From NCBI GenBank assembly GCA_035280845.1, contig DATEFB010000007.1, positions 5,778-69,777 on the forward strand: a DNA stretch of 64,000 nt, in the 5' to 3' direction. The notes under the pieces were generated by a model, which did not search any database, was not told the DNA's origin, and saw only the letters and a program-made list of their open reading frames with translations. The translations under genes and the position numbers were made by a program. Numbering within the stretch: position 1 is the stretch's first letter; the number at the start of each line of letters is the position of its first letter. The DNA comes from Candidatus Saccharimonadales bacterium. GTDB taxonomy: Bacteria > Patescibacteriota > Saccharimonadia > Saccharimonadales > EFPC-124. Of this stretch, positions 1 to 64,000 are shown in pieces.

Positions 1-22
1 TTCATGATAAGCTTCTAGAAGA

Positions 23-1090
23 ATGCATCTGATCAAACTCGTATTGTTTATTCTATTAGGCTTCGCCATTGCTCAAATTACTGGCATCCATAACCTGGAA
101 AATGCCCATTGGTATGTGTTGGTTGTGGCGGCTCTTTTGGCAATCGGTCTATATGCCAGCACATACGGCATCGACCTAAAGGAAGCGCGTAAGCATCTGA
201 AAATTATTGTCAGCGCAGTAACGGTTGGTGTCGTACTAAAAGCGGCTATTGTAGGCGGTAGCTTGGCGTTGTTGTTCCAGGACCCATTCTTCTTAATCCT
301 CGGCATTACAGTTGCGCAGATCGACCCGCTTTCTGTTGCCGGTTTGATGAAGGGGAGCCGTATGTCTGCGAAGGCTAAAACAATCCTGGCGTCATGGGCG
401 TCGTTTGACGACCCGATAACGGTCATACTTGCTCTATATGCGCCCTTGTTGGTGGCTCAGCTAACCGGCGTGGACCTAGGCTCGATAACGGGCAACCCAG
501 ACACAAGTAGTAATGTGGTTGCGTACGTTCGTGAGCTTGGGCTGAATCTGTTACTGGCGGGTGGTGCGCTGGTTCTGTGGCTTGTTATTCGGTATTACAC
601 CAAGAAAGCTTACGCGTGGCTCGCCCCTAGGTTGGCGGTTAGTGTGTACCTGCTACTTGCGGCTGTATTCTCAATATCGGTGCTTTACTTTATGATGCTG
701 GGCATAGCCTTGGTCGGCCTATTCCTACGCCCGCCAAAGCTCGATATGATCATTGACCACACAATTACATGGGCGCTGCGTGCCGCGGCTGTGTTACTTG
801 GTCTCCTGTTGATTGGTGGAGTAGATATTTGGAAGGGTATTGCGCTTGGTGTGGCTGCTTACTTCGCCCAGGTTATCGTGGGCTTCCTGCTGACGCGCGG
901 ATTGCCAACGAAAGATCGTTGGCATATCTCATTCGCACAACAGAACGGCATTACGGCGATTATTTTGGCGCTGCTGTTTGAGCCGATACATCCCGGTACG
1001 GTAGCCATTGTCGCTCCGGCCATCATTGTGATTAACGGCTTGCACTGGTTGATGAATAAGTTCGTAGACAACAAGCTGCTACGGGCCTAG
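23..1090 (+). CDS. Polytopic membrane protein, cation/proton antiporter-like
   Basis: 355-aa ORF that is almost entirely hydrophobic helices. Segments such as 'GITVAQIDPLSVAGL' and 'FDDPITVILALY' resemble the CPA (Na+/H+ exchanger) family. The family call is from recall only. Confidence 0.45.
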   Translation: MHLIKLVLFILLGFAIAQITGIHNLENAHWYVLVVAALLAIGLYASTYGIDLKEARKHLKIIVSAVTVGVVLKAAIVGGSLALLFQDPFFLILGITVAQIDPLSVAGLMKGSRMSAKAKTILASWASFDDPITVILALYAPLLVAQLTGVDLGSITGNPDTSSNVVAYVRELGLNLLLAGGALVLWLVIRYYTKKAYAWLAPRLAVSVYLLLAAVFSISVLYFMMLGIALVGLFLRPPKLDMIIDHTITWALRAAAVLLGLLLIGGVDIWKGIALGVAAYFAQVIVGFLLTRGLPTKDRWHISFAQQNGITAIILALLFEPIHPGTVAIVAPAIIVINGLHWLMNKFVDNKLLRA

Positions 1091-1116
1091 TAGATTCTGT
1101 AAATGGGTTGGGAAGG

Positions 1117-2494
1117 CTAATGGTACAAATCCAGGGTGCTGTACGGATCATAAAAAGGAATATGCACGACCGGATTATGTATTTGGTACAGCTGCATTGG
1201 CGGTACATTCGCTTCGCCGCTCAAGTTTGTGGCCTGGGAGGTAAATGCCACAGTTCTGCCATCGCCGCTAATTGACGAGTAGAAGCTCCAGCCATTGGCC
1301 TGCACGCCGTCGCGCGAGCCGCGATTGATGCGCCGGGTCAGGTTGGCGCTACGGTCGTATAGGAAAATATCAATCGCGTCATTGTTGTCGGCCTGCACCA
1401 GGTTGTTGGCCAATGAGCCATACACAACGTAGCGGCCGTCGTAACTGATATCGGGATAGTACGTTTCGCCAACGGCTTGGTTGCCGCGGCTGGTAACGTT
1501 AATCCGCTGTGTGGCGCCGGTTTGGACGTTGTAGACAAATACGTCATTGTTTTCGTTGGTGTCGCCAGGCACGATATTCGTGGCCTGCGAAATGTAGGCA
1601 ACAAACTGCCCGTTGCCACTAATGACTGATTGGTTAGATGCGCGGTTGGCAATGCCGCCGCTCTGAGTTTTACTAACCAGCTTTATCTCACCTGTTTGTA
1701 GGTCGCGCCGGTAGACGTCGTACGTTTCATTCGTGTCTTCGGGTACTAGTGGCGAAAAGGCTGTGAAGGCGACATAGCGCCCATCGTAACTCATGGTAGC
1801 TTCGTTATTGCTGGCCAGTGCTGTCGGTGCTCGCGTTACGCGTGACCCCGGCAGTGAGGTTGCGAACGGCAACATCCAGGTTGTTATTGGTGTCGCCCGG
1901 CCCAATCGGGTGGTCAGTGCTAAAGACTACAGATTGACCGTCACGGCTGAGGATGGGTCCATACTCGAACGACATTCGCTCCTCGACGCTAATGCGCAGG
2001 CCGAGCGTATTAAGGTTGGCTAGTGTGTGCTTTTTTGTAACGCGGTCGTATACAAAAATGTTCATGCAGGGGATGCCGCCGCAAGCCGTTAGCGAGGGGT
2101 CGGCGAGCAAATTTTTTGCCAGTGACGTAAAGGCGACGTAGCGGCCATCGGGCGATACGCTTGGCCGGTGGCTAAGGTTGTTGCCTGGTTTGCCATCTGG
2201 CCCACGGCTGATTAATTCAGTTTGCTTGGTAACTCGGTCGTATGCAAAGATGTCTGGATACCCGCTGGTATCGCCAGAAACCAGCATGTCAAAATTGGTG
2301 GCAAAGACGGTGATACGGCCGTCTTGGCTAATGGTCCGCGGAGACTGTTTCTCGATCCAGGTGTGGGGCGAGTTAAAATTGAGGCCAGAAGTTACGCGCG
2401 TTGTCGTACTCAAGCTACTGGCGCGAGCGGTTGGCGTAGTAACAAGCCCAAGGCCTACTGATACTAAGAGCGCTACAAAAAGTGTTTTTTTCAT
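1117..2494 (-). pseudogene. Secreted TolB-like beta-propeller (PD40 repeat) protein split by a frameshift near 1805-1815
   Basis: Two overlapping same-strand ORFs: 1805..2494 (signal peptide MKKTLFVALLVSVGLGLVTTPTARA) and 1117..1905. Both carry PD40-type repeats ('DGRYVAFTS', 'DGRTVAFTSQATNL', 'PGDTNxxxDVF'). The repeat register continues across the junction (...VTRNASTDSTGQQ* then ...SNNEATMSYDGRYVAF). Confidence 0.55.
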
Positions 2495-2790
2495 GATCCT
2501 CCTTATGATAAGAGGGAAAAGTTAAATGGCTCTGAAACGAATAGCTTAAGTAAGAATAGATAGTGCGCACCTGGCAGTTATGGTGGGCGAAGTCGGTTGA
2601 CTCCGTCAAATACTTATGCTTTAATGTGACTAAACGAAAGGTTTAATATAATAATGGCAGGCACAACTTCAAACTAGTCGCTTAAGCACTTGTTTTTTGT
2701 TGTGTTCAATATATTTAAACCTAGAAACCGAGCGCCGTTTAAGCGATTAGCTTACACATCAGGCGCTCGGTTTTTCTATGGAGCAAATAT

Positions 2791-3357
2791 ATGCAAGAAA
2801 TCCTTAAGGCCATTCACAAATCAAAAAACCCTAATGGCCGTCCGCTTATAATAGCCATTTCTGGCTACGGTGGTTCGGGCAAAACAACGCTCGCGGAAGC
2901 ATTAAAACAGCAGCTGCTGAGTGCAGAGATCGTGACAATTGATTCCTTCAGTAATCATGTATGGCACCGCAACGAAGATTGGGATAATTTTGACCGTAAC
3001 AGGTTTGTAAAAGAGATTCTTCGGCCTGCTCATGCGAACAAGTTTCCGCTCACCTACGCACGTGTGCCATGGCCAGGATATACGGAAGACCCTGCTATTC
3101 GTGTGCAGCGGACCACGCACCTCATTGTTGAAGGTTGCAGTATTTTCCATCCTGACCTGCTTGATTTATATGATCTAAAAATTTGGGTTGATTGCCCACT
3201 TGAGGAAGCGACCAGGCGCGGCATGTGGCGCGACCGGCATGTTCATAAAGACGAACAAGACCACTATTGGCGTACCATTTGGATGCCGAATGAGCGCGAT
3301 TTTATGGCCAAGTATCGTCCAGATGCAGCGGCCGACATACTATTTAACACGAATTAG
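2791..3357 (+). CDS. P-loop kinase of the uridine kinase / phosphoribulokinase family
   Basis: 188 aa with an N-terminal Walker A 'ISGYGGSGKTTLAEAL'. Size and layout are typical of Udk-like kinases. GGAG lies 8 nt upstream of the ATG. Confidence 0.55.
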   Translation: MQEILKAIHKSKNPNGRPLIIAISGYGGSGKTTLAEALKQQLLSAEIVTIDSFSNHVWHRNEDWDNFDRNRFVKEILRPAHANKFPLTYARVPWPGYTEDPAIRVQRTTHLIVEGCSIFHPDLLDLYDLKIWVDCPLEEATRRGMWRDRHVHKDEQDHYWRTIWMPNERDFMAKYRPDAAADILFNTN

Positions 3358-3366
3358 TGTAACTAA

Positions 3367-5148
3367 ATGAAATACTTGAATATAGGAATATTGGCACATG
3401 TAGACGCTGGCAAGACCAGCCTTACCGAACGGTTATTGTATACAGCGGGTGTGATCGACAAAATCGGCAGTGTCGACGCAGGCAATACTCAAACTGATTC
3501 ATTACAGCTTGAGCGTCAGCGCGGCATCACCATTAAATCGGCCGTCGCTTCGTTTGATATTGGCGATACGCGCGTCAACCTGATCGACACGCCCGGACAC
3601 CCCGATTTTATAGCCGAGGTAGAGCGTGTGTTGAGTGTGCTCGATGGTGTGGTGCTTGTCATTTCGGCCGTAGAAGGGGTGCAGCCGCAGACGCGCATTT
3701 TAATGCGAGCATTGCAACGCCTTAAGATCCCAACGGTCATCTTCGTAAATAAAATTGACCGCATGGGTGCTCGGTATGATGATTTGCTTGAGGAAATTGC
3801 CGCCAAGTTAAGCTTGGAAGCTGCGCCAATGGTGACAGTGGGGAATCTGGGCCATAAAAACGCCAATGTTAAGCTCAGCATTCAGGTTAAGCCGAGCAAT
3901 GCCACCCCGATATTCTTTGGTTCGGCTATCACGGGCGCGGGCGTCGTAGAGTTAATGAACACCCTGCCCACCCTGCTGTCTGGCGCGAATAATTCCGCAC
4001 AGGCTACTTCGGGCACTATTTTTAAGATCGAGCGTGGGCAGCGAGGCGAAAAGATCGCTTATCTGCGTATGTTTTCGGGCACAATCAGGGCGCGCGAAAA
4101 TTTGCCTTTCGGAAAAGTGGTCGCTCTACACGTTTATAGGCATGGTCAGACATTAGCGACAACAAGCCTTGGCGCCGGCGAGATTGGTAAGGTGTGGGGC
4201 TTGGGGAGGGCGCAGGTTGGCGATGTGGTGGGTGAAGCCAGTAATGCTATCTCTGCCTTTGCACCTCCGACGCTTGAAGCCGGTGTGGTTGCTAAAAATG
4301 CCCAACAACAGGCTGCACTAAACACTGCGCTAAAGCAGCTTGCCGAACAAGACCCGCTGATTAACCTCCGGCAAAGTGGGCAAAACTTGTACGTGTCGCT
4401 GTATGGCGAAGTGCAAAAAGAAGTAATTGCTATGACGCTTGCCCAAGATTTTGGCGTTGAGGCTGCATTTGAACGGACGCAGCCAATTTGCATTGAGCGC
4501 TTAGTCGGTACTGGCTACGCTGTGCAGTTTTTGCAGGAAGAGAGTAACCCGACTTCGGCAACGGTGGGGCTGCGCATTGAACCAGGCCAGCCTGGCTCGG
4601 GTTTAGTAGTTAGGCTCGAAAATATATCACCACGCCTTTTACCGCTTTACATCTATAAAAATACGAGTAACTTTGTCGGGCATATGCGTGAGTACGTCAT
4701 CGAAACTCTGAGGCACGGGCTAGAAGGGTTAGAGGTCACCGACTGTATAGTGACAATCACAGATAGCAATTACTATGTTGGCGACGGCATGGGCAAACCA
4801 ATAAGCGAGACACCCAAGACTACGGCGGCTGACTTTCGTGCATTAGCCCCAACCATTCTACATAAGGCGTTACAACAAGCGGGCACCGTGATATGCGAGC
4901 CAATATGTCATTTTACGCTAGAAGTCCCCAATGACGCTCTTGCCAGAATCTTGCCAGTACTTGCGCAGCTTCGTGCCATTCCAAGCTCCACAGAACCTGG
5001 GCGCGGGGTGTATGTTCTAAGAGGCGAGATTCCATCCGCCCTTATACACGACCTGCAGCAAAGGCTCCCGGATTTGACGAGCGGTGAAGGCTTTTTGGAG
5101 TATGTGTTTGATCGGTACGAGCCAAAACGTGGGTTTGAGCACCGCTAG
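3367..5148 (+). CDS. Tet(M)/Tet(O)/OtrA-type ribosomal protection GTPase homologue
   Basis: 593-aa translational GTPase. The N-terminus 'NIGILAHVDAGKTSLTERLLY..GSVD.G.T.TD...ERQRGITIKS...DTPGHPDFIAEVERVLSVLDG..LVISA.EGVQPQTRIL..AL..L.IPT..F.NKIDR' follows the Tet(M) N-terminus closely as I recall it. Confidence 0.7.
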   Translation: MKYLNIGILAHVDAGKTSLTERLLYTAGVIDKIGSVDAGNTQTDSLQLERQRGITIKSAVASFDIGDTRVNLIDTPGHPDFIAEVERVLSVLDGVVLVISAVEGVQPQTRILMRALQRLKIPTVIFVNKIDRMGARYDDLLEEIAAKLSLEAAPMVTVGNLGHKNANVKLSIQVKPSNATPIFFGSAITGAGVVELMNTLPTLLSGANNSAQATSGTIFKIERGQRGEKIAYLRMFSGTIRARENLPFGKVVALHVYRHGQTLATTSLGAGEIGKVWGLGRAQVGDVVGEASNAISAFAPPTLEAGVVAKNAQQQAALNTALKQLAEQDPLINLRQSGQNLYVSLYGEVQKEVIAMTLAQDFGVEAAFERTQPICIERLVGTGYAVQFLQEESNPTSATVGLRIEPGQPGSGLVVRLENISPRLLPLYIYKNTSNFVGHMREYVIETLRHGLEGLEVTDCIVTITDSNYYVGDGMGKPISETPKTTAADFRALAPTILHKALQQAGTVICEPICHFTLEVPNDALARILPVLAQLRAIPSSTEPGRGVYVLRGEIPSALIHDLQQRLPDLTSGEGFLEYVFDRYEPKRGFEHR

Positions 5149-6389
5149 TCCGTCGGTTGGTGGTCTGTGCTTTTCTGACGCAGCCAAAAATACACCGACC
5201 CTAAAACGAGTATCGTAACCATAATTATGACACTCCAGCGGATAGGTTCAACAATTTTGCCCTCTACTGCAAATATGCCTATGAGACTCAGCAGCGCGGC
5301 GGAAAGCAGCTTGCCAACAAAAGAATAGAGCGAGCCGAGTGTGGCCCGTGATTCGTCTGGGGCATGGTGCTGGATTTGCGTCTCGTTATGAACTGACATA
5401 ACGCGCAGCATCCTGGTAAGCAAGAAGAAGCCGATCACGGCTATAGCGGTGCCGCCCATAAAACTTAGTGCGAAGAGTGCTGTAAAGCCGAGGATGATCG
5501 CAAGATGGTGGCGCGCAATCTGAGCCTCCAAGTGATGCATCCACCAGTACAATACAACGGCCGTGGCGCCGCCGATCGAGATAAACAGCGCAACCATCTG
5601 AGTCGGCGTGCCCACTTGCTGGTAGTAGGCGGGCAGGTATTCGCCGAGCATACCCATTAAACCCTGCACAATAATGGCGCCGAACAAGATGCGACGCAAC
5701 AGAGGCTTGTCTTTGATTGTTTTTAGGGCGCCTGCTAAAACTTTAGGTTTTATATTAACTTCAACCTCGGTTTTGCTGTGTGTTGAAGGCAGTCTTAGCG
5801 TGATCCACAGTGACATTGCGCTCACCGCCACACTTAAAACAAGCAACAACGAGTAGTGCGGGCCAATAAGGAAAGCTGCAAAGCTACCGGCAGCGTATGC
5901 AAGCATAGTAAAAGCGCTGCTGCGTGCATAGATTTTGCCGAAAGCTTTTTTGTTTTTGTCGTCGAGCGATTCGTACAGGTATGCCTGGAATGCCCCCGAA
6001 ATAAACGCCTCGCCTATGCCCCACATAACAAATCCGGCGGCATAGCCCAAAAAGCTTGGGAACAAAAGCCACGTGGCAAATGTAGCGAGCTGCAAAACAT
6101 GGCCAAGCACGAGCGACCATTTTTTAGACATTTTGTCGGCAATAATGCCTGTGGGCACTTCGGCGAGTACAGAGACAACCATCCAAATAGCCAGCAGCAG
6201 ACCAATGCCAGTCGCAGAAACATCGCCCCGCTCGCCAAACATAATGACGTAGAACGGGTAAATGACAATAAATTCGGACATGAAGGACAGGGCGAAGATT
6301 CGCTTAGTGAGGGGCGGTAGCGGTTCGCGCGGTGTAGTGCTCCTGGCGCGGCCCAATAACGCGTATAAAGAAATACGTTTTTTACTCAT
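5145..6389 (-). CDS. MFS transporter
   Basis: About 12 hydrophobic helices. The start is moved to ATG 6389 (MSKKRISLYALL...). The ORF-track N-terminal extension to 6686 runs through an unrelated high-GC cassette and reads as low-complexity Arg/Ser/Pro. The stop overlaps the convergent GTPase stop in a shared CTAG (5145-5148). Confidence 0.75.
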   Translation of the reverse strand: MSKKRISLYALLGRARSTTPREPLPPLTKRIFALSFMSEFIVIYPFYVIMFGERGDVSATGIGLLLAIWMVVSVLAEVPTGIIADKMSKKWSLVLGHVLQLATFATWLLFPSFLGYAAGFVMWGIGEAFISGAFQAYLYESLDDKNKKAFGKIYARSSAFTMLAYAAGSFAAFLIGPHYSLLLVLSVAVSAMSLWITLRLPSTHSKTEVEVNIKPKVLAGALKTIKDKPLLRRILFGAIIVQGLMGMLGEYLPAYYQQVGTPTQMVALFISIGGATAVVLYWWMHHLEAQIARHHLAIILGFTALFALSFMGGTAIAVIGFFLLTRMLRVMSVHNETQIQHHAPDESRATLGSLYSFVGKLLSAALLSLIGIFAVEGKIVEPIRWSVIIMVTILVLGSVYFWLRQKSTDHQPTD

Positions 6390-6429
6390 AATGGTTAAAT
6401 GGCACAAAGAAAGTATAGCAAGTGTAGGG

Positions 6430-6468
6430 CTTCGCGCCTGCCCCAATGGTGCTGGGGCAGGCGCGAAG
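6430..6468 (-). terminator. 15-bp perfect GC-rich hairpin downstream of the 6475..6804 ORF (no T-tract)
   Basis: cttcgcgcctgcccc (6430-6444) pairs perfectly with ggggcaggcgcgaag (6454-6468). Confidence 0.55.
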
Positions 6469-6474
6469 GGGCAC

Positions 6475-6804
6475 CTAATGCCGGCGCAGGCGGTACACAA
6501 GCGCCGCGATGATGTACACGAGCACGAGACAGCCGATGAAGAGGGGGATGGACCCCCACCACGACCAGCCGAAGGCTGAGGTGAGGCCGCTCGCCAGCGC
6601 GCCCGATGGAACGAACAGGACGGCCGCCTTGGTGAAGTTCTCCCGGTAGCTTCCGCCGCCGAAACCGAAGGTGGCAATCTCGCCAACGCCGTGGATGACG
6701 CCGGCCAGGATTGCTGCCGCGACCAGCGCGATCAGGCCGCCCTTCAGCGCCCAGGCGATATCGCTCCCGGTCACATCGACAGTAAACTGCAGTGCTGCGT
6801 TCAT
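6475..6804 (-). CDS. Small three-helix membrane protein, unknown function (high-GC cassette A)
   Basis: 109 aa with a strong SD (aacaGGAGGaatgaATG) and mostly G/C third positions. Three hydrophobic segments. TTGACT-16-TATAAT lies in the AT-rich upstream flank. Confidence 0.6.
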   Translation of the reverse strand: MNAALQFTVDVTGSDIAWALKGGLIALVAAAILAGVIHGVGEIATFGFGGGSYRENFTKAAVLFVPSGALASGLTSAFGWSWWGSIPLFIGCLVLVYIIAALVYRLRRH

Positions 6805-6905
6805 TCATTCCTCCTGTTGAGGACGACAAATCGGTGACTTAATTATAAAATAAGCTATTATTTAGTCAAGTATTACAAGAATAATAATGATGTTAACAAA
6901 GTACC

Positions 6906-6934
6906 TTGACAGTCATAGTAATATGACTTACACT
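6906..6934 (+). promoter_or_regulatory. Sigma70-type promoter giving a leaderless padR transcript
   Basis: TTGACA (6906-6911), 17-nt spacer, TACACT (6929-6934). The ATG at 6941 is 7 nt downstream and has no SD. Confidence 0.5.
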
Positions 6935-6940
6935 GTATTT

Positions 6941-7270
6941 ATGATGAACAAGAATATGTCATCGGATTTGCTCCGTGGCCATACCGACACCATCGTCCTG
7001 AAACTTTTGGAAGGTGGCGATAAGTACGGCTACGAAATCACTAAATTAGTGTATGAGCATTCCGGCCAGAAGTACGAATTAAAAGAAGCCACCATGTACT
7101 CGAGCCTGAAGCGTCTCGAAAACGATGGGCATATCACCTCGTATTGGGGTGATGAAACCCAGGGCGGCCGCCGCAAATACTACCGCATTACCCCGTCCGG
7201 GCGTGTGCTATATAAAGACAATAAGCAGAACTGGGACAGCGCAAAGCAGATCCTGGGCAACCTATTATAA
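6941..7270 (+). CDS. PadR family transcriptional regulator
   Basis: 'LLRGHTDTIVLKLLEGGDKYGYEITKLV....YELKEATMYSSLKRLENDGHITSYWGDETQGGRRKYYRITPSG' is a canonical PadR winged helix. Start chosen from promoter geometry; the ORF track starts at 6887. Confidence 0.8.
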   Translation: MMNKNMSSDLLRGHTDTIVLKLLEGGDKYGYEITKLVYEHSGQKYELKEATMYSSLKRLENDGHITSYWGDETQGGRRKYYRITPSGRVLYKDNKQNWDSAKQILGNLL

Positions 7271-7283
7271 GAAGGAAATAATT

Positions 7284-8078
7284 ATGGAAAAGAAACTACA
7301 GTCATTCTTAGAAAAAACATTTGAACCCTACGGTGCGTTCCCATCCCGCGCAGACGTGATGCAGGAAATGCGCGTTAACTTGCAAGAGAAATACGCTGAC
7401 CTGAAAGGCCAGGGCATGGGCGACAAAGAAGCCTATGAAGCAACGATTGAATCGTTTGGTGACATTGCCGAAATCATGGAGCAATTGCCCCACGGCACAG
7501 CCGACGAGCCAGCTGCCCGCCGCGCAAGCAAAGCCAAGTTCAAAATGGTTTCGTTGAAGGAAGTTGACCTTGGCGACTCTAACCTGAGCACGGCGAACTT
7601 TAGCGGCAGTGATATTGCGGGCACATCGTTCGACAATTCGAACATGACCGGCGCGGTGATGATGGGCGCAAATGCCAAGAACACATCGTACGTTAATACA
7701 AACCTAACCGACGCTAAGTTCGGGGCAAGCAACCTGCAATACGCGCGTTTTAACAAAGCCAATCTGACTCGCACAACATTTAGTGCGTCTGCCTTGAAAG
7801 AAGTTAAGTTCACCGATGCAGTTTTGCTCGACACATTGTTTAGTCGCTGCGACATGGGCGGGGTAGCATTCGATAACCTCACTCTTGATGGTGTTGCCTT
7901 TGAAGCGACATCGCTCAAGGGAGTCACGTTTAAGGGTGCAACTATTACGAACGTGTCATTCCATCACAGTGAGGTAAAGCACGCCAACTTTGACGGCGCC
8001 ACAATGGACAAGGTAACCTACGCAATCCTGCAGGGTGCAAAAGCGAACCTGCAAAACGTTACTGTCGCAACGAGCTAG
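7284..8078 (+). CDS. PadR-associated N-terminal helical domain fused to a pentapeptide-repeat domain
   Basis: The N-terminus 'MEKKLQSFLEKTFEPYG...DVMQEMRVNLQEKYADLKGQGMGDKEAYEATIESFGDIAEI' resembles DUF1700-type partners of PadR. From about residue 95 there are tandem pentapeptide repeats ('ANFSGSDIAGTSFDNSNMTGAVMMGANAKNTSYVNTNLTDAKFGASNLQYARFNKANLTRTTF...'). Confidence 0.7.
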   Translation: MEKKLQSFLEKTFEPYGAFPSRADVMQEMRVNLQEKYADLKGQGMGDKEAYEATIESFGDIAEIMEQLPHGTADEPAARRASKAKFKMVSLKEVDLGDSNLSTANFSGSDIAGTSFDNSNMTGAVMMGANAKNTSYVNTNLTDAKFGASNLQYARFNKANLTRTTFSASALKEVKFTDAVLLDTLFSRCDMGGVAFDNLTLDGVAFEATSLKGVTFKGATITNVSFHHSEVKHANFDGATMDKVTYAILQGAKANLQNVTVATS

Positions 8079-8097
8079 TGCTATACTTACGTCTGTT

Positions 8098-9939
8098 ATG
8101 AGACGGCTCATTGCAGGCATTGTTGGGGTAAGTGCGTTCTTGTTTGCTGCAAGTATGTTGGTCGCGCCCCAAGTGGGCGCGTCTGCATATGGCGAAAGCC
8201 AGTACGGAATCTGCAAGTTCGAGCGTCGCTGTCCGCCAAAAAATACCGTAGCCGAGACAAAAGCCGGATTGCAGGTTGCAGTAAACCTGGTAGACGGCCA
8301 GCAGATTGCCCGCGGTGAATACGAAGTGAAGGTAACGCCGCTCAATGGCGACGGCCGGAGCTTTAAATACGTTGAATTTTATGTAGACGGCGTGTTAGTA
8401 AGTACCTTTTACCCGGATGAGACCGGGACTGCAGTCTGGTCTTGGGACACCAACCGGTATGCGGGCACAAACATAAAAGTGCTCATTTACGACACCGACG
8501 ACAGTGTGCTGACCCAGCAATTTACTGTGCGCATACTTGAGCCTGGGCAACAGCCTTCCGAGGAAGGGATTGACCCATCCTTATTGCCGGGCACAGCGGG
8601 CGGGCAGGGGAACGACAACGTTATTGCACAGTTCTTTGCGTTCCTTGAGGCGTCGGTGAGGGTCATCCCCACGCCGCTGGCGTTGAGCATTCCTTTGGTA
8701 TTGCTACTGGTGATGCTCGTTATTATTTTATTGCTATATATGCAAAGTCGGCGCGAGGCGGCAGAGATCCGTCGACAACAGCTGGCGCTTGCCCGTGCGC
8801 GCCAGCTCGCCGAAGAGAAAGATGGTTTTATTGAGCTTGTCTCGCACTATTTACGCACACCGTTGACACTTATTCGTGGCGGCATGGATTATATCGGCAG
8901 CATGCCAATTGGCGCAGGTATTCTGGCCGCGCTTACGAATGCTGTAAGTGTGTTCGGTGACTCCATCGAACGATTGGTCGGTGGTATTGCCGATGACCCG
9001 CGTCTGGCGACGATTCCTTCTGTGCCAGATGTTGGTAAGCCGCCACGTGTGTGGACGGCGCCGCAGTTTTGGGTTCCGGTCGCCAGCATTGGGCTGGTAC
9101 TCGCCCTTATGGATTATGTATTGCTTCGTGCGGGCAAGCTGGACGGATCGTTCATTGCGTTGGCCACACAGGTCGGTTTGTATGTGGCGTCGATTATTGC
9201 GTTGTACGCTGTGCTTCGATGGCGGCAATTGCAGGCGCGCGACAAGGCGCAGAACCAGCTACAGGAGCAGCAACAGGCTGCTATCGATGAAGCCCGTAAC
9301 GAACTCATACGCGAGGCTGCAGCCACGTTAGCATTAAAGCTGGATGCAATCCATAGCGCTATGGCCGGTGTGCCGGAAAGCCAGGGTAAGTCGTTTATGA
9401 ATGAAGGGTATGCCCGGATCGCAGAAGTACTGCGTCGGTTCCGTGCTACAGCTACTGTTGTGCCGCCGGTAACTGCCATGCCTTTTGTGCAGTTTACACT
9501 TGAATCGCTTGTGAGCCAGGCCGAAAAGCAAGTCGCGCAGGCCGCCGAGGCCAAACGCATAATATTTGTTGGTGGCACTGGCGATGTTACCTTGGCAAGC
9601 CCGCAGCCAGCATGGCTGGTGCAGGTGTTGGCGTCGGTGCTCGATAACGCCATTGCCTACAGCCCCGAGGGGTCGCAGATAGAAATAGGTGGGCAGGTAG
9701 AGCAGGGGATAGCTGTGTTATATGTTCGTGACCACGGCGAAGGCATCCCGGAAGCTAAACTTGCCGAGCTCTTCCAGCCATTTTCCAAGGCGGAGGGCGC
9801 CATGAAATTTGACCATCCGGGTATTGGGCTCAGCTTGTACCTGGACCGTTTGTTGGTCACTAACCTGGGCGGCAGCATCCATATAGAATCCAGCCCGGGC
9901 AGCGGCACAACCGTGCACATTGCCTTCCCAGTCCGCTAA
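8098..9939 (+). CDS. Sensor histidine kinase with an extracytoplasmic Ig-like domain (orphan)
   Basis: Signal/TM, then a ~170-aa beta-rich domain, then TM 'LALSIPLVLLLVMLVIILLLY'. H-box 'ELVSHYLRTPLTLIRG'; ATPase boxes 'VLDNAIAYSP', 'DHGEGIP', 'GIGLSLY', 'GGSIHIESSPGSGTTV'. No response regulator is adjacent. Alternative start at 8035. Confidence 0.8.
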   Translation: MRRLIAGIVGVSAFLFAASMLVAPQVGASAYGESQYGICKFERRCPPKNTVAETKAGLQVAVNLVDGQQIARGEYEVKVTPLNGDGRSFKYVEFYVDGVLVSTFYPDETGTAVWSWDTNRYAGTNIKVLIYDTDDSVLTQQFTVRILEPGQQPSEEGIDPSLLPGTAGGQGNDNVIAQFFAFLEASVRVIPTPLALSIPLVLLLVMLVIILLLYMQSRREAAEIRRQQLALARARQLAEEKDGFIELVSHYLRTPLTLIRGGMDYIGSMPIGAGILAALTNAVSVFGDSIERLVGGIADDPRLATIPSVPDVGKPPRVWTAPQFWVPVASIGLVLALMDYVLLRAGKLDGSFIALATQVGLYVASIIALYAVLRWRQLQARDKAQNQLQEQQQAAIDEARNELIREAAATLALKLDAIHSAMAGVPESQGKSFMNEGYARIAEVLRRFRATATVVPPVTAMPFVQFTLESLVSQAEKQVAQAAEAKRIIFVGGTGDVTLASPQPAWLVQVLASVLDNAIAYSPEGSQIEIGGQVEQGIAVLYVRDHGEGIPEAKLAELFQPFSKAEGAMKFDHPGIGLSLYLDRLLVTNLGGSIHIESSPGSGTTVHIAFPVR

Positions 9940-9983
9940 CAGTTGGTTTTACCCCTTTACTTCGGTATAATGCCTTAAGTAAT

Positions 9984-10057
9984 GGCACCTTGGCGGAGTG
10001 GTTACGCAGAGGTCTGCAAAACCTCGTACACCGGTTCAATTCCGGTAGGTGCCTCCA
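9984..10057 (+). tRNA. tRNA-Cys (GCA), CCA encoded
   Basis: The acceptor stem ggcacct/aggtgcc pairs. Anticodon loop ct-GCA-aa, T-loop ggttcaattcc, discriminator U. TTGGTT-16-TATAAT promoter at 9944-9971. Confidence 0.9.
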
Positions 10058-10067
10058 CGAATGAAAC

Positions 10068-10096
10068 AAAAAAGCCCGCGACATGCGGGCTTTTTG
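10068..10096. terminator. Bidirectional intrinsic terminator
   Basis: aaaaaa-gcccgc-gacat-gcgggc-ttttt, with A-tract and T-tract on either side. It sits between tRNA-Cys (+) and the convergent 10108..11400 gene (-). Confidence 0.8.
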
Positions 10097-10107
10097 CTTG
10101 GCTACGC

Positions 10108-11400
10108 CTACTGGTAGCGTTCGAGGCTGGCGATGGTTTGGTGCTGGATAGTGCGGCTGTTCAGGTCATTCACTGATTGCAGCATCTGCCCTGCAAGCTT
10201 GTCGCCAAGCTTCAGGTCACGCTCGTAGTTTTTATCGAATGCCTCACGGTCAGCTTTTGTGTACATAAGCTTCCAGAGTGCGCCCGATGACGTCTTAACG
10301 GTAATCGATGAGTCATCAATTGCCGAGATTTCCCCCATAATGTTGCGGCGGATGATGTCTGAATCATCGCCCGATTCAACATTGAAGAACGCGCCCGCTG
10401 CCGGGTTGTAACTGTTCATGCCACGGATTTGGCCTTTCTGGGCAACAAACAACCCTTCGTTTTCTTGCTTCGAGAACTTGTTGAGGTCGCACGTATCGGC
10501 GCCGTTGTTAAGACACCGGTCGCTCAGGCCGCCCCATTTTGGCTCAAAGATAACCTGTTGTTTGGGGTCATCCTGTAAAGGAGCGTTCAAGCTGCCCTCT
10601 TTAAACGCCGCAAGCTCATGGCTCATTGCAAAACCAAAGTAGGTGGTTGCTTTACTCACCTTGTTGCTGGCAATCTCGTGCCGCATATTTGTTTCGGGGA
10701 AGACCATGACCAGCGTGCCAACCGTGCTGGCTGTGGCGCCGGCAGGCTCACCCTTACTGAAGTAGCGGAAGTCACTGGCTTTAACCGCCAACGTTTCGTT
10801 TATATCCCGGGATGGTTGCATCTTATCGCCCCAAGTGTATTGCTTGTGCAATGTCACCTGGTTGGCGTCAATTGCAGTTACGACCGCAAAGTATGGTTGC
10901 TGGTAGGCGTTTGACGGGTCCTCGCGTGGCGGCAGGCTAACATATTCAATGCCGTCTTTAGGCACTTCCATGTCGTTCCTGGCGCGGAAGGCCAGGCCGG
11001 TCACAGTGTTTACTTCGGCATAGGCACTAATTGCGGCGTCGCTATATGAACGCGCTGTGCCGTGTTCAAACTTGCGGCCGTCGTAATCTATTTTTACCTT
11101 ATCTCCTTCAATGATTCGGCGGACAAGCGAGATTGGATCGCTGCCAATGGCATACGCATACCCGCTAAAGGCAACGGTACTTACTATGACTGCCGCAATA
11201 ATGCCAGCGGCCAGTTTGTGGCCGTGGGTGAAGCGTGCGAACACGTTCCACGCGGCGCGCTGCTGGGGTTCGTTGTTAAAATTTTGCACTGCGTGTACTA
11301 CCTTAATCTTTTGCATAGTTGCTGTTACGAATGTGTTTGTGTCGTCGCTGCGACGATCTGATGCAGCGACTATTTTAGCGTCAAAACGGTGGTCGTTCAT
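10108..11400 (-). CDS. Membrane-anchored protein co-transcribed with the ECF sigma factor (putative anti-sigma)
   Basis: The start overlaps the sigma gene stop (ATGA at 11397-11400). It has a ~70-aa cytoplasmic N-terminus, one TM ('LAAGIIAAVIVSTVAFSGYAYA') and a ~340-aa external domain. No HxxxCxxC zinc motif was seen. Confidence 0.5.
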   Translation of the reverse strand: MNDHRFDAKIVAASDRRSDDTNTFVTATMQKIKVVHAVQNFNNEPQQRAAWNVFARFTHGHKLAAGIIAAVIVSTVAFSGYAYAIGSDPISLVRRIIEGDKVKIDYDGRKFEHGTARSYSDAAISAYAEVNTVTGLAFRARNDMEVPKDGIEYVSLPPREDPSNAYQQPYFAVVTAIDANQVTLHKQYTWGDKMQPSRDINETLAVKASDFRYFSKGEPAGATASTVGTLVMVFPETNMRHEIASNKVSKATTYFGFAMSHELAAFKEGSLNAPLQDDPKQQVIFEPKWGGLSDRCLNNGADTCDLNKFSKQENEGLFVAQKGQIRGMNSYNPAAGAFFNVESGDDSDIIRRNIMGEISAIDDSSITVKTSSGALWKLMYTKADREAFDKNYERDLKLGDKLAGQMLQSVNDLNSRTIQHQTIASLERYQ

Positions 11401-11954
11401 GACAAGTCGCTCCTTAATTGGGTCTTTGCCCGGCGCAACCAGGTGCGCACGGTATTAATAGGTACTGATAATTCATCGGCGATTTCCTGGTAGCTTTTGC
11501 CGTGCCAATAATAGGCCTCGACCACCTGCCGATGTGTTGGTGGTTGTAATGCTGCTACCGCGTTCCGCACAATCTTGCGTTCTTCTTCGGCGGCGTAGTC
11601 GGGGGCGGCCATGTCAGCGAGCTCTTCAATATCCTCGCTGGGCATTATTCTTTTTTGCGCCCGCAAATGATCGAGCGCTTTGTTGGTGGCGATTTTATAG
11701 AGCCACGTCGAAAACCTCGATTTTGTGCCGTCGTATTCCCGGATCCGCTCGAACGCCTTGATGAATGCATCTTGTGCAATATCCTCGGCGGTTTGGCGGT
11801 CGCCAGTCAGGCGTTCACAGTGTATGATCACGCCAATGTGGTAGCGCGAAACAAGCTGCTCGAACTGATCGATATCGCCATTAATGACCGACTGTATTAT
11901 GGTGTGTTCATCCATTGCACCAAGTATACGTTTGGGGGTGCTCGAAAGTTTCAA
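11397..11954 (-). CDS. ECF (group 4) sigma-70 family factor
   Basis: Region 2 'AEDIAQDAFIKAFERIREYD...FSTWLYKIATNKALDHLR'. Region 4 'HRQVVEAYYWHGKSYQEIADELSVPINTVRTWLRRAK'. Confidence 0.85.
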   Translation of the reverse strand: MKLSSTPKRILGAMDEHTIIQSVINGDIDQFEQLVSRYHIGVIIHCERLTGDRQTAEDIAQDAFIKAFERIREYDGTKSRFSTWLYKIATNKALDHLRAQKRIMPSEDIEELADMAAPDYAAEEERKIVRNAVAALQPPTHRQVVEAYYWHGKSYQEIADELSVPINTVRTWLRRAKTQLRSDLS

Positions 11955-12025
11955 GCCATGATCCTTCTATTTTAGAAATGCTTACTGCACTGTAACAATT
12001 TGCCCACCTGGAACGTATACTATAT

Positions 12026-12844
12026 ATGATGAATCAATCCCAAAAACAAAAAATGAAAGAGATTCTTGCGAGCGCGTACCATGGCGACGTGCAGGCTTTT
12101 CTAGATGATCTTGAGCGCGAGCTTACTACTGTAGAGATCCAGCCTAAGCGCACGGTGGCTCCTGGCACACCCATAATCATTAGCCTTACTAATGTGAGCC
12201 GCACCTACCGGCTTAACCGCAAGAACACCGTGAACGCCGTGAAGGATGTTTCTATTACTGTCCACGAAGGTGAGATTGTGGCGCTTACTGGTCCAAGCGG
12301 CAGTGGCAAGAGTACGCTGATGCATCTGATCGGCGGACTAGACAAGCCCTCCAGTGGCACGGTGCAGGTAGACGGCGCATCGGTAGGCGATATGCATGAG
12401 GGCAGCCTTGCGCGGTACCGAAATGAGATCGTTGGGTTTGTATTCCAGTTCTTTTATCTGCAACCATTCCTGCGCGTTTCCCGTAATATTGAGCTACCGC
12501 TGATGTTCGCGCGGACGAAACGTAAAACGCGTGCCTCGGCCATTGACGCGGTTGTGCAGTCGGTAGGTCTTGGCGACCGAGCGGCGTTTTTGCCAAAAGA
12601 GCTTTCGGGCGGCCAAATGCAGCGCGTGGCAATTGCGCGCGCTCTGGTGAATGAACCTAAAATTTTATTGGCCGACGAGCCAACCGGCAACCTCGACAGT
12701 AAAAATAGCGAGGCAATTATGAAACTCCTGCAGGCTATACGTGAAGCGCGTGGAACGACAATGGTTATCGTGACCCACGATCCGCGCGTAGCCGCATGGG
12801 CCGACCGCGTTATTAAACTCGAAGACGGGCAGGTGGTGTCATGA
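12026..12844 (+). CDS. ABC transporter ATP-binding protein (MacB/LolD-like)
   Basis: Walker A 'GPSGSGKST', signature 'LSGGQMQRVAIARAL', Walker B 'ILLADEPTGNLD'. It has a ~55-aa N-terminal extension. Confidence 0.85.
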   Translation: MMNQSQKQKMKEILASAYHGDVQAFLDDLERELTTVEIQPKRTVAPGTPIIISLTNVSRTYRLNRKNTVNAVKDVSITVHEGEIVALTGPSGSGKSTLMHLIGGLDKPSSGTVQVDGASVGDMHEGSLARYRNEIVGFVFQFFYLQPFLRVSRNIELPLMFARTKRKTRASAIDAVVQSVGLGDRAAFLPKELSGGQMQRVAIARALVNEPKILLADEPTGNLDSKNSEAIMKLLQAIREARGTTMVIVTHDPRVAAWADRVIKLEDGQVVS

Positions 12845-14622
12845 GGATCGTTGACGCATATATTTTGGCTCGCACAAAAAGAAAGACGCGACGCATACGC
12901 ACGGCATTAGTGACTGTTGTGAGCGCCTTGTTGTTTGCAGTGCTCTTTTTTGGCGCATTCATTGCGGCGGGCGTAGTGCAGGGCGCTAACGAAGTGAAAG
13001 ACGTCGGATTTAACAGCCGGTATCTTACAAGCATCCTCTCAACTGGGCGCCCTGCTTGGAATTACGACGAGATCAGCAATAAAATATATGCCCAAATGGA
13101 TGCTGAGCTTCGGGCTAAAAAAGTTACTGTCGACCAAAATACGCACAACGACCCAAGCTACATGGCCGAATACACCAGACGGCTTTCAGGAGAAATGGGC
13201 GCGAAAGATAAAGAGGCGCTGAAACGCTTCGAGGAAAGCTTACCAGGCTTAGGTAAGCCAACTGCCACGTACCATCTGCGGGGCCTTGCGTTGAATGAGG
13301 CGTTGACCCATCACGAGAACTACCAGGCCGACCCCAAGGTGAAAAGGCTTGAGACATTTGCCGAAACAAAGGCCGAGCCCGAAGATAAAGATCCGCTCAC
13401 CCGCATGGAATTTTACTCTGCCGAAAAAGATATGCTGCGTACCCAGCTTGCGCCAGGTCAGACCTTTGACTGGCAGCCTGGCCAGCCAGTACCTCTTATA
13501 CTGCCGTACCCGTATTTGGAGCGTTTAGCGGGCAGGTCATTTGCAAACATTGATGCAGCGACTAAAAATGCGGCTTACAAAGAGCTTATTGCGGCGTATT
13601 CTGGGAAAATTCTGAATTACTGCCATCGCACCACGACTGCCCAGCAGCAGCTTCAGGATGTGGTTGCCTACAATCACGACGCCGCCAAGGATAAAGATAA
13701 AACAACGAACCCAATTGCGATTCCTGTGTGTGGCGACTTTGACCAAAAGCTGCTCAAAAAATTGGGAATAATCAGCGAGCCGGCAACGACCGAGCCAAAA
13801 CCGCTGTTTGCAGCACCGGCACTTCCTGCGCCAAAAACAACCCGCGTTGAGTTTAAGATCGTTGGTTTTATACCTGGCCAGGACCAGTACAATACCGATT
13901 TGCTTACCTCTATATTCTCGGGCGTAACAACATTCCCGGCTGTGCCGAATCCAGCCATAATACCCAGGGAAGTGGCAGTGGCAGACGCGGTATTTACTAT
14001 CGCCAGCCAGGATGTTTTCCGGACACAGGAATTTCTATTCGTTGATTTTGCGAGCCGCGATGATCAAAAAGCATTCCTGACCAACGGATGCCAGGGCGAC
14101 GAATGTAACAGTGGCAGTAAGCCCTTTATGCAACCTTTTGGCAACCTGAGTGTCGCGCTAGAGGGGATCTATAGGGTACTGGTTGGGGTTGTGCTGGGAG
14201 CTGTGGTGGCAATGATGATTATTGCTGCACTCATGATTTTATTTACGATCAGCAAAGTTATTGCCGATAGCACAAAGGAAGTGGCTGTATTCCGGGCACT
14301 AGGCGCACGCCGTCGTGACATAGCTCAGATTTACTACACATATGGTTGTATGCTGGCCGTGAGTGCGTTGCTATTCGCGGGTATCATAGGGGCGACAGGC
14401 GCCTATGCTGCGAACGTGGCGTTTGGCGACCGCTTTGCAGCCACATTAGTGCAGTCGGTCGGCGCATACACACAGAACCCCACAATCAACTTGATTGGTG
14501 TCGAACCCATCTGGTTGCTGGGCGTCACTGGCGCTTTGCTTCTGGCGGCAATGATTGGCATAACAATACCCGTTTTGGCCGCACTGAAACGCAAGCTTAT
14601 TACAATTCTTCGCGAAGAGTAA
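12841..14622 (+). CDS. ABC transporter permease, MacB/FtsX type
   Basis: The start overlaps the ATPase stop. N-terminal TM, ~400-aa external domain, C-terminal FtsX-like three-helix bundle ('VAVFRALGARRRDIAQIY...'). Confidence 0.75.
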   Translation: MRIVDAYILARTKRKTRRIRTALVTVVSALLFAVLFFGAFIAAGVVQGANEVKDVGFNSRYLTSILSTGRPAWNYDEISNKIYAQMDAELRAKKVTVDQNTHNDPSYMAEYTRRLSGEMGAKDKEALKRFEESLPGLGKPTATYHLRGLALNEALTHHENYQADPKVKRLETFAETKAEPEDKDPLTRMEFYSAEKDMLRTQLAPGQTFDWQPGQPVPLILPYPYLERLAGRSFANIDAATKNAAYKELIAAYSGKILNYCHRTTTAQQQLQDVVAYNHDAAKDKDKTTNPIAIPVCGDFDQKLLKKLGIISEPATTEPKPLFAAPALPAPKTTRVEFKIVGFIPGQDQYNTDLLTSIFSGVTTFPAVPNPAIIPREVAVADAVFTIASQDVFRTQEFLFVDFASRDDQKAFLTNGCQGDECNSGSKPFMQPFGNLSVALEGIYRVLVGVVLGAVVAMMIIAALMILFTISKVIADSTKEVAVFRALGARRRDIAQIYYTYGCMLAVSALLFAGIIGATGAYAANVAFGDRFAATLVQSVGAYTQNPTINLIGVEPIWLLGVTGALLLAAMIGITIPVLAALKRKLITILREE

Positions 14623-14650
14623 GGCCGAGCGCCTCAGCCGCGGCAATTAG

Positions 14651-14679
14651 TTGGCTCCTTGCGATAACTGGGGTATAAT
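14651..14679 (+). promoter_or_regulatory. Sigma70-type promoter for tRNA-Leu
   Basis: TTGGCT (14651-14656), 17-nt spacer, TATAAT (14674-14679), about 20 nt upstream of the tRNA 5' end. Confidence 0.55.
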
Positions 14680-14699
14680 TTCCCTGTTATCGCAAGCTC

Positions 14700-14786
14700 G
14701 GGCGAGTGGCGGAATCGGTATACGCGGCGGACTTAAAATCCGCTGGTGGAAACACCTTGTGGGTTCAAGTCCCACCTCGCCCACCA
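14700..14786 (+). tRNA. tRNA-Leu (UAA), long variable arm, CCA encoded
   Basis: Acceptor gggcgag/ctcgccc, anticodon loop ct-TAA-aa, long variable arm, T-loop ggttcaagtcc. Confidence 0.9.
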
Positions 14787-14855
14787 AGAAAAGCAGCCTA
14801 TGGGCTGTTTTTTGTTGGCAAGCATAAGCATTTAGGAGTATTATTAACAATAAAT

Positions 14856-15161
14856 ATGGCGCGATTACCTATTCCCGGTTCGGATGAAGGTTCTTGGGGA
14901 GATATCCTCAATGACTTTTTGAACACCGCGCACAATACCGACGGCTCGCTCAAACCAAGCTCTGTGGCGTCAGCTGGAAGCAGTGCATTTGCAAGCCAAA
15001 GCACACTGAACTCGCATGTTACGGGCACTGATCCTCACGCCGATGCCGACTACGCAATTATGAAAGGTGGCGGCCGCAAGATTTTTGTACAGTCTACCGA
15101 TCCGGCTTTAGTTCCTGCAAACGACGTCCAGGATGGGGATTTGTGGATTGATATATCGTAA
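14856..15161 (+). CDS. Small protein resembling the N-terminal module of actinophage minor tail / tail-fibre proteins
   Basis: 102 aa. 'LPIPGSDEGSWGDILNDFLNTAHNTDGSLK' and the C-terminal '...DGDLWIDIS' are motifs I associate with phage tail-fibre proteins. The stop overlaps the next start (TAATG). The ORF-track start at 14706 would run through the tRNA. Confidence 0.4.
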   Translation: MARLPIPGSDEGSWGDILNDFLNTAHNTDGSLKPSSVASAGSSAFASQSTLNSHVTGTDPHADADYAIMKGGGRKIFVQSTDPALVPANDVQDGDLWIDIS

Positions 15162-16522
15162 TGACAGTCGTACGCAAACGCACTAACGGCCAATGGCAGG
15201 TGTTGAGTGGCGACCACTCTAACGTTATTGCTTCGGATGCCCCAACAGGCGTATCTGTGACCACGCCAACAAACGGCGTGGCACGCGTTGTGTGGACGCC
15301 TCCGGTATTTACGGGTAACGGTGACATTCTTAAATTCGTAATAGAGGCGACCGTTAATGGCGGCGGTTTGGCAAAAACCGTGCAGGCTAACCCCGAAGAT
15401 ACAAGTACGCTGGTAACGGGTTTAATTGGCGGCACGTCGTACACGTTTCGTGTGGCTGTGATTAACTCATTTGGCACCGGAGTCTTTTCGTCGGCTACAG
15501 CACCACTTGCCATGGCAACTGCGGGTGCATATGTACTGCCGAATGGTTTGATTATTCCTTCTGGCTGGATTAACCCGGCGACTGCCGGTATCTTTGGCGC
15601 GAACATGGACTACGGCGACCTGACTGTGCATGAAGGCAGTATTGTTACTACGTCGCATGGTCAGGTTATTGAAGACCTCGATATTCATGGCAACATAGAG
15701 ATCAAGCACAATAACGTTATTGTCCGGCATTGCCGCATCCGCAGCATGCAAACGTCGAGCGTCATAACTGGCGGAGAGGGCGTAGTCGATGGCAACAAGT
15801 CAATCGTCGATGGCTTGGGCAACCGCACCTGGCTGGCTAATAACTTGCTTGTTGAATACTGTGAAGTGATTGGTACCGATGACCCCGAAATTAATGACCA
15901 GAGCGGCATTACGTCTGGCGGCAGCACCGGCATAACCGCCCGCTTTAACGTGCTGCACGGTATGTCCGACGCGATTACCCTCAACGACAATGCTACAGTT
16001 AGCAGTAACCTGGTATACGACATTAAGGTTGCCGATGGCTCGCACGCGGACTGTTTCCAGATTACCGACGGCGATAGCACACTCGTCGAAGATAACGTCT
16101 TTATGTGCCACACGCCAACTGGCGCGCCGGTTACTGGCGGCGATGGCGTTCAGCGTGTCGACAAGATTAACGGCCTAGGTAACGCGGCCATCCAAATCGG
16201 CGCCCAGACAGGCACACTCACCAATCTGACAATCAACCACAACTACCTCTCGGGTGGCTACTACACCATCAACTCCAACAATAGTGGCGAGGGCGCGAAT
16301 GGACAGATTACTGGTGCCTACACCAACAACGTCTTTTCTGGCCACTTTAAGTACGGGCCTGTTGGCAATTATGGTTCGGGCATGACGTTTAATAACTCCA
16401 ACATTTGGGAAGCGACGCGTGTCACAAACACATGGTCGGGCCCTGGTGACACAATCGAGAAGTACTACCACCTGACGGCTAGCGCGCAAGTTAACGGAAC
16501 GGTTTCTACTACCACACCATGA
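15161..16522 (+). CDS. Fibronectin-III domain + right-handed parallel beta-helix protein (polysaccharide lyase/depolymerase or tailspike-like)
   Basis: FN3 'PTGVSVTTPTNGVARVVWTPPVFTGNG.ILKFVIEA...TSTLVTGLIGGTSYTFRVAVINSFGTG'. Beta-helix rungs 'HNNVIVRHCRI', 'NNLLVEYCEVIG', 'ARFNVLHGMSDAITLNDNATVSSNLVYDI', 'TLVEDNVFMC', 'INHNYLSGG', 'YTNNVFSGH'. Confidence 0.65.
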   Translation: MTVVRKRTNGQWQVLSGDHSNVIASDAPTGVSVTTPTNGVARVVWTPPVFTGNGDILKFVIEATVNGGGLAKTVQANPEDTSTLVTGLIGGTSYTFRVAVINSFGTGVFSSATAPLAMATAGAYVLPNGLIIPSGWINPATAGIFGANMDYGDLTVHEGSIVTTSHGQVIEDLDIHGNIEIKHNNVIVRHCRIRSMQTSSVITGGEGVVDGNKSIVDGLGNRTWLANNLLVEYCEVIGTDDPEINDQSGITSGGSTGITARFNVLHGMSDAITLNDNATVSSNLVYDIKVADGSHADCFQITDGDSTLVEDNVFMCHTPTGAPVTGGDGVQRVDKINGLGNAAIQIGAQTGTLTNLTINHNYLSGGYYTINSNNSGEGANGQITGAYTNNVFSGHFKYGPVGNYGSGMTFNNSNIWEATRVTNTWSGPGDTIEKYYHLTASAQVNGTVSTTTP

Positions 16523-17511
16523 GCAATTATCTTGTAGTCGTTGGCAACAGCGCCAGTCTGACCGACCAGGATACCTGGTTGCAAAGCCGCTTAACCGGGC
16601 AGAGCCACACGGTCACGATTATTGATGATGGCGCTGCTATACCCGGAAACCTGGACACAACATTCCACGGTGTCATTATGAGTAACACCGCTAACATTCT
16701 GCAGCTGAGCACAAAGTATAATGCCACGTCGCGCGGTGTTGTGGCATTTGGGCCGTACCCGCACACGGCATTTACGACGCAGGCCAGCCCATCCAACGGC
16801 ACGTCAACAACCGCACAGTACGTACTTGCTTCTAACGGCGATGCAATAACGCCAACGGGCTCGGGCACTAACGTTACTTACGCCACTTCAGCGGTGTTGC
16901 ACACGTACATCGACGACAACGGAACATCTTTGGGGTCGGGCGCCTTTAAGTTTTTGACGGCACGGAATGACTTGTTAGCACGCGCTACAGGCGTCCGCTA
17001 CGAAAGCGGGGCCATGATGACCGCGAGTACCGCCGCGCCATCACGCCGGGTGCGCATGGGCTTTACTGACTTCACGCTCCTTAACGCAACAGGCCAGGGT
17101 TGGGTAGATAACGCAATCACCTGGATTACAACTGCACTTGCCAACCAGACGCCAGTCGCCAATGCAGGGTCCGACCAGAATGTCGCTGCTGCCGACCTGG
17201 TCACGCTGGATGGCACAGGGTCAACCGATGGCGATGGCACTATTACTACATATACGTGGTCACAGGTGAGCGGTACGGCCGTCACGCTTTCTTCGACGAG
17301 CGTCGCACAGCCAACCTTTACGTCGCCAGCCTCACTTTCCGGTGCAACGCTTGTGTTTGGTTTAACTGTTACCGACAACCAAGGGGCGACAAGTCCCCAA
17401 GACACAGTAACGATTACGGTTGCGCCACGCGCTTCGATTAAAGTCCGCATAAGCGGCGCATGGGTGGTAAAGCCGCTCAAAACACGAGTCGGCGGCGCCT
17501 GGCGGGACTAG
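16519..17511 (+). CDS. Surface protein with a PKD/Ig-like domain, translationally coupled to the beta-helix protein
   Basis: ATGA overlap with the upstream gene. 'PVANAGSDQNVAAADLVTLDGTGSTDGDGTITTYTWSQVSGTAVTLSSTSVAQPTFTSPA...LVFGLTVTDNQGATSPQDTVTITV' is a PKD/REJ-like Ig repeat. C-terminal 'ISGAWVVKPLKTRVGGAWR'. Confidence 0.55.
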   Translation: MSNYLVVVGNSASLTDQDTWLQSRLTGQSHTVTIIDDGAAIPGNLDTTFHGVIMSNTANILQLSTKYNATSRGVVAFGPYPHTAFTTQASPSNGTSTTAQYVLASNGDAITPTGSGTNVTYATSAVLHTYIDDNGTSLGSGAFKFLTARNDLLARATGVRYESGAMMTASTAAPSRRVRMGFTDFTLLNATGQGWVDNAITWITTALANQTPVANAGSDQNVAAADLVTLDGTGSTDGDGTITTYTWSQVSGTAVTLSSTSVAQPTFTSPASLSGATLVFGLTVTDNQGATSPQDTVTITVAPRASIKVRISGAWVVKPLKTRVGGAWRD

Positions 17512-17571
17512 TGGCGCATCTGCCGAGGTGCTATAATGAAACCGAATAATAACAGGAGTTAATGCAAAAGT

Positions 17572-18129
17572 ATGGAATTAATGTGGATAATTTTGGCCGT
17601 CGTGGTTGTTCTAGCCATAGTCGTTGTCGTTATCTATAACGGCCTTGTCTCGACCCGCGTGCGCGTCGAAGAAGCCTGGAGCGATATTACCGTCCAACTG
17701 AAACGCCGCCTCGACCTCATTCCAAACCTTGTGAATTCAGTCAAAGGCTATGCTACCCACGAAAAAGAAGTGTTTGAGCGTGTTACCGAAGCTCGTGCCA
17801 ATGCCTTAAACGCCCAGGGCGTACAGCAGACTGCCAAAGCCGAGAACCAGTTCGAAGACGCACTGAAGAGTCTGTTCGCAGTTGCTGAGAACTACCCACA
17901 GCTTCGCGCAACCGAAAACTTCCAGCAGCTGCAAGCTGAGCTGACTGACACCGAAGACAAGATCATGGCCTCACGCCGCTTTTACAACGGCTCGGCCCGT
18001 GAGCTGAACATTAAAATCGACAGCTTCCCAAGCAATTTGGTCGCTGGCATGTTCGGTTTTAAGAAGCGTGAATTCTTTGAAACTGCCGACCAAGCCACTG
18101 CCGAGAAGCCTGTTGACGTCAAGTTTTAG
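17572..18129 (+). CDS. lemA: LemA family membrane protein
   Basis: N-terminal TM followed by 'RRLDLIPNLVNSVKGYATHEKEVFERVTEARA', 'ENYPQLRATENFQQLQAEL' and 'RRFYNGSARELN'. Confidence 0.85.
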   Translation: MELMWIILAVVVVLAIVVVVIYNGLVSTRVRVEEAWSDITVQLKRRLDLIPNLVNSVKGYATHEKEVFERVTEARANALNAQGVQQTAKAENQFEDALKSLFAVAENYPQLRATENFQQLQAELTDTEDKIMASRRFYNGSARELNIKIDSFPSNLVAGMFGFKKREFFETADQATAEKPVDVKF

Positions 18130-18140
18130 GAGTATCCCCA

Positions 18141-19016
18141 ATGTATTCGGCGATTGCCGCTAACAAACGAAATACTGTGCTGATTATGGCCATCTTTGTG
18201 GCCATAATTGGCGCTTTGGGTTGGATCGTCAGTAACCTGTACGGCCAGCCGTCATACTTTTACCTGGCATTTATTGTGGCCGGCGTTTTTGCGCTGATCC
18301 AATATTTTGCAGCCGCAAAACTTGCCCTGGCAATGAACGGCGCAAAAGAAATCCAGAAGCGCGACAACCCGCGTCTGTTCCGTACGGTCGAGAACCTCTC
18401 GATCGCCACAGGTATGCCTATGCCAAAGGTCTACCTTATCGATGACCCGGCACCGAATGCTTTTGCGACTGGTCGTGACCCCAAACACGCCTATGTTGCC
18501 GCAAGCACCGGTCTGCTCGAAATAATGACCGACACCGAGCTTGAGGCAGTTATGGCCCACGAGCTTGGCCACGTCAAGAACTACGATATTCGCGTCATGA
18601 TGATTGTATTCGGGCTGGTGAGCGCTATTGGGTTTATTGCCGACATGCTCCTGCACATGATGTGGTGGGGCGGCAACGATGACGACAACCCAAACCCTCT
18701 CTTTATTGTGCTCGGCATTGTAGCCGCTTTACTTGCGCCGCTTGTTGCCTTGCTTGTACAGATGGCTATTTCGCGCCAACGCGAGTATCTGGCTGACAGT
18801 ACGGGCGCAATGACCACGCGCTATCCGGAAGGTTTGGCAACAGCCCTCGAAAAAATTGGCCAGACAGGATCGACTATGCGCCGCCAGAACACGTCTACGG
18901 CCCACCTCTTTTTTGCGAACCCGCTGAAGGGAAATGCGCTTGCTAAATTGTTCAGCACGCATCCGCCGATCCAAGACCGAATCGCCCGGCTTCGCGCCAT
19001 GGGCACCAAACTGTAA
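18141..19016 (+). CDS. htpX: HtpX-type M48 zinc metalloprotease
   Basis: 'HELGHVKNYD' (HExxH) between TM pairs, 'REYLADSTGA', C-terminal 'THPPIQDRIARL'. Confidence 0.85.
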   Translation: MYSAIAANKRNTVLIMAIFVAIIGALGWIVSNLYGQPSYFYLAFIVAGVFALIQYFAAAKLALAMNGAKEIQKRDNPRLFRTVENLSIATGMPMPKVYLIDDPAPNAFATGRDPKHAYVAASTGLLEIMTDTELEAVMAHELGHVKNYDIRVMMIVFGLVSAIGFIADMLLHMMWWGGNDDDNPNPLFIVLGIVAALLAPLVALLVQMAISRQREYLADSTGAMTTRYPEGLATALEKIGQTGSTMRRQNTSTAHLFFANPLKGNALAKLFSTHPPIQDRIARLRAMGTKL

Positions 19017-19026
19017 GGGGTAAATC

Positions 19027-20058
19027 GTGGCATCGAGCAAACAAAAAAAGAAGCAGCCAGCCAGCCAAAAGCAACAGAATGCAGTTATTGCCCGCTGGAA
19101 AGCGGTTATTGCTGACGGCAAGGCGAGGGCCAATCTATACCTTTCCCGACGGCCGCATAGGGCTTTCCGCATAACCCCCACCCGCAGCTACAAACGGGGT
19201 GAGCGGGTAGAGGGCGCATGGAGTCTTGTTAAAGGATCGTTCGGAACGATTTGGCACGAAAAACGCACTATTTGGGTGCTCATGCTACTGTTCGCGCTCA
19301 CCAGCTATATTGTCGTAGGCGGAATCTCCCAGCTGAGTTTTGTAGATTTGCGGCAGGCCACACAAGAGCTATTTCAGGGGAACCTGGGTGCCCTTGGGTC
19401 GGTCGCGACGTTATTCGGAGCAGCCGTTACGGGGAGCCTCAGCCCTACGGTTTCGCAGGTACAGCAGTTTTTATCGGGCGCCTTGGCGTTTTTGTTCTGG
19501 CTCAGTTTAATCTGGATATTGCGACGGCGGCTGGCCGATCAGGATACGTCGGTAAAAGAGGCGTTATATAATTCGGGTGCGCCGGTTATTCCGTCTATTT
19601 TGGTTGCGACAGCGCTCATGATCCAGCTTATCCCCGCGGTCATTGGTATTCTTGGTGCAGTTCTAACATTAAGCGGCGCCTGGTTTCAGGGTGGGGTAGA
19701 GAGCATGCTGGTTTGTACGGCTGCGGCGCTGTTGGTGCTGCTTTCGATCTACTGGATTGCTGGCTCTGCCACAGCCATGATTATTGTGACAATCCCAGGC
19801 ATGTACCCGTGGCGGGCACTTTCGGCCGCGAGCGATTTGGTTATTGGCCAGCGTTGGCTCATTGCACTGCGGGTTGTTATTATGGCGCTCGTTGTGTTTG
19901 CCGTATGGGCACTTGTTTTAGTGCCTATATTGCTGCTCGATGGTTGGCTCAAATTTAACTGGCTCCCATTGATTCCCATTGCCGTGCAGTTTTTGGGCGC
20001 GTTTACGCTTACCTACGCTGCAACATTCGTCTATAAAATGTACAGAAGTATGATATGA
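19027..20058 (+). CDS. Polytopic membrane protein, unknown function
   Basis: GTG start, Lys-rich N-terminus, about 6 hydrophobic helices. The stop overlaps the ligA start. Confidence 0.5.
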   Translation: MASSKQKKKQPASQKQQNAVIARWKAVIADGKARANLYLSRRPHRAFRITPTRSYKRGERVEGAWSLVKGSFGTIWHEKRTIWVLMLLFALTSYIVVGGISQLSFVDLRQATQELFQGNLGALGSVATLFGAAVTGSLSPTVSQVQQFLSGALAFLFWLSLIWILRRRLADQDTSVKEALYNSGAPVIPSILVATALMIQLIPAVIGILGAVLTLSGAWFQGGVESMLVCTAAALLVLLSIYWIAGSATAMIIVTIPGMYPWRALSAASDLVIGQRWLIALRVVIMALVVFAVWALVLVPILLLDGWLKFNWLPLIPIAVQFLGAFTLTYAATFVYKMYRSMI

Positions 20059-22073
20059 ACAAATCAGATGCAAAAGCCCGTATAGCAAAATTACGCGACC
20101 TCATTAACGAGTACCGTTACGAATATCACGTTAACAACCATTCCATCATGGAAGAATCGGCGGCTGATGGGTTAAAGCATGAACTTGCCGAACTCGAAGA
20201 GCAATACCCTGAACTAATTACGCCCGACTCGCCAACCCAGCGCGTAGCAGGCGAGCCGTTGCCGCAATTCGTATCGGTTGAACATAAGTCGCGCATGCTT
20301 AGCCTGAACGATGTGTTTAGCGCACAGGAAGTCCAGGCGTGGGAAGACCGTGTTATAAAGAACAGTCCCGCTGGCACTAAGCTGGATTTTTTTGCTGACA
20401 TTAAAATGGATGGCCTGGCATGTTCGCTGGTGTACGAAGACGGCGTATTGGTGCGTGGCGTAACGCGCGGCAATGGCACCGTTGGCGAAGATGTGACGCA
20501 CAACGTCAGGACTATAGATTCAATTCCGCTGCGCCTGCGCAAAGCCCCCGAGACAGAGATGTTTTTACAGGGTCGCACAGAGGTTCGCGGCGAGATTGTA
20601 ATGTACAAAAAAGACTTCGAAGCGCTTAACAAGGCACGGGAAGAGCAAGGTTTGCCGCTGTTCGCAAACCCCCGTAACTTGGCTGCAGGCACAGTGCGGC
20701 AGCTCGATCCAAAGTTGGTTATTCACCGGCCATTGCATTTTAGGTCATGGGATATTATTCGTGACGATGCATCCGAGATTCCTACCAACCGCGCTGCTTA
20801 CGATGCCATTGGCGCGCTTGGTTTTTTGGTAAACCGTGAAGCGAAAGTACTGCCCGATGTGGCGGCCGTTATGGCATTTTCCAAGGAATGGGAAGACAAG
20901 CGTCATGACCTGCCGTTCAATACCGACGGCCTGGTCGTAAAGGTCAACGACCGACGGTTATTTGCATTCCTGGGCGTGGTCGGGAAGGCCCCGCGCGCTG
21001 CCGTGGCGTTTAAGTATCCTGCCGAACAGGCAACCACAAAGATTAAAGACATATTTGTGAGTATTGGTCGCACCGGTGCTGCAACCCCTGTTGCCGTGCT
21101 TGAGCCCGTGGTTGTTGCCGGTTCGACTGTGCAAATGGCAACGCTCCACAACGAAGGCGAAGTACGCCGCAAAGACGTGCGTGTGGGTGACACGGTGATT
21201 GTGCAGAAGGCTGGCGATATTATTCCTGAAGTCGTTGAGTCGCTTAAAAAGCTGCGCACTGGTTCTGAGCCTGAATTTAAAATGCCGACTGCGTGTCCGG
21301 AATGTAGCACTACGCTCGAAAAGCGCGACAACGACGCTGTGTGGCGCTGCCCCAACAATAACTGCCCGGCTCGCGTGCACAACCTGATCCAGCATTACGC
21401 CAGCAAAGCCGCGCTCGATATTGATGGCTTGGGCGAGAAAAATGTTTTGGCATTGCTCGATGCAAAACTCATACGCGATTCAGCCGATCTTTATACGCTT
21501 ACAAAAGACCAGCTTCTGCGCCTTGACCGCTTTGCAGAGATTTCGGCGAGCAAATTAATCGATGCTATTGCTGCAAAAAAACGCCCAGGTTTAAGCCATT
21601 TCATCTACGGCTTAGGCATTCGTCAGGTCGGTGCGCAAACGGCTGTCGATTTAGCAAACCGCTTCGAAACGTTGGATGCGCTTCGGGTTGCAACCATCGA
21701 TGACCTTCGGCAAGTTGAAGGCGTCGGCGAGGTTGTGGCCGAGAGTATTGTGGCTTGGTTTGGCAGTGATGACCATCAACAGCTGCTGGCAAAATTCGCC
21801 AACGCAGGCGTCGAGCCGCAAAAGGTTGTGTATACCGGCGGCCCGCTGACGGGTAAAAACTTTGTCATCAGCGGCACGCTCGACATGGACCGCGAAGAAG
21901 CCGCCGAAAAAATACGCGCGCTTGGCGGTACATTCCAAAGCAGTGTCGGCAAGACCACGACATATCTTGTGCTGGGCGAAAATCCGGGCCAGAGCAAAGT
22001 AGACAAAGCCGAGAAACTTGGCACTAAAATCGTAGACGAAGCCGGTTTTAAAAAGATTCTGGAGAGTTCGTGA
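20055..22073 (+). CDS. ligA: NAD+-dependent DNA ligase
   Basis: 672 aa. Adenylation lysine 'DIKMDGLA', Cys4 finger 'CPECSTTLEKRDNDAVWRCPNNNCPA', HhH repeats, C-terminal BRCT ('GKNFVISGTL'). Confidence 0.95.
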   Translation: MNKSDAKARIAKLRDLINEYRYEYHVNNHSIMEESAADGLKHELAELEEQYPELITPDSPTQRVAGEPLPQFVSVEHKSRMLSLNDVFSAQEVQAWEDRVIKNSPAGTKLDFFADIKMDGLACSLVYEDGVLVRGVTRGNGTVGEDVTHNVRTIDSIPLRLRKAPETEMFLQGRTEVRGEIVMYKKDFEALNKAREEQGLPLFANPRNLAAGTVRQLDPKLVIHRPLHFRSWDIIRDDASEIPTNRAAYDAIGALGFLVNREAKVLPDVAAVMAFSKEWEDKRHDLPFNTDGLVVKVNDRRLFAFLGVVGKAPRAAVAFKYPAEQATTKIKDIFVSIGRTGAATPVAVLEPVVVAGSTVQMATLHNEGEVRRKDVRVGDTVIVQKAGDIIPEVVESLKKLRTGSEPEFKMPTACPECSTTLEKRDNDAVWRCPNNNCPARVHNLIQHYASKAALDIDGLGEKNVLALLDAKLIRDSADLYTLTKDQLLRLDRFAEISASKLIDAIAAKKRPGLSHFIYGLGIRQVGAQTAVDLANRFETLDALRVATIDDLRQVEGVGEVVAESIVAWFGSDDHQQLLAKFANAGVEPQKVVYTGGPLTGKNFVISGTLDMDREEAAEKIRALGGTFQSSVGKTTTYLVLGENPGQSKVDKAEKLGTKIVDEAGFKKILESS

Positions 22074-22612
22074 ACATTACGTTTATTACCGGCAACGAGC
22101 ATAAAGCAAAATATGTCGCGCAGTGGTTGGGTGTTCCGGTAGCGCATCGCAAGTTAGATTTAGATGAGCTGCAAACGCTCGATCTGCACACACTCGTAGA
22201 CCACAAGGCAAAACAGGCGTTCGACATTGTAGGCACACCGGTTCTTATAGAGGACGCGCAGCTTGTTTTTGATGCCATGGGGCGCCTGCCAGGCCCATTC
22301 ATTAAATTCTTTGTCGAAGAGCTTGGCCCTGAAGGTATTGCCCGCATGCTGAATGCTTTCGATGACCGACGGGCATTTGGCAATATTTGTTACGCACTGT
22401 ACGACGGCCGGGAAATGAAATATTTCGAAGGCAGTATGAGCGGGAGCATTGCCACGGAACCCCGCGGCACGGGCGGCTTTGGGTTTGACAGCATTTTTGT
22501 AAACGACGGCTACAAAATCACACGTGGCGAAATGAATGAAGAGACGTACGCAGCAACATCGTATCGAAAGCAGGCGCTCGATAAGCTGGCGGCACATTTG
22601 AACCGCGCATGA
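22070..22612 (+). CDS. Non-canonical purine NTP pyrophosphatase (Ham1/RdgB family)
   Basis: 180 aa. 'ITFITGNEHKAKY', 'VLIEDAQL', 'PGPFIKFF' and 'GFGFDSIF' fit ITPase-family motifs. Confidence 0.7.
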   Translation: MNITFITGNEHKAKYVAQWLGVPVAHRKLDLDELQTLDLHTLVDHKAKQAFDIVGTPVLIEDAQLVFDAMGRLPGPFIKFFVEELGPEGIARMLNAFDDRRAFGNICYALYDGREMKYFEGSMSGSIATEPRGTGGFGFDSIFVNDGYKITRGEMNEETYAATSYRKQALDKLAAHLNRA

Positions 22613-23544
22613 AATACCTTGCGACCTGTATAAGCGGCACACAAGAGATTATTGGTCAGCGGCTCAATGCATTCTCGAGTGGTGAATTGCGTATTCTGGA
22701 ATTACAGAATGGGCTCGTTATTTTTGAATCGACGCTCACACAAAACCAACTCAGCGAGCTGCGGTTTTTTAACAACGTGTACGAGTTGCTGGCCGATGGG
22801 GCAGGGGAGGTGAGTGAGCTGCCCGTTCCGCACATAGACGGAACTTTCACGGTCCGGCGCAGCGTGCAGAACCAGCCCACGCACATAGACGACCTAAAAG
22901 AGCATGTTATCGCAAAAAGTTCGGCTACATTTACAGCCCATCGGCCTGAAACCGAATTTCTCTTGCTTGAGCGTACCGATGGCCGGAAGTTATGGGGCAG
23001 ACTGCTGCCGCGCGCCGGATTTAAGCAGCGCACCATTGAGCAGGGCGAGCTGCGCCCTGAACTGGCACATATTCTTGGCCTGGTCGCTGGGCTTGATGCA
23101 AAAGCCACAGTGCTGGATCCTTTTGCCGGATACGGCGGCATTGCGCGCGAAATGCTACACGGCTTTCATGTTAAGGAAATGCTCGCGGTAGAACGCAACG
23201 AACATCTTATTCCGCACCTTAAATCAATTCCACGCGTTACAGCCATGCATGGTGATGCCCGGCAGCTTGCACATGTTCATACCCGGAGCATTGACCGCAT
23301 TGTGACTGATCCGCCTTGGGGAGAATTCACGAATCGGCCAGAATCAGAGATGCGGGCACTGTACGGGCATTCGCTTGCGCAGATGCATCGGGTGTTGCGG
23401 GCAAAAGGCGCCGTGGTTATGTTGACTGCCGCACCATTTTTGCCTGAAGTCGCCACGGCATCGCATTTTGATGTGCTAAAACAATACCCGATTTTAGTGA
23501 ATGGCCGCAAAGCAACAATCTATAAATTGCGTAAGATAGGCTAA
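22609..23544 (+). CDS. THUMP-like domain RNA (guanine-N2) / N6-type methyltransferase
   Basis: SAM motif I 'VLDPFAGYGGIA' and motif IV 'IVTDPPWG'. The N-terminal ~150 aa fit a THUMP-type fold. Confidence 0.6.
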   Translation: MKYLATCISGTQEIIGQRLNAFSSGELRILELQNGLVIFESTLTQNQLSELRFFNNVYELLADGAGEVSELPVPHIDGTFTVRRSVQNQPTHIDDLKEHVIAKSSATFTAHRPETEFLLLERTDGRKLWGRLLPRAGFKQRTIEQGELRPELAHILGLVAGLDAKATVLDPFAGYGGIAREMLHGFHVKEMLAVERNEHLIPHLKSIPRVTAMHGDARQLAHVHTRSIDRIVTDPPWGEFTNRPESEMRALYGHSLAQMHRVLRAKGAVVMLTAAPFLPEVATASHFDVLKQYPILVNGRKATIYKLRKIG

Positions 23545-23552
23545 AGGCAATT

Positions 23553-24287
23553 ATGACCGATATAAATCCCTCTGAGTCCATACACAACGGATTGCCACGC
23601 CAAGGCCCAGGGTCAGATTCAACCACTAAGGCACTGTTTGGCACGATAAAACATCCCAATAAGATACAGCGTGGTATAGACATGGGCTGTGGCACGGGCC
23701 GCTCTACGATCTGGTTGGCGCAGCAGGGTATCGATATGGTCGCTATAGATACGAGCCAACCGTTTCTTAATACGCTGCATGATGCCGCGACTCGCGCAGG
23801 CGTCGCTAATCATATAAACACCAAGAAGATGTCTATAGGTGCTGTTTCATATCCAGACGAGTCGTTTGATCTCGTTTGGTCAGAGGGCGCAGCTTATTTC
23901 ATCGGCTGGGCGCGTGCTCTGACGAGCTGGAAGCGTTTGCTCAAACCCGAGGGGTATCTCATAGCCACCGACATGTTCTGGACAACGGACAGTCCCACGC
24001 CAGAGTTAGCGGACTTCTTCAAAGACGATAATGTCCTCACATTAGAACAAGGATCGGAAATAGCGCGGCAATCAGGCTATGTGGTGAGGAAAACCTATAT
24101 TCAACCTGATTCAGATTGGTTCGATGAATATTACAGCGCTCTTGAGGAGCGGGCTGAAAAATTCTCTGCGCAGCCTGACCCTAAACTGAGGGAAGCGGGC
24201 GATCAGGCAAAGCAGGAAATTGCCATAAGGCGCAAGTATAAGACTGAGTACCAACATGTGGGCTTTGTACTGCAAGTAGCAGGCTAA
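23553..24287 (+). CDS. Class I SAM-dependent methyltransferase
   Basis: Motif I 'GIDMGCGTGRSTIWLA', post-I 'VAIDTS', 'LKPEGYLIATD'. Confidence 0.7.
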   Translation: MTDINPSESIHNGLPRQGPGSDSTTKALFGTIKHPNKIQRGIDMGCGTGRSTIWLAQQGIDMVAIDTSQPFLNTLHDAATRAGVANHINTKKMSIGAVSYPDESFDLVWSEGAAYFIGWARALTSWKRLLKPEGYLIATDMFWTTDSPTPELADFFKDDNVLTLEQGSEIARQSGYVVRKTYIQPDSDWFDEYYSALEERAEKFSAQPDPKLREAGDQAKQEIAIRRKYKTEYQHVGFVLQVAG

Positions 24288-24427
24288 AACCTTGCAGCAT
24301 AAGCACGTTTGTGCGATAGTTGTATTAGGCTAGTACGCTAAGAGGTTCTTGGCGTCACCGAACACAAAAAACATTCCTAAAACAAAAAGAACCTCTCGGG
24401 TGGGCGCGCACTAGCTCCCAAATTTGT

Positions 24428-24895
24428 ATGCCAGACCCTAATCTAATACGCCAGCGAAGAAAGAATTACCGCACCGCCATTGAGGGTGCGGTTGGTTCCA
24501 CGTTGTTTCGCCACATTTATGTCATCGACAGGCGCGACGGCCGCGAATTTGACACGCTAGAAGATGGCGAGAACGCCTGTGCCTACGTTGTCTCTTGTAT
24601 TCTTTTGCTGCACGGCCTTATTGATGCCCCGCATTCAACAGTAGCGACCACCCTCGAGAAAATGCATGAAGCCGGATGGCGCCAAACGAACGAGCCAGTA
24701 TGGGGCGACATTGTCCAGTGGCCTGTGCGGAACGGTCACATGCACCTTGGGTTCTATATTGATACGCAGAATGTTGTTAGTAATTCGTCTATGCAGCGGA
24801 TGCCTATAAAGCACCACCTGAAAATGTCAGACGGCCGTACGCCGGTTGCGTACTATACGCACGACCTGCTGCAAGAGCCGCAGGCGGCCAATTAA
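24428..24895 (+). CDS. Hypothetical protein, possible papain-fold (NlpC/P60-like) Cys...His arrangement
   Basis: 155 aa. 'ENACAYVVSCIL' followed by 'GDIVQWPVRNGHMHLGFYID..NVVSNSS' is reminiscent of NlpC/P60 catalytic spacing. No signal peptide. Confidence 0.35.
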   Translation: MPDPNLIRQRRKNYRTAIEGAVGSTLFRHIYVIDRRDGREFDTLEDGENACAYVVSCILLLHGLIDAPHSTVATTLEKMHEAGWRQTNEPVWGDIVQWPVRNGHMHLGFYIDTQNVVSNSSMQRMPIKHHLKMSDGRTPVAYYTHDLLQEPQAAN

Positions 24896-24954
24896 CCCTT
24901 TTCGTAAACGGTATAGCGTGTTATAATTTCATCCGTACTCTCAAGGATTCCCTT

Positions 24955-25031
24955 GGGGCATTAGCTCATTTGGCTAGAGCGCTTCCATGGCATGGAAGAG
25001 GTGATCGGTTCGAATCCGATATGCTCCACCA
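24955..25031 (+). tRNA. tRNA-Ala (GGC), CCA encoded
   Basis: Acceptor ggggcat/atgctcc with the G3:U70 Ala identity pair. Anticodon loop at-GGC-at. TATAAT at 24922-24927. Confidence 0.9.
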
Positions 25032-25034
25032 CGG

Positions 25035-25111
25035 GGGCGATTAGCTCAGCTGGTTAGAGCGCGTCACTGATAATGACGAGGTCCGAGGTTCAAGTCCCCG
25101 ATCGCCCACCA
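25035..25111 (+). tRNA. tRNA-Ile (GAU), CCA encoded
   Basis: Acceptor gggcgat/atcgccc, anticodon loop ct-GAT-aa, 3 nt after tRNA-Ala. Confidence 0.85.
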
Positions 25112-25122
25112 GAATTTATCAC

Positions 25123-25157
25123 AAATAACCCGCCGGTATGGCGGGTTATTTGTTTTG
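25123..25157 (+). terminator. Intrinsic terminator after the tRNA-Ala/Ile pair
   Basis: 12-bp stem aaataacccgcc / ggcgggttattt with loop ggtat, followed by gttttg. Confidence 0.8.
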
Positions 25158-25164
25158 TGTATAA

Positions 25165-25842
25165 TTGCTATCTATGAGCTTTGAATTTACACGTAGACCC
25201 CAGCCGGGCGCAGTGGTCGACACAATAAACTTACGAGAGGATGGCATAGACGCAGTATCGTTGCCATCTGCATCTCTTATTTTGGGTGAGCGCCGCTTTT
25301 GGCGTGAGCTTAAGGCGCAGACCGACCCAGAAACGCAGCTGGGTTCTATTGCGGTTCGTTTGGCATACCACATGGAGGAGCTGCGCGTGGGCTATGCTAT
25401 GGCCAATCTGGCAATCTCACGCGGACTACTCGTTGGCGAAGGTGCGTTGATGTTTACAGATTGGTATTCCGATGCTGCTGTGAGTCTGCCGTATTCGCGC
25501 TTTCTGCGCAAGCCGCAGATTTTCCAGCATCTTGAGCAGGCAACGCCGCCCGATGACGACCATGACCATGTCATGTTCATGGACTACATGCCCAACGAAC
25601 GCAACAAAACCGGCTTACATTTGCCCGTGCGCGATGTAGCTGACTACGGCCTCCCCGCCATTGAAAGTGGAAGCGAGCGCTGGCTGGAAGATGAGGACCT
25701 ATTCCTGCGCGCTCGCAGCCCCGCTGAACCCACTGCCGAGCTCACGCGCGTATATAAACAGGAGTTCGGGAAGCGGTTTGACCGCGCGGCGTTTATTTCG
25801 TTTTCGCCCCGTATGAAGCCGGAAGCGTGGGCCGCAGATTAG
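25165..25842 (+). CDS. Hypothetical protein bracketed by tRNA genes
   Basis: 225-aa ORF (ATG alternative at 25174) with no motif I recognise. Coding-like composition. Confidence 0.45.
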   Translation: MLSMSFEFTRRPQPGAVVDTINLREDGIDAVSLPSASLILGERRFWRELKAQTDPETQLGSIAVRLAYHMEELRVGYAMANLAISRGLLVGEGALMFTDWYSDAAVSLPYSRFLRKPQIFQHLEQATPPDDDHDHVMFMDYMPNERNKTGLHLPVRDVADYGLPAIESGSERWLEDEDLFLRARSPAEPTAELTRVYKQEFGKRFDRAAFISFSPRMKPEAWAAD

Positions 25843-25925
25843 CGCCTGCGGCCTGCCTCGCGGTTCGATAGGCTTGTCAAAACAGAGGTAAACTGCTAAA
25901 ATAATTCTCGATATACAACTGCTAT

Positions 25926-26002
25926 GGGCCCATAGCTCAGTTGGTTAGAGCATCTGCCTCTTAAGCAGAGTGTCCTGGGTTCAAGTCCCAGTGGGCCCTC
26001 CA
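25926..26002 (+). tRNA. tRNA-Lys (CUU), CCA encoded
   Basis: Acceptor gggccca/tgggccc, anticodon loop ct-CTT-aa, T-loop ggttcaagtcc. Confidence 0.9.
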
Positions 26003-26105
26003 GATATTATCATTCCCACAACATCTCTTACGAGACCAAATGACGGCTTAGCCTGACAGCTAGAGCCGTCATTTTGGTTGTCGGCCGCAAATACTGCTTC
26101 CACTT

Positions 26106-26414
26106 TTACAGGGCTTCTTTTCTGCTATCCATGTCAACATGCTGGTACGCCCAGCTTCTTAAGGAGTGCCGCAGCCGTATGGCGCAGGTGATGTACCTTG
26201 ATTGCCCGTAACCCGTGCTCACGGCAAAGCCGTTGGGCAAGCCCAGCTTGAAGGCGATGAGTTCGGTACGCATGTAAAGGCTCCCGGGGTTAGTGGTTCT
26301 TGGAACTAACCCGCGCGTAGCGATCCCGACCTCCTGTTGTGATAGCAAAACCACGGCGCGTGAAGCCGTGGTTTTTACAGCACTAATAGCGATGATACAA
26401 AGCAGCCCCCGCAT
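26106..26414 (-). pseudogene. Possible degenerate tyrosine-recombinase (integrase) remnant next to tRNA-Lys
   Basis: 102-aa ORF. 'LYMRTELIAFKLG' resembles the box-I 'TGMRxSELxxLKW' segment. 'IRLRHSLRSWAYQ' resembles box-II 'HDLRHTxASWxxQ'. The two are only ~35 aa apart and the C-terminal Tyr region is missing. Confidence 0.25.
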
Positions 26415-26451
26415 GACACGGGAGCTGCAACATTTTCGCTCTAAGAAGCGG

Positions 26452-27078
26452 CTACTGAGAGGCCCGCAGCGTCAGCAATGACGACTGTAACGCCGAACGT
26501 TGCGCGTTTTCAAATGCAGTGTCGGATATGCATCCGCCGGATCCGCTTTGTACTGTGCCGGGCAGTGGAACAGCGAAGATTTTGCTACCAACGGTGATGT
26601 ATCCATTCTCTGGCTTGATCTCGGCCGCTGTAATGTTGCTGTTCCGGTTCTTCTCGACAGCCAACAGGTCGGCTTGTGAGCTGTAGACGCTGACAGTAAC
26701 GATCGGATGGTCTGCATCACCCCAAGGTGTGGATGGGTCGAACCCACAGACGTTCTGGTCCCCCCCTGTTGCCCCTTTGTCGACTAACTGCTGGGTGGAA
26801 AGTCGAATGAGCTTGTGGTTCACACCGCCAAAGCTGTAATCAGTCATCTTATATAGCGGGGTGATGCCGCTCTTTTTGTCGAATTCGACGCCTAGTTCGG
26901 GCATCTTCGAGACGTTCTGGTTGACGGTCTGGCTGCCGTTATTCGTCGGCGGTGGAGTTTCACCCTTGTTCTGAGCCTGCCACACATACCAACCGCCCAC
27001 AGCAAGTAGCGCAATTACCGCTAGCACTATTACGACTTCGACGACACCGAAGCCTCTCTGATCTCGTGTTGTTGGCAT
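26452..27078 (-). CDS. Type IV pilin-like protein (class III signal peptide)
   Basis: N-terminus 'MPTTRDQRG|FGVVEVVIVLAVIALLAVGGWYVW' has the prepilin cleavage motif G|F with Glu at +5, then a hydrophobic helix and a ~170-aa globular domain. Confidence 0.7.
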   Translation of the reverse strand: MPTTRDQRGFGVVEVVIVLAVIALLAVGGWYVWQAQNKGETPPPTNNGSQTVNQNVSKMPELGVEFDKKSGITPLYKMTDYSFGGVNHKLIRLSTQQLVDKGATGGDQNVCGFDPSTPWGDADHPIVTVSVYSSQADLLAVEKNRNSNITAAEIKPENGYITVGSKIFAVPLPGTVQSGSGGCISDTAFENAQRSALQSSLLTLRASQ

Positions 27079-27282
27079 GACAATTTGCTCGTTTAATTTT
27101 TCCCATTATCTACCTTTAGTGAACCCGTTGCAATAGCGCCATTCGATCTATTGGCTATGCAAGATGCTTTTCATTCAAACGAACCTGTGTTAATTGTTAT
27201 TCAACCCCATGATCATTGTAAGCATCGTGAGGGCGTACCCAATCCGTTTCTCGATTCCCTCACAGAAGGGGGCCGAAAGCCC

Positions 27283-28770
27283 GTGCGTACAATTATGCGC
27301 AGGGTGGCAGTTGCTGCGACAGTGTTGTTAGCCCTTGTGGCTACCAACGCAGTCGTGGCGCCGCCCGCCTTTGCCGTAGCGATGAAGACGAACCGTGTCA
27401 TCCTGAACGGCGCAGATTGGTTGGGGGGCGACGGCGTCAACGTCTACTCCAATGATGGAAACTTCGACTCGAACATGGCCGACACTAACTATGTTAACGG
27501 AGTCCAAAGCGGCTACCGCTGGCAGTGCGTTGAGCTGGTGAACCGGCTCTACCTCACGCGCGGCTGGACAAGTACGTGGTGGTCGGGCAACGGCTATCAG
27601 ATGCTTGACAGCGCACCAGCCCACCTCGCCAAGTCAGCGAATGGCGCGATCCAGGCAATCAATCCAGGTGATGTCATCGTACTGGGTGGCGGCTGGTTAA
27701 ATTTCGGCCATGTCGCCATCGTTAGTGGCGTGACCGGGACGACAATCCATACCGTCAGCCAAAATCTCTCGACTGCGAACGATGGAGTCGGGGGTGACTT
27801 CACCTGGAACCAGTCCGCCAAGACGATCACGCCATGGTCGGGCTACTCGATGACGGGTGTCGTTCATGCTCCAAACGGCGGCGCGTCGGCTGGTAACGGT
27901 GGCACCCCACCCGGCCTCGGCTCCAAGATTGCCTCCGCCCGCCACGCAGATGGCCGCCTGGCCGTCTTCTACATCGGGGCTAACAGCGCGATTTACTACC
28001 GCAACCAGAACTCACCCGGTAGCATAGGTTGGACGTCGGAGATTCACATTCCGGCGTATGCGAAGGCAATCGCGGCAGTCACCAACGCACAAGGTCGGAT
28101 CGAGCTGTTCTACATCGGTGCCAACAATGGCCTGTATCACCGCTGGCAACCCTGGACGAATACCGACCAGTGGTCGCCCGAGGAATACTTCTCGGCCAAC
28201 ATCCGGGCAATCGCCGCAGCCAACAACGGCAACGGCATCCTGGCGGTGATCGCGGTTGGGTCGGACAACCAGTTGTACATCATGCAGCAGCCCGCGCCGA
28301 ACTCGTGGAACGGGCAATGGCACAACATCCCGGCGCAGTCCGTGGATATTGCCATGGCAACGGCGCACGACGGCCGCAACGAGCTGTTCCATGTCGGCAC
28401 CAACTACCAGACGTACCACCGCTGGGAGTGGTCACCGGGCTGCTGCTGGTCGTCGCCGGAGGAGGTCTGGGGTACGAATGTCCGCAAACTGGCCGCAACC
28501 CGCAACGCCGACGGCCGCATGGAGGTCTTCGCCATTGGCAGCAATGCCCAGATCTACAACAACTGGCAGCAACAAGCCGGTTCCAACTGGGCGAATACCT
28601 GGCCGTTGATTCCGGCTCAGGCGCGGTATATCGCGGCGGCGACCAACGTGGATGGCAGGCTGGAGATCTTCTACGTCGGAGCTAACAACTCTGTGTACCA
28701 CCGGCGGCAAACGCAAGCCGGGTGCTGCTGGGGGCCAGAGGACATCCTGCCCGCGAACGTTGCACCGTAG
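27283..28770 (+). CDS. Secreted CHAP/NlpC-P60-type amidase fused to a six-blade tectonin/tachylectin-like beta-propeller lectin
   Basis: Signal peptide 'RRVAVAATVLLALVATNAVVAPPAFA'. Catalytic Cys 'YRWQCVELVNRLY' and His 'FGHVAIVSG'. Six repeats of '(A/H)DGR.E.F.(I/V)G.N...Y.(R/N)WQ'. About 60% G+C by hand count of 28261-28320. GTG start 27283; ATG alternative at 27295. Confidence 0.75.
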   Translation: MRTIMRRVAVAATVLLALVATNAVVAPPAFAVAMKTNRVILNGADWLGGDGVNVYSNDGNFDSNMADTNYVNGVQSGYRWQCVELVNRLYLTRGWTSTWWSGNGYQMLDSAPAHLAKSANGAIQAINPGDVIVLGGGWLNFGHVAIVSGVTGTTIHTVSQNLSTANDGVGGDFTWNQSAKTITPWSGYSMTGVVHAPNGGASAGNGGTPPGLGSKIASARHADGRLAVFYIGANSAIYYRNQNSPGSIGWTSEIHIPAYAKAIAAVTNAQGRIELFYIGANNGLYHRWQPWTNTDQWSPEEYFSANIRAIAAANNGNGILAVIAVGSDNQLYIMQQPAPNSWNGQWHNIPAQSVDIAMATAHDGRNELFHVGTNYQTYHRWEWSPGCCWSSPEEVWGTNVRKLAATRNADGRMEVFAIGSNAQIYNNWQQQAGSNWANTWPLIPAQARYIAAATNVDGRLEIFYVGANNSVYHRRQTQAGCCWGPEDILPANVAP

Positions 28771-28901
28771 CGCCTGCGTTCAGGGCGAGAAGAACAAAGT
28801 GAGAAAAGAGCCGGTGAGTGGAGAGCTTCACCGGCGAAGACCTGAGCCATGTCTTGAAACTGGCTCACTTAAATTACTGTTGATTGCCGCGGATGCTAAA
28901 T

Positions 28902-29059
28902 GAAAATGGCGGGCTACGTGAACGTAGCGCCGCCGGAAAGGGGCACTTATAGGGTTGCGGGCGTAGCCCTCGACCGGAGAGCTGGCCGAGGGCTACGCGT
29001 ACATGGGGACTCGCGTATTCGCGGCGTCCTGTACTGCAATCAACTATTGAGCCATTTTC
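28902..29059. other. 158-nt nested inverted-repeat element (three hairpins closed by a 9-bp helix); candidate structured RNA or island end
   Basis: Closing helix gaaaatggc (28902-10) / gccattttc (29051-59). H1 gctacg-tgaa-cgtagc (28913-28). H2 gcgtagccctcg...cgagggctacgc (28961-98, 12 bp perfect, extendable). H3 gtaca..ggac.cgcg-tatt-cgcg..gtcc-tgtac (28999-29034). Confidence 0.3.
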
Positions 29060-29154
29060 TATAAAAGCAGAAATCTGGCTGTAATGTTAGTGTTAAGCAA
29101 GCATCTCCATGCAAAAGAGACGCCACGCCCGCGTTCTTTTGTTAAAATGGCGGT

Positions 29155-29616
29155 ATGCAGTCCAACCTTCTCTTTCAATATTGCCAGAAGCTTGTTATTT
29201 TATCGGACGACCTGCAAAGCGTGTTGCTTGCGCGGCGGCAGGGAGAAGCTGATTACGATGGAACCTTCTCTTTTATTGGTGGCAAAATGGAAACGACCGA
29301 CGCGACTTTGCTTGACGGCATGCAGCGCGAAAAAAACGAGGAAATCGGCGAAGGTGCAATAGTCGCCGTGCTGCCTAACGAAAGCTACAATATTTTGTTT
29401 AAAAAGAACGACGGCAGCAGTATGGTATTACCTCATATTGCTGGTAAGTTTGTGTCGGGCACTATTGCGCTGAGCGAAGAATACAGCGACTATGCATGGG
29501 TGCCGCTTGCGAACATAGAATCGTTTGAGCCGAAAATTGATAACATTCCCCAGCTTGCGCATTGGGCCAAAAGCAAGCTGGCTGATACGGCAGAAGATCG
29601 CCTTGAACGCATATAA
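29155..29616 (+). CDS. Nudix hydrolase
   Basis: Nudix box 'GGKMETTDATLLDGMQREKNEEIGE'. Extended -10 TGtTAAAAT at 29140-29148 lies 6 nt before the ATG (leaderless geometry). Confidence 0.8.
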   Translation: MQSNLLFQYCQKLVILSDDLQSVLLARRQGEADYDGTFSFIGGKMETTDATLLDGMQREKNEEIGEGAIVAVLPNESYNILFKKNDGSSMVLPHIAGKFVSGTIALSEEYSDYAWVPLANIESFEPKIDNIPQLAHWAKSKLADTAEDRLERI

Positions 29617-29630
29617 ATTACGGAGCCGTT

Positions 29631-30437
29631 ATGCATAAAACACAACTGCTCGAACGCATTGGCCGGCTGCCATTTGGGTCATTCTGGGTCTTTGGTATAA
29701 AGCAAGCGTGGGCGGCTATTTTTGGCGGGCTTATGCTCGGCGCGCTTATTCTGACCGCTTATGTAGACTTGCCGTGGCTGGCACGGTACGACTGGCTGTT
29801 TTTGGCTGCCATCGCAATACAGGCATTTATGTTGCTTGCAAAACTGGAAAAACCGCACGAAGTTATAACCATTGTCCTGTTCCACCTGGTTGGGCTGGGC
29901 ATGGAGCTCTTTAAAACATCTGGCGCAATCGGCTCGTGGTCGTATCCCGGCGAGGCATTCTTTGAGCTTGGTAATGTGCCATTATTTTCGGGATTTATGT
30001 ATGCGGCCGTAGGCAGTTATATGGCACGTTCCTGGCGGGTGCTCGAGCTTGAATTTAGCCACTACCCAAACCGTATCGCAACGGTTGTCCTAGCGGTTGC
30101 GATTTACGTCAATTTCTTTACGCACCATTTTATATACGACTTTAGGTATGTGCTTTTTGGCGCTGTACTCTTTTTGTATGGCCGGACGTGGGTCAGTTAC
30201 GTCGTAAATAAAAAGCGCCGTCGCATGCCGCTGCTTGTAGGTTTTGTGCTAATAGCTTTCTTTATTTGGCTCGCCGAAAACATCGGTACCTACACGCAGG
30301 TATGGCTATACCCCGAGCAGGCTGCCGGGTGGCAAATGGTTGGCCTGGAAAAGATGGGATCGTGGCTGCTGCTTATGATTATCAGTTTTATTATGGTGGA
30401 ATGCCTACACTACATCAGGCAGGTGCGCGCACGATAA
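29631..30437 (+). CDS. Polytopic membrane protein (DUF817-like)
   Basis: 268 aa, ~8 helices. 'FGIKQAWAAIFGGLML' resembles the DUF817 N-terminus as I recall it. Confidence 0.5.
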   Translation: MHKTQLLERIGRLPFGSFWVFGIKQAWAAIFGGLMLGALILTAYVDLPWLARYDWLFLAAIAIQAFMLLAKLEKPHEVITIVLFHLVGLGMELFKTSGAIGSWSYPGEAFFELGNVPLFSGFMYAAVGSYMARSWRVLELEFSHYPNRIATVVLAVAIYVNFFTHHFIYDFRYVLFGAVLFLYGRTWVSYVVNKKRRRMPLLVGFVLIAFFIWLAENIGTYTQVWLYPEQAAGWQMVGLEKMGSWLLLMIISFIMVECLHYIRQVRAR

Positions 30438-30489
30438 TCTTCGCACAGCCATTGACAAAAAACGGTATTTTTTGCATAGTTTTATAGCT

Positions 30490-31197
30490 ATGACATCTGG
30501 TGAATTTTCTGAGTTTTATATTGTTGGCAGCAGCGAGCGTGGGCGTCAGCTGCTGCGCGAACGTCAGCCCCTACGCCACGCGCTGAGCTTGTTTGTGGCC
30601 GCGCCGGAAGCGCACAAAGTCCCCGTGCCTGGGTCGCGAGTGCTGGGCGCCGGACGCTATGGCTACACTTTCGCTATTGATAATATGGCCGTTAAAGTCA
30701 CCACTCCAACATCAAGCCAGGAATCGTTTGATCTTCGCAGGCCGCTTCCACCAGAGGATCTTACCCAGCAATTCGAGGTTTTGGGCGCATTGCACGAATT
30801 TTTGGATGGCGAGCCGGAGGGCATAACTGCGCCGGAGCAGTTTTTTGTTGCACATACGCCAAATGACGCGTACATTCTTGGCCAGCAGTATATGGACGGC
30901 TGGGTATCTGTTGAAGATCAGACCGACAGGGTGTACGGTTGGTCTGATCCCGATGATGAAGGCATTCGGCTTGAGGTGCGTAAGTGGACGAGTGCCTTAC
31001 GCGAGCGCCTGACACGGGGTTTGGGCGGCTTTGCCTACCTCCATCGTCTAGATGACTTGGCATTTCATAAACCCAGCGGTGTACACGGCGGCAATCTATT
31101 GGTGCCTGAGAGTGATACCCTGGACCCTGATACACCCCTTTGTATTATCGACCAACCAGGCCATAACCTGCGCCGAAAAAAGAAAACATCAACGTAA
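30490..31197 (+). CDS. Protein-kinase-like fold protein, probably catalytically atypical
   Basis: Gly-rich loop 'LGAGRYGYTF' and 'MAVKV' (VAIK-like Lys). Catalytic-loop-like 'VHGGNLLV' lacks the Asp. 'IIDQPG' sits in place of DFG. Confidence 0.4.
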   Translation: MTSGEFSEFYIVGSSERGRQLLRERQPLRHALSLFVAAPEAHKVPVPGSRVLGAGRYGYTFAIDNMAVKVTTPTSSQESFDLRRPLPPEDLTQQFEVLGALHEFLDGEPEGITAPEQFFVAHTPNDAYILGQQYMDGWVSVEDQTDRVYGWSDPDDEGIRLEVRKWTSALRERLTRGLGGFAYLHRLDDLAFHKPSGVHGGNLLVPESDTLDPDTPLCIIDQPGHNLRRKKKTST

Positions 31198-31267
31198 GAT
31201 TGACATGCTGGCAAAATTTGCCGTATGATTTGACGGTGCTCATTGTCTAGTGAGAAGGAGAGCACTC

Positions 31268-31603
31268 ATGACCCACGGTTTCAGTGGTTTCGGTGGCGGT
31301 GCCCCGCAGGGCGGTTACGACCAGCCGCTCCGCTGCCCGCGTGACAACGAACTCATGGCCAAGGTCAACGACCGGAACGCCAACGTTGTCATCGACCAGT
31401 GCCCGCGCTGCAAGGGCGTCTGGACGGACGCCGGCGAGATGGAGGCCATCGTGGCTTCCGTCACCAACGCGCCGGGCTTCCGTCCGCAGCCGAACTACGC
31501 GGCCTCCCACGGGAGCCACTCGGGTCACGGTGGTCACGGCGGCCACAACCGCCGTCACCACCGCACCAGCGACGGCATCTTCGGGAGCTTCTTCGGCTCC
31601 TGA
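31268..31603 (+). CDS. zf-TFIIB-type zinc-ribbon protein with His/Gly-rich tail (high-GC cassette C)
   Basis: SD GAAGGAG 7 nt upstream. 'LRCPRDNELMAKV...VVIDQCPRCKGVWTDAGEMEAI' matches the 'CPxC...CxxCxGxWxDxGE' zinc-ribbon family, with the first knuckle lacking its second Cys. Tail 'SHGSHSGHGGHGGHNRRHH'. Confidence 0.6.
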   Translation: MTHGFSGFGGGAPQGGYDQPLRCPRDNELMAKVNDRNANVVIDQCPRCKGVWTDAGEMEAIVASVTNAPGFRPQPNYAASHGSHSGHGGHGGHNRRHHRTSDGIFGSFFGS

Positions 31604-31779
31604 TCATCCGCGCACCGAGCGCCAACATACTGTGCGCTCAGCCCGGCCCCAGGAAGATCCTTTCCTCGGGGCCGGGCACCCCTACCATCGACCAGAAACA
31701 TACCATCATGGTAAGATAGAAGTAGTGCGAAGACACAGCCACAGAGGTGGGCTGAGCCAACATCCCGCTACAAATAATT

Positions 31780-32868
31780 ATGCGTACACGAAAGAACACC
31801 TCCGAGAAAACACGTATCGCCCTTCTTGCAGCAGCTATTGCAGTTCTGTTGCTTGTGGGCGGTTTTTTTGTCGTTAAATATATTACCTCGGGGCAGGCCG
31901 GAGGTCTATTCTCGGGCGGGAATAACCCGCTGAAAGATGTGAGCTTGTTCGTTGACCCTAACTCGAAGCCCGCTGTACAGGCAGCTGCCTGGCGCGGCAC
32001 GCAACCCGAGAACGCTGCGCTCATGGACAAACTTGCAGCCCAGCCAACAGCCCGCTGGTCAACCTATGCCGGAGATTTTGATGCCTTGAGCCAATACGTC
32101 CAGGCCGCGGCGGCTAGCAAAAAAACGCCTGTTCTAGTGAGTTACTTCTTCCCGAAGCGTGACTGTGGCCGGTATTCTACGGGCGGCGCGCGCGACGGCG
32201 AGGAGTACAAAGGTTTTATTGATGGCTTTGCCAACACAATCGGTACGGCCAGGGCAATTGTTATTCTGGAACCAGATGCGATTCCAAACATTAAAGCGCT
32301 CGACGACCAAGGCAAGCCTTGCTTGAGTGACGAAGACCAGCAGCTGTACTATTCCCTCATGGATTATGCGGTGACAACCCTTAAATCGCAGTCCAACATT
32401 AGCCTGTACATCGATGCTGGCAATAGCCAGTGGATCAAAGATACGAATGAGACCGCGAACCGCCTGAAACGCGCCAGTATTGCTAAGGCCGATGGCTTTA
32501 GCCTGAATGTTTCTAACTTTCAGACGACCGACGACACCATTGCATATGGCGAGGCTATTTCGCGTGCCATCGACGGCAAGCATTTTGTGATCGATACTTC
32601 GCGCAACGGCAATGGCCCATTCACGAACCCGGCGTACCCATCGCACGGTTGGTGCAACCCGCCAGACCGTGCGCTTGGCCACTATCCAACTACCCAAACC
32701 GGGCATGGATCTGTCGATGCGTATTTGTACATTAAACGACCGGGTGAATCCGACGGTGCTGACGCTGATCCCCAGAAATGTTTCGGTGGTCCCAAGGCAG
32801 GTGATTGGTGGCCAGACTACGCTGCTGGCTTAGTTGCCCGCTGGCCAAAAGAATTGCAGCCGAACTAA
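31780..32868 (+). CDS. Membrane-anchored glycoside hydrolase family 6 (beta-1,4-glucanase, CslZ-like)
   Basis: N-terminal TM 'IALLAAAIAVLLLVGGFFVV'. GH6 signatures 'FFPKRDCG', 'ILEPDAIPN', 'YIDAGNSQW', 'FSLNVSNF', 'FVIDTSRNGNG', 'YLYIKRPGESDG'. Confidence 0.85.
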   Translation: MRTRKNTSEKTRIALLAAAIAVLLLVGGFFVVKYITSGQAGGLFSGGNNPLKDVSLFVDPNSKPAVQAAAWRGTQPENAALMDKLAAQPTARWSTYAGDFDALSQYVQAAAASKKTPVLVSYFFPKRDCGRYSTGGARDGEEYKGFIDGFANTIGTARAIVILEPDAIPNIKALDDQGKPCLSDEDQQLYYSLMDYAVTTLKSQSNISLYIDAGNSQWIKDTNETANRLKRASIAKADGFSLNVSNFQTTDDTIAYGEAISRAIDGKHFVIDTSRNGNGPFTNPAYPSHGWCNPPDRALGHYPTTQTGHGSVDAYLYIKRPGESDGADADPQKCFGGPKAGDWWPDYAAGLVARWPKELQPN

Positions 32869-32890
32869 CTTAAGCGTTACAATGAGGGCA

Positions 32891-33340
32891 ATGGCTACTC
32901 GTTCAAACACAAAAAAACCAGCGTCCAAAAGCAAATCAAAAAATAAGCAGAACATCCGCCCAATTGATTTTGTGGTGATTGGCCTTGCCGCAGTACTTAT
33001 AATGTTTGGCTTATGGAACATGCGCAGCAAACAAGCCGGCTTGCCTTGCGACAGGCCGGGTCAGGAGCATAACCTGATCGTCCGTGATGATGCGTTTAAC
33101 GTGACGAAACTCACCATCGCGCAGTGCGATGTTATTAAGATTGCCAACCTCGATGCAACGCAAAGCTATGAATTCGCTTTTGGCGTGCACGACAAACACA
33201 TCCAATACCCAGGCTTTAACGAGACGGTTATCCGCCCGAATGAATTCATTGTGATCGATGCCATAAAAGCAGGAATCTACCGCATCCATGACCACTTGCG
33301 TGACAAGGCGGCGGTAGAATTCACAATTGAAGCCAAGTAG
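32891..33340 (+). CDS. Membrane-anchored small cupredoxin-like protein
   Basis: Lys-rich N-terminus, TM 'FVVIGLAAVLIMFGLW', then a ~100-aa beta-sandwich-like domain ('HNLIVRDDAFNVTKLTIAQCDVIKIANLD...YEFAFGVHDKH...GIYRIHDHL...VEFTIE') with His clusters. Fold call is tentative. Confidence 0.4.
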   Translation: MATRSNTKKPASKSKSKNKQNIRPIDFVVIGLAAVLIMFGLWNMRSKQAGLPCDRPGQEHNLIVRDDAFNVTKLTIAQCDVIKIANLDATQSYEFAFGVHDKHIQYPGFNETVIRPNEFIVIDAIKAGIYRIHDHLRDKAAVEFTIEAK

Positions 33341-33343
33341 GTT

Positions 33344-34915
33344 TTATTTAACGTGGACCCAGTATGCGGCAGAGGGAATGCCCTGTTTGTCGGTAATGAA
33401 CGCCATGTACCAGCCCGAAGGAACCAGGTTCTGGTTGGCTGGAATTTCAACGTTAATGCCATCTTTGGTTGTAGTGAATGGCAAGTTGATTGAGCGCTGT
33501 TCAACGTCAGTAACGTGAGTAACCGAGCTTGGGCGCATCAGTTTTGCAGTCCCAATGTTGCTTGGGTTCGACGTTTTGAGCTCGGTCTTTGTGCCGCGCT
33601 CAATTTTTTTGTTACCGCCGGTAATCTGCGGGCGCTCGCCTTTGAACAGGTAGGATGGCGAGTAAATTTCGATCCGCATCTCGAAGCTGTTGTCGATTGG
33701 GTTCGAACCGAATACTGCAACACGGCCGTCTGGCAACAGCATGGCTTCCGAGTGGTAGTTGCGGCCAACCCGAGGTGAGGCTGCGTCGGTAAAGGTATTG
33801 GTGTCGGGGTGGAAAATCTGAGCGTTGTGTACGTCGTCGGTGCGGTAACCGCGTGAGCCACCGGTAGCCAGTACAGTGTCGTCTGGCAGAATGACGGCGC
33901 TTGGGTAGCGGACTGCCTCTTTTAGCTTAGGGCCGTCGGTAAAGGTCGGGTTAGTCTCGTCCAGGTCAATGATTGCTGTGCGGTTGGTTGCGTCTGGAGA
34001 ATCGCCAATGCCGCCGCCGCCCATAACCATAACGCGCTGTTCCTGCGCAGGTGGCAGCAGTAATGAAGCGCTCGTTTCCAGGTATTCTGGATCTTTCAAG
34101 CCGGTGACGGTCTTAAACGAGTTGGTAGTGAGGTCCCAGAAACCAGGCGTACGGCCTTTGTCGGTTGGGCCGTATCCGGCGTTTGATCCAGTGTAAAACA
34201 ACTTGCCTTCGGCTGTCAGCAGTAGGGCAGGGTAGGTAGGGAAGTACTGGTTCAGGTCTTCGCGGTGAGTCCACTGTTTAGTGGCAGGATCAAACATTTC
34301 GGTTTGGCCGTACAGAATCTCGCCTTTTTCGTCTAGGCCAGAGCTTGCCAGGACTTTACCGTCAGCAAGGGCAACCAGTGTTGGATACCAGCGGGCGTAT
34401 TCTAGGCTGTCTACTTTTTCGTAGCGTTCCGTAATTGGGTCGAAAATGTATGAGTCTTTTAAGCCTTCGTATTCTTGTTTTGGCGTAATGGTCAGGTCTT
34501 CGTAGGTTTTAGTACCACCGGCAACCAGTAGGCGGCCGTCTGGCAAAAAGACGTGGCCAGCACAAAAGGCATCCCACGGAGTTGGGATCTCTTTGAAGGT
34601 TTCCAGCTCTGGGTCCCACAGGACGCTGCGGAACGTATTGGCATCAAACTGCTTTTCATCGTTACCAGAACCGGCGATCAGGAGGACCTTGCCGGTGTGC
34701 AACATAGCGGCGTGAATCGAACGTACAGGGGAGTCCATACTGGCAGTATCCCAGCGGCCCATTTGTACCACGACTTCGTGGCGGCGTGAGAGTACATATT
34801 CAACACCGGCCGAAACAGGTTCTGCAACAGCTTGGGCGTTGGCAACAATGACGAGCGCGATAGCTACAACGTAGCTGACCATGCGCCATTTAAATGGTTT
34901 TTTGACTTTCTTCAT
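33344..34915 (-). CDS. glxA: GlxA-like radical copper oxidase (Kelch beta-propeller + DUF1929, galactose/glyoxal oxidase family)
   Basis: N-terminal anchor 'MVSYVVAIALVIVANAQA'. Cross-link Cys 'AFCAGHVFLPDGRLLVAGG', cross-link Tyr 'YARWYPTLVALADG', axial Tyr/equatorial His 'RNYHSEAMLLPDGRVAVFGSNP', second His 'SSVTHVTDVEQR'. C-terminal 'PSGWYMAFITDKQGIPSAAYWVHV'. Confidence 0.85.
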   Translation of the reverse strand: MKKVKKPFKWRMVSYVVAIALVIVANAQAVAEPVSAGVEYVLSRRHEVVVQMGRWDTASMDSPVRSIHAAMLHTGKVLLIAGSGNDEKQFDANTFRSVLWDPELETFKEIPTPWDAFCAGHVFLPDGRLLVAGGTKTYEDLTITPKQEYEGLKDSYIFDPITERYEKVDSLEYARWYPTLVALADGKVLASSGLDEKGEILYGQTEMFDPATKQWTHREDLNQYFPTYPALLLTAEGKLFYTGSNAGYGPTDKGRTPGFWDLTTNSFKTVTGLKDPEYLETSASLLLPPAQEQRVMVMGGGGIGDSPDATNRTAIIDLDETNPTFTDGPKLKEAVRYPSAVILPDDTVLATGGSRGYRTDDVHNAQIFHPDTNTFTDAASPRVGRNYHSEAMLLPDGRVAVFGSNPIDNSFEMRIEIYSPSYLFKGERPQITGGNKKIERGTKTELKTSNPSNIGTAKLMRPSSVTHVTDVEQRSINLPFTTTKDGINVEIPANQNLVPSGWYMAFITDKQGIPSAAYWVHVK

Positions 34916-34916
34916 A

Positions 34917-36662
34917 CTATGCTACCTCCTGATAGCCAGTTATCTTGCGTGTCTTAATAATGTGGACCAGGCGCTTCAGGCCAGGTTTGACTGCGCCATA
35001 TGACCACATAAGCAGCGGGATAAAGCAGATGGCAAGGGTAAGGATGCTCCAGATTTTAACTTCTGGGTACGAGTTGCCGGTAATGCTGCTGTAAGCCAGA
35101 AAGCCCACAATCAGTGCGCCCCACATAATGTGGTCTTTGAATGTCAGCAGGCGGTCGGGCGACGATGACGAGCCTTTGGGGGTTACAACAAAGCTGGTTT
35201 TGCGGCGCAGGATTGTTTTAACGAACGCGCTGGCGTAAATCGGGGCGCACAGCATAGTAACGAGCATGCCTGGAACGCCCAGGGTGCCACGCTCCTCGTG
35301 AGGGCTGACGTTATACTTGCGCATCCAGCCATACAGAATGACCTGTGCGGCAAGGACATCAAAGTATAGTGCGAACCAGATTTTGCTACCAACGTCTACA
35401 CCGTCTTCGCCAAGTACCAGGAACAGGCCAGTGACAAGCACACCAATCAGCCAACTAAGCGCTGCAATTGGGTAGTATCCAATAATCATGGTGTAAAAGA
35501 TTTTGGCGCGCCATGGCAGACGGAACAAAAAGCCCAGGAAGTTGCGCACCAGCACTTCGTTACCGCCACGAGCCCAGCGGAACTGCTGAGAGAAGAAGTC
35601 GGTCCAGCTTGATGGGCCTTCGCCTACGGCTACCACATCAGGGGTATATACTGACTTCCAGAATTTTTTAGTCAGAGGGTTGCGGCTCGAGTGGATACGC
35701 ATACCCGTGAGCATGTCTTCGGTAATTGAGTCTTGGAAGCCGCCAATTTGGTCCCAGGCCGAGACGCGGTAAGCGTGGTTGGTGCCTACGAACATTGCAG
35801 AATGGTAGCTGTTGCCAGACCGTTGAATTGCAGCTTGGAAAATGTAGGCCTGCGATTCAGCACCCTTGGTAATGGGGTTGTCGTAGTTGCCATACACCTG
35901 TGGGCCAACCACAAAGGCAACGTTCGGGTCGCGGAAGTAGCCAAGCAGGCGCTCTGCGAAGTTTGGCAGTGGAATGTGGTCTGAATCTACGGAAAGTACG
36001 TAGTCGTAGTCATCGCCATGGGCATCGAGCCAGGCATTGTGGTTACCATGCTTGGTCTTGGCTTTGAAGCGGCCGCTGGGTTGGTTCCATTTTTCAACGT
36101 CTTTGCGACTGAAGTGTTTTACGCCAAGCTCGCGGCAGGCTTTTTTAATTGCCTTGTCGTTGCCCTCGTCGAGCAGCCAAATATCAATGACGCCTTGGTG
36201 CTTTACCTTTTTCATGGCAATTAGTGTCTTTTCAACCATAGAAAACGGCTCTTTGCTGGGCACAATAGTAGTCGTAAATGCTATACGCTTGCCGCGTTCC
36301 GGTCGGATGGGCACAGGGTTTTTGGCGCCCAGTGTTGCTGCGCACAAGTTGACCATATTAATAAGCCGGAAGACTTCGATAATGACAATGCTTACCAAAA
36401 TAACAATCAGGCCGGGGGTAATGGGCGCGTATTCTTTAGTCAGGAAGCTGTAAAATGCTACAGCCAACCAACCCAAAAAGGCGGTTTCAATGGCGAAGTT
36501 AACAAGAATAAGCGAGAGCGCTTTAAGGGCGTTGCCTTTGCTGGTCAGGCGACGGTATTCGACGGCATAATTTTTGCCTTTGGGGAGTCGCGAAAAAGGC
36601 CCAGCCAACTGGCTGAAGGCACGGTAGTCGTACTCATGCTGCGTATTCTGATCTTTTACCAT
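34917..36662 (-). CDS. cslA: CslA-like processive GT2 beta-glycosyltransferase (cellulose-synthase-like)
   Basis: D,D,D,QxxRW set: 'IWLLDEGND', 'VLSVDSDHIP', 'SITEDMLTG', 'QQFRWARGG'. TM helices flank the catalytic domain. Stop TAG (34917-19) lies 1 nt from the glxA ATG (34915). Start set at ATG 36662 because 36663-36782 is AT-rich and contains a promoter and hairpin. Confidence 0.85.
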   Translation of the reverse strand: MVKDQNTQHEYDYRAFSQLAGPFSRLPKGKNYAVEYRRLTSKGNALKALSLILVNFAIETAFLGWLAVAFYSFLTKEYAPITPGLIVILVSIVIIEVFRLINMVNLCAATLGAKNPVPIRPERGKRIAFTTTIVPSKEPFSMVEKTLIAMKKVKHQGVIDIWLLDEGNDKAIKKACRELGVKHFSRKDVEKWNQPSGRFKAKTKHGNHNAWLDAHGDDYDYVLSVDSDHIPLPNFAERLLGYFRDPNVAFVVGPQVYGNYDNPITKGAESQAYIFQAAIQRSGNSYHSAMFVGTNHAYRVSAWDQIGGFQDSITEDMLTGMRIHSSRNPLTKKFWKSVYTPDVVAVGEGPSSWTDFFSQQFRWARGGNEVLVRNFLGFLFRLPWRAKIFYTMIIGYYPIAALSWLIGVLVTGLFLVLGEDGVDVGSKIWFALYFDVLAAQVILYGWMRKYNVSPHEERGTLGVPGMLVTMLCAPIYASAFVKTILRRKTSFVVTPKGSSSSPDRLLTFKDHIMWGALIVGFLAYSSITGNSYPEVKIWSILTLAICFIPLLMWSYGAVKPGLKRLVHIIKTRKITGYQEVA

Positions 36663-36732
36663 ATAAAAAACGAGGCTTCCCTCGTTCTCCACTAAAATAT
36701 GGACTTTTGCCCACACATTTAACTTATTTGTG

Positions 36733-36761
36733 AGAATAACATTAAAACAGATTAAAGTCAA
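36733..36761 (-). promoter_or_regulatory. Sigma70-type promoter upstream of the cslA-like gene
   Basis: On the minus strand: TTGACT (36761-36756), 17-nt spacer, TATTCT (36738-36733). Confidence 0.5.
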
Positions 36762-36805
36762 GACTTTTGAGAGATTTTTCACAGCGTGACAAGAGTGGCT
36801 GTGAA

Positions 36806-38458
36806 TCAGTCAATACGGTTGGCAATCGTATCCATAAGGTGGGGGTGTGTTTCGCGCAGCAGCTTTCGAAGATGCGTCATGGCACGGAACTGGAGTGCCT
36901 TCACGGCTTCGTCCTTAAGGCCCATGATGGCCGCGACTTCAGCCGTCGGCCTTTCTTCGAAGAAGCGGAGTCTGATGCATTCGCGCTGTTCTTCACTTCT
37001 GATAGTGTCGATTGCCTCCAGTAAGACCTTACGCAGGCCAATGGCTTCCGCAGAGCTCATAAGGGCACGCTCTGGGCTACGCCATTCGCTGTTTTCGGCA
37101 TAGCCCGCATATGAATCGGCGCTTGTGCCAACCGGCATCTCTTCAGTGATGACCTCGCGCTTATATGGACTCGAAGTTATGTAGTCGGCACACTTGTTGC
37201 GCGTGACGGTCATAAGCCATGCTACGACTTTAATGCCTCGGTTCTCGAGATCACCAATTTTTTTAAGGGCGGTCTCGTAGACGCGAGAGGTAATATCTTC
37301 GGCTTGGTCGTGGTCGCGTAGTAGGGAATAGGCAAAGTTATTAACTTTGTGGTACGTTTCGGCGTATAGCTGGGCAAACGCCGCACTGCCATCTTCACCA
37401 CCTTCGCGGATACGGGCAATAAGTTCCCAGTGGTCGGTCGTTACAGTGATCTCTCCAACGTTTTCGGGTGCGTCGTCGTAAGGTTCTTCGGCTTCCATTT
37501 CGTCGTCGGCTTCTTCGTAGCGCTCGTCGGTCTCGGCAGGAGCTTCGACGACGGGCTGCGGCGCTGCCAGCCTGGTTCTTATGGCGAGCCGCCCTTTGGC
37601 CGCCGTGCGCGCCCTGGCTACTAATTCCGAGTCCGCCAAAGACGCAAGTTCCACCCCAAGCACAAGGTGCATATATTCCTGCTCAGCTGGGTCGGGTTGG
37701 CGCATGAATAGTTCGTTGACTGCCTGGGGATTATCGTGTGCATGGGCGCCAAGCACCGCCCAAAGTAGCTGTTTACCATCTTCAGAGCCTGGGTAGTCTG
37801 GTAGCGCAGTAATAAAAGCGTATTGAGTGCGCATATGGGCAAGCGCCCGGGTAAGCGGCTGGCTCAGCACAGTAAACGGTGGCGATTGTGGATCGCAGGT
37901 AAAGTGGCGGGTGAGAGCTGTGTATTCCGGTGGCGCCGTTTCGCCAGGGGTCCACTCCAGGCCTAGTTGCTCGCGCACAATGGCCTCGAGTCGGTTGTTG
38001 AGCGTTGGGTTGGCGTATTCTATGGTATCTAATGTGCGCGCGGCGTCGGCATAGAGTGTTTCGGTAAGGCTCGCGAGGGTGGGTTTGTCGGTTAAGGCGT
38101 CCTGCTGGATGCTCGCCCATATGCCAACAAAACCTTGGATGTGAGTGGAGATTTCATACAAATCCATCGGGTCGTATTGTGGGTTCTCGCCGGTGCTTTG
38201 TCCGGCAATATCTGCCAGCAGGGCACGAGTAGGCGCTTCGAGTCTCTGCGCCAGCGGCATGCTCGATGCATATGCCCAATAGAGTGCGGTGAGGCCCTTA
38301 AAAACATCAGTGATTTCCCCGGGGGATCGCTGCGCAGCCCGCTTGAGCGTCCTCTCCCACGGGGTATTTTGAAAAGCGGCCAACACAAGTGCGGCCGATG
38401 GTTTTTCAGACGAACTGCGTAGTTCGCGACTGGCGCCTTCGGTTTCGAGAATCATCAT
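36806..38458 (-). CDS. ECF-like sigma factor (regions 2 and 4) with a ~370-aa N-terminal extension
   Basis: C-terminal region 2 'FAQLYAETYHKVNNFAYSLLRDHDQAEDITSRVYETALKK...VVAWLMTVTRNKCADYI'. Region 4 'EEQRECIRLRFFEERPTAEVAAIMGLKDEAVKALQFRAMTHLRKLL'. An acidic linker 'ERYEEADDEMEAEEPYDD' precedes them. Start ATG 38458 has AGGAG upstream and its own TTGGTT-17-TATAAT promoter (38505-38477). Confidence 0.7.
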   Translation of the reverse strand: MMILETEGASRELRSSSEKPSAALVLAAFQNTPWERTLKRAAQRSPGEITDVFKGLTALYWAYASSMPLAQRLEAPTRALLADIAGQSTGENPQYDPMDLYEISTHIQGFVGIWASIQQDALTDKPTLASLTETLYADAARTLDTIEYANPTLNNRLEAIVREQLGLEWTPGETAPPEYTALTRHFTCDPQSPPFTVLSQPLTRALAHMRTQYAFITALPDYPGSEDGKQLLWAVLGAHAHDNPQAVNELFMRQPDPAEQEYMHLVLGVELASLADSELVARARTAAKGRLAIRTRLAAPQPVVEAPAETDERYEEADDEMEAEEPYDDAPENVGEITVTTDHWELIARIREGGEDGSAAFAQLYAETYHKVNNFAYSLLRDHDQAEDITSRVYETALKKIGDLENRGIKVVAWLMTVTRNKCADYITSSPYKREVITEEMPVGTSADSYAGYAENSEWRSPERALMSSAEAIGLRKVLLEAIDTIRSEEQRECIRLRFFEERPTAEVAAIMGLKDEAVKALQFRAMTHLRKLLRETHPHLMDTIANRID

Positions 38459-38589
38459 TACTCCTGAGTGAAGTTTATTATAGGCGGGGGATCCGTAATA
38501 ACCAAGCAGCAGCTTTTTGGTGTGGCGACAGCAAAACACCGGGTCCTGCATGCAGGAGGTCCGGTGTTTGTTGCGAAAGAGTGCCGTGC

Positions 38590-39006
38590 CTAGGGTTTTA
38601 GCAAGCCGATGATGAGCGCCATAATCATGATGGTCACAAACTCGTGGCTGATGTTCATGAGCGTGAGCTTCCATGGGCGGTTCTCGAAAGCATCATGAGT
38701 TATGAACCGGGCGGCCACCAGTCCAAGCCATAGCCAGAAGCCGGTTGTCAGTGCATCCTGCAGGAATGAGTTGTGAAAGTAGGCATTCGAAAGCTGTGTT
38801 ACGTGCGCCACCACAAAGGCGGTTAGGAAGCTTACGACCAAGGTCAGGCCAATGGCAACTACTGGGTTTGCCATGTTTTTCTCGTCGAGCCTCGCCAGTT
38901 TGATCCAGGCATTGCCAAACACAGGCTTTGCGTACCAGATTGACCCTACTACCATGCTCGAAAGAGTTGCGAGCACTACTGCCAGCCAGCTTACTTGAAT
39001 GTCCAT
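38590..39006 (-). CDS. DUF1761-like small membrane protein
   Basis: 'VSWLAVVLATLSSMVVGSIWYAKPVFGNAWIKLARL' matches the DUF1761 N-terminal pattern. Four helices. A long hairpin plus TTTTG terminator lies downstream (about 38530-38570). Confidence 0.65.
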   Translation of the reverse strand: MDIQVSWLAVVLATLSSMVVGSIWYAKPVFGNAWIKLARLDEKNMANPVVAIGLTLVVSFLTAFVVAHVTQLSNAYFHNSFLQDALTTGFWLWLGLVAARFITHDAFENRPWKLTLMNISHEFVTIMIMALIIGLLKP

Positions 39007-39062
39007 AGAACCCCCCTTATTTATAGCTTAAGTATGCCTCTGGAGTGGGTGGTGTGCAATGG

Positions 39063-40412
39063 CTACAGTGTCTGCATTCGCTCCACGAATGCCGTGGCCT
39101 GTGCGTATGCTTCGGTGGCGTTCATACGGCCCTGCGCCAGAGCGTCGGCCAGGTTTTTTATGAAATCCGCATTTTGGGTGCGGAGCCCGGGGCGGTCAAG
39201 CGTCCACTGGGGGTTATAGGTGTACGATTTGCAGAACCCCGCACTGCCAGCCAGGCGTTTGGCAAAGTCCTGCACCAGGGCCGGGTCGGTATCGATGATA
39301 GCCAGGGCCTGCGGAATGGTGGTTACGGGCGTGCCCAGCGCTTTAATCTTTTTGCCAAGCGGCCTGTCGAAACCCGCGCCGATGCGCGTCAGGTCTTCGA
39401 TAGTCAGGTGTATTGTCTCGAGGGCAAAGCCGGGTTCGGCGAATGTTCCCAGGTCGGTGCCGGCCAAGGCAACCTGAATGTGTTCATCACCCCGGCTTGG
39501 GTCGATATCCTGGCTTTTGGTTGCCTCGTTAAAACCTGTCGCACGGATGCCGTTATAGCTTTTGCGTGGCATATCGTCGTCGGTGCAGCCAGCGAGTTCA
39601 AGATGCCGGGCAGCCATTTGGGCGGCGCGCAGCTCGTCGAAGCCATCTGGGTTGGTGCTTTGGCGGCCATCGCCCATGCGGCTGTCGTGATACGCAAAAC
39701 CGGCAATTGCTGCGTATGAGTCTGCAGGAGTGAACAGCACAGATTGCCCAACAGCAAGCCGCCCTTGGTTCACTTTTGTGATGTGCCGCGCAACACGCTC
39801 GGCGCCACCGGCGCTGTGCCAGTACTCGTGGTACCCGGCCAGGACATCGCCAGTTTCTACTGATCCGCTGTAGGTGTGAACGCGGTGGTTTTTATCACCA
39901 AAGATTGTGCGCACAACGTATAAGCCGTTGGCTGCGACTGCCAGGGCGGCGTGGTCGGGCAGGTCAAGCGGCTTGATTTCGTCTATGTAGGCACGCTCGC
40001 GGTGGATCATTGCCAGCGGCAAGGGGCGGTCATAGAGCCGTTCGCGTAACAGGGCCAGGTCGTCCAGATCTTGCTCGTGCCCAGCTTGTTGTTTCCAGGA
40101 ATATACATCTGGCAGGCCGGCATACCTGACGCCTTGTTCAATGAACCCGCGCTCGCCAAGTTCCTCTGCTGTTGCGTCGCCCCAGCCGATACTCATGGTT
40201 TGGTCACCACGAGTGAGTACGTTGCGGCCATCTTGTGTTTGCACTTCGTGCCAATCATGCAGCTCGCGGTGCTGGCGGTAGGTATCACTATCGACTGCTA
40301 CATCAAGACTGTGCACGGGACGCACAAACTCATCGAGTAAGCCATCGCCAACAACAATGGCCCTAGATTCCAGACCTAAGTTTTTAACGTGGTTTGATAT
40401 CCGTTCTGACAT
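39063..40412 (-). CDS. Hypothetical protein (possible nucleotidyltransferase-like N-terminus and H..HD motif)
   Basis: 449 aa from ATG 40412 (AAGGAG upstream). 'HSLDVAVDSD' is NTase DxD-like. 'RVARHI...GFAYHDSRMGDG' is HD-like. Both assignments are weak. Confidence 0.4.
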   Translation of the reverse strand: MSERISNHVKNLGLESRAIVVGDGLLDEFVRPVHSLDVAVDSDTYRQHRELHDWHEVQTQDGRNVLTRGDQTMSIGWGDATAEELGERGFIEQGVRYAGLPDVYSWKQQAGHEQDLDDLALLRERLYDRPLPLAMIHRERAYIDEIKPLDLPDHAALAVAANGLYVVRTIFGDKNHRVHTYSGSVETGDVLAGYHEYWHSAGGAERVARHITKVNQGRLAVGQSVLFTPADSYAAIAGFAYHDSRMGDGRQSTNPDGFDELRAAQMAARHLELAGCTDDDMPRKSYNGIRATGFNEATKSQDIDPSRGDEHIQVALAGTDLGTFAEPGFALETIHLTIEDLTRIGAGFDRPLGKKIKALGTPVTTIPQALAIIDTDPALVQDFAKRLAGSAGFCKSYTYNPQWTLDRPGLRTQNADFIKNLADALAQGRMNATEAYAQATAFVERMQTL

Positions 40413-40504
40413 ATGTTCTCCTTGATTACGAACTGAGCATAACAGGAGGGGTACTAGTCTTTTAAACTGTTGTGCAGAAAATGCACACATTGTATAATGC
40501 GGGT

Positions 40505-41314
40505 ATGCAGCATGAATATCCAGTCCGCGCTTATTTTGAAAAATTAGGCCTCGAGGCTGACATTGCCGACCTTTATATGGCGCTTCACACATTTGGCCCG
40601 CAAACTATCTCGCAACTTGCACGCTCGGCAAAAGTAGAACGCACGCGAATTTACCGCATGATCGATCGCCTCAGCGAATCCCACTTAATCGAGACCGAAA
40701 CGCACTACAGCCGCACCATTCTAAAAGCTGCGCCAATCGGCAACTTGCAGCTCTTGTTGACACAAAAAGAAGAAGAGCTCAAGAGCCTCAAGAACGAGCT
40801 AAAAGATATCCGCACGACGCTCGACAGCACCAGCCTCAGCTCGCCATTAACGCATATTCAGTTTTACCGTGGTGCGGAAGGTGTGAAGCAAATGATGTGG
40901 AACCAAACGAAAGCCACATCCGAAAACGTCGCAATTTTGTACGAGAACATGCAGAACCGCACCAACAGCGCCTATTTTGAACGGTGGGTGGAGCGCGCTA
41001 ACAGCAATAACCAGAGATTCCGCGGTATTATTGGCGACCACTTTATAAAAACACAGCAGGAGTGGTATGCGCGGCATACGAACGAGCGTTTGGAGCACTG
41101 GCAGTCGCGGTACGTCTCTGACTTTGTTTTTCCAATCACACATTCCACAATTATTTACGACGACGTGGTTGGCTATTTTAACTGGAAAGACGGCGAAGTG
41201 TTTGGCATTGAGATTTATAACCAGGAAATCGCAAACGCCCAGCGCCAGTTCTTTGAAATGCTGTGGGAGCAGGCGCAGCCAGTCGATGACGTCGAGGGAA
41301 TTGCGGCTGGATAG
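40505..41314 (+). CDS. TrmB family transcriptional regulator
   Basis: 'YFEKLGLEADIADLYMALHTFGPQTISQLARSAKVERTRIYRMIDRLSESHLIE' is a TrmB-type wHTH. TATAAT (40493-98) lies 6 nt before the ATG (leaderless geometry). Confidence 0.7.
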   Translation: MQHEYPVRAYFEKLGLEADIADLYMALHTFGPQTISQLARSAKVERTRIYRMIDRLSESHLIETETHYSRTILKAAPIGNLQLLLTQKEEELKSLKNELKDIRTTLDSTSLSSPLTHIQFYRGAEGVKQMMWNQTKATSENVAILYENMQNRTNSAYFERWVERANSNNQRFRGIIGDHFIKTQQEWYARHTNERLEHWQSRYVSDFVFPITHSTIIYDDVVGYFNWKDGEVFGIEIYNQEIANAQRQFFEMLWEQAQPVDDVEGIAAG

Positions 41315-41355
41315 TAAAAAGGAAAAGCCCAGGGGTGCTAATCCCTGGGCAATCG

Positions 41356-42540
41356 TCATCCCTTTTTGCCGAATGTGCCCAGCCGGTACAGACGGACTAC
41401 CGCCATGCCAGCGGCTAGTGTGCAGAGTCCCCCGGTTGCCAGGAGGCCAAGGCGCAGGCCGCCAGTATCTACTGCCATGCCAGCGAGTGGACCAACGATC
41501 GTAAACGACAGCCGTTGCAGCAGGTTGACTCCGCTGTTGAGCGTCGCACGATGAGTGCTATGCATATGGCCATTCAACCAGCTCATAATGGCAGGGCCCT
41601 GCAGTGCGTGCACGATTTCGTGCCCAAGCACCAGCAGCAACAGCCACCAGTTACCGCTGGCCATCCCGGCAAATCCGAATGCGCCCAATGCGACGTACAG
41701 AGTCATGTAGCGCCCCATGTTCTGTTTGGGGTGGAACCAGTGCGACCAGGCTGCTTTCCAAAGGTTGCGGGCAGCCAGAATCGCGGCAAACAGCGCCACC
41801 GGGATCCCCATGTTCACATAGACTGGCGTTGCCAGCCAGGCGCCCATGTAGGTACAGGTACTGAGTGACACATACAGCACTAGTAGCCAGCGGACCTCTC
41901 GGCTGCCAAGTAGCATGCGCAGAGCTTTTGGTGCAGGCACGACTTCCTCGTGGGCAGACGTGACGAGTGGGGCCTCCTTAAGGCGCAGGACAAAGATCAG
42001 CCCGATTCCGGTCAATAGCCCGTCGGCAATGAACGTTGCGCCAAGACCGACATTATGCGCCAGCCACATCGCCAGTGGCAGGCAGATAACCGGTGCGGCA
42101 AACCCATAGGCGTTCATACGCTTGGTCGCGCGCTCGGCGGCCTGTTGGTGCTCGGCAGGAGTCTGACCCGGCTTGTGCAGCGAGTCGTACAGCAGTGCGG
42201 AGTCGGCGCCGCTGATCAAGCCATTGGCCAGCGCGAGCCCCAGCTCCCATACAACGAACTGCCAGAACTGGTCGCTCAGGCCATATCCGATCATGGAAAC
42301 CACTACAACCGGTGCGCTCAGTTTAATGCACAGGGCGCGGCCAATCTTGTCGGCAATATAGCCGCTCGGCAACTCCCACAGCAGCACAGCCAGCGAGAAG
42401 ATTGATTGCAGCGCAAAAATCTCGGTCTGGTTGAGGCCGTTGTGCATGAAGAACGGTGCCAGGAAGGCGGTCGACACCGAAAGTGTTTTAAACGGCGCAA
42501 ACCGTAGCAACCACTTGGGGTTGTCGCGGTAGGTGTGCAT
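41356..42540 (-). CDS. MFS transporter
   Basis: 394 aa from ATG 42540 (AAGGAG upstream), ~12 helices, 'LPSGYIADKIGR' loop 2-3 motif. Confidence 0.75.
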   Translation of the reverse strand: MHTYRDNPKWLLRFAPFKTLSVSTAFLAPFFMHNGLNQTEIFALQSIFSLAVLLWELPSGYIADKIGRALCIKLSAPVVVVSMIGYGLSDQFWQFVVWELGLALANGLISGADSALLYDSLHKPGQTPAEHQQAAERATKRMNAYGFAAPVICLPLAMWLAHNVGLGATFIADGLLTGIGLIFVLRLKEAPLVTSAHEEVVPAPKALRMLLGSREVRWLLVLYVSLSTCTYMGAWLATPVYVNMGIPVALFAAILAARNLWKAAWSHWFHPKQNMGRYMTLYVALGAFGFAGMASGNWWLLLLVLGHEIVHALQGPAIMSWLNGHMHSTHRATLNSGVNLLQRLSFTIVGPLAGMAVDTGGLRLGLLATGGLCTLAAGMAVVRLYRLGTFGKKG

Positions 42541-42666
42541 TGCGCGCTCCTTCTTAAAGTTGATGACGTGTGGGTCTGGTTTCCCAGAACCCGATCCGCC
42601 TCCGAAAATATAAAAACGTCTCCGCATTTCGGAGACGTATCATGACCTATGAAATAAAGTGTAAGT

Positions 42667-42780
42667 TTATAGACCCGATACGCCAGCAGCTGTGGTTGCG
42701 CTGCCAAGAATAACCACGACAAAAGTGCCGCTTTGCGCGACAACTGGGGCCTGAATGTGGTTACGGCAATATTGGTTCAT
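42667..42780 (-). CDS. Candidate 37-aa hydrophobic peptide gene with its own promoter and terminator
   Basis: Minus strand: TTTACA-16-TATAAT, 9 nt, then ATG (42780). Peptide MNQYCRNHIQAPVVAQSGTFVVVILGSATTAAGVSGL. Stop at 42667. Hairpin acgtctccg-aaatg-cggagacg + TTTTTAT at 42638-42610. Confidence 0.3.
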   Translation of the reverse strand: MNQYCRNHIQAPVVAQSGTFVVVILGSATTAAGVSGL

Positions 42781-42883
42781 AACAAACCAATTATAATACA
42801 TAAGCTTGTTTTGTAAATAGTATGCATACAATGTAACGCAAAAAAGGTTTAGCTTGCAGGCGCCGAATGCTACCATAAGTACT

Positions 42884-43648
42884 ATGAGACCACTTTGGAC
42901 AGGATCAATCAGCTTCGGACTTGTAAACATCCCCGTACGAATGTTCAGCGGCGTGCATCACCGCCAAGGCATTGACCTTGATATGCTGCACAAAGATGAC
43001 CATTCGCCAATTCGTTTTGCCCGCGTGTGCCGCAAAGACGGCGAGGAAGTGCCATGGGACGACATTGTAAAAGGCTACGAATACCGAGAGGGCGATTATG
43101 TGGTCCTGAGCGAAAAAGAGCTCGACAGCCTTGACGCCGAAAAGTCGCAGACAATCGATATCCAGCAATTTGTACAAGAGGGCGATATTGACATCCGCTA
43201 CTTTGAAAAACCGTATTATTTAGAGCCTGTGAAGGGCGGCGAGAAAGCATATTCTTTGCTGCACGCCGCGCTTGAGCAGTCCGACAAGTTGGCGCTGGCA
43301 CGGTTTGTTATGCACCAGCGCGAGCACCTTGCTGTTATAAAGCCTGTTGGTAAGGCGCTTGTTTTAAACCAAATGCGGTTCCCAACCGACATCCGCGTAG
43401 GCACCGATTTAAACCTGCCCGCTGCCGACAAGGTTAGCAAAGATGAGGTGAAAGTCGCCCTCAAGCTTATCTCGCAGGAAACGCGGCCGTTTATGCCCGA
43501 AGATTTTCGCGACACATATACCGAAGAGCTCGAAGAATTGATCAAAGAAAAAACAAAAGGTAAAAAACCGGCTAAGCACAAATCAGCACCAGCCAAAGAG
43601 ACTTCTGCCCACGACCTTATGAGCGCGCTCAAAGCCAGCCTAAAGTAA
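42884..43648 (+). CDS. ku: Ku protein (non-homologous end joining)
   Basis: 'MRPLWTGSISFGLVNIPVRMFSG' is the canonical bacterial Ku N-terminus. Lys-rich C-terminal tail. Confidence 0.9.
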   Translation: MRPLWTGSISFGLVNIPVRMFSGVHHRQGIDLDMLHKDDHSPIRFARVCRKDGEEVPWDDIVKGYEYREGDYVVLSEKELDSLDAEKSQTIDIQQFVQEGDIDIRYFEKPYYLEPVKGGEKAYSLLHAALEQSDKLALARFVMHQREHLAVIKPVGKALVLNQMRFPTDIRVGTDLNLPAADKVSKDEVKVALKLISQETRPFMPEDFRDTYTEELEELIKEKTKGKKPAKHKSAPAKETSAHDLMSALKASLK

Positions 43649-43651
43649 GCT

Positions 43652-46105
43652 ATGGCACTCGAAAAGTACCACGCAAAACGCGATTTTAAGCAGACACCCG
43701 AACCAAAGGGTAAGCCTCGGGCATCGGGCAAAAAGTTGGCGTTCGTGGTACAGGAGCACCATGCTACGCGTCTGCATTATGATTTTCGGCTAGAACTTGA
43801 TGGCGTCCTGAAGAGTTGGGCTATTCCAAAGGGCCCGTCAATGGACCCGCACGAGCATCATCTGGCCGTCATGACCGAAGACCATCCATACGAATACCGT
43901 AAGTTCGAGGGTGTGATCCCCGAAGGCAATTACGGCGCTGGCAACGTGATTATTTGGGATGAAGGCTGGTACGAACCACGCGAGGAAACAGGCAACCAGG
44001 AAGATGTTTTGCGGCGCGAGGCCAAGAAAGGCCATATTACTTTTGTGCTTCACGGTAAAAAGCTGCACGGCGAATTCGCGCTGATTAAAATGGCAAATGC
44101 CAAAGACGATGACGCCTGGCTACTTGTAAAAAAAGGTGATGCTTTTGCCAGTACCAACGACATAACAAAGCAAGACGAGTCGGTAAAAAGCGGACGCACA
44201 GTCGACGAGGTACGGGGCGGCAAAAAAGTGCCCGACCTTTCTGCGTACGCTAAAAAAGCATCGCCGTGGGCGGTGAAACCAATGCTTTGCACGTTGGTGG
44301 ACGAGATCTTCGATAAAGAGGGCTGGTTATTCGAAATTAAGTGGGATGGCTACCGGGCAATCGGGCAGAGGCACGACTCTGACGTGCGGCTATACTCGCG
44401 CGCTGGCACCGATTTTATGACGCACTACCCGCCTGTTGCCGAAGCCTTTCGAGCGCTAAAGCACGACGTTATTCTGGACGGCGAGATTGTAGTAACTGAC
44501 GACGCTGGCGTACCGCATTTTGAATGGTTGCAAAGCTGGCGCCACGCACCGCAGGGTCGGTTGCAGTACCAAGCGTTCGATATTCTGTGGTGCGATGGGT
44601 TCGATGTGCGCACTATGCCACTTATTGAACGCAAAGCGTTGTTGCGGGCCGTGCTGCCGGGTGGATCGCTGCTTCGGTACAGCGACCACGTTGAAACAAA
44701 AGGCATGGCTCTGTTTGCTGAAATGCAGCGCCGGGGGCTGGAGGGCGTTGTTGCTAAAAAGGCAGATAGCCTGTACCAGGAGAATAATCGCGGGAGTGCC
44801 TGGCTCAAAATAAAGACGCATTTACGGCAGGAAATCGTGATCGGTGGGTATACTGAGCCGCGCGGTGGTCGCAAGTATTTAGGCTCGTTGCTCGCGGGCG
44901 TGTACCACAAGGGTGAATTTGTGTATGTGGGCCATTCTGGGGGTGGTATCCCCGACGACCAGCGCAAACTTCTGTTCGAGAGATTGCAGCGGCTGGAACG
45001 CAAGTCGTCACCATTTGCGACCGAGCCAAAACCAAACGCACCTGTGCATTGGGTGCGACCAGAGGTAGTCGCCGAAATGTCGTTTAGCGAATGGACCGAA
45101 GACGGCTACATGCGCCATCCTGCATTTGTGGGTCTAAGAACCGACAAGAAAGCTATAAACGTAAAGCGCGAGAAGCCAAAAAACGGCGTCGTGCCCGTAG
45201 CAAAAACAAAGGAGCATACTATGCCCGAGGCCAAAATAGAATTTACACACCTGGACAAAGTGTTTTTTCCAAAGCATAAATACACCAAAGGCGACATTAT
45301 TGATTATTACAAAACAGTCGCCAGTGTCATGTTGCCGTATGTAAAGGACCGCCCACATTCTATGCTGCGGCAGCCGGACGGCATAAAAGGCTTTGGGTTC
45401 TTCCAGAAAAACAACGAGCATTTGCCGGCGTGGGTGCCAAGCGCCGATATTTTTTCGGAGTCTAATAACGAAGATTTGCATTGGATTGTCGGCGGCGAGC
45501 TGGACACGCTTTTGTACATGGTGCAGCTGGGAACGATCGAAATAAATCCCTGGAATTCACGAGTCGGCCATTTAAACAAGCCCGACTGGATTGTGATTGA
45601 CCTTGATCCTGACGGCGCACGGACATTCAAAGACGTGGTCGAGGTGGCGCACACGGTAAAGGCAGTCTGCGACGAGTGGCACATTCCAACTTACCCAAAA
45701 ACATCGGGCAAAACCGGCATCCATATTTTTGTGCCAATGCAGGCAAAATACACCTATGAGCAAGCCAAGAACCTGGCGCATTTAATTGTGCTTGAGGTGA
45801 ACCAACGGCAGCCAAAAATAACCAGCGTCGAGCGCATGCCAGACAAGCGCCGCAACAAAATTTACCTGGATTTCTTGCAAAACCGCGAAGGCCAAACGCT
45901 TGCCGCACCCTATTCTGTGAGACCAACACCCGACGCGAGCGTCTCGGCGCCGCTGCACTGGCACGAGGTGACGCCAGCCTTAAAACCCTCTGACTTTACG
46001 ATTAAAAATATGCCTGCCCGCATTAAAAAATATGGTGATTTATGGAAGCCGGTCATGGGCAAAGGGATTGATCTGGCGAAAACACTTAAGAAGATAGGCG
46101 ATTAG
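43652..46105 (+). CDS. ligD: Multidomain ATP-dependent DNA ligase LigD (phosphoesterase-ligase-polymerase order)
   Basis: PE domain 'FVVQEHHATRLHYDFRLE...WAIPKGPS'. Ligase 'FEIKWDGYRA' (KxDG). Pol/primase domain 'PDWIVIDLDP...KTSGKTGIHIFVP'. Confidence 0.9.
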   Translation: MALEKYHAKRDFKQTPEPKGKPRASGKKLAFVVQEHHATRLHYDFRLELDGVLKSWAIPKGPSMDPHEHHLAVMTEDHPYEYRKFEGVIPEGNYGAGNVIIWDEGWYEPREETGNQEDVLRREAKKGHITFVLHGKKLHGEFALIKMANAKDDDAWLLVKKGDAFASTNDITKQDESVKSGRTVDEVRGGKKVPDLSAYAKKASPWAVKPMLCTLVDEIFDKEGWLFEIKWDGYRAIGQRHDSDVRLYSRAGTDFMTHYPPVAEAFRALKHDVILDGEIVVTDDAGVPHFEWLQSWRHAPQGRLQYQAFDILWCDGFDVRTMPLIERKALLRAVLPGGSLLRYSDHVETKGMALFAEMQRRGLEGVVAKKADSLYQENNRGSAWLKIKTHLRQEIVIGGYTEPRGGRKYLGSLLAGVYHKGEFVYVGHSGGGIPDDQRKLLFERLQRLERKSSPFATEPKPNAPVHWVRPEVVAEMSFSEWTEDGYMRHPAFVGLRTDKKAINVKREKPKNGVVPVAKTKEHTMPEAKIEFTHLDKVFFPKHKYTKGDIIDYYKTVASVMLPYVKDRPHSMLRQPDGIKGFGFFQKNNEHLPAWVPSADIFSESNNEDLHWIVGGELDTLLYMVQLGTIEINPWNSRVGHLNKPDWIVIDLDPDGARTFKDVVEVAHTVKAVCDEWHIPTYPKTSGKTGIHIFVPMQAKYTYEQAKNLAHLIVLEVNQRQPKITSVERMPDKRRNKIYLDFLQNREGQTLAAPYSVRPTPDASVSAPLHWHEVTPALKPSDFTIKNMPARIKKYGDLWKPVMGKGIDLAKTLKKIGD

Positions 46106-46187
46106 CTGGCTCGCTGCCCGACAATATGCTTGCGTTTAGCTTAGGCAAGATAGTATGCTCAAACTAATTAATATGTAAGGAAACTTT

Positions 46188-47312
46188 ATGGAAGAAAACA
46201 ATAGGCCGGTGGTTCCAAACACCGTGCCCGAACAGACTCCTGTTGCTGGCCCCGCCCCTGCGCCCGCACCAGCACCGCAACCTGTCATGCAGCCAGTAAC
46301 ACCAGTGGTTGGTGGCAAAAAGAACAAAACGCAGCTCCTTGCTGGCATTATTATTGCCGCATTGCTGGTGGCAGGCGGTATTGCGTACGCAGTGTACGCG
46401 TACGTTACCAACACGCCAGACTATTTGCTGAACCAGTCAATCACCCAACTCGCCAAAGAAGAGGCATTTGCTGCCAAGTTTAAGCTGACCAGCGGCACCG
46501 AAAGCAACGGCGTCAGCTTTAGCGGTGACATTGCTGCCCGTGGCGACAAAGCCACTAAAAACGGTGAGGCAGTCGTAGGTATTGGCGCCGGAGACAGCCG
46601 CGTAACCATTACGGCCCGTGTGCTCGGTGAAGAAACCTTCCTGCGTTTCGGCAGCCTTAGTAACTTCCCAAACCTCATGAAGTCACTTTCACCAAGCCAG
46701 GGTGAGCTATACGACACCCCAGAGTTTAAAGAAGCACTTGGCCGTGTCAACGATAAGTGGTTCATGCTTACAAAAGAAGAGCTGGCTGGCGTCGCACAAA
46801 GCACTGCCCAGACTGATTCGGTGAATGGATTCAAACCAGAAGATGTGCAGAAGCTGATGGATGTGTACAACAAGCACCCATTCTTTAAGGCCGACAAGAC
46901 CTTCGACGACGAAACTATCGACAATGTAAAAACCGCGCACTTCAACATTAAGATCGACAAAGCAACCTACAAGGCTTTCTTGACTGAACTGAAGAGCGCG
47001 AACGTGCAGTCGTTCAGCGTTACTGATTCAGACCTCAATAATGCCGACAAAGATGCTGATGACTTTGCTAAGAACGCCGCCGTTGAGTTCTGGGTCGCCC
47101 GGGATTCTAAGAAGTTGAAGCAAGTTAAGTTTGCAGGCCTCGAGGCTGGAAACCAAGCTTCAGTTGTCCTGACATTTGTGACCGAACTGCCTGCATTCGA
47201 GAAACTCGAGAAGCCTGCTGGCGCAACGCCATTCTCTGAGTTCATGACACTTCTGCTTGGGCCATCGCTTGGTGGACTGGGTGAAAGCGGCCTCGAAGCC
47301 GAAGACCTGTAA
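46188..47312 (+). CDS. Membrane-anchored extracytoplasmic protein, unknown function
   Basis: Pro/Ala-rich N-terminus 'GPAPAPAPAPQP', TM 'LLAGIIIAALLVAGGIAYAVYAYV', then a ~300-aa soluble domain. Confidence 0.5.
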   Translation: MEENNRPVVPNTVPEQTPVAGPAPAPAPAPQPVMQPVTPVVGGKKNKTQLLAGIIIAALLVAGGIAYAVYAYVTNTPDYLLNQSITQLAKEEAFAAKFKLTSGTESNGVSFSGDIAARGDKATKNGEAVVGIGAGDSRVTITARVLGEETFLRFGSLSNFPNLMKSLSPSQGELYDTPEFKEALGRVNDKWFMLTKEELAGVAQSTAQTDSVNGFKPEDVQKLMDVYNKHPFFKADKTFDDETIDNVKTAHFNIKIDKATYKAFLTELKSANVQSFSVTDSDLNNADKDADDFAKNAAVEFWVARDSKKLKQVKFAGLEAGNQASVVLTFVTELPAFEKLEKPAGATPFSEFMTLLLGPSLGGLGESGLEAEDL

Positions 47313-47330
47313 CCCGTCATTTACCGCAGA

Positions 47331-47360
47331 AACGCCGCACACACCAGTGCGGCGTTTTTC
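47331..47360 (+). terminator. Intrinsic terminator
   Basis: 10-bp stem aacgccgcac / gtgcggcgtt followed by TTTTT. Confidence 0.85.
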
Positions 47361-47376
47361 GGGTATACTAAGTGTG

Positions 47377-48666
47377 ATGATCAAAGATCTTATTACTCGC
47401 ATGCTCGAACGTCAGGCCGACCGCCTGCTTAAAAAGAACAAACCGATTATTGTTGCGGTGACCGGCAGTGTTGGAAAGACTAGCACAAAGCTGAACATTG
47501 CGACGGTGCTTGCCGAGAAATACAGGGTGCTTGCCCATTACGGTAGCTACAATACGCACATTGCGGTGCCGCTTGCCATTTTTGACCTTAAAGTGCCGCT
47601 GCGTCTTAAGAGTCCCTTGTCGTGGATCAAGGTGTTGTGGGCGACACAAAAGCAGCTAAGCCAGCCGTACCCCTATGATGTGCTGGTACTCGAGCTTGGC
47701 ACCGACCATCCCGGCGAGATTGAGTATTTTAAGAAATATATCAAGCCAGACATTGCCGTTGTGACAGCGGTCGCGGCCGAGCACATGGAGTTTTTTGGCA
47801 CCATCGACGCAGTAGCAAAAGAAGAGCTGGCAGTGACGCACTTTTCTAAAGAAACACTCATAAATTATGACGACGTAGATATGATTTTCTCGAAGCTGGT
47901 CCCCGAAGGCATTAACCTCGACACCTATGGTACAAGCGGCGTTGCTGAATACCGTTTTGAAACCCAGGATTACAAACCGGGCAAAGGTTTTGTGGGCTCG
48001 TTTGTGTCGCCCGAATTTGGTAAGCAACCAGTGACCTTGCAAGTGGTAGGCGAGCACAACATCCGCACCGTTGTGGCCGCAGGCGCGGTCGGCATTAAGC
48101 TTGGCCTGACTGCCGATCAGGTTGCTGCCGGCCTCGCAAAGGTTGTACCGGTCAACGGTCGGATGAACCTGTTAAAAGGCCTGGAGCGAAGCACGCTTAT
48201 TGATGACACATATAACTCGAGCCCTCTGGCAGCGATTGCTGCCCTGCAAACGCTCTACAAGTTCCCGACAAATCAGCGTATTGCCATTTTGGGCTCCATG
48301 AACGAACTCGGCGATTATTCTGCCCAGGCGCACCAGCAAGTTGGCGCCGCCTGTGACCCGTCTTTGCTGGATTGGGTTATTACTATCGGTGCAGACGCCG
48401 CCAATTTTTTGGCACCTGCCGCCGAGCAGCGGGGGTGTCGCGTGCGCAGCTTCACTAGCCCTTATGAGGCGGGAACTTTCGCGCACAGTATTCTGCAGGC
48501 CCGGGCAGTCGTGCTGGCTAAGGGTTCCCAGAACGGTGTGTTTGCCGAAGAAGCGCTAAAAGAACTGCTGGGCGAGGTAGATGAAGACCAGAAGCTCGTC
48601 CGCCAAAGCGCTGATTGGATGGCTATAAAACAAAAGCAATTCGGCGCCCCAGAAGCAAACGATTAG
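47377..48666 (+). CDS. murF: UDP-N-acetylmuramoyl-tripeptide--D-alanyl-D-alanine ligase
   Basis: 'IIVAVTGSVGKTSTK' P-loop, 'LELGTDHPGEI', 'DDTYNSSP', 'GSMNELG'. Start ATG 47377 (GTG alternative at 47374). Confidence 0.85.
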   Translation: MIKDLITRMLERQADRLLKKNKPIIVAVTGSVGKTSTKLNIATVLAEKYRVLAHYGSYNTHIAVPLAIFDLKVPLRLKSPLSWIKVLWATQKQLSQPYPYDVLVLELGTDHPGEIEYFKKYIKPDIAVVTAVAAEHMEFFGTIDAVAKEELAVTHFSKETLINYDDVDMIFSKLVPEGINLDTYGTSGVAEYRFETQDYKPGKGFVGSFVSPEFGKQPVTLQVVGEHNIRTVVAAGAVGIKLGLTADQVAAGLAKVVPVNGRMNLLKGLERSTLIDDTYNSSPLAAIAALQTLYKFPTNQRIAILGSMNELGDYSAQAHQQVGAACDPSLLDWVITIGADAANFLAPAAEQRGCRVRSFTSPYEAGTFAHSILQARAVVLAKGSQNGVFAEEALKELLGEVDEDQKLVRQSADWMAIKQKQFGAPEAND

Positions 48667-48675
48667 CAGCGACCA

Positions 48676-48993
48676 ATGACAATTCTTGATAAACGATCGG
48701 CAATGCGCAAAGGGCTGCTTGAATTGGCAGTTTTAAAAATAATAGCCAAGCAAAAAGCGTATACGTCAGATATTATTGCGCAGCTTGCGACAACTGAGTT
48801 TGCCACGCAAGAGGGCACGCTCTACCCGCTGCTCAGCCGCATGTCACGCGATGGCCTAGTTTCCCATGCCTGGACCGAATCTAAGAGTGGCCCGCCACGC
48901 AAGTACTACGAGCTGACCGAGCAAGGCCGGACCCATCTGTTCCAACTTGACCAATATTGGCGGTTGCTAGTCGCGACAATGCAGGAGCTGTAG
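48676..48993 (+). CDS. PadR family transcriptional regulator
   Basis: 'LELAVLKIIAKQKAYTSDIIAQL......EGTLYPLLSRMSRDGLVSHAW..SKSGPPRKYYELTEQG'. Confidence 0.8.
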   Translation: MTILDKRSAMRKGLLELAVLKIIAKQKAYTSDIIAQLATTEFATQEGTLYPLLSRMSRDGLVSHAWTESKSGPPRKYYELTEQGRTHLFQLDQYWRLLVATMQEL

Positions 48994-49033
48994 GATTGGC
49001 GAAATATTCATCTGGCGGTATAATATCCCCGAC

Positions 49034-49078
49034 ATGACCGATTATCGTTTCACCCTTGCCGCACTTCTCCTCCCCTAG
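49034..49078 (+). CDS. Candidate 14-codon Leu-rich leader peptide upstream of leuS
   Basis: TTGGCG-17-TATAAT (48996-49024), 9 nt, then ATG. Peptide MTDYRFTLAALLLP*. The last three Leu codons and the stop overlap the palindrome ctcccctaggggag (49070-83), followed by T6 (49088-93). Confidence 0.3.
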   Translation: MTDYRFTLAALLLP

Positions 49079-49134
49079 GGGAGCTGCTTTTTTGTACCAA
49101 ACAACCGACACATTAACCGAGGAGTACGCATTTT

Positions 49135-51996
49135 ATGAAACGATACAATCCCGCCGATATTGAACCAAAATGGCAAAAGGTCTGGGAAGACCAGCAAACA
49201 TACAAAGCCGACAACACCAGTAAAAAGAAACCATATTACGCGCTGAGCATGTTTCCATACCCAAGTGGTATTGGACTGCACATTGGCCACGCACGCATTT
49301 ATAGCACCACTGATGTGTTGGCACGTTTTATGCGCATGCAGGGGTACGAAGTGATGCAGCCATTTGGCTGGGACAGCTTTGGTTTGCCCGCCGAGAATTA
49401 TGCAATTAAAACCGGTACGCCGCCACAAGTTGTGACTAAGCAAAATACCGACAACTTTCGTACGCAGGCCAAGCATTTAGGCCTGTCGATTGACTGGTCG
49501 CGCGAATTTGCCAGCACCGACCCCGACTATTACCGCTGGACCCAGTGGTTTTTCCTGCTGCTGCACAGGCGTGGCTTAGCCTACCAAAAAGAGAGCGCCC
49601 AGTTTTGGTGCAATGAATGTAAAACCGTACTGGCAAACGAACAGGTTGTAAACGGGTGCTGCTGGCGCCACGAAGACAAGCCGGTAACCAAGAAGACCCT
49701 GAAGCAATGGTTCTTTAAAATTACCGATTATGCCGATCGTCTGGAAGCTGACTTGGACCAAGTTGACTGGCCGGAAGGCATTAAAAGTATGCAGCGCAAT
49801 TGGATTGGCCGCAGCAAGGGCGCCGAGGTGGACTTTGCAGTTGATGGCAGGGACGAGACCATTAAAATCTTCACCACACGAGCTGACACGTTATTTGGTG
49901 CCGCCTTTATGGTGCTGGCTCCCGAGCACGAGCTTGCCCGAACCATTACAACTCCCGAAAAGCTGCGTGACGTTGACATGTATATAAAGCAGGCCGAGAC
50001 CAAAACCGACATCGACCGCATGGACGAAGGCCAAGATAAATCCGGTGTCTTTACGGGCGCCTACGCAATCAACCCGGTGAATGGCGAGAAGATTCCAGTC
50101 TGGATCGCCGATTTTGTTTTGGGTGGATACGGCACTGGCGCTATTTTTGCAGATGCCCACGACAGCCGCGACGTTGCGTTTGCTCGCCAACACAACATTG
50201 CGCTCAAAGACACTATTGAACCCGAAACCGGCACGCCTCAACAAAACCCCGAATTCCGCCGCAGCATCGTTGCCATTGTGCGTAACCATAAGACCGGTGA
50301 AGTCTTAACGATTAACTGGGGCAAAATGGGCGGCAGCCTGTTTGTAGGTGGTGGCCGTGATGACGAAGAAGACATAATCGCCTGTGCCGAGCGCGAGATC
50401 CGCGAAGAAACCGGCTACACCAACATCCGCTTCGTAGCAAAAACAGGCACGATCCACCACAACTACTTTGCGGCAAGCAAGAACGTCGCCCGACGCATCG
50501 AGGCGCATGGTTTATTGTTCGATTTAGTCGACGAATCGCGCCAGGAAGCAAAGCTCGAAGCTGACGAACAGGGCAAATTCACTGTTGAATGGCTGCCTCA
50601 GAACGAAGTCGAATCCAAAGTGCGCGATGAGCTGCACGCTTTGGTCTTTACCCGCCTGGTCAAGAACGAGGCCTACACCGGCGAAGGCATTTTGGTTGAT
50701 TCGGGTAAGTACAGCGGCATGCGCAGCAGCGAAGCCCGCGAGCACATTGTTGCCGACCTAGAGGCGCAAGGCGTGGGCAAAGAGCGAGTCAACTACAAGA
50801 TCCGCGATTGGCTGATCAGCCGTCAGCGCTATTGGGGTGCGCCAATTCCAATCATCCACTGCCCGAAAGACGGCATTGTGCCTGTGCCCGAAGACCAGCT
50901 GCCCGTGCAATTACCCGAATTAAAAGAATTCCAACCTTCGGGTGATGGCCGGTCGCCACTGGCAAATGTCCGCGACTGGGTAGAGGTTGCATGCCCAACG
51001 TGTGGCGGTCCAGCCGAGCGCGAAACTGACACTATGGATGGTTTTGCCTGCAGCAGCTGGTACTTCCTGCGATTTGCTGACCCTAAAAACAATAGCGAAC
51101 CATTCAGCCGCGAACTGGCCGAAAAATGGCTGCCCGTGAACACCTACGTTGGTGGTGCTGAGCACGCGGTTATGCATTTGCTGTACGCTCGCATGTGGAC
51201 AAAAGTCATGTTCGACGAAGGCATGATAAGCTTCCAGGAACCGTTTACTGCATTGCGCAGCCAGGGAATGTTGCTGGCTCCAGACGGCGGCAAGTTTAGT
51301 AAGAGTAAAGGCAACGGCGTAGATCCCGAAGACGTTATTAATAGCGGATACGGGGCGGATGCGCTGCGCACGGTACTGATGTTCCTGGCGCCATTCGACC
51401 AAAAAACGCCGTGGAGCCCAGAAGCACTGGGTGGCGTGTACCGTTTCTTAAACCGCATCTGGACCATTGCTCAAGAGGTTGACGAAAAAGCGAAGGGCTC
51501 CGATCAAAGCGACGACCTGCGTCGTTCGGTGCACAAAGCCATTAAAAAAGTTACCGAAGACATGCAACAGATGGGCTTTAACACCGCCATTGCCGCCGTC
51601 ATGGAGTTGGTCAACGAGCTGTACAAGCATGCCAAGACTCAGGACATGGCGCAGTATGGCGATGACTGGCGCTGGGCAATAAAAACAACCGCGCAGCTTA
51701 TTGCGCCCTGTGCCCCGCATTTGGCCGAGGAGTTGTGGCAGCAGTTTGGCGGCGAGGGCTCGGTGGCGGTCAGTGAATGGCCTCACTTCGACAAAGCATT
51801 GCTAGTCGCTTCGACCATTACCATTGTGGTGCAGGTGAATGGTAAGATTCGCGCAAAGTTAGAGATGCCTGCGCAGGCATCGGAGGCTGATGTAAAGTCT
51901 GCGGCTTTGGCAGACGACCATGTTAGGCAGTTTGTGTCCGGCGATCCTAAGAAGGTCATTTACGTACCCGGCAAATTACTGAGTATTGTGGTTTAG
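49135..51996 (+). CDS. leuS: Leucyl-tRNA synthetase with an inserted Nudix domain (about residues 362-512)
   Basis: 953 aa. 'PYPSGIGLHIGH' (HIGH), editing domain 'TTRADTLFGA' and 'AHDSRD', 'RDWLISRQRYWGAPIP', 'KFSKSKGN' (KMSKS). Extra segment with a perfect Nudix box 'GGRDDEEDIIACAEREIREETGY'. Confidence 0.95.
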   Translation: MKRYNPADIEPKWQKVWEDQQTYKADNTSKKKPYYALSMFPYPSGIGLHIGHARIYSTTDVLARFMRMQGYEVMQPFGWDSFGLPAENYAIKTGTPPQVVTKQNTDNFRTQAKHLGLSIDWSREFASTDPDYYRWTQWFFLLLHRRGLAYQKESAQFWCNECKTVLANEQVVNGCCWRHEDKPVTKKTLKQWFFKITDYADRLEADLDQVDWPEGIKSMQRNWIGRSKGAEVDFAVDGRDETIKIFTTRADTLFGAAFMVLAPEHELARTITTPEKLRDVDMYIKQAETKTDIDRMDEGQDKSGVFTGAYAINPVNGEKIPVWIADFVLGGYGTGAIFADAHDSRDVAFARQHNIALKDTIEPETGTPQQNPEFRRSIVAIVRNHKTGEVLTINWGKMGGSLFVGGGRDDEEDIIACAEREIREETGYTNIRFVAKTGTIHHNYFAASKNVARRIEAHGLLFDLVDESRQEAKLEADEQGKFTVEWLPQNEVESKVRDELHALVFTRLVKNEAYTGEGILVDSGKYSGMRSSEAREHIVADLEAQGVGKERVNYKIRDWLISRQRYWGAPIPIIHCPKDGIVPVPEDQLPVQLPELKEFQPSGDGRSPLANVRDWVEVACPTCGGPAERETDTMDGFACSSWYFLRFADPKNNSEPFSRELAEKWLPVNTYVGGAEHAVMHLLYARMWTKVMFDEGMISFQEPFTALRSQGMLLAPDGGKFSKSKGNGVDPEDVINSGYGADALRTVLMFLAPFDQKTPWSPEALGGVYRFLNRIWTIAQEVDEKAKGSDQSDDLRRSVHKAIKKVTEDMQQMGFNTAIAAVMELVNELYKHAKTQDMAQYGDDWRWAIKTTAQLIAPCAPHLAEELWQQFGGEGSVAVSEWPHFDKALLVASTITIVVQVNGKIRAKLEMPAQASEADVKSAALADDHVRQFVSGDPKKVIYVPGKLLSIVV

Positions 51997-52051
51997 AGTG
52001 CAAAAGGCGGCACCCGGGTGAGCCCGGGGCCGCCTCGCATCTTGCAACCCG

Positions 52052-52597
52052 TCAATGTGCCAGCATGACACCACGCATGGCCGGCTGTTCCTGGAATGCC
52101 GCGACGAGCGATTCGACATCGCTCGTCGACAGCTCAGTGGCAGCCGTCAGACGCTCCACATATTCGGGGTTGGGGCCGCTTGCGACCAGTCCGCCCAGGG
52201 CTTCCCATTCGGCCAGGTCCAGATCGGGCACGGGCACCAGCGGTCGATGGCGCCGGTGCATGTCGTCGAGGTGGTCGAGGATGGTGATCGGCTGGCCTTG
52301 CGGCGAGTACGGTCCCCACTCATTCAGGATCCGAAGCCGCAGGCCTTCTGCGACGTCAGTCGCTCCGAGCCTGGCCAGCGCCGTGAAGACGCCAGTCGCG
52401 GTAGTGCGGTAGTCGAGCGTGCTGCTGTAGTAGGCGGGCCAGGGCCGCTCGTCGTCCCGCGGCTTGGTGAGTGTGGCCTCGGTCTCGGCGAACTTGTTCA
52501 GGGTCCGCAGGGCGAGGTACCACAACTCCCTTATGCGGTTGATGCGCATCCGTTCCTTGTGGGCGGCAATCGCGTCTGCGTCGGGCTCTCGGCTCAT
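52052..52597 (-). CDS. Hypothetical cytosolic protein (high-GC cassette D)
   Basis: 181 aa from ATG 52597 (AAGGGAG upstream). Third codon positions are overwhelmingly G/C in this frame, which argues for it over the antisense ORF. A GC-rich hairpin lies at about 52003-52035. Confidence 0.55.
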   Translation of the reverse strand: MSREPDADAIAAHKERMRINRIRELWYLALRTLNKFAETEATLTKPRDDERPWPAYYSSTLDYRTTATGVFTALARLGATDVAEGLRLRILNEWGPYSPQGQPITILDHLDDMHRRHRPLVPVPDLDLAEWEALGGLVASGPNPEYVERLTAATELSTSDVESLVAAFQEQPAMRGVMLAH

Positions 52598-52737
52598 CGG
52601 TACTCCCTTAGTCGGGTGCAAAATACGTATATACTATAAAATATTATATGACATACCACAATAACCATTGCGAGTTTCAAGTAGTTACGCTATAATTACG
52701 CTCAAGTAAATACAGATAAACAAAGGAGGCTTTCTTT

Positions 52738-52905
52738 ATGGGTAAACCAAAGAAGCAAACATCTCCGCGCAAGACCGGCCTGCGTCGCAGCCACTTGAGC
52801 CTTGAGCTCAAGCGCCGTGTCAACGGCTTACTGTCAAAGGCTGGCAAGAAGGTCAAGGCAGTTACCACCAAGCGCGAAACCGGTAAAAAGAAGGCTAAGG
52901 CGTAG
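52738..52905 (+). CDS. rpmF: 50S ribosomal protein L32
   Basis: 55 aa, below the ORF-track cut-off. 'MGKPKKQTSPRKTGLRRSHLSL' matches the L32 N-terminus. AAAGGAGG SD lies 8 nt upstream; TATAAT at 52692-97. Confidence 0.85.
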   Translation: MGKPKKQTSPRKTGLRRSHLSLELKRRVNGLLSKAGKKVKAVTTKRETGKKKAKA

Positions 52906-52949
52906 TCGCCTGAAGCTTAATTTCAGTTAACTTTAACAAACTTCTACTT

Positions 52950-53411
52950 ATGGCATCGAACCGTCACCTTGGTCGCATTATTGCTCTGCAAACGCTCTAC
53001 GAATTTGAGTTCCGTCAAGACAGCGCTGACGCACTGGCTGACGTCGACGAAATCCTTGGGCGTAACCTCGAACGATACGACGAAACAATCGACGACAAGA
53101 GTTTTGTCCAGCAGCTGGTCCACGGCGTGCGTGCAAGCGTCGCCAAACTCGATGCTACTATTCAGCCAATAGCCCCCGAATGGCCGCTGGAACAAATCGC
53201 ACGTATTGACCGTACTATCCTAAGAATGGCCCTCTATGAGCTGCTCGAGATGAGCGACAAGGTACCGCCAAAAGTGGCTATTAATGAGGCTGTAGAGCTC
53301 GCCAAGGCTTTCGGTTCCGACAATTCGTCGAAGTTTGTGAACGGCGTGTTGGGTACGGCCTACCGTACGCTGATCGAAGGAAAAGAAGCCGATGGCAATG
53401 CAAGTTCCTAA
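52950..53411 (+). CDS. nusB: Transcription antitermination factor NusB
   Basis: 'NRHLGRIIALQTLYEFEFR', 'RIDRTILRMALYELL...PPKVAINEAVELAKAFG...SKFVNGVL'. Confidence 0.85.
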   Translation: MASNRHLGRIIALQTLYEFEFRQDSADALADVDEILGRNLERYDETIDDKSFVQQLVHGVRASVAKLDATIQPIAPEWPLEQIARIDRTILRMALYELLEMSDKVPPKVAINEAVELAKAFGSDNSSKFVNGVLGTAYRTLIEGKEADGNASS

Positions 53412-53895
53412 GTTTGAGCGTTTCAAGAAATATTTTCAGCGCCACAAACCTATAATCCAAGAAGTAATACGCGAGCAGACCGCCGGTGGGGTGGTGTTCC
53501 GTCGTAACGAAAAAACCAAGGACCTTGAAGTGCTGCTAACCCAGGACGCCAAGGACCGCTGGACAATCCCTAAAGGTCACATCGAAGAAGGTGAGACTGC
53601 CAAAGAGACAGCCGAGCGCGAGATTCGTGAAGAGACCGGCCTCCAGAAAATGGAAGTCATGAGCTGGCTCGGCAAAATTAATTTCCGCTATCGCCGCCAG
53701 ACAAGCCTGGTGCTCATGACGACCCAGATTTACCTGGTCCATGGCCTGGGCGACACCGATAACTTGGCCAAAGAGGATTGGATGAATGGCATCGGCTGGT
53801 TTAAAGTCCACGACGCACTTGATATGATTGAATACGAAGACATAAGCAAATTATTGCTCGTAGGAATGAAAAAAATCAGGCATGCAGGACTTTAG
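53392..53895 (+). CDS. Nudix hydrolase
   Basis: Nudix box 'GHIEEGETAKETAEREIREETGL'. Overlaps the nusB 3' end and the rnc 5' end. Confidence 0.8.
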   Translation: MAMQVPKFERFKKYFQRHKPIIQEVIREQTAGGVVFRRNEKTKDLEVLLTQDAKDRWTIPKGHIEEGETAKETAEREIREETGLQKMEVMSWLGKINFRYRRQTSLVLMTTQIYLVHGLGDTDNLAKEDWMNGIGWFKVHDALDMIEYEDISKLLLVGMKKIRHAGL

Positions 53896-54589
53896 CCCGT
53901 ACCAGACATTTGCCAAAGATTCATTCGGCTTTATTTTTGATGAGCCGCAGTTGTTTATGACGGCCCTGACCCACCGAAGTTACGTGAACGAGCACAAAAA
54001 AAGCACTAAAGAGCACAACGAACGCCTGGAGTTCTTAGGTGACGCCGTGCTCGAATTGGTGGTGACCGAATATTTATACAAGAATTACGACGACCCAGAA
54101 GGCATTTTGACTAATTGGCGCGCCGCTTTGGTTCGCACCGAATCTATCGGCGCTGCCGGGGCAAAGCTTGGGCTGGAAGAACTTATGCGTATGAGCCGTG
54201 GCGAGAAGCATGGTAGCAGCTCGCGCGCCCGTCAACAGATTTTGGCGAACGCCTTCGAAGCCGTTATTGGTGCAATCTACATCGATAAAGGCTACGACCA
54301 AGCCAGCACGTTCATTCACCAACACATTTTAAGTACATTCGACGAGATCCTCGAAACAGGGTCCTGGCGAGATGCCAAGTCGCGCCTGCAGGAAGTTGCG
54401 CAGAGCGCAGAAGGACAGACTCCTGTTTATAAGGTTCTCGAAGAGACTGGTCCTGATCACGATAAGATTTTTACTCTCGGCGTATATGTAGCTGGCGCCC
54501 TGAAGGGCAAGGGCACCGGGCCTTCCAAGCAGGTCGCCCAGCAAGAGGCTGCAAAGGCGGCGCTTGCGAGTTACAAGCAGGTAAAGTAG
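53882..54589 (+). CDS. rnc: Ribonuclease III
   Basis: 'NERLEFLGDAVLELVVTEYLY' signature, C-terminal dsRBD 'GPDHDKIFTLGVYV...GTGPSKQVAQQEAAKAAL'. Confidence 0.9.
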   Translation: MQDFSPYQTFAKDSFGFIFDEPQLFMTALTHRSYVNEHKKSTKEHNERLEFLGDAVLELVVTEYLYKNYDDPEGILTNWRAALVRTESIGAAGAKLGLEELMRMSRGEKHGSSSRARQQILANAFEAVIGAIYIDKGYDQASTFIHQHILSTFDEILETGSWRDAKSRLQEVAQSAEGQTPVYKVLEETGPDHDKIFTLGVYVAGALKGKGTGPSKQVAQQEAAKAALASYKQVK

Positions 54590-54694
54590 ACGCCATTCTG
54601 GCCCCTTGCGGTGAACCTCATTGACAACAGAGGCGATACCCTGTAAAATTGCCAAGAGTTTAACACTACAGTTTAATAAAGGAATTTTTGTTAC

Positions 54695-55078
54695 ATGCTC
54701 GCAATTCGTTTGCAACGTCATGGCCGTAAAGCAGCTCCGGTTTACCGCGTGGCTGTTCAAGAAGCCCAACGACACCCCAGCAGCGGCCGTGTTGTCGCCT
54801 ATGTGGGTGCCTATAACCCTCACACTAAAGAATCTAAAATCGACGCAGAAAAAGTCGAATTCTACCTTAAGAATGGTGCACAACCAAGCCCTCGCGTAGT
54901 GCGTTTGCTCGAAGAAGCCAAGGTGAACCTGCCAGCTTGGGTAAAATCTACCCGCACCGACAAAGCTGCAAAACTGCGCAATCCAGACAAGCTGCGTAAG
55001 AACCAGCCAAAAGAAGAAGCTCCTGCAGAGGCACCAGCCGACGAAGCAGCTCCAGCAGAAGAAAAAACCGAAGAATAA
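54695..55078 (+). CDS. rpsP: 30S ribosomal protein S16 with a Lys/Ala/Glu/Pro-rich C-terminal extension
   Basis: 'MLAIRLQRHGRKAAPVYRVAVQEAQ..PSSGRVVAYVGAYNP'. Confidence 0.9.
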   Translation: MLAIRLQRHGRKAAPVYRVAVQEAQRHPSSGRVVAYVGAYNPHTKESKIDAEKVEFYLKNGAQPSPRVVRLLEEAKVNLPAWVKSTRTDKAAKLRNPDKLRKNQPKEEAPAEAPADEAAPAEEKTEE

Positions 55079-55120
55079 AAAAGAGCACCTCGCATCAGCG
55101 GGGTGTTTTTATTGTCGGAT

Positions 55121-55165
55121 TGGGGTGTCCCCCGGGTTGCAGCGATAAGCTCTGCTGCAACCCGG
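55121..55165 (-). terminator. 13-bp GC-rich hairpin downstream of the alpha-CTD-like ORF
   Basis: ccccgggttgcag ... ctgcaacccgggg is a perfect inverted repeat, 23 nt past the stop at 55188. Confidence 0.55.
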
Positions 55166-55187
55166 GGAGACCGGTTTGTGGAGCCGG

Positions 55188-55625
55188 TCAGGCGGCGAGC
55201 GCCGGGACGGCGTCCTCCTTCAGCTTGAGCCGGGCGTCGAGCGCGGCGAGCTTGGGGACGATGTCCAGGTCGATGGTCCGCTGACCGATGCCCTTGATGC
55301 CCAGCAGGTCGGCCTCGCTGAGGTCGATGAGCTGGCCCACCGTGTGGATGCCGGCCTTCTTGAGGGCGTTGTAGGGCCGGATGCCCAGCTTGACGTCCTC
55401 GATCGTCTGCGCGCGCAGGTTCTCCAGCGGGACGACGGTCGGCGTCTGGCCCGTGGTGCTGGCGCGCGCGATCCGCGAGATGCCCTTGCTGGGGCTGGCG
55501 GTGTTGCCGACCGGGGTCTTGTTGAGGGACCGCTTGGTGGCCGGCGGGGGCACGATGCCGTTGCGCAGGTTGCGCGCCTTCTTGCGGCGCTGGTTGCGGC
55601 GACGGTCGGCCAGGGTCATACGCAT
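55188..55625 (-). CDS. Stand-alone RNA polymerase alpha-subunit C-terminal-domain (alpha-CTD, HhH) like protein with a basic N-terminus (high-GC cassette E)
   Basis: 'IEDVKLGIRPYNALKKAGIHTVGQLIDLSEADLLGIKGIGQRTIDLDIVPKL' parallels the RpoA CTD 'LELSVRSxNCLKRxGIxTxGELxxxxExxLLxIxNxGxKSxxEIKxxL'. N-terminus 'RRRNQRRKKARNLRN'. SD GGAGG. 69 G+C in 55201-55300 by hand count. TTGCAT-17-TATTAT in the AT-rich flank. Confidence 0.7.
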   Translation of the reverse strand: MRMTLADRRRNQRRKKARNLRNGIVPPPATKRSLNKTPVGNTASPSKGISRIARASTTGQTPTVVPLENLRAQTIEDVKLGIRPYNALKKAGIHTVGQLIDLSEADLLGIKGIGQRTIDLDIVPKLAALDARLKLKEDAVPALAA

Positions 55626-55779
55626 AACTTACCTCCGGAAGGAGACGGTCTGAGATGACTAAAAAATATAATACCACAAATATTGTTATAATGCAAGCAT
55701 TTTGTTACCACGAGCAGTTTGCGTGTGCCCGGCATCCTACGCTACAATGTCTGTATCAGGTAATCGTAAGGGAGACTGT

Positions 55780-56214
55780 ATGACCAGTATTGACCAACAG
55801 TTTGTGGAGTTCATTGTAAAATCGCTTGTCAGCAAACCAGAGGCAGTTACCATCGAGCGCCGCATTGATGAAAAAGGCGTATTGCTTGAACTGACCGTTG
55901 ACCCCGAAGACCTTGGCCGCGTTATTGGCAAGCGGGGTGCAACCGCTCAGAGCGTGCGTACATTGCTCCGCGCCCTTGGTACAAAGAATGACGCACGGTA
56001 CAACTTGAAAATCGTTGATGTTGACCGCCCAGGCGGCGTTTCGACTGACGGCTCAGATGATCCTGCAGTGGCCGACGACGAAGATACTACCCCATTAAGT
56101 GCTGCTCCAAGCAAGCCTGTGGAAGAAACAACAGAGAAGCCTGTGGAAGAAAAAGAATCAGTAGCAAGTCGGACCAGAAAAGAACTTGCAGATATGGATG
56201 ATCTCGACATATAA
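55780..56214 (+). CDS. KH-domain RNA-binding protein (YlqC/KhpA-like) with acidic C-terminal extension
   Basis: 'FVEFIVKSLVSKPEAVTIERRIDEKGVLLELTVDPEDLGRVIGKRGATAQSVRTLLRA'. AAGGGAG SD. Confidence 0.8.
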   Translation: MTSIDQQFVEFIVKSLVSKPEAVTIERRIDEKGVLLELTVDPEDLGRVIGKRGATAQSVRTLLRALGTKNDARYNLKIVDVDRPGGVSTDGSDDPAVADDEDTTPLSAAPSKPVEETTEKPVEEKESVASRTRKELADMDDLDI

Positions 56215-56310
56215 TAAAACTAAGTTCGAAAGATCGAACAGCAAAAACAAAAAGAAAAGCTCGTGCGAGCAAAGAGGGATTTTATCCCAAATTGAGAGCT
56301 TTATGTGGCG

Positions 56311-56340
56311 AAACAACCCTCCATTGCGGGGGTTGTTTTG
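56311..56340 (+). terminator. Intrinsic terminator after the KH-domain gene
   Basis: aaacaaccctc-cattgc-gggggttgttt followed by T-tract. Confidence 0.8.
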
Positions 56341-56414
56341 TATCTGAAAGAAATAATAACAAGAGTTGGACTGACGCCCGCACCCGACGTCGTTGGCGGG
56401 TGCGGGCGGCAGGT

Positions 56415-56759
56415 TCAGCAGATGAAGCGCGCGGCCTCGGCGGCGATGGCTCTCATCCTGATTGGAACGTCCTCGGGGACTCCGTGCAGGATGTAGACAT
56501 CGATTGTGCAGTTCCAGACCAGGCCGTGCGACGGCGCGTCGTAGCGGCCCTCTGGCGCCCTTGTCGGGTCGGACCACAGGTAGGCGAGGTGTTCGAACGC
56601 CCTGAGCGCAGCAGCATCCTCTGTGGTCGCCTCATCGGCGACAGTTTCGGTATCCACTCCCAGCTCGGCGCAAATGCGCAACTGGATGAGCTGGTAGATT
56701 GCCGGGGTCGGACGTGTTGCTTGCTGAAGGGCGGCGTCTGTCGTGGCGAACGGTGTCAC
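56415..56759 (-). CDS. Hypothetical protein (high-GC cassette F)
   Basis: 115 aa from GTG 56759 (GAAGGAG upstream; TTGAAA-17-TATAGT further up). G/C-rich third positions. 11-bp GC hairpin cgcccgcaccc/gggtgcgggcg lies just past the stop (about 56375-56410). Confidence 0.45.
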   Translation of the reverse strand: MTPFATTDAALQQATRPTPAIYQLIQLRICAELGVDTETVADEATTEDAAALRAFEHLAYLWSDPTRAPEGRYDAPSHGLVWNCTIDVYILHGVPEDVPIRMRAIAAEAARFIC

Positions 56760-56868
56760 GGGACTCCTTCTGCTTGGCGTATACACATGCTGTGCGTACG
56801 GCTTCACTACTATAAAATGTAAGTCGTAACTTTTCAATATGCGCTTCAGCCCGTATAATCAGAAACAT

Positions 56869-57531
56869 ATGAAACCCAGGCTTATTCAGGTCATTACGCT
56901 TTTCCCCGAGATGTTCGACGGTGTGTTCGGCGCGAGCATGCTTTGGAAGGCTCAGGACCGCGACATTGTAAAGTTCGCGGCTATTAATTTGCGTGAATAT
57001 GGCCTTGGCCCCCGGCATCAGGTAGATGATACTCCGTACGGCGGTGGCGATGGCATGTTGCTGAAACCCGAGCCACTTTTTGCTGCAGTAGAGGCCGCCA
57101 AAAAGAATGACCCCGATGCCCAGGTGCTCCTTATGACGCCACGCGGCGAACGCTGGGTGCAGGCCAAGGCGCAAGAAATGGCCGACGATGGCCGGGGCCT
57201 GATTATTATCTGTAGCCGTTACGAGGGCTACGATGAGCGTATTACTACTATTGTTGACCGCCAGCTTTCGATTGGCGATTACGTCCTGACCGGAGGTGAA
57301 CTTGCTGCTATGGTTGTCGTAGATAGCGTTACCCGTTTGATTCCGGGCGTATTGGGCGGTGAAACCAGCGCCGAGATTGAAAGCTTCAGCGATGGTGAGA
57401 CCCTTGAGTTCCCTCAGTACACCCGTCCTGCTGATTTTCGCGGCATGAAAGTCCCTGATGTTCTTTTGAGCGGAAATCACGCTCAAATTCTTGCATGGCG
57501 CAAAGATAATTCTCCAAAAATACAGCCCTAA
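56869..57531 (+). CDS. trmD: tRNA (guanine37-N1)-methyltransferase
   Basis: 'VITLFPEMF', 'DDTPYGGGDGMLLKPEP', 'IICSRYEGYDERI', 'SIGDYVLTGGELAAMVVVDSVTRLIPGVLG'. Confidence 0.9.
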   Translation: MKPRLIQVITLFPEMFDGVFGASMLWKAQDRDIVKFAAINLREYGLGPRHQVDDTPYGGGDGMLLKPEPLFAAVEAAKKNDPDAQVLLMTPRGERWVQAKAQEMADDGRGLIIICSRYEGYDERITTIVDRQLSIGDYVLTGGELAAMVVVDSVTRLIPGVLGGETSAEIESFSDGETLEFPQYTRPADFRGMKVPDVLLSGNHAQILAWRKDNSPKIQP

Positions 57532-57814
57532 TTAAAAAACTTCCCGAACAGGAAGCGTGCCGTTAAGGGCCAGGGCAAGGGGTAGTTTCGCAAATACATT
57601 GCTACTTGTACCACTTGCCGTGGCATAGAAGAGTTGTTGTGGTGGAACAAAAGCGATCCAGACTTTTTATTTTTCGTGGTGTTTGTTCGTACAGTTTCGC
57701 TTAAGGATATCGTACTTTGTTATTTCGGTAAGCGCAAGCTCTTTAGCGCAAAATTACAACACAAGCGTTTTTGGCCAAGGGAGTATAATAAGAGAAGCTT
57801 AACGGAGACCGACA

Positions 57815-58228
57815 ATGGGGTTATTCACTAAATTCATTAAACCTGTGTATGCTCACTGCGATGTTCCGTGCGGCATCTACGAAACTGACACAATGCGCCA
57901 CGCTGCCGACACCTGCCTAAAGATGATCGAGAAAATCGAAGCCTTACCAGATGAAATGGGTGAGAAGTCGGCCGACCACAACAACTACATCCGCATGGTC
58001 ATGACCAAAGAAAAGCACGCCCAGCTGTGTAAAGAGCAGATTTATCTTTTATGGAGCGATTACTTTAAGCCTGAGCACCTGCAAAAGTTCCCCGACCTGC
58101 ACGACACTATGTGGCAAGCGGCCAAGCAGTGCGGTAAGGTTAAGCAAACCGTCAGCCGTGAAGAAGTGCAGAAACTTATTGACCAAGTAGCAACAATATC
58201 TAAGGTTTTTGAGGAATCGCACCACTAA
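57815..58228 (+). CDS. sodN: Nickel superoxide dismutase precursor
   Basis: Pro-peptide 'MGLFTKFIKPVYA' followed by the Ni-hook 'HCDVPCGIY'. Confidence 0.9.
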   Translation: MGLFTKFIKPVYAHCDVPCGIYETDTMRHAADTCLKMIEKIEALPDEMGEKSADHNNYIRMVMTKEKHAQLCKEQIYLLWSDYFKPEHLQKFPDLHDTMWQAAKQCGKVKQTVSREEVQKLIDQVATISKVFEESHH

Positions 58229-58508
58229 GATGTTTCTTATACGGCGCGTCGAAGGTTTAAGCATGGCTCCTGCATATCCACACGGTAAAATCGTGTTTGC
58301 GTGGCGTCGTAAGGTGGCGCGGGTGGGTGATGTGGTGATTGTGCAGCACCATAAAATGGAGCTTATTAAGCGTGTTGGCCAGATCTCGAATGAAGGGGTG
58401 TACGTTGTTGGCGACAACCCAGACAACAGCACCGACAGCCGGCATTATGGCTGGTTGCCGCTTGGCTCTATAATAGGCGTTGTAATAGGGGGACAGGCCC
58501 GTGATTAA
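58209..58508 (+). CDS. sodX: S26-family NiSOD maturation peptidase
   Basis: 'GLSMAPAYPHG' (catalytic Ser), 'GDVVIVQH...ELIKRV', 'GDNPDNSTDSRHYG'. Overlaps the sodN 3' end. Confidence 0.75.
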   Translation: MRNRTTKMFLIRRVEGLSMAPAYPHGKIVFAWRRKVARVGDVVIVQHHKMELIKRVGQISNEGVYVVGDNPDNSTDSRHYGWLPLGSIIGVVIGGQARD

Positions 58509-58935
58509 ACCAAAACCGACACCGGCTCCAGACGTAGAGAATAAAAAACTCGTCGTCGTTTCGTACGCATATATGGCGGCGGTCATTGGTGTTTCGGTGT
58601 GGCAGCTGGTGATGTTCGAGAAGTTTGCGCCATGGCTTGGCGAGTATCTGGGCAACGGGGTTACGCCCGAAGTGACTCTGTTGGCAATTGCACTCATCGG
58701 CGCACAGGTGTTCTCGCTACCATTCCTGCTTCGGCTGTCATTGAGCCCGCTTGCCCGGCTGGCAAGCGCACTGTTGGCATTCCTGGCGCCAGTGGCCTGG
58801 GCTGTTGTGGCAATTGCTGGCCCTGGATTTACCATGAGATACTTTGTCTTCACAGTAATGGTATTGTTGTGGGCTGGGGCAAGTTTCTGGCTTCTTGGCG
58901 GACCTAAAGTGCTGCGACTAAAGAAGAGGTCATGA
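58501..58935 (+). CDS. Small four-helix membrane protein
   Basis: GTG start overlapping the sodX end. Hydrophobic throughout. Confidence 0.45.
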   Translation: MIKPKPTPAPDVENKKLVVVSYAYMAAVIGVSVWQLVMFEKFAPWLGEYLGNGVTPEVTLLAIALIGAQVFSLPFLLRLSLSPLARLASALLAFLAPVAWAVVAIAGPGFTMRYFVFTVMVLLWAGASFWLLGGPKVLRLKKRS

Positions 58936-59597
58936 TAGAGTTTGCTATCGTAGCCATTGCCTACGGCCTGATTTTTGTGGCTGTTGAGCTGCTGGCCGCA
59001 AAGCTTCACCCCCCTGGCGAGGAAACCCGCAAACTCAGCCATATGCTGGCCGGCGTGGGGGCCGCGCTTTTGCCGTTCGTTCTGAGTTTTAACCAAATTG
59101 CACTTCTAGGCGCCTTGTTTGTGCCTGCCGTCTTTATTTCTATGCGCAGTAATCTTTTTAAATCCGTGCATAAGGTGAAGCGAGTGACGTATGGCGAACT
59201 GTATTTTCCGCTTGCCATATCGCTCTGTGCGCTTTTGTTCCCCGACAGGTTACTGTTCATGTACGGCGTTTTGGTTATTGGCATAAGCGACGCGCTTGCC
59301 AGTTTGCTGGGCCTGCGGTTTGGCCGCAAAAAATACAAGTCGCCCGATGGATACAAGAGTTTTGTTGGTAGCGGGGCGTTTTTTGTGTCGACGGTTATCA
59401 TTGGCACGACTCTTGTTCTGATGCATATTAATACGCCAGTATGGGTAGCCCTGATGTGGAGCATTGTCCTCGCGGCAATACTAACAGTCATTGAGGCCCG
59501 CTCGCACAAGGGCATAGATAACTTGCTTGTGCCGCTCGCTGGTAGCGGGCTCCTGGGCTTCTTTGTGACATTTGGCTTCTTTGGAATTGAGCTTTAA
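58932..59597 (+). CDS. Polyprenol/dolichol kinase or CdsA-family cytidylyltransferase-like membrane protein
   Basis: 'GISDALASLLGLRFGRKKY....KSFVGSGAFF' resembles the CTP-dependent kinase/CdsA family motif. Confidence 0.5.
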   Translation: MIEFAIVAIAYGLIFVAVELLAAKLHPPGEETRKLSHMLAGVGAALLPFVLSFNQIALLGALFVPAVFISMRSNLFKSVHKVKRVTYGELYFPLAISLCALLFPDRLLFMYGVLVIGISDALASLLGLRFGRKKYKSPDGYKSFVGSGAFFVSTVIIGTTLVLMHINTPVWVALMWSIVLAAILTVIEARSHKGIDNLLVPLAGSGLLGFFVTFGFFGIEL

Positions 59598-59648
59598 GAG
59601 GTTTTAAAGTATAATCTTCTCTGTTGCAGTAAAAAGCAGCATAAGCAA

Positions 59649-59723
59649 TGGCGAGTGGCCAAGTGGTAAGGCGCCGCACTCTGGATGCGGAGATCGAAGG
59701 TTCGACCCCTTCCTCGCCAGCCA
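59649..59723 (+). tRNA. tRNA-Gln (CUG), CCA encoded
   Basis: Acceptor tggcgag/ctcgcca (U1:A72 as in bacterial tRNA-Gln), anticodon loop ct-CTG-ga, T-loop ggttcgacc. Confidence 0.85.
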
Positions 59724-59835
59724 TGAAATTATTACAAATAAAAGGACGTTCATTCGAGCGTCTTTTTATGTGGCTCGCAACGAGGGAGCAGACGCATAAT
59801 ATCTCTTGACGGTTATATAACTTTTGAGTAATATA

Positions 59836-60162
59836 ATGAACATGGATACGTTCTTCGCAGCAGTTGCTGAGCCAAATCGATTACGCATCATAGAGATGCT
59901 GCGTGATGGCCCCAGCTCGGTAAACGCACTTGTTGAGCGACTGCACTTAAAGCAGCCGCTTGTCTCGAAACACCTACGCATTCTGGCGGGCGCAGGGGTT
60001 GTTCGTGTGCGCCCTCAGGCCCAACTACGCTTTTATGAACTGGACGAAGCGAAATTTAAGGAGATCGATATGTGGCTCGACACGTTTGCCCACACTTGGA
60101 CTCAGCGGCTTGAAAATCTGGACACGGTGCTGCAAGACATGGAAGAAGACAGTGGGCGCTAA
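59836..60162 (+). CDS. ArsR/SmtB family transcriptional regulator
   Basis: 'FFAAVAEPNRLRIIEMLRDGPSSVNALVERLHLKQPLVSKHLRILAGAGVV'. TTGACG-17-TAATAT (59806-34) suggests a leaderless start at ATG 59842 as an alternative. Confidence 0.8.
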   Translation: MNMDTFFAAVAEPNRLRIIEMLRDGPSSVNALVERLHLKQPLVSKHLRILAGAGVVRVRPQAQLRFYELDEAKFKEIDMWLDTFAHTWTQRLENLDTVLQDMEEDSGR

Positions 60163-60637
60163 GGTAACGATTACGAAAGATGTGCAAAAGCACGAGATAA
60201 CGCTGGAGCGTATCGTGGGCGGATCGCGCGCCCGCGTATGGCAATGCCTGACTGTGCCTGAGTACATTGACAAGTGGTGGGGCCCGAAAGAGTGGATTAC
60301 CGAAACCAAAACATTAGACGCGCGTGTCGGTGGTGTATGGCATTTCTGCATGCGTGGACACGGCACTGCGGTTTGGGGTTTGGCAACGTACGAGGAGCTT
60401 CGCGCGCCAGCATTGATGGTGTACACTGCGACAGCCTCGAACGCAGCCGCTGCGAAGATACCCAAGCAACAACAGCGAGTTACTATTTCGCTTACCGAAG
60501 TAGACGGCTCTACGACCAAAATCACTATTTGCACCCGGTTTAATTCTGCGGCCGACCTAGAGTCTACAGTGCAAATGGGTATGATCGGGGGCTACGACGA
60601 GGCGCTCCATAAACTGGACATGTGTATTAAACAATAA
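60152..60637 (+). CDS. SRPBCC / AHSA1-like protein
   Basis: 'ITLERIVGGSRARVWQCLTVPEYIDKWWGPKEW' is typical of ArsR-linked AHSA1/SRPBCC proteins. GTG start is tentative. Confidence 0.65.
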   Translation: MGAKVTITKDVQKHEITLERIVGGSRARVWQCLTVPEYIDKWWGPKEWITETKTLDARVGGVWHFCMRGHGTAVWGLATYEELRAPALMVYTATASNAAAAKIPKQQQRVTISLTEVDGSTTKITICTRFNSAADLESTVQMGMIGGYDEALHKLDMCIKQ

Positions 60638-60646
60638 GGAGATCCC

Positions 60647-61093
60647 ATGGATACCCCACAAACTACACCAACACCAAGTAAAGAAATGCAACGGCTCAGC
60701 CAGAAATTGGTTGGCAAAGCGCAGCTAAGTGGCGGCGTGACCGGCACAAGCCACTGTGAAGTAATGGAGGGCGGGTTTTTCTTGCTGCAGCACGTTGATA
60801 TTACCCAGAATGGCATGCACATTAAGGGCATCGAGATCATTGGCCACTTAAAAGCTTTTGGTGCTGAACCAACGGCGGAAATCCATTCACGTTTTTACGA
60901 TAACAACGGCAATACGCTCGACTATACCTATGAGCTCAGTGAGGATGGCCGGAAACTCACAGTTTGGGGTGGCGAAAAGGGCTCCCCGGCTTATTACGAG
61001 GGTATCTTTAATGACGACGGTACGTGTAATGGTGAGTGGCATTACCCTGGCGGTGGGGGCTACAAAATGACTACGAAGCCAGTGAAGGGATAA
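60647..61093 (+). CDS. Small soluble beta-rich protein, unknown function
   Basis: 148-aa ORF with GGAG upstream. No firm motif. Confidence 0.45.
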   Translation: MDTPQTTPTPSKEMQRLSQKLVGKAQLSGGVTGTSHCEVMEGGFFLLQHVDITQNGMHIKGIEIIGHLKAFGAEPTAEIHSRFYDNNGNTLDYTYELSEDGRKLTVWGGEKGSPAYYEGIFNDDGTCNGEWHYPGGGGYKMTTKPVKG

Positions 61094-61096
61094 GTC

Positions 61097-61768
61097 ATGC
61101 CAAAACTTAGCATTACTACCAAGCCGCTGTCTCCGCTTGCAATTAACCTGGCGCGCGTCTCGGCAGCGAGCGCGGCATTATTCTTGGTTCTGTTCGCCCT
61201 GCTTCATGTTCTTAAGCCGGAGATCGACCCATCGTGGCGATTCATTAGCGAGTACCAACTTGGCCAATACGGCTGGATGATGCACCTTGCATTTTGGTCG
61301 CTTGCTGTTAGTTCGGCTTCGCTTTGGTTTGCAGTCAAGTCGCAAATTCGAACCATCGGTGGGTATATCGGCCTCTTCTTCCTGTTCGTGGCCACGATTG
61401 GTTTTGTGCTGGCCGCCGCCAATACTACTGATCCTATTACGGCTACGGTTGGGACCGACGCTGGCCGGATCCACAGTACCGGTGCGCTGCTCGCCAGTAA
61501 TGTAACCGGCGCCATCTTCTTTCTGTCTTGGAGTCTGGCACGCAATAAAGGCTGGGCCAAGATTCGCACATCACTGTGGTGGGTTGCCGCGATCGGTATT
61601 TTGACCAACCTCGCCTCGTTTTGGATGCAGGGCATTATGGCCCAGCACCAGAACGTCTTTGGTCCCGACACTCCGATTGGTTTGCCAAACCACCTGCTGA
61701 TCATTGGCCTGGCTGGCTGTCTTTTGGTCATGGCGTCACGTATTATCACGGCGCCAAAGCACCAGTAA
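61097..61768 (+). CDS. Polytopic membrane protein (DUF998-like)
   Basis: 223 aa, 6 helices. 'LHVLKPEIDPSWRFISEYQLGQYGWMM' resembles DUF998. Confidence 0.5.
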   Translation: MPKLSITTKPLSPLAINLARVSAASAALFLVLFALLHVLKPEIDPSWRFISEYQLGQYGWMMHLAFWSLAVSSASLWFAVKSQIRTIGGYIGLFFLFVATIGFVLAAANTTDPITATVGTDAGRIHSTGALLASNVTGAIFFLSWSLARNKGWAKIRTSLWWVAAIGILTNLASFWMQGIMAQHQNVFGPDTPIGLPNHLLIIGLAGCLLVMASRIITAPKHQ

Positions 61769-61829
61769 GTTAACAGGTGTCATCTTGTGGTATAGTAAAT
61801 TCGCCCATCGACGCCACTAGGAGGCGAAC

Positions 61830-62300
61830 GTGTTGGAGAGTACATTGCCCGGAGTGTGGCACATCCAAGGCACTCACGAGAACATGCGGCTGGCGTTCCA
61901 CGACAACCGCACCTGGTACCTGGGCGGAACAAAAAGCCCGGCAATGAGTGGTACCTGGGAGACGACCTATGCTGGAGTGACGATGCGCGCGACGCAGGTC
62001 GGCTCTGCTGCTGGGCGTGGGCTTGCCATTGCGGCCGCCGGTCTGGTGCTCGGCCTGTCACTGGGCACTGCGGTGGTTGTTGCGCCTGCGGTGATCGCGG
62101 GCATCGTGGCATCGAACGCCCAGCGGGAGGGGAATCCTGGCCCCTTCGCCACGTTTGGCCGGTTCGATGTCTTCACTGGCAGGGCTGTGGCGGAGTACCA
62201 GCTCGTGACAGAGTCGCACTACCAGGTCGTCATGCGGTGCGACTTCCGGAACGGCAGTTACTCCGATACTCACCTCGCCACGCTTACCCGCGTGGCCTGA
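61830..62300 (+). CDS. Hypothetical protein with a central Ala/Gly/Val-rich TM hairpin (high-GC cassette G)
   Basis: GTG start with AGGAGG 5 nt upstream. 156 aa. 'GLAIAAAGLVLGLSLGTAVVVAPAVIAGIVA'. Followed by a 12-bp hairpin plus T5. Confidence 0.5.
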   Translation: MLESTLPGVWHIQGTHENMRLAFHDNRTWYLGGTKSPAMSGTWETTYAGVTMRATQVGSAAGRGLAIAAAGLVLGLSLGTAVVVAPAVIAGIVASNAQREGNPGPFATFGRFDVFTGRAVAEYQLVTESHYQVVMRCDFRNGSYSDTHLATLTRVA

Positions 62301-62305
62301 TCAGT

Positions 62306-62351
62306 GGCAAGTGCCGACCCGCGTTATGGGATCGGCACTTGCCCAGTTTTT
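62306..62351 (+). terminator. Intrinsic terminator
   Basis: ggcaagtgccga ... tcggcacttgcc (12 bp perfect) followed by cagTTTTT. Confidence 0.8.
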
Positions 62352-62403
62352 ATTCTGGGCAAAACCTATTTATTGCGCGGCGCTTGTGCATTAAGCTGGT
62401 CGC

Positions 62404-63081
62404 ATGGCGCAAATTCATCACGGCAGGACATCGGACCATCCTTTTATTGACCGGGTATGGGAAACATTTAATATTACCGACGGTGTGTATAGCGCCACCC
62501 CTGATCGTTCGTGGGACCTTATTATGGGCGTAGAGCAGGATGGCACTCGTCATATGATGCTGGCCGGACAGGCGACAAAAGCAGCCAAGGTGCCGTATAG
62601 GTCGGGCACGTATGCAGTTGTTATTTCTTTGACCGCTGGAGCCTACATGCCCCACGCGCCCGGTGACACCTTGCTTGATTCTGCAGAGGTGCTGCAAAAT
62701 ACCGACAACGACCATTTTATGTTAGCGGGCACTGAGTTCTCGTACCCGACCTTCGAGGCGGCGGAGGGCCTTGTCGCGCAGATGGTGGACCTCGGGATTA
62801 TTAAGGGCAATGATGTTGTGACGCAGGCACTCAACGGGCAGCCAAAAGCCATGTCTAAGCGGGCCGCGCAGCGTCATTTTATACGAACCACCGGGATGAC
62901 CCGCAAACAGTTAGAGCAGATCGAGCGAGCGCAGGAAGCGGTGAAGTTATTACAGCAGGGCAAGAAGCCACTCGATGTTGCTGCTGATGCAGGGTATACC
63001 GACCAGTCGCATCTTTCTAAATCGCTCCGCCGGATTATGGATGCTAAGCCGTCTGGTGTGGATGATATCCACAAGCTTTAG
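62404..63081 (+). CDS. AraC family transcriptional regulator
   Basis: C-terminal double HTH 'MSKRAAQRHFIRTTGMTRKQLEQIERAQEAVKLL.....LDVAADAGYTDQSHLSKSLRR'. Confidence 0.7.
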   Translation: MAQIHHGRTSDHPFIDRVWETFNITDGVYSATPDRSWDLIMGVEQDGTRHMMLAGQATKAAKVPYRSGTYAVVISLTAGAYMPHAPGDTLLDSAEVLQNTDNDHFMLAGTEFSYPTFEAAEGLVAQMVDLGIIKGNDVVTQALNGQPKAMSKRAAQRHFIRTTGMTRKQLEQIERAQEAVKLLQQGKKPLDVAADAGYTDQSHLSKSLRRIMDAKPSGVDDIHKL

Positions 63082-63158
63082 AATGTCGTTTTTTTACAAA
63101 ACTTGCCGCACGGCAGTTGGTTAAATACTAGTATCAACAAACAACGAAAGGATCCATC

Positions 63159-63536
63159 ATGGATATGAAATTAGAACTAGTAACCGTTCCCGTTACCGAC
63201 GTAGACCGCGCAAAAAAGTTTTACGTTGAGCAAGTTGGTTTTAATGCCGACCACGACCACCAAGTAAACGAGCACTTGCGCTTTGTGCAGCTGACGCCGC
63301 AGGGCTCTGCCTGTTCAATCGCGATTGGCGAAGGACTAACAACCATGAGGCCAGGCAGCATTGAAGGTTTGCAGGTTGTCGTGAAAGACGCTGCTAAAGT
63401 TCGCGCTGAACTAGTGGCCCGTGGTGTTGACGCCGCCGAAGTAGAAGACTTGCCTTGGGGTATCTTTACCTACTTCCAAGACCCAGACGGTAACCAATGG
63501 TCGGTGCAGCAACTCAAACCTATGGAGGAGGCTTAG
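63159..63536 (+). CDS. VOC (glyoxalase/bleomycin-resistance) family protein
   Basis: 'LELVTVPVTDVDRAKKFYVEQVGF', 'FQDPDGNQWSVQQ'. Confidence 0.8.
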   Translation: MDMKLELVTVPVTDVDRAKKFYVEQVGFNADHDHQVNEHLRFVQLTPQGSACSIAIGEGLTTMRPGSIEGLQVVVKDAAKVRAELVARGVDAAEVEDLPWGIFTYFQDPDGNQWSVQQLKPMEEA

Positions 63537-63643
63537 GCCTCTTTCATGGTGACGGTAGCGAGTTTTTTCGCTCGCTACACTGGTGTCAAACGGTGATATA
63601 CGGTAGAATTCAGTATGATAATCGTAGTGAGTAAGGATTTTGG

Positions 63644-64000
63644 ATGGCCAAAAGTAAATATGTCATTGAAGTAAATGACCTGCGCAAGTCGTATGGTAAA
63701 AACAACGTCCTAAAGGGCGTGGATTTTAAAGTCGAGCGCGGTACGATGCTCGCATTGCTTGGGCCAAACGGCGCCGGCAAAACAACAACGGTGCGTATTT
63801 TGAGTACACTGCTGCCGTTCGACGAGGGAAGTGTGCAAATTGAAGGCTTCGACGTTACATCGCAAGCCGATAGCGTGCGCAGCGTCATTGGGCTGACCGG
63901 CCAGTCTGCGGCCGTAGACGAGCTTCTGACTGGCCGCGAAAACCTGGTAATGATGGGTCGCCTGTACCGGTTGACTCCAGAAAGTGCTAAGGCTCGTGCC
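63644..64000 (+). CDS. ABC transporter ATP-binding protein (DrrA-like), 3' end beyond the window
   Basis: ATG 63644. 'LRKSYGKNNVLKGVDFKVERGTMLALLGPNGAGKTTTVRIL' (Walker A). Open to the window edge, so it is absent from the ORF track. Confidence 0.8.
   Translation, partial: MAKSKYVIEVNDLRKSYGKNNVLKGVDFKVERGTMLALLGPNGAGKTTTVRILSTLLPFDEGSVQIEGFDVTSQADSVRSVIGLTGQSAAVDELLTGRENLVMMGRLYRLTPESAKARA

Follow-up and report, generated by a model that had tools for sequence, protein, structure and literature searches.

The seven GC-rich islands in this stretch of DNA may best be explained as accessory genes that came long ago from a high-GC source, were domesticated in fixed slots, and turned over slot by slot, a reading that we consider about as probable as all others together (probability of roughly 0.5). 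The window, i.e., the whole 64-kb stretch analysed, comes from a soil Candidatus Saccharimonadales (Saccharibacteria, TM7) metagenome-assembled genome. Each island (C1–C7) is a monocistronic unit in which a GC-rich ORF with a Shine–Dalgarno (SD) sequence lies between its own sigma-70-like promoter and a long terminator hairpin (Table 1). Under the slot model, high-GC accessory genes settled in a few fixed intergenic slots and would now be co-inherited with their housekeeping flanks.

Composition and architecture of the GC-rich units

A 150-nt GC scan of the window (overall GC, 0.527) with a threshold of >0.62 recovered all seven islands (7/7) of the initial annotation; the islands stood as described, whereas the CDSs of C3, C4, and C6 were corrected to those in Table 1, which agree with public gene calls. 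Third codon positions had been described as G/C-saturated; GC3 was indeed elevated in 7/7 (0.71–0.98, or +3 to +10 robust SD relative to a backbone median of 0.58 with a MAD of 0.027), but true saturation was confined to C5. Amino-acid composition alone, named at the outset as a possible explanation, is insufficient to account for cassette GC, because the observed values were 0.60–0.70 and those expected from the amino acids with backbone codon usage were 0.56–0.60. Amino-acid usage was shifted as well, with GARP/FYMINK ratios of 1.3–2.35 versus a backbone median of 1.08. In base composition at each codon position, and in their choice of amino acids, the cassettes resemble high-GC genomes.

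Each of the seven units consisted of a single ORF with a GGAGG-type SD and a 12–17 bp GC hairpin directly after the stop codon, mostly without a T-tract, as initially described; a T-run was present at C4 and C7 and absent from most others. Hairpins with stems of at least 13 numbered six in the whole 64 kb, and three of these were cassette 3′ hairpins. Across relatives, strong 3′ hairpins accompanied 19/19 slot genes, while most native genes had weak ones. In agreement with the initial annotation, mutual comparison of the cassettes found no sequence sharing, no direct repeats were found at their flanks, and no integrase or transposase was present among the genes annotated across the window. Promoter-like hexamers were not significantly enriched in a generic scan (13 seen versus 8.4 ± 2.7 expected), whereas the C5 promoter was conserved in gene-bearing relatives. 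The proposal that such promoters lie in AT-rich host flank did not hold, since the C5 promoter was missing in L085, which lacks the gene, and kept where the gene was present; judged by this conservation, the AT-rich promoter is a component of the inherited unit. The product classes proposed earlier were borne out by Pfam matches for C2 (wall hydrolase-lectin; CHAP and beta-propeller repeats), C3 (zinc ribbon; Zn_ribbon_TFIIB), and C5 (alpha-CTD; RNA_pol_A_CTD). The C1 and C7 proteins had hydrophobic segments. No Pfam family was found for C4 and C6.

Table 1. Features of the seven GC-rich units and of the housekeeping scaffold (positions in the window; promoters and hairpins are predicted)
Feature	Position	Strand	Details
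Unit C1	6430..6869	-	between PadR (+) and MFS gene (-); junctions identical in 3 assemblies; scan island 6407-6829
C1 promoter	6842-6869	-	TTGACT-N17-TATAAT
C1 SD	6802-6815	-	AGGAGG
C1 CDS	6475-6804	-	109 aa, hydrophobic, no Pfam; GC3 0.83
C1 hairpin	6430-6468		16-bp, perfect
Unit C2	27295..29039	+	scan island 27295-29039
C2 CDS	27295-28770	+	491 aa; signal peptide, CHAP domain, tectonin-like beta-propeller repeats; GC3 0.77
C2 3′ tail hairpins	28810-28835 and 28961-28998		in GC-rich tail
Unit C3	31200..31677	+	AAGGAG SD; scan island 31232-31713
C3 promoter	31200-31229	+	TTGACA-N17-TATGAT
C3 CDS	31268-31603	+	111 aa; zf-TFIIB zinc ribbon, Gly/His-rich tail; GC3 0.85
C3 hairpin	31641-31677
Housekeeping scaffold	49135..58228	+	leuS, 55-aa ORF, nusB, NUDIX, rnc, rpsP, KH, trmD, sodN; gaps are the slots
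Unit C4	52000..52653	-	leuS/nusB slot; promoter-like region 52626-52653; scan island 51986-52621
C4 CDS	52052-52597	-	181 aa, no Pfam; GC3 0.80
C4 hairpin	52000-52038		with T-run; 4 nt past leuS stop
Unit C5	55128..55696	-	rpsP/KH slot; GGAGG SD; scan island 55078-55666
C5 promoter	55668-55696	-	TTGCAT...TGGTATTAT
C5 CDS	55188-55625	-	145 aa; Arg-rich N-terminus and RNAP alpha-CTD/HhH domain; GC3 0.98
C5 hairpin	55128-55170		15-17-bp
Unit C6	56371..56837	-	KH/trmD slot; SD present; scan island 56353-56768
C6 promoter	56809-56837	-	TTGAAA-N17-TATAGT
C6 CDS	56415-56759	-	114 aa, GTG start, no Pfam; GC3 0.71
C6 hairpin	56371-56412		16-bp
Unit C7	61785..62343	+	AGGAGG SD; scan island 61865-62339
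C7 TG-extended -10	61785-61796	+	TGGTATAGT
C7 CDS	61830-62300	+	156 aa, GTG start, central hydrophobic segment, no Pfam; GC3 0.76
C7 hairpin	62306-62343		with T-run

Slots in the leuS–trmD cluster

In the conserved leuS-nusB-nudix-rnc-rpsP-KH-trmD cluster, the gaps that hold C4, C5, and C6 are fixed in position. All relatives with RNase III ~89–93% identical carried GC-rich, Pfam-less, mostly opposite-strand genes in the same gaps, with minus-strand, Pfam-less occupants in L168, L169, L171, L172, L175, and L176. The GC3 of slot genes in relatives was 0.56–0.97 (at least 0.66 in 20/21 values), and that of the flanks was 0.42–0.64. Occupants were either orthologous across relatives at ~29–55% identity or non-homologous. 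The C4 family (s4) recurred in L171 and L172 (29% identity), and paralogous s4b genes were found in L169, L171, L175, and L176. The C4 hairpin directly follows leuS and is therefore predicted to act as a bidirectional terminator. C6 was represented in L168 by an orthologue of 55% identity and in sister strains by variants of 90–92%; in the other relatives the KH/trmD gap held an unrelated family (s6′), which C6 replaces here, and the trmD/sodN gap, occupied in relatives, was empty in this genome. The slots thus gain, lose, and exchange non-homologous occupants along the tree. In close relatives, C4, C5, and C6 are matched by orthologues at the same position, promoter and hairpin included. The initial annotation had taken such cassettes for recent, private, precise single-gene captures, which is contradicted for these three by orthologues in the same slots of 6–7 related genomes with a 4-fold-site divergence of K ~0.9.

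For C1, C2, C3, and C7, no close relatives of the regions were on record, and the fixed-slot model is therefore an extrapolation for these units. No homologues of C1, C4, C6, or C7, actinobacterial or other, were found in plasmids, phages, NCBIfam, PHROGs, or the compared loci, and searches with C2 and C3 gave diffuse matches and no donor.

C5 and the alpha-CTD

Orthologues of C5 (s5) were present in all six relatives listed above at 30–49% identity to C5, with a conserved promoter, N-terminal peptide (with synonymous differences), and rpsP terminator, and with a compensatory change in the hairpin between orthologues; in L085, C5 was absent and the KH promoter was retained. Residues ~70–125 of C5 matched PF03118 with 51.6 bits (cut-off, 23.8). 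The alpha-CTD matches ranked in the order S. coelicolor (49 bits), M. tuberculosis (44), C. difficile (40), and E. coli (22), and the best solved relatives of the domain were Streptomyces and Mycobacterium RpoA CTDs. Streptomyces and Tsukamurella ranked first among plasmid matches, and the L168 s5 protein was 48% identical to Tsukamurella RpoA 238–337 over 106 aa. All domain-profile database matches outside C5's own cluster (37/37) read as actinobacterial-type RpoA C-termini, a typing made by reading the sequences; the few source names given were mixed. Full-length relatives of C5 occurred in Saccharimonadales contexts only.

By sequence, the alpha-CTD of C5 ranks nearest to RpoA of Actinobacteria within a compared set that contained no Saccharimonadales RpoA CTD, and C5 could alternatively descend from a duplicate of the native rpoA. 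Of the high-GC actinobacterial donors proposed initially, this ranking is what stands; no donor was found for the other six cassettes. Because C5 was only ~50% identical to any RpoA compared, it is not a recent import. Unlike RpoA, C5 is a standalone protein with an Arg-rich N-terminal peptide and no alpha N-terminal domain. Its gene lies head-on to its neighbours rpsP and KH, and C5 is hypervariable between strains. Certain Arg/Asn/Gly positions of the E. coli alpha-CTD contact DNA, and these positions appear to be kept in C5.

Evolutionary rates and persistence of GC3

Rates were compared in one unsaturated genome pair (L175/L176), in which dS and dN were 0.315 and 0.007 for the flanks and 0.216 and 0.057 for the slot genes, respectively (s6 dS, 1.04). 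With flank-like dS and ~8-fold higher dN (omega ~0.27, range 0.18–0.46, versus 0.02 in the flanks), the slot genes encode functional, weakly constrained or diversifying proteins and are not hypermutated DNA. C5 was 46% identical between strains with 99% identical RNase III, and in a pair with flanks 98–100% identical the two s6 copies shared 54% identity. Whole slot-gene alleles are occasionally replaced.

Neutral amelioration from a GC3 of 1.0 (K ~0.9, decay ~0.5 per lineage) gave a ceiling of ~0.70–0.78. The s5 family showed GC3 values of 0.98, 0.97, 0.90, 0.84–0.90, and 0.77, and the older s6′ family was still at 0.68–0.81; something beyond ancient origin seems to sustain GC3. In s5/C5, GC3 was high from codon 1, and the promoter remained AT-rich. 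Most families (C4, C6, and s8) lay near the neutral expectation, and in L168 s6 GC3 was fully host-like (0.56) with GC1 still high (0.75). C6, the youngest occupant, had a GC3 of 0.71 in this genome and 0.56 in L168, below the older s6′, which is the reverse of simple arrival followed by decay. This order, the excess of s5/s6′ over neutral amelioration, the confinement of full-length C5 relatives to Saccharimonadales, and the lack of homologues for C1, C4, C6, and C7 in the searches above speak against the slot model.

Alternative explanations

It is possible, if doubtful, that GC-richness is actively maintained by GC-biased gene conversion (gBGC) or by synonymous-site selection on mRNA stability or structure or on host-type codon usage. 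The GC3 excess in s5 and s6′, its onset at the first codon beside an AT-rich promoter, and the recombinational allele replacement seen twice are in line with maintenance, as is the shift in GC1, GC2, and amino-acid usage, which gBGC would also produce. However, slot-gene dS was not elevated, C4, C6, and s8 needed little beyond neutral amelioration, and L168 s6 has the classic ameliorated pattern; given the low GC3 of ribosomal protein genes, the cell's own tRNAs are an unlikely source of translational selection. We regard as unlikely that the cassettes are recent, independent, precise captures from actinobacterial donors, perhaps by Ku/LigD non-homologous end joining (NHEJ), using pre-existing host promoters. 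A composition typical of ~70% GC genomes (strongest in C5), the actinobacterial-like C5 domain, and the presence of Ku/LigD in a window devoid of mobility genes and repeats would suit capture, and recency is conceivable for C1, C2, C3, and C7, which lack relatives on record. For C4–C6, recent capture is refuted by orthology of genes, promoters, and hairpins across K4 ~0.9. The identity of C5 to actinobacterial RpoA is ~50% at best, no donor sequences were found, and the promoter belongs to the unit. Nothing ties Ku/LigD to the cassettes, a link raised initially as speculation, and relatives bear slot genes with no Ku/LigD at the syntenic position.

Integron-like mobilisation, in which each ORF with its 3′ inverted repeat would move as a cassette bearing a site like attC, is highly improbable. 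Like integron gene cassettes, the units consist of a single ORF and then an imperfect inverted repeat (7/7 here and 19/19 across relatives), but each unit has a promoter of its own, the units are dispersed over fixed slots rather than arrayed, no integrase was found, and the hairpins of different families share no attC-like core. The hairpins also show compensatory changes and seem to behave as terminators, including for convergent genes. The metagenomic source and the sharp composition change at ORF boundaries would fit actinobacterial reads chimerically joined to a Saccharibacteria contig, a concern raised initially; we consider the chance of such an assembly or binning artefact negligible. 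C1, C5, and C6 with their flanks recurred at 100% identity in contigs of two ENA assemblies, C1 also in one Logan assembly, and at least six other assemblies had diverged orthologues at these sites. The chimeric reading was rejected because the junctions were reproduced in independent assemblies.

Comparison with known systems and implications

The slot model recalls the chromosomal hotspots of accessory-gene turnover between core genes reportedly described by Oliveira, Touchon and Rocha in 2017: few intergenic sites between housekeeping genes hold variable, lineage-specific genes, often without mobility genes, occupants are gained, lost, and replaced, and recombination in the flanks can swap alleles. 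Unlike hotspots, the slots here lie in the reduced genome of an epibiont and hold single small genes, each with a promoter and hairpin of its own; the genes are consistently GC-richer than the backbone by 0.1–0.17 (GC3, +0.15 to +0.4), and several are stably orthologous rather than strain-specific. As in the bacterial ORFans attributed to Daubin and Ochman (said to date from 2004), the slot proteins are short, taxonomically restricted, and fast-evolving, and C1, C4, C6, and C7 had no Pfam, NCBIfam, or PHROG match; classic ORFans are AT-richer than the genome, whereas the cassettes markedly exceed theirs in GC at every codon position. Genes gained by horizontal transfer reportedly ameliorate (Lawrence and Ochman, 1997). 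In keeping with this, the GC1/GC2/GC3 pattern of the cassettes corresponds to a donor of ~65–75% GC, and GC3 varies among orthologues; unlike ameliorating genes, C5/s5 retain a GC3 of 0.9–0.98 far beyond the model, and most cassettes lack a donor homologue.

Actinobacteria are the hosts of cultured Saccharibacteria epibionts. The initial guess of an Actinobacteria-associated lifestyle fits, because the window belongs to a Candidatus Saccharimonadales genome, a group whose cultured members are actinobacterial epibionts. Under the slot model, the ultimate donors would be high-GC Actinobacteria, likely the hosts, and C5 may have begun as the 3′ end of a host rpoA gene that was captured and joined to an Arg-rich N-terminus. 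Alleles and occupants would turn over through DNA uptake followed by homologous recombination in the conserved flanks, rather than NHEJ, and the long hairpins may insulate the mostly head-on units from the adjoining essential operon. The products would serve host interaction: C2 is a putative wall hydrolase of CHAP-lectin type that would be secreted, C5 would be a small HhH protein that binds DNA or an activator, and C1 and C7 are probable membrane proteins.

Composition and architecture of the GC-rich units

The initial annotation had proposed seven compact high-GC, single-gene cassettes, and a 150-nt scan found GC islands at all seven places (C1–C7; see table) in the window, whose overall G+C content was 52.7%. 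Each island held one frame with the coding signature GC3 > GC1 > GC2. The cassettes were compositionally atypical for the recipient genome, with GC3 values of 0.71–0.98 compared with 0.58 ± 0.04 for the backbone (median 0.58, MAD 0.027), and their amino-acid usage was likewise moved towards Gly, Ala, Arg, and Pro. The GC3 excess is not due to amino-acid composition alone, because recoding the cassette proteins with backbone codon usage yielded a G+C content of only 0.56–0.60, compared with the observed 0.60–0.70.

Each cassette ORF was preceded by AT-rich sequence containing sigma-70-like hexamers and by a GGAGG-type Shine–Dalgarno (SD) sequence, and within a few bases of its 3' end stood a GC-rich hairpin of 12–17 bp, mostly without a T-run. 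Six hairpins in the window had a stem of at least 13, three of which were cassette 3' hairpins. The absence of flanking repeats and transposases proposed earlier also held: neither direct repeats nor tRNAs adjoined the cassettes, and neither integrases nor transposases were found beside them or among the window genes. Chimeric assembly of the junctions was excluded, since C1, C5, and C6 with their flanks were 100% identical in contigs of two ENA assemblies; C1 with its flanks was also 100% identical in the Logan assembly of another run. An MFS transporter adjoining Ku (G+C 0.59) is an eighth, larger, and moderately GC-elevated gene that had not been listed.

Positions of the GC-rich units and of other features mentioned in the text (L numbers denote related loci from other assemblies)
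Feature	Sequence	Position	Strand	GC3
C1	window	6475–6804	minus	0.83
C2	window	27295–28770	plus	0.77
C3	window	31268–31603	plus	0.85
C4	window	52052–52597	minus	0.80
C5	window	55188–55625	minus	0.98
C6	window	56415–56759	minus	0.71
C7	window	61830–62300	plus	0.76
GC-rich sequence 3' of C2	window	28771–29060
Hairpins 3' of C2 (among others)	window	28810–28835, 28961–28998
Polysaccharide genes beside C3	window	31780–36782
Sigma-70 family protein	window	36806–38674	minus
MFS transporter	window	41356–42627	minus	0.70
Ku and LigD	window	42854–46105		0.56–0.59
LeuRS	window	49135–51996
55-aa ORF	window	52738–52905	plus
C5 antisense frame	window	55176–55658	plus
C5 5' UTR	window	55626–55660	minus
Empty trmD–sodN slot	window	57532–57814
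s8 gene	L169	13683–14234	minus
s8 gene	L171	13664–14167	minus
s8 genes	L175	9762–10969	minus
KH/s5-antisense fusion call	L168	1382–2440
rpsP–KH orphan	L017	8282–8839	minus
rpsP–KH orphan	L025	8371–8811	minus
rpsP–KH orphan	L019	8565–8993	minus

Slot genes in related genomes

The window was assigned to Candidatus Saccharibacteria by TrmD and its neighbours, and its proteins are deposited under a ‘Candidatus Saccharimonadales bacterium’ metagenome-assembled genome. C4, C5, and C6 sit in gaps (slots) of the phylum-conserved order leuS-(55-aa ORF)-nusB-NUDIX-rnc-rpsP-KH-trmD-sodN, all three on the strand opposite to this housekeeping cluster. Closer relatives were collected through 90% clusters of RNase III (L168, L169/L170, L171–L174, L175, and L176/L177; rnc 89–93% identical), and every one of them carried small minus-strand genes without Pfam matches in the same gaps. 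The GC3 of the slot genes in relatives was 0.56–0.97 (at least 0.66 in 20 of 21 values), compared with 0.42–0.64 in the flanks. The pattern is real and wider than the initial annotation saw: throughout the clade, fixed slots hold single-gene units that are GC-rich, evolve fast, and end in a hairpin.

The presence/absence polymorphism expected of recent islets was not seen for C4, C5, and C6, whose families fill the same slots in genomes with 89–93% identical RNase III; C5 was missing only in the more distant L085, the nearest long metagenome relative (flank proteins 77–95% identical). There the rpsP–KH gap spans only ~110 nt, in which the KH promoter is alignable and the entire C5 unit, including its promoter, is absent. 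The earlier suggestion that the cassettes use promoters of the host flank is directly contradicted for C5 alone, where gene and promoter move together. Genes homologous to C5 (the s5 family) occurred in all closer relatives at 30–49% identity. Across four genomes, the divergent KH/s5 promoter region, SD, 3' hairpin, and rpsP terminator were recognisably orthologous, the N-terminal peptide MR(M/R)(T/R)LADRRR was shared with synonymous differences, and the 3' hairpins of L169 and L171 differed by a compensatory A-T to G-C change.

The leuS–nusB gap held two related families, one C4-like (29% identical to C4) and the other termed s4b, and the C4-family hairpin doubles as the terminator of the convergent leuS. 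A C6 orthologue was found in the KH–trmD gap of L168 only (55% identity); an unrelated family, s6', occupied this gap in L001, L085, L169, L171, L172, L175, and L176. RimM was ruled out as an occupant, Pfam matches being absent on both strands. The trmD–sodN gap formed a fourth slot, with one or two GC-rich s8 genes (167–191 aa) in five relatives, as tandem paralogues in L175/L176, and was empty in L168 and in the window (284 nt). A strong 3' hairpin followed all 19 slot genes examined, with a dG of −23 to −45 kcal/mol over the first 70 nt, compared with about −12 to −24 kcal/mol for most native genes.

In more distant Saccharibacteria (TrmD ~71% identical), the rpsP–KH gap contained GC-rich minus-strand orphans unrelated to C5 (G+C 0.64 vs 0.455 in L017), by which the slot phenomenon reaches beyond the clade. 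Screening 2.1 Mb of related loci for GC3-outlier ORFs gave too much noise, since the filter also lets through antisense frames of conserved genes; only counts within the slots were used. The regions around C1, C2, C3, and C7 are strain-specific, no relatives of at least 90% identity being on record, and the slot model is only extrapolated to these four cassettes.

Other features of the scaffold were also recorded. The 55-aa ORF that separates C4 from nusB recurs with unchanged position and length in the gene calls of L169, L171, L172, L173, L175, L176, and L177, and is likely to be a genuine small conserved gene. A NUDIX domain (PF00293) is inserted within LeuRS, between its synthetase domains, and is kept in all relatives examined (L085, L169, L171, and L175). 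In a sigma-70 family protein of 622 aa, regions 2 and 4 occur only at the C-terminus, preceded by an N-terminal extension of ~430 aa without a Pfam match.

Tempo of evolution and allele replacement

Divergence between the window and its closer relatives at four-fold sites of the flanks was high (K ~0.87–0.95); this makes the slot genes long-standing residents, and recent, precise capture is unsupported for C4, C5, and C6. Since synonymous sites were near saturation and GC3 was extreme, dN/dS between the window and its relatives was uninformative, and the unsaturated pair L175/L176 was used instead. Its flanks gave a dS of 0.315 and a dN of 0.007 (omega 0.02), and the slot genes s4, s5, s8a, and s8b gave 0.216 and 0.057 (omega 0.27). 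These rates indicate co-inheritance with the flanks, no hypermutation, and ~8-fold faster protein evolution under continuing purifying selection.

The exception was s6 of the same pair (dS 1.04, amino-acid identity 54%), which, judging from these sequences, is an allele replaced by recombination. Two sister-strain contigs of JGI sample 3300078620 had RNase III 98.7–99.1% identical and a same-slot C5 homologue only 46% identical, in which the first 25 residues and the PALAA at the C-terminus were conserved; C6 was 90% identical in the one contig that reaches its gap. Recombinational allele replacement likewise appears to account for C5 here. Hypermutation or a diversity-generating retroelement was ruled out by the normal dS and the lack of a reverse transcriptase: no such domain was found among the window genes scanned, nor any template-like repeat, and the C5 alleles differed by indels and all residue types, i.e., not by adenine-specific variation.

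C5 and the RNA polymerase alpha-CTD

C5 matched the C-terminal domain of the RNA polymerase alpha subunit (alpha-CTD; PF03118) with 51.6 bits (gathering score 23.8). The 145-aa protein scored 32–51 bits against the NCBIfam rpoA models (cut-offs 228–523) and lacked the N-terminal dimerisation/assembly domain; it is an alpha-CTD-only protein, not RpoA. Against solved RpoA structures, its domain scored 49 bits with Streptomyces, 44 with Mycobacterium, 35–40 with Clostridioides/Bacillus, and 22 with E. coli, and the C5 orthologue of L168 was 48% identical to Tsukamurella RpoA (238–337) over 106 residues. Leaving aside C5's own cluster, a profile built from the two most RpoA-like s5/C5 alleles found 37 proteins (42–64% identity, mostly 45–53%). 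By reading of the sequences, all 37 were assigned to actinobacterial-type RpoA C-termini of the form ‘...GELVARSEADLLDIRNFG...LKDSPPGFDP...ETEQY’, the few source names being mixed. Streptomyces and Tsukamurella ranked first among plasmid matches of the domain. An exhaustive C5-family profile search returned mostly multi-alpha-CTD repeat proteins and only two full-length representatives, and full-length relatives with the Arg-rich N-terminus occurred only in Saccharimonadales contexts. No Saccharibacteria rpoA was present among the ~170 loci examined. On the comparisons above, s5 would have arisen by capture of a 3' rpoA fragment from Actinobacteria.

The 5' UTR of C5 contains a possible small stem, CTCC-TTCC-GGAG, taking in the SD, with similar CCGGAGG or GGAGG contexts in L168 and L171, which could serve translational control. 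The antisense frame of C5/s5 is stop-free and misleads gene callers; in L168, KH was called as a 352-aa fusion through the s5 antisense, and s5 itself was overlooked. The start sites of C5, C6, and C2 vary between public gene calls.

Products, donors, and mobility

Among the products guessed initially, CHAP/propeller (C2), zinc ribbon (C3), and alpha-CTD (C5) were upheld by Pfam, and C1, C4, C6, and C7 had no family in Pfam, NCBIfam, or PHROGs. The C2 CHAP domain scored 41 bits (threshold 26), with a weak PHROG endolysin match. Its C-terminus, with a 141-nt repeat period, resembled tectonin/CV39L-type beta-propeller lectins (NCBIfam 87–90 bits, below the cut-offs of 200–350) and was 25–35% identical by tblastn to proteins annotated as tectonin domain from Streptomyces and diverse other taxa. 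C2 is a candidate secreted CHAP-lectin for host interaction, as predicted from sequence. C3 matched the zf-TFIIB zinc ribbon PF13453 with 40.4 bits (threshold 22). The single-sequence AlphaFold model of C4 was all-helical and too poor for a fold search (pLDDT 52). The ~290 nt of GC-rich, apparently non-coding sequence after C2 holds several strong hairpins and was not matched by Rfam; it may represent a structured 3' UTR or what is left of additional foreign DNA. C3 is flanked by a gene cluster for a GH6 glycoside hydrolase, a galactose-oxidase-like kelch protein, and a GT2/cellulose-synthase-like transferase, a polysaccharide toolkit unusual in a reduced epibiont genome.

No donor was found for cassettes other than C5. 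Matches of C2 and C3 were taxonomically diffuse (Vibrio and Rhodobacter for the C3 ribbon), and the C5 domain alone was closest to Actinobacteria (~50% identity). When plasmids and phages were searched by tblastn with six concatenated cassette proteins, matches were confined to the alpha-CTD of C5 and the zinc ribbon of C3, with none for C1, C4, C6, and C7; viral contigs scanned with the C5 family profile and C2 yielded nothing. The proposed repeated acquisition from high-GC donors is supported only in the sense of slot turnover over deep time, and concretely only for the C5 domain. Unlike integron cassettes, which are promoterless ORFs in arrays, the units are dispersed and have their own conserved promoter-like sites; the attC core and intI are lacking, the unit hairpins share no sequence, and the window holds no recombinase. 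The window encodes a Ku of 264 aa and a complete LigD of 817 aa (phosphoesterase, ligase, and Prim-Pol domains), both of native-like GC3. In L169, L171, and L175 they are missing from the syntenic position, where the 374-aa and Mur-ligase genes are preceded by other genes; non-homologous end joining (NHEJ) therefore looks accessory in the clade. Capture through Ku/LigD received no support; relatives with the same slot genes lack Ku/LigD at that position.

GC3 beyond neutral amelioration

With a neutral decay factor of ~0.5 per lineage, a GC3 of 1.0 in the clade ancestor predicts ~0.78 or below at present. The C4/s4b, C6, and s8 families (GC3 0.56–0.87) were compatible with neutral amelioration, and s6 of L168 showed its textbook pattern (GC1 0.75, GC3 0.56). 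The s5 family exceeded the neutral expectation (0.98, 0.97, 0.90, 0.84–0.90, and 0.77), and the older s6' family still had 0.68–0.81 out to L001 and L085. Either an unsampled high-GC reservoir keeps supplying new alleles, or GC3 is upheld by a local force, for which biased gene conversion at loci that recombine often and selection at synonymous positions are candidates. Substitutions were not polarisable with L171, L172, and L173, because L171 and L173 are identical in the slot region.

We consider it unlikely, at roughly one chance in eight, that a gene-specific, non-neutral force holds the units, chiefly C5/s5 (GC3 0.9–0.98), at actinobacterial-type codon usage in a ~52% GC genome beyond neutral amelioration. 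In its radical form, the units would be kept host-like by expression in the actinobacterial host or by repeated re-templating from it, and each would combine a sigma-70/HrdB-compatible promoter, a GGAGG SD, host-optimal codons, and a U-less ‘I-shaped’ hairpin terminator. In a milder form, the epibiont would be naturally competent, and strong GC-biased gene conversion would act at those of its loci that diversify and recombine often.

Implications for epibiont–host interaction

In the literature searched, no description of such a GC-rich slot-gene pattern was found, and the main comparative study of TM7x reported no strong signal of host-derived genes (PMC7427843). The compositional oddity lies in orphans that are GC-rich instead of AT-rich, with one family near a GC3 of 1.0, past neutral expectation; the case is relevant to the debate that sets amelioration against biased gene conversion or GC selection in bacteria.

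Saccharibacteria are obligate epibionts of actinobacterial hosts, and to our knowledge the molecular dialogue between them is largely unknown. The locus offers testable candidate host-interaction genes, namely the actinobacterial-type alpha-CTD protein, the secreted CHAP-lectin, and a number of orphans, both membrane and soluble. It also offers a simple way to detect others in genomes, by looking in the fixed gaps of housekeeping clusters for single genes that are GC3 outliers, end in a hairpin, and often run head-on. If the radical form were true, the units would be epibiont effectors tuned to the gene-expression machinery of the host.

Follow-up and report, generated by a model that had tools for sequence, protein, structure and literature searches.

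A probable decayed tyrosine-integrase element beside tRNA-Lys(CTT) in a Saccharimonadales bacterium

Introduction

Saccharibacteria have reduced genomes and depend on surface contact with host bacteria. To our knowledge, mobile elements and gene flow in CPR bacteria and Saccharibacteria are little documented; the literature searched contained no described tRNA-linked islands in CPR/Saccharimonadales, which is weak evidence of absence. Islands and prophages that are integrated in tRNA genes and moved by tyrosine integrases form a class catalogued by Islander (PMC4383910).

Here, the DNA under analysis is a 64-kb stretch of the genome of an uncultured Saccharimonadales bacterium (the window), in which the original prediction read positions 26003-29059 as a tRNA-Lys-linked island with an integrase remnant. 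The core of this reading stands. The open reading frame (ORF) named as the remnant, the proposed terminus and the extent of the island do not.

Results

The tRNA-Lys gene and its 3' arm

The features at the proximal edge are:

25874-25902, + strand: promoter-like site of tRNA-Lys, TTGTCA-17-TAAAAT plus TG (consensus scan)
25926-26002, + strand: intact tRNA-Lys(CTT), CCA encoded (ARAGORN; Rfam RF00005, 72.7 bits)
26003-26085, + strand: arm 3' of tRNA-Lys with a terminator-type hairpin inside

The tRNA gene predicted at the segment edge is recovered by both ARAGORN and Rfam RF00005, and provides the intact tRNA gene that lies at one end of an Islander-type element. The promoter-like site 24 nt 5' of it agrees with the consensus at 10 of 12 positions, a consensus match only. 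The terminator-like hairpin proposed to follow the tRNA is likewise present: the stem at 26038-26075 folds with -28.7 kcal/mol (z -6.1), and TTTTGG comes directly after it. The arm is kept in both copies found in a related contig, L169. When the window and the two L169 copies are aligned, 89% of cells in the hairpin are paired, and two pairs have changed from G-C to A-U in a compensatory way. In the internal L169 copy, CCTCCA is all that is left of the tRNA, followed by the arm.

A disabled integrase gene on the opposite strand

Two overlapping features follow:

26109-26270, - strand: remnant of a tyrosine-integrase pseudogene, 3'-terminal part only (tblastn, nucleotide alignments)
26106-26414, - strand: 102-aa ORF, spurious, overlying the integrase pseudogene

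The remnant is best read against the closest species-level relative, L004, in which an intact integrase (PF00589, 7.7e-23, plus a SAM-like N-terminal domain) abuts tRNA-Ala(GGC). Box II, LCREHGLRAIKVHHLRHTAAALLKKLGVPA, is encoded by 26140-26229 in frame -2 (26229-26140) and shares 77% identity over 30 aa with the L004 integrase (tblastn against the window). The catalytic Tyr motif, AYQHVDMDSRKEAL, is encoded by 26109-26150 in frame -3; YQHVDMDSRKE comes after a deletion of ~62 nt whose junction lies near 26150, visible as a gap in the nucleotide alignment with the L004 integrase. The catalytic R-K-H-R-[H/W]-Y set is thus not in one frame: frame -2 holds HxLRH, and frame -3 the Tyr motif. A further ~79 nt are absent near 26236-26249 relative to L169, and frame -2 contains two stops, at 26134-26136 and 26125-26127. 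The HHLRH box II is present and the LGH region is deleted; the Arg-I (box-I) and Lys regions are absent or undetectable in the remnant. Overall, the 5' ~85% of the integrase is gone and the last ~10-15% of the gene survives as a ~160-nt stump.

The similarity is well above chance: the Smith-Waterman score is 129, and shuffled sequences average 32 and reach at most 66. When the repaired peptide was compared with 5.8 billion sequences, there were four matches, all PF00589, the best at 64% identity (E 5e-8). PF00589 is also the top Pfam family for the correct-frame translation of 26137-26289, at a below-threshold 14.8 bits (E 0.025; threshold 27.1); neither this remnant nor the 102-aa ORF reaches the Pfam gathering threshold. 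A tblastn search of the 64-kb window with the L004 integrase found no further integrase-like sequence, and the stump and close relatives of the integrase had no match in IMG/VR viral contigs. The pseudogene lies on the strand opposite tRNA-Lys with its 3' end towards the tRNA, which is the canonical position.

The original prediction assigned the remnant to the 102-aa ORF and described box-I/box-II-like motifs within it. An ORF does exist there, and the same DNA holds the pseudogene, but the ORF itself is off-frame: the real box II (HHLRH) lies in another frame, and no box-I region is present. A search with the integrase model PF00589 gave no match to the ORF, nor did Pfam, PHROG, NCBIfam or PDB as a whole; save for its last 13 residues, the translation has no detectable integrase similarity. 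It remains open across the pseudogene because the two frame-shifting deletions compensate. Its codon score is -0.03 (5th percentile of real genes, 0.12; mean of spurious ORFs, -0.13), its ATG at 26414 sits within the pilin terminator hairpin at 26402-26428, it reads through the terminator at 26347-26375, and the gene calls on the 72-kb ENA contig do not include it. With no family match, non-coding codon usage and an ATG inside a terminator hairpin, the ORF was rejected as a gene. There is a gene call, P0122, for a 55-aa piece of it.

A stump shared with a related contig

Beyond the pseudogene, hairpin and terminator scans and comparison with L169 define:

26271-26415, - strand: spacer conserved with L169 (blastn, alignment; 82% identity, 37-nt block at 97%)
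26286-26312: spacer hairpin
26347-26375: bidirectional terminator
26402-26428: hairpin of the pilin terminator, its 3' arm inside the spacer

L169 matches window positions 25973-26381 at 75-82% nucleotide identity, with weaker similarity on to ~26415, where homology ends. The integrase fragment of L169 aligns colinearly to residues 261-377 of the L004 integrase, which links the window remnant to 117 integrase residues (E 3e-29). Sequence comparison does not demonstrate a derivation of the spacer from the integrase. The ~410-nt stump from 26003 to ~26415 has three parts: the arm with the tRNA terminator hairpin; the 3' end of the integrase; and the spacer with its terminators. As the same truncation is common to both, the stump is older than the split from the L169 source, the one relative that carries it.

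Both ends of the L169 contig are tRNA-Lys-like 3'-half sequences in the same orientation, and one copy is without the 5' half. Since these are contig ends, the att repeats are deduced from two partial copies. Judged from its sequence, L169 is a composite island with putative att-like repeats at its flanks. Its cargo is unrelated to that of the window and comprises membrane proteins and a secreted GDSL lipase with high GC3.

Genes beyond the stump

Two divergent genes lie distal to the stump:

26452-27078, - strand: prepilin-type (type IV pilin-like) gene, 208 aa (PF07963, TIGR02532)
27079-27294: divergent promoter region, with a pilin promoter-like site at 27105-27133 on the - strand (consensus scan)
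27295-28770, + strand: secreted CHAP amidase/peptidase with a six-bladed PLL-like beta-propeller, 491 aa (CHAP-PLL)

The prepilin-type gene was correctly predicted, as PF07963 (23.8 bits, cutoff 21.2) and TIGR02532 (19.6, cutoff 16.3) both match above their cutoffs. The N-terminus MPTTRDQRG/FGVVE carries Gly at -1, Phe at +1 and Glu at +5 ahead of a hydrophobic helix and reads as a class III signal peptide, RG/FGVVEVVIVLAVIALLAVGGW. The gene is the sole one of its kind in the 64 kb, and no prepilin peptidase or assembly machinery was seen among the annotated window genes. Its codon score (0.165) and GC3 (0.62) are native, so there is no need to regard it as imported cargo.

The divergent, higher-GC gene for a secreted amidase-lectin also proved real, on the evidence of PF05257, a signal peptide and GC3. 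The ORF spans 27151-28770 and likely starts at 27295, which yields the signal peptide MRRVAVAATVLLALVATNAVVAPPAFA. Existing annotations begin at 27283 (NCBI, P0001) or at 27295 (a 491-aa Logan gene call on contig L003). With GC3 at 0.38 and the codon score at 0.04, the upstream extension, 27151-27294, is probably non-coding. The CHAP domain (residues ~71-157) is matched by PF05257 at E 2.7e-10 (41 bits, cutoff 26), and its Cys78 in QCVELV and His139 in GHVAIV can be read from the sequence. The propeller (residues ~205-491) consists of six 47-aa repeats, apparent in DNA and protein, with the motif DGRLEVF..G.N...YHRWQ; PF26607 is precomputed for the same protein. The AlphaFold model, with propeller pLDDT above 90, predicts 24 strands in six four-stranded blades across residues 212-485. 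The best PDB matches of the propeller are PLL2/3/4/5 and PHL (Foldseek E ~1e-22, 26-32% identity), and the NCBIfam lectin models score 90 bits against a cutoff of 350 (NF052350) and 87 against 200 (NF052348). A PHROG endolysin family matches the protein at 1.1e-5. Homologs exchange the catalytic module on the same propeller, with M23, GH25, amidase_2, cutinase and Rv2525c-like modules.

The composition of this gene is foreign: GC is 0.61 and GC3 is 0.77 (0.81 in the PLL half), as compared to a genome GC3 of 0.58 +/- 0.03 over 25 trusted genes. A homolog in the low-GC contig L085 is also GC-rich relative to its neighbours, and those in L084 and L166, both high-GC contigs, are similar in composition to the genes around them. 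The composition of the window gene suggests import from a high-GC donor. In L085, too, a divergent prepilin gene, of a kind seldom seen in these loci, adjoins the CHAP-PLL gene. Similarity between the L085 pilin and the window pilin is confined to the N-terminal 48 aa, and the L085 pair lies in a different context. The pilin and CHAP-PLL pair of the window probably acts at the surface of this epibiotic bacterium. No mechanistic link between the two genes and the integrase element was found.

Limits of the element

The distal boundary was sought around two nested features:

28771-29154, + strand: structured spacer, 384 nt, between the CHAP-PLL and NUDIX genes (z -6.3/-7.5)
28902-29059: 158-nt nested-hairpin element (z -6.4 on the + strand, -8.1 on the - strand)

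The 158-nt element, proposed as the end of the segment, is strongly structured where predicted but has no sign of being an island terminus. It has no Rfam family and no tandem repeat, and blastn and a covariance model found no homologs in related loci, including L169 and L085. Strong structure is not peculiar to it; z values of five other window spacers range from -3.5 to -6.8.

The original prediction had found no direct repeat of the tRNA-Lys 3' end downstream, and this extends to the whole 64-kb window, where a search for copies of 15-23 nt with at most 2-3 mismatches found none. With no att-type repeat in the window, no island end is definable, and the displaced tRNA 3' fragment of Islander-type elements is missing here.

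Gene order provides a second view of the limits. Seven relatives retain the order LigA ... tRNA-Ala(GGC) - Mur ligase - LeuRS - NusB, with a tRNA-to-Mur ligase distance of 0-4 kb as compared to 22 kb in the window. The segment 26003-29059 is not syntenic in relatives, but the lineage-specific stretch is larger than proposed, at 25.1-47.2 kb. Rearrangement, instead of acquisition of DNA, could also account for this 22-kb non-syntenic block, in which tRNA-Ile and tRNA-Lys, both likely essential, are located. The findings do not match those that would speak against an island: synteny is lacking, the CHAP gene has a foreign composition, and similarity to integrases is present.

Discussion

Taken in aggregate, the data suggest that the stretch 3' of tRNA-Lys(CTT) is probably what remains of a tyrosine-integrase element formerly integrated in the tRNA 3' end. 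In the surviving stump, the element-derived arm supplies the tRNA-Lys terminator hairpin, and the integrase is disabled by 5' truncation, the deletions of ~62 and ~79 nt, a frameshift and stop codons. The position beyond the stump is probably a variable cargo slot, with content replaced between lineages. Having neither an intact integrase nor an att repeat, the locus would now be immobile. For the present occupants, the pilin-like protein may serve contact, and the lectin-targeted CHAP enzyme could cut peptide or amide bonds of peptidoglycan in the wall of a neighbouring cell.

The origin of these occupants can be read in other ways. The pilin and CHAP-PLL genes, perhaps with the genes up to the 158-nt element, could be the original cargo of the integrase element, and the 158-nt element its eroded distal end (attR side). 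The block directly adjoins the stump, and CHAP-PLL is compositionally foreign. The independent contig L003, with 100% identity, has its ends at 26235 and 29011, near the proposed limits, and a weak 18-nt direct repeat surrounds the block (26431-26448 and 29053-29070, 72% identity). That repeat is at chance level, however. The 158-nt element does not resemble the 3' end of tRNA-Lys, neither L169 nor L085 nor any other related locus contains it, and spacers elsewhere in the window are as strongly structured. The native GC3 of the pilin gene and the different context of the L085 pair also argue against common delivery. Further, L169 has the integrase truncated at the same point but carries different cargo, which means that the present cargo arrived after the truncation or is independent of it; an original cargo is unlikely. 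It is similarly doubtful that the stump is a fixed landing pad in a Saccharimonadales lineage, at which high-GC cassettes for secreted host-directed enzymes, possibly from actinobacterial hosts, are swapped without a resident integrase. Such swaps would proceed by homologous recombination on the stump or by an integrase in trans, with CHAP-PLL plus pilin here and the GDSL lipase in L169 as example cassettes. If this were true, the locus would be a host-range or host-attack determinant for epibionts.

Two alternatives remain. In one, selection has retained a functional small gene or small RNA, either the 102-aa ORF or the conserved spacer at 26271-26415, which would account for the presence of the stump in two lineages. 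Consistent with this, the spacer is better conserved than the pseudogene (82% overall and 97% in the 37-nt block, versus 75-79%), the region is structured (z -3.5 to -4), and gene call P0122 covers the 55-aa piece of the ORF. The ORF, on the other hand, has non-coding codon usage and a start codon buried in a terminator hairpin, and it is not preserved in L169 because different deletions shift the frames there. For a small RNA, there is no Rfam family, and the terminator at 26347-26375 is not kept as a hairpin in L169. The comparison consists of two sequences only, window and L169, too few for covariation, and a selected product appears quite improbable. Even less credible, to the point of being very improbable, is that the locus is ordinary chromosomal DNA with integrase-like similarity due to chance or to conserved non-coding sequence. 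The 102-aa ORF without a family match, the sub-threshold PF00589 score of the correct frame and the missing att repeat would fit such a view. It is opposed by the match to a genuine integrase (77% identity over 30 aa, Tyr motif colinear), by database-wide matches (E 5e-8) to the integrase family only, by the bridge through L169 to 117 integrase residues (E 3e-29), and by a position and orientation beside the tRNA that are canonical, as in L004.

The fossil integrase element makes the locus a concrete case of site-specific integration at tRNA genes in Saccharimonadales. Three states can be distinguished: an intact integrase at tRNA-Ala (L004); a decayed one at tRNA-Lys (the window); and a composite island (L169). 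Such sites accumulate, among other things, compositionally foreign secreted hydrolases. If the high-GC donor was the actinobacterial host, a role in host interaction is a candidate function of these genes.

Comparison with known systems

The CHAP-PLL protein combines two known designs. It resembles modular CHAP hydrolases, namely phage endolysins and bacterial autolysins, in the CHAP Cys and His, which occur in the expected motifs, in its N-terminal signal peptide, in a predicted C-terminal carbohydrate-binding module and in a match to a PHROG endolysin family. It differs in that a PLL-like propeller serves as targeting domain in place of an SH3b, LysM or choline-binding module, and in the absence of a holin or phage context. 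As for the propeller, PLL/PHL lectins are its best structural matches, and PF26607 falls on the same protein. In contrast to those lectins, it has six predicted blades instead of seven, does not stand alone but sits behind a signal peptide and CHAP domain, and remains far below the NCBIfam lectin cutoffs. Binding of L-fucose or O-methylated sugars, a trait of the PLL family, would be a candidate property of the propeller.

The integrase belongs with phage-type tyrosine integrases (PF00589 plus SAM-like PF14659). The L004 homolog has both domains and aligns over >90% of its length, at 31-34% identity, with integrases of temperate Mycobacterium, Gordonia, Propionibacterium and Thermus phages. 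The window remnant retains the HxLRH box II and the Tyr motif; unlike those integrases, it is out of frame, has no Arg-I, Lys or LGH region, and is not accompanied by phage structural genes.

Compared with Islander-type islands, the arrangement is familiar: a tRNA gene at one edge; integrase-derived sequence adjoining it on the opposite strand; and element-derived sequence that restores the tRNA 3' end and terminator. The relative L169 adds a displaced partial tRNA 3' half at the far end. The content is variable and of foreign composition, as reflected in the differing L169 cargo, the GC3 of CHAP-PLL and the non-syntenic 25.1-47.2 kb. The window differs in that the tyrosine integrase gene of such elements is here a disabled 3' fragment, a ~160-nt pseudogene stump, and in that no displaced tRNA fragment is left, which makes the island immobile and impossible to delimit. 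A further difference is the host, a CPR/Saccharimonadales bacterium. In kind, the feature is a textbook decayed tRNA-linked island, yet a rare documented one for Saccharimonadales (TM7).

An integrase pseudogene adjoins tRNA-Lys

The original prediction placed an integrase-like remnant, a pilin-like gene and a CHAP-lectin gene directly 3' of tRNA-Lys(CTT). The tRNA is confirmed, with a well-matching promoter-like site 24 nt on its 5' side, and is followed by these features:

25926-26002: tRNA-Lys(CTT)
26003 to about 26415: stump, a conserved stretch of about 410 nt
26003-26085: arm, the part of the stump holding a hairpin (26038-26075)
26106-26414 (-): ORF102, the 102-aa ORF proposed as the integrase-like remnant
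26452-27078 (-): pilin gene, prepilin-type, 208 aa
27295-28770 (+): CHAP-PLL, a secreted CHAP hydrolase with a PLL-like propeller
28771-29154: spacer of 384 nt
28902-29059: 158-nt nested-hairpin element within the spacer

The nature of the stump emerges from comparison with the closest relative (locus L004), in which a 417-aa tyrosine integrase (PF00589, 7.7e-23, plus a SAM-like N-terminal domain) lies directly against tRNA-Ala(GGC) on the opposite strand. Comparison of this integrase with the window by tblastn gives one strong match, adjoining tRNA-Lys in the same relative orientation. Here, 26229-26140 (frame -2) encodes LCREHGLRAIKVHHLRHTAAALLKKLGVPA, sharing 77% identity with the box-II HxLRH region of L004 (residues 300-329). 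Next, in frame -3, comes the Tyr motif AYQHVDMDSRKE (L004 equivalent: IYQHDDMLTRRE); in the nucleotide alignment, a 62-nt gap relative to L004 takes out the LGH segment and shifts the frame, and frame -2 next meets two stop codons. The remnant scores 129 in local alignment, where shuffled sequences average 32 and reach 66 at most. PF00589 is the top Pfam family for the correct-frame translation, with an E of 0.025 that falls short of threshold. When the repaired 63-aa peptide is searched against 5.8 billion proteins, all 4 matches are annotated PF00589 (best, 64% identity, E 5e-8). Searches of viral contigs find neither the stump nor close relatives of the integrase. The sequence beside tRNA-Lys is an integrase pseudogene, and its position is the canonical one.

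The proposed remnant was therefore right in substance, as the DNA is integrase-derived, with ORF102 itself merely off-frame. Of the degenerate motifs reported, the box-II-like one is an off-frame echo of the real box II, and no box-I region is left. ORF102 exists as an open frame because two frame-shifting deletions compensate, and it is not a gene. Pfam, PHROGs, NCBIfam and PDB sequences return no match, permissive thresholds included. The codon usage is non-coding: its score (-0.03) falls within the distribution of spurious antisense ORFs, under the 0.12 that marks the 5th percentile for windows of real genes. Its ATG sits within the first terminator hairpin of the pilin gene (26402-26428), it reads through a second, bidirectional terminator (26347-26375), and it is absent from ENA gene calls. 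Among 1.84 billion representatives, a full HMMER search finds only a self fragment and P0123, a tandem-repeat 'protein' that looks like another off-frame read. P0123 (529 aa) has seven near-identical repeats of ~75 aa, each 31% identical to ORF102 residues 52-93, and probably arose as the off-frame reading of integrase-derived tandem repeats in another organism. Extending the remnant into the N-terminal half of ORF102 ('VKTTASR' vs 'VKTSAGR') gives no significant similarity.

The stump is shared with a relative

The best database match, P0124, is encoded on L169, a 6.9-kb Logan contig (GC 0.55) that aligns with the window in four stretches.

Matches of L169 to the window (window positions, nucleotide identity)
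25973-26076, 80%
25997-26147, 79%
26141-26236, 75%
26249-26381, 82%, including a 37-nt block at 97%

The conserved stump includes the 22-mer TCGCTACGCGCGGGTTAGTTCC, and homology stops within the terminator, at about 26415. The L169 integrase fragment is colinear with L004 residues 261-377, contains one frameshift and retains the LGH...Y region; compared with it, another ~62 and ~79 nt are missing from the window copy. As the 5' truncation and the spacer next to it are common to both, the gene was truncated before the two diverged.

Beyond the stump, L169 is unrelated to the window and encodes two membrane proteins, a 254-aa protein and a 619-aa GDSL-lipase protein (GC3 0.81). In window orientation, it starts with the last 30 nt of tRNA-Lys and a diverged copy of the hairpin arm. 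An internal junction has only 'CCTCCA' and an arm closely resembling that of the window, and the contig ends in partial tRNA-Lys-like sequence that runs from the anticodon loop on, without the 5' half. Both ends of L169:1-6929 thus lie in tRNA-Lys-like 3'-half sequence, with a second copy of arm and hairpin inside. Islands at tRNA genes are flanked by att repeats that stem from the 3' half of the tRNA (PMC4383910). The L169 pattern would be the one expected for one or two tandem elements with such boundaries, its ends being contig ends, and the whole of L169 has the look of a tRNA-Lys island, composite or tandem, from a relative. The window shares its stump with a relative whose cargo differs and which has att-like repeats.

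The hairpin of the arm, described in the prediction as terminator-like, is real (fold z -6.1); elsewhere in the window, tRNA-Cys, tRNA-Ile and tRNA-Gln are followed by similar A-tract/hairpin/T-tract terminators. Across the three arm copies in the window and L169, its pairing is kept via two G-C to A-U double changes. This compensated pairing fits a functional terminator that the element may have supplied. As the prediction had reported, no direct repeat of the tRNA accompanies it: a search for partial copies of the tRNA-Lys 3' end across the 64 kb finds none. The window has neither an att repeat nor an intact integrase.

A plasticity zone follows tRNA-Ala(GGC)

The genome is that of an uncultured member of the Saccharimonadales (Saccharibacteria/TM7), with a GC of about 53%. 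The closest relatives of its DNA ligase gene (LigA, 20055-22073) are 55-70% identical and lie in Saccharimonadales MAGs. No variation comes from three contigs of other assemblies, which match the window at 99.99-100% identity; exact-protein matches come from the same population only (100% identical). Seven relatives share the backbone order tRNA-Cys/Leu - LemA - M48 - hyp - LigA - (Ham1) - tRNA-Ala(GGC) - Mur ligase - LeuRS - NusB - NUDIX - RNase III. The gap between tRNA-Ala(GGC) and Mur ligase is 0-4 kb in these Saccharimonadales and 22 kb in the window (25.1-47.2 kb).

Content of the 22-kb interval (25100-47250)
First part: tRNA-Ile, ORFan gene, tRNA-Lys, stump, pilin gene, CHAP-PLL, NUDIX, DUF817, Zn-ribbon gene
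Second part: GH6, galactose-oxidase-like gene, cellulose-synthase-like GT2, 622-aa sigma factor, DUF1761, MFS transporter, Ku, LigD

Synteny anchored on LigA in GTDB genomes keeps the backbone and recovers nothing from 25-47 kb of the window. Anchoring on DUF817 in metagenomes gives no neighbourhood in common with the window, and hyp225, the gene upstream, is an ORFan that yields no relatives. At the same backbone position, L004 has an integrase-bearing element and another relative (L019) has other, unrelated genes, so that in this family the DNA beyond tRNA-Ala(GGC) is a plasticity zone. The L004 integrase is intact (14191-15444, -) and is followed by more than 7 kb of unrelated genes (NUDIX, kinase-like, HAD, GHMP-like) in L004:14172-22004. 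Together these appear to form an island, either live or recent; an att repeat is not found within the L004 locus. Its NUDIX gene and that of the window show no similarity.

The 3-kb segment originally described is only part of this larger lineage-specific stretch. The whole 22-kb interval may reflect acquisition or rearrangement. Att repeats of tRNA-Ala or tRNA-Ile are not found for the block, and its only compositional outliers besides CHAP-PLL are two genes.

Other compositional outliers in the interval (genome GC3 0.58 +/- 0.03)
31250-31603, Zn-ribbon gene, GC3 0.84
41356-42627, MFS transporter, GC3 0.70

In the backbone, the leucyl-tRNA synthetase gene (49135-51996) contains a NUDIX domain insert directly after the editing domain (PF00293, E 1e-10, residues 375-494). 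The match is unbroken in relatives L007 and L011. In L006, L009 and L012 it is split, so relatives may differ in the insertion.

A prepilin gene and a CHAP-propeller gene lie beyond the stump

CHAP-PLL is, as predicted, a divergent gene for a secreted protein; its product has a signal peptide, then a CHAP domain and after it a PLL-type propeller. The start at 27295 is probable, since the upstream extension looks non-coding. Cys78 and His139 lie in the usual CHAP motifs, followed by six 47-aa repeats. An AlphaFold model with 18 homologs gives a six-bladed propeller (pLDDT above 90), most closely matched in the PDB by the Photorhabdus lectins PLL2/3/4/5 and PHL (E ~1e-22, 26-32% identity); these are seven-bladed (PMC6943638). 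Homologs in many phyla join the same propeller to differing modules (M23, GH25, amidase_2, cutinase, Rv2525c-like, matrixin), and its presence on different wall-degrading or protease modules makes it a portable targeting module.

The higher GC attributed to this gene holds: its GC3 is 0.77 against 0.58 +/- 0.03 for 25 trusted genes, roughly five SD off, and it is foreign in composition. A 59% identical homolog on a low-GC contig (L085) has a GC3 of 0.65 against 0.36-0.47 for its neighbours; those on high-GC contigs (L084, L166) match their neighbours in composition. This pattern points to import from a high-GC lineage, and the window gene probably had a high-GC donor. The L084 homolog is full-length (50% identity, contig GC 0.62); about 1.2 kb from it, L084:2-748 resembles a fragment of an IS66-family transposase by translated reading. 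An independent Logan contig (L003, run SRR5195123) matches 26235-29011 at 100% identity and ends inside the integrase remnant and the 158-nt element. Such ends could stem from low coverage alone, or could be assembly-graph branch points where strains vary around the pilin/CHAP-PLL block.

The prepilin-type gene is likewise upheld, with a prepilin N-terminus (RG|FGVVE) that scores above Pfam and TIGRFAM cutoffs; its GC3 (0.62) is ordinary. Next to its CHAP-PLL homolog, L085 likewise has a prepilin gene in divergent orientation, whose product shares only the N-terminal 48 residues with the window pilin. As prepilin-motif genes are rare (one in the 64-kb window, two in about 190 kb of relatives), this repeated adjacency is suggestive of functional pairing, not proof. 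The two products may act together at the epibiont cell surface.

The structured spacer and the probable fossil island

The 158-nt element folds far above shuffles (z -6.4, -8.1), as proposed; there is no sign that it or the spacer around it marks an island end. The spacer contains five or so GC-rich hairpins without T-tracts, matches no Rfam family and has no coding signal. Searching both spacers against Rfam gives only tRNAs, at gathering thresholds and at E<=1. Blastn finds no homolog of the element, nor does a single-sequence covariance model over 27 sources, and neither finds one of the spacer in L169, L085 or the other compared loci. Tandem duplication within 28760-29085, hinted at by two weak repeats, is not backed by alignment or TRF. 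Five comparably structured spacers occur elsewhere in the window; those at 31562-31779, 55079-55187, 56215-56414 and 62301-62403 (z -3.7 to -6.8) have long GC-rich hairpins and no shared sequence. The spacer is regarded as a structured 3' UTR or spacer, as yet unexplained.

We infer that an ancestral element integrated at tRNA-Lys and then decayed, and that the slot beyond the stump has since turned over. This reading of the locus as a fossil island is, overall, a probable one. As a decayed tDNA-linked island, the locus belongs to a familiar class, with modest added interest from its occurrence in a CPR host and from the type of cargo it carries.

Follow-up and report, generated by a model that had tools for sequence, protein, structure and literature searches.

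Small antisense genes of high GC3 in the rpsP–KH–trmD region of a soil Saccharimonadales genome

Gene content and regulatory-like elements of the locus

The window, by which we mean the whole 64-kb stretch of DNA that was analyzed, originates from a soil Saccharimonadales genome and includes the gene string leuS–nusB–nudix–rnc–rpsP–KH–trmD–sodN (Table 1). The genes for rpsP, the KhpA-type KH protein and trmD are co-oriented and keep the canonical order (Pfam, NCBIfam), and the TrmD proteins of relatives are likewise 220 aa long. Small minus-strand genes occupy three gaps of the string, here named slot Z (leuS–nusB), slot A (rpsP–KH), and slot B (KH–trmD); slot C is the spacer between trmD and sodN. 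A second sample (ERZ27257108) yielded an identical arrangement in an independent assembly, and the arrangement is thus not an assembly chimera.

Table 1. Coordinates of genes and sequence elements in the string, in window positions.
Feature	Position	Strand	Details
Slot Z gene (leuS–nusB gap)	52052..52621	-	189 aa; GC3 0.79; no known relatives outside clade
rpsP promoter-like site	54621-54649	+	TTGACA-17-TAAAAT; consensus scan
rpsP (ribosomal protein S16)	54695..55078	+	127 aa, acidic Ala/Pro-rich tail; PF00886 53 bits, TIGR00002 71 bits
rpsP canonical terminator	55086..55112	+	hairpin CACCTCGC/GCGGGGTG, then T-run; read from sequence
Slot A 3' hairpin	55130..55167	-	GC-rich, 14-bp perfect, CCCCGGGTTGCAGC / GCTGCAACCCGGGG, without T-run
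Slot A gene (rpsP–KH gap)	55188..55625	-	145 aa, basic; GC 0.70, GC3 0.97
Slot A SD	55633-55637	-	GGAGG; read from sequence
Slot A promoter-like site	55668..55696	-	TTGCAT-17-TATTAT; by eye, absent from consensus-scan list
KH promoter-like site	55719..55748	+	TTGCGT-18-TACAAT; read from sequence; both hexamer regions conserved vs. L083
KhpA-type KH-domain gene	55780..56214	+	144 aa, acidic tail; PF13083 (KH_KhpA-B) 77 bits, NF001748
KH canonical terminator	56318..56342	+	hairpin and T-run
Slot B hairpin	56371..56412	-	GC-rich, 16-nt, 94% complementary, no T-run, directly 3' of gene
Slot B gene (KH–trmD gap)	56415..56759	-	114 aa, GTG start, SD AAGGAG; GC 0.64, GC3 0.76
Back-to-back promoter-like sites	56809..56859		TTGAAA-17-TATAGT (slot B, -); TTTTCA-17-TATAAT (trmD, +)
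trmD	56869..57531	+	220 aa from ATG 56869, ORF open from 56839; NF000648 271 bits
Slot C (trmD–sodN spacer)	57532..57814		283 bp, empty in window
sodN (Ni superoxide dismutase)	57815..58228	+	TIGR02753 137 bits; followed by short S24/S26 peptidase

With terminator-like hairpins after rpsP and KH and promoter-like sites before each gene, the core genes have the appearance of individual transcription units; the earlier note had given each member its own promoter-like and terminator elements, for which the support consists of consensus matches and hairpins read from the sequence. The rpsP terminator is kept in the related locus L083, and equivalent hairpins occur in L129 and L136. Of the slot genes, only those of slots A and B could be assigned promoter-like hexamers, and the slot A site lies within an AT-rich stretch that also contains the divergent KH promoter. 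The GC-rich, T-less hairpins of the slot genes directly adjoin the canonical terminator belonging to the core gene upstream; an imperfect GC-rich hairpin (~52006-52036) also lies after the slot Z gene. The slot A hairpin is likely the terminator of its gene: in an alignment of seven relatives, 94% of cells are paired and compensatory changes occur in 7 of the 14 pairs, values that none of 500 shuffles reached. Each slot gene in the window, with an SD site, an ORF of raised GC3 and a long GC-rich T-less hairpin, looks like an autonomous unit.

Against the window baseline (median GC3 0.587, robust standard deviation 0.03), the slot A and slot B genes stand out strongly, far more than chance would allow; atypical base composition, as used in recognizing genomic islands, is present in both, and the earlier note's observation of two minus-strand genes of atypical composition at consecutive junctions is borne out. 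High GC3 is also found elsewhere in the window, in a Zn-ribbon gene (31250-31603; GC3 0.84) with a syntenic orthologue of GC3 0.90 in L128, where the flank is 0.61. A nearby gene at 58501-58935 is fast-evolving, with 44% identity to its L129 counterpart.

Conservation of the gene string and the absence of rimM and rplS

The trmD operon has the order rpsP–rimM–trmD–rplS in E. coli and rpsP–khpA/ylqC–rimM–trmD–rplS in Firmicutes. The string resembles this operon in that rpsP, a KhpA-type KH gene and trmD are co-oriented and follow one another as in the operon, but the locus of Saccharibacteria differs in being without rimM and rplS, in having promoter- and terminator-like elements for each gene, and in the antisense genes in between. 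This difference holds across Saccharibacteria, and thus represents a phylum-level variant rather than a local disruption. The order leuS–nusB–nudix–rnc–rpsP–KH–trmD is common to ~90 Saccharibacteria loci; rpsP is adjacent to KH in 93 of the 133 loci fetched, KH is adjacent to trmD in 92 of the 133, and sodN follows trmD within 2.5 kb in 23. The median KH–trmD gap across loci is 598 bp, so that the gap of ~650 bp in the window is typical; 25 relatives have a hit-to-hit gap of <300 bp.

Searches with E. coli RplS (tblastn) gave no match in the window or near trmD in any Saccharibacteria locus, matches being limited to two non-Saccharibacteria positive controls (L114 and L115) at 53% identity. 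For rimM, tblastn with a RimM query that is itself insensitive gave no match in the window, and in ~90 Saccharibacteria loci the KH–trmD gap showed no gene resembling rimM, the plus-strand ORFs of relatives being judged by eye. In the window, this gap contains just one gene, on the minus strand, for which relatives are known only within the clade. As regards a fused or renamed rimM, which the earlier note had allowed for, Pfam gave no RimM or PRC domain in the KH, slot B and TrmD proteins of the window. Because neither gene was seen at the locus in ~90 Saccharibacteria loci, we infer that the absence of rimM and rplS here is an ancestral feature of the lineage and not a local event. The earlier note was thus right that both genes are absent from the locus, but the missing genes should not be read as the disruption of a former operon, since rpsP–KH–trmD is the normal gene order of the lineage.

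A recent origin of the antisense genes, as two foreign single-gene cassettes inserted into an intact rpsP–KH–rimM–trmD–rplS operon with displacement of rimM and rplS, would be in keeping with their extremely atypical GC3 (0.97 and 0.76 vs. 0.59), with the foreign-looking terminators that lack a T-run, and with the small number of homologues. Such insertions are nevertheless highly improbable, given that the same slots are filled by homologous or analogous antisense genes in L083, L129, L131-L136 and JGI contigs, at a synonymous divergence that has reached saturation; neither an integrase nor direct repeats or target duplications were observed, and the ~90 loci with neither a rimM-like gene in the slot nor rplS near trmD provide no intact operon of this kind.

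Slot genes and their divergence among relatives

Antisense genes of high GC3 are present in the same gaps in L083, L129, L131, L132, L133 and L136, as well as in the JGI contigs for P0002 and P0003, in which the genes in the same slot have the same lengths. The leuS–nusB gap of relatives is occupied by other antisense high-GC3 genes. Slot C, described in the earlier note as 283 bp of non-coding DNA and indeed empty in the window, holds one or two such genes in L129, L132, L133 and L136. The earlier note had regarded an arrangement shared by relatives at uniform GC as evidence against its reading; the arrangement is shared, but the GC is not uniform.

The slot A proteins form a variable family in which, as judged from the aligned members, a conserved N-terminus rich in Arg is followed by a linker of low complexity and a helix-hairpin-helix domain resembling the alpha-CTD. 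In the window protein these correspond to an N-terminal helix (residues 5-21), a disordered linker (35-62), and an (HhH)2 domain (67-130), followed by a C-terminus ending in ...PALAA. The alpha-CTD-like nature of this gene, as proposed earlier, is confirmed by a match to RNA_pol_A_CTD (PF03118) of 51.6 bits (cut-off 23.8); the L083 and L131 homologues score 57.4 and 53.5 bits, respectively, and the L129 and L136 proteins have no Pfam match. The AF2 model (pLDDT 70.7 overall, 83-87 over the domain) superposes in Foldseek on the alpha-CTD of Streptomyces coelicolor (7vpd_S; TMt 0.94, rmsd 0.7 Å, 49% identity over 57 residues) and on 3k4g_A (rmsd 0.9). The N-terminal motif is kept in 7 of 9 family proteins. 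The window protein retains what we take to be the equivalents of R265, N268 and G296 of E. coli alpha; the DNA-binding Arg equivalent to R265 persists in the proteins of the window, P0002, P0003 and L083 alone, and its loss from L131, L129, L132 and L136 makes a common DNA-binding mode doubtful. The sole PADLOC match is the HhH segment of PglW (18.7 bits); slot A has no match in PHROG and no relative in IMG/VR. Assignment as a full RpoA was rejected, because the match covers only model positions 235-310, at 51 bits vs. an equivalog cut-off of 434.

No family matches were obtained for the remaining slots (B, C and Z); slot Z was searched against Pfam, NCBIfam, PHROG and PADLOC. For slot B, a 140-aa version of the ORF with a TTG start is less likely than the 114-aa form. 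A search of 5.8 billion proteins with slot B returned one match, its own cluster, which includes P0188 and P0189 at 90-91% identity; its homologue in the same slot of L131 is 49% identical and has a normal GC3 of 0.56. The AF2 model of slot B is unusable (pLDDT 43), and no fold or family was detectable.

Across seven related contigs, core genes are 79-100% identical and gap genes 19-50%; in species-level comparisons, RNase III is 79-100% identical vs. 19-49% for slot A. Between the window and L129, DNA identity is 75-95% in core genes and drops to 40-50% exactly across three islands. The divergence extends to close strains: between the window and P0002, rnc is 99%, slot B 91% and slot A 45% identical, and between P0002 and P0003, which co-occur in one sample, rnc is 100% and slot A 69% identical. 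Slot proteins evolve 10-50 times faster than their neighbors, with dN/dS of ~0.2-1.1 vs. 0.01-0.05, and are kept as ORFs across relatives in which synonymous sites are saturated (core dS 1.2 or more). For slots B and C, dN/dS is 0.2-0.56; the value near 1 for slot A is inflated, because Nei-Gojobori dS is underestimated under extreme codon bias.

That the GC-rich segments might instead act as structured spacers or insulators, or encode antisense RNAs, with the ORFs as by-products of high GC, is suggested by the tendency of high-GC DNA to yield long ORFs on both strands, by the dN/dS of slot A, and by the lack of family matches for the other slots. We consider it very unlikely, because the GC3>GC1>GC2 pattern selects the minus-strand frame, the SD motifs are correctly spaced, the alpha-CTD domain is kept in the window, L083 and L131 and the N-terminal motif in most slot A proteins, and ORF lengths are held at 30-50% identity, with the dN/dS of slots B and C as above. 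Rapid variation generated by DGR hypermutation, or by cassette switching through a site-specific recombinase, is still less probable and can practically be set aside: DGRs are reported to be common in CPR bacteria, slot A has a conserved N-terminus and a variable remainder, and strain-level polymorphism is present, but the 64-kb window contains no diverged copy of any island that could serve as a template, the slot A divergence includes indels and extends beyond a short 3' block, no reverse transcriptase or recombinase lies beside the slots in the locus gene tables, and the close pair L132/L133 differs by an ordinary amount (95% identity, dN/dS 0.36).

Origin and possible role of the alpha-CTD-like protein

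We regard it as probable that the locus represents a lineage-wide gene string, the gaps of which are fixed slots with resident, fast-evolving antisense genes, and that the slot A domain is of actinobacterial derivation. In this clade, the slots house small opposite-strand genes as residents, and the alpha-CTD part was probably captured from an actinobacterial rpoA, or from a phage or plasmid of Actinobacteria. Saccharibacteria live as obligate epibionts on Actinobacteria, by means of molecules that are still poorly known. Actinobacteria are the hosts on which cultured Saccharibacteria grow (PMC11659515, PMC7784981, PMC11880426).

The one lead towards a donor is a domain-level affinity to actinobacterial RpoA, with no repeats and no full-length homologues outside the clade; for no slot gene was a homologue found in Actinobacteria, phages or plasmids. 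Within a comparison set that left out the Saccharimonadales' own RpoA, the best PDB sequence matches of the window slot A protein are actinobacterial RpoA chains (49.3 vs. 40.1 bits for the best non-actinobacterial match), and the L131 homologue, the best-preserved member, scores 61.9 bits with Mycobacterium smegmatis, 60.4 with M. tuberculosis and 58.4 with S. coelicolor, vs. 42.5 for the best non-actinobacterial chain, i.e., 15-19 bits above any other lineage, linker and C-terminal tail included. NCBIfam NF003514 is the top match for slot A of the window, L083, P0002, P0003 and L131; an S. coelicolor fragment scores far highest on it (138 vs. 88 bits), which we take to mean that it is an actinobacterial rpoA model. 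As in actinobacterial RpoA alpha-CTDs (PDB 7vpd, 5tw1, 5uh5), the slot A domain scores above the Pfam cut-off and its predicted fold superposes. Unlike RpoA, the protein is free-standing without the alpha N-terminal domain, carries a helix rich in Arg at the N-terminus together with a disordered linker, varies between strains, and in several members has lost the R265 equivalent.

The affinity of L131 also counts against a home-grown origin, in which the slot A domain would be a duplicated 3' end of the organism's own rpoA and a local process, such as GC-biased gene conversion at polymorphic loci that recombine often, or selection on transcripts, rather than foreign ancestry, would account for the GC richness of all slot genes. 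An ongoing force of this kind fits better than a decaying import with the high GC3 that outlasts synonymous saturation in orthologues (0.78-0.97 for slot A across seven genomes; also in the Zn-ribbon gene and its L128 orthologue), and alleles differ among strains co-occurring in one sample, in bacteria that are reported to be naturally competent. Fast change by itself, however, does not lift GC3, as the L129 counterpart of the fast-evolving gene at 58501-58935 has a GC3 of only 0.43, and the slot B orthologue of L131 is of normal composition. On balance, a home-grown origin is unlikely.

The persistence of high GC3 counts against our preferred explanation as well: for an acquisition that preceded the split of these lineages, with core dS saturated, neutral amelioration should have erased values of 0.8-0.97. 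That weakly constrained single genes hold such values in a genome of ~0.59, despite saturated synonymous sites, is a puzzle that conflicts with simple amelioration, and makes the slot genes usable for testing GC-biased gene conversion or selection on composition in ultra-small bacteria.

Under the reading of resident slot genes with an actinobacterial-derived slot A domain, slot A, as a free alpha-CTD, may compete for DNA or for activators that bind the alpha-CTD, whether within the epibiont or, on a more speculative view, within the actinobacterial host; an arms race between host and parasite would account for its rapid diversification. A variable, free-standing alpha-CTD of actinobacterial type at a fixed locus is thus a concrete candidate, amenable to testing, for a decoy in transcription or a factor that mimics the host. 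The C-terminal ...LAA suggests turnover dependent on ClpX, and convergent transcription against growth-related core genes may tie slot-gene expression inversely to growth. A more elaborate proposal, which we consider doubtful at best, is that the clade keeps single-gene units with actinobacterial-style codons and T-less hairpins as host-interaction factors, that slot A is an alpha-CTD mimic directed at the actinobacterial host, titrating activators or UP-element DNA, and that host-like composition is held by refreshing, conversion or selection. No secretion signal or evidence of delivery was found for the slot genes.

A possible analogy is offered by flexible genomic islets of the replacement type, and by the mimic effectors that intracellular parasites have derived from their hosts, such as the eukaryote-like proteins of Legionella, in that very divergent alleles occupy a fixed locus in similar genomes and a domain resembles the host lineage. 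The slot islets differ in that each consists of one gene of 100-190 aa, which invariably runs antisense to the core genes and has a persistently high GC3. Slot A is also similar in size to the stand-alone alpha-CTD proteins of phages in BFVD (105-150 aa; e.g., Mycobacterium phage Mithril, Rhodococcus phage Finch, and the Bacillus phage Goe8 'RNA polymerase subunit alpha') and shares their single-domain fold, but is only 18-34% identical to them, with no Foldseek E-value <=0.001, and resides at a fixed chromosomal slot of a cellular genome.

Gene order at the rpsP–trmD locus

The window is a portion of a 72-kb contig from a soil Candidatus Saccharimonadales MAG (ENA ERZ27257114 k141_1243579), and an identical arrangement is present in a second, independently assembled sample (ERZ27257108); the proteins at this locus are HKX72823–HKX72828. 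An earlier note had described this locus as an rpsP–KH–trmD operon that was interrupted twice by foreign antisense genes and lacked rimM and rplS. The genes that it named (rpsP, an alpha-CTD-like gene, a KH gene, trmD and sodN) were recovered by profile searches. The two antisense genes, termed here the slot A gene (rpsP–KH gap) and the slot B gene (KH–trmD gap), have a third-codon-position GC content (GC3) of 0.97 and 0.76, vs. a window median of 0.587 (robust sd 0.03); both are strong compositional outliers, and the atypical composition that had been reported for them is therefore confirmed. An assembly chimera was rejected because relatives and independent assemblies concur.

Features of the window: core genes, small high-GC3 genes and the GC-rich hairpins that follow them
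Feature	Position	Strand	Basis or remark
rpsP	54695–55078	+	profile search
ORF with RNA_pol_A_CTD domain, 145 aa (slot A)	55188–55625	−	profile search
KH gene, KhpA-type	55780–56214	+	profile search
Unannotatable ORF (slot B)	56415–56759	−	no profile match
trmD	56869–57531	+	profile search
sodN	57815–58228	+	profile search; 283 non-coding bases between trmD and sodN
Slot Z gene (leuS–nusB gap)	52052–52621	−	
GC-rich hairpin after slot A gene	55130–55167		
GC-rich hairpin after slot B gene	56371–56412		
GC-rich hairpin after slot Z gene	~52006–52036		
High-GC3 gene	6475–6804	−	GC-rich hairpin 6430–6468
High-GC3 gene (Zn_ribbon_TFIIB protein)	31250–31603	+	GC-rich hairpin 31641–31678
High-GC3 gene	61830–62300	+	GC-rich hairpin 62306–62343

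Related loci (n = 133) were drawn from GTDB genomes, JGI metagenomes and assemblies. The KH gene follows rpsP in 93 of them, and trmD follows the KH gene in 92; leuS–nusB–nudix–rnc usually lies upstream of rpsP, and in 23 loci sodN and a gene for a small S24/S26 peptidase lie downstream of trmD. With E. coli L19 as the query, rplS matches in these loci were confined to two non-Saccharibacteria controls (L114 and L115). The hit-to-hit distance between the KH gene and trmD is <300 bp in 25 loci; judged by eye, the plus-strand ORFs in this gap in relatives include GNAT-like, CPBP-like and inositol-monophosphatase-like genes, and none is RimM-like. In the window, neither the KH protein nor TrmD carries an additional Pfam domain. 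Taken together, these comparisons argue that the absence of rimM and rplS is a property of the gene order of the phylum, not of the window locus. Local loss of the two genes by disruption is thus not borne out, as related loci show the same gene order: the anatomy described as a disrupted operon stands, but the history read from it does not. The KH–trmD gap of the window (~650 bp) is typical (median 598 bp), and gene-sized rpsP–KH gaps are found in fewer loci (>500 bp in 14/93).

Two further features of the core genes were observed. The leucyl-tRNA synthetase (49135–51996) has a NUDIX domain (residues 375–494; 42 bits, cut-off 21) that immediately follows the editing domain, and the same Pfam pattern, including NUDIX, occurs in LeuRS of relatives L129, L132, L133 and L136. 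A small S24/S26-type peptidase gene follows sodN with a short overlap (57815–58508 for the two), and the pair looks like a Ni-SOD and its maturation protease.

Antisense genes in the slots of relatives

In a 426-kb contig (L083), whose S16 is 85% identical to that of the window, the rpsP–KH slot contains an alpha-CTD gene that is antisense and of high GC, together with a second, weakly alpha-CTD-like gene; further antisense GC-rich genes lie after the KH gene and in the leuS–nusB gap. Closer relatives (L129, a 625-kb scaffold; L131; L132–L135; and L136) were reached via the 90% cluster of the window RNase III. Their common layout is leuS, slot Z, a conserved 55-aa ORF, nusB–nudix–rnc–rpsP, slot A, KH, slot B, trmD, a further slot (slot C) that is filled or empty, and sodN. 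All slot genes tabulated in L083, L129, L131, L132, L133 and L136 are on the opposite strand, with GC3 of 0.66–0.97 (a single exception has 0.56), vs. 0.41–0.61 for core genes of the same six relatives. DNA identity between the window and L129 is 75–95% over core genes, and the drop to 40–50% coincides exactly with the three islands. At the trmD–sodN spacer, which is empty in the window, L129 carries an additional island of ~600 bp. The slots of relatives are therefore occupied too, and the reading of the antisense genes as recent foreign insertions does not hold; relatives share the arrangement, but not a uniform GC content. The locus has a conserved architecture in which fast-evolving, compositionally aberrant antisense genes are interleaved with core genes. 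These genes always converge on highly expressed growth genes, and an antisense orientation so constant hints at a possible role in insulation or in inverse coupling to growth.

GC-rich islands of the slot A kind can mislead gene callers. In L131, the automatic call at 1382–2440 joins the KH gene to a spurious plus-strand ORF across the slot A island (a “352-aa KH protein”), and the true slot A gene occupies 1388–1849 of the minus strand (GC3 0.97). A second family of rpsP–KH slot genes, of normal GC and ~157 aa, is present at L083 7101–7577 (−) and L084 3806–4279 (−); the two members are 26% identical (E 1e-12), and their C-terminus is weakly alpha-CTD/HhH-like.

Among the window and its relatives, core genes have saturated dS (~1.2 to >2.5) and dN/dS of 0.01–0.09, and slot genes have dN of 0.44–0.71 and dN/dS of 0.2–1.1. 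Since core dS is saturated and core dN/dS is low, most slot-gene divergence would fit ordinary in-place evolution under weak constraint, with no need for hypermutation; on the same grounds, hypermutation or allele swapping was toned down as an explanation for all slot genes. The sole slot divergence that still looks excessive is that of slot A in the near-identical backgrounds of homologues P0002 and P0003, which were assigned to JGI 3300078620 contigs by agreement of contig and gene lengths. The RNase III of both contigs is 99% identical to that of the window, and the slot B protein of the P0002 contig is 91% identical to its window counterpart, vs. only 44–45% for the slot A proteins; between P0002 and P0003, from one sample, RNase III is identical and the slot A proteins are 69% identical. 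Either diversifying selection or replacement of alleles is the probable source of this short-range divergence. No diversity-generating retroelement (DGR) or template repeat for the slot genes was found in the 64-kb window.

The slot B protein (114 aa) is predicted to be all-helical; its AF2 model is unusable (pLDDT 43) and gave no fold, and profile and protein-set searches returned no family and no homologue beyond the clade. In L129, L133 and L136, the KH–trmD slot contains a different family.

The slot A protein and its affinities

The slot A family comprises nine proteins (window, P0002, P0003, L131, L129, L132, L133, L136 and L083). An N-terminal motif, MR(M/R)xLADRRRxQRxxKAR..R.G, is present in 7/9, and the L131 and L083 proteins retain only its arginine-rich character; in the window protein, AF2 models the motif as a confident helix (pLDDT ~90). 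There follows a variable-length linker rich in Ala, Pro, Thr and Lys, then a helix-hairpin-helix domain that scores above the Pfam alpha-CTD cut-off in the window, L083 and L131. The AF2 model of the window protein fits onto solved alpha-CTDs, most closely onto the Streptomyces coelicolor chain (TMt 0.94, rmsd 0.7 Å, 49% identity). By our own comparison with E. coli alpha, the equivalents of R265, N268 and G296 are kept in the window protein. Several relatives have lost the arginine equivalent to R265, and so a DNA-binding mode common to the family is doubtful.

The C-termini of five members (55188–55202 in the window; P0002, P0003, L131 and L129) end in LAA or PAA (as ALAA, TLAA or QPAA). These ends resemble the ssrA/ClpX C-terminal degron, which suggests that the protein may be unstable. 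As a free alpha-CTD, the slot A protein might act as a competitor of RNA polymerase, either for UP-like DNA or for the activators that bind the alpha-CTD.

Against RpoA chains, the window protein scores 49.3 bits with S. coelicolor, 43–44 with Mycobacterium, ≤40 with Firmicutes and 25 with E. coli. The best-preserved member, L131, scores 61.9 with M. smegmatis, 60.4 with M. tuberculosis and 58.4 with S. coelicolor (best non-actinobacterial chain, 42.5), and its alignment to actinobacterial RpoA continues past the domain on both sides, into the linker between the domains and into the tail. The NCBIfam sub-model NF003514, on which an S. coelicolor fragment scores far highest (138 vs. 88 bits), also ranks first for the proteins of the window, L083, P0002, P0003 and L131, by a margin of 15 bits in L131. 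Given this affinity and the GC3 of 0.97, capture from an actinobacterial rpoA or an actinobacterial mobile element is the most likely origin, as judged against RpoA chains of Actinobacteria, Firmicutes and E. coli; the organism's own rpoA is in none of the fetched loci, nor in the 5.8 kb that precede the window on its contig. In culture, the only organisms on which Saccharibacteria grow are Actinobacteria (PMC11659515, PMC7784981), and one wastewater relative parasitizes the mycolate bacterium Gordonia (PMC11880426). The slot A product is alpha-CTD-like, varies between genomes and shows affinity to the phylum of the hosts.

No collection searched contained a full-length slot A relative outside the clade. 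Searches of a 5.8-billion-protein set with slot A, slot B and the Zn-ribbon island returned clade members only, and an HMM search of 1.84 billion representatives added only multi-repeat alpha-CTD proteins, in clusters without taxonomy. By tblastn, slot A gave only generic alpha-CTD matches in phages, slot B gave none there, and slots B and Z gave none in plasmids; IMG/VR scans found no slot-gene homologues, and PHROGs and PADLOC scans of the slot genes yielded nothing useful. Phages, actinophages among them, also encode small free-standing alpha-CTD proteins, but these resemble slot A only distantly. We found no literature account of such islands, or of a free alpha-CTD, in Saccharibacteria.

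Hairpins, promoter-like sites and persistence of high GC3

Downstream of each small high-GC gene of the window lies a long, GC-rich hairpin that lacks a T-run, whereas the rpsP and KH terminators are canonical (hairpin plus T-run). In seven relatives, 94% of cells of the slot A hairpin are paired, and 7/14 pairs show compensatory double changes, values reached in 0/500 shuffles; the hairpin is thus conserved in structure, not in sequence. The GC-rich segment reaches from the 5′ UTR as far as the hairpin. The promoter-like hexamers are found in AT-rich DNA that also contains the next core gene's promoter, in a back-to-back arrangement: TTGCAT-17-TATTAT, identified by eye, for slot A, and a pair at 56809–56859 for slot B with trmD. 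Shine–Dalgarno motifs precede the starts of both slot A and slot B.

Orthologous slot genes, such as slot A, keep a GC3 of 0.8–0.97 over saturated divergence. This conflicts with neutral amelioration, which should have erased the excess. Rapid evolution alone is not the cause, because the gene at 58501–58935 (144 aa, no Pfam match) shares only 44% identity with a counterpart in L129 that has a GC3 of 0.43. The excess might stem from biased gene conversion at polymorphic loci, from selection that acts on the transcript, or from repeated renewal out of a GC-rich pool.

Outside the slots, the three remaining high-GC3 genes of the table are single and small (GC3 0.75–0.85); two are co-oriented with their neighbors, and high GC3 therefore does not depend on being antisense. 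Syntenic orthologues of the Zn-ribbon gene (P0155 and L128) keep a GC3 of 0.90 (flank 0.61 in L128) and the same hairpin stem. Moderately raised GC3 also occurs in larger genes, at 27151–28770 (539-aa CHAP plus FG-GAP-like protein; 0.73) and 41356–42627 (MFS transporter; 0.70), and there is a GC-rich hairpin at 28961–28998. The gene at 31780–32868 encodes a glycoside hydrolase of family 6 (cellulase-type; 221 bits), in the genome of an ultra-small epibiont.
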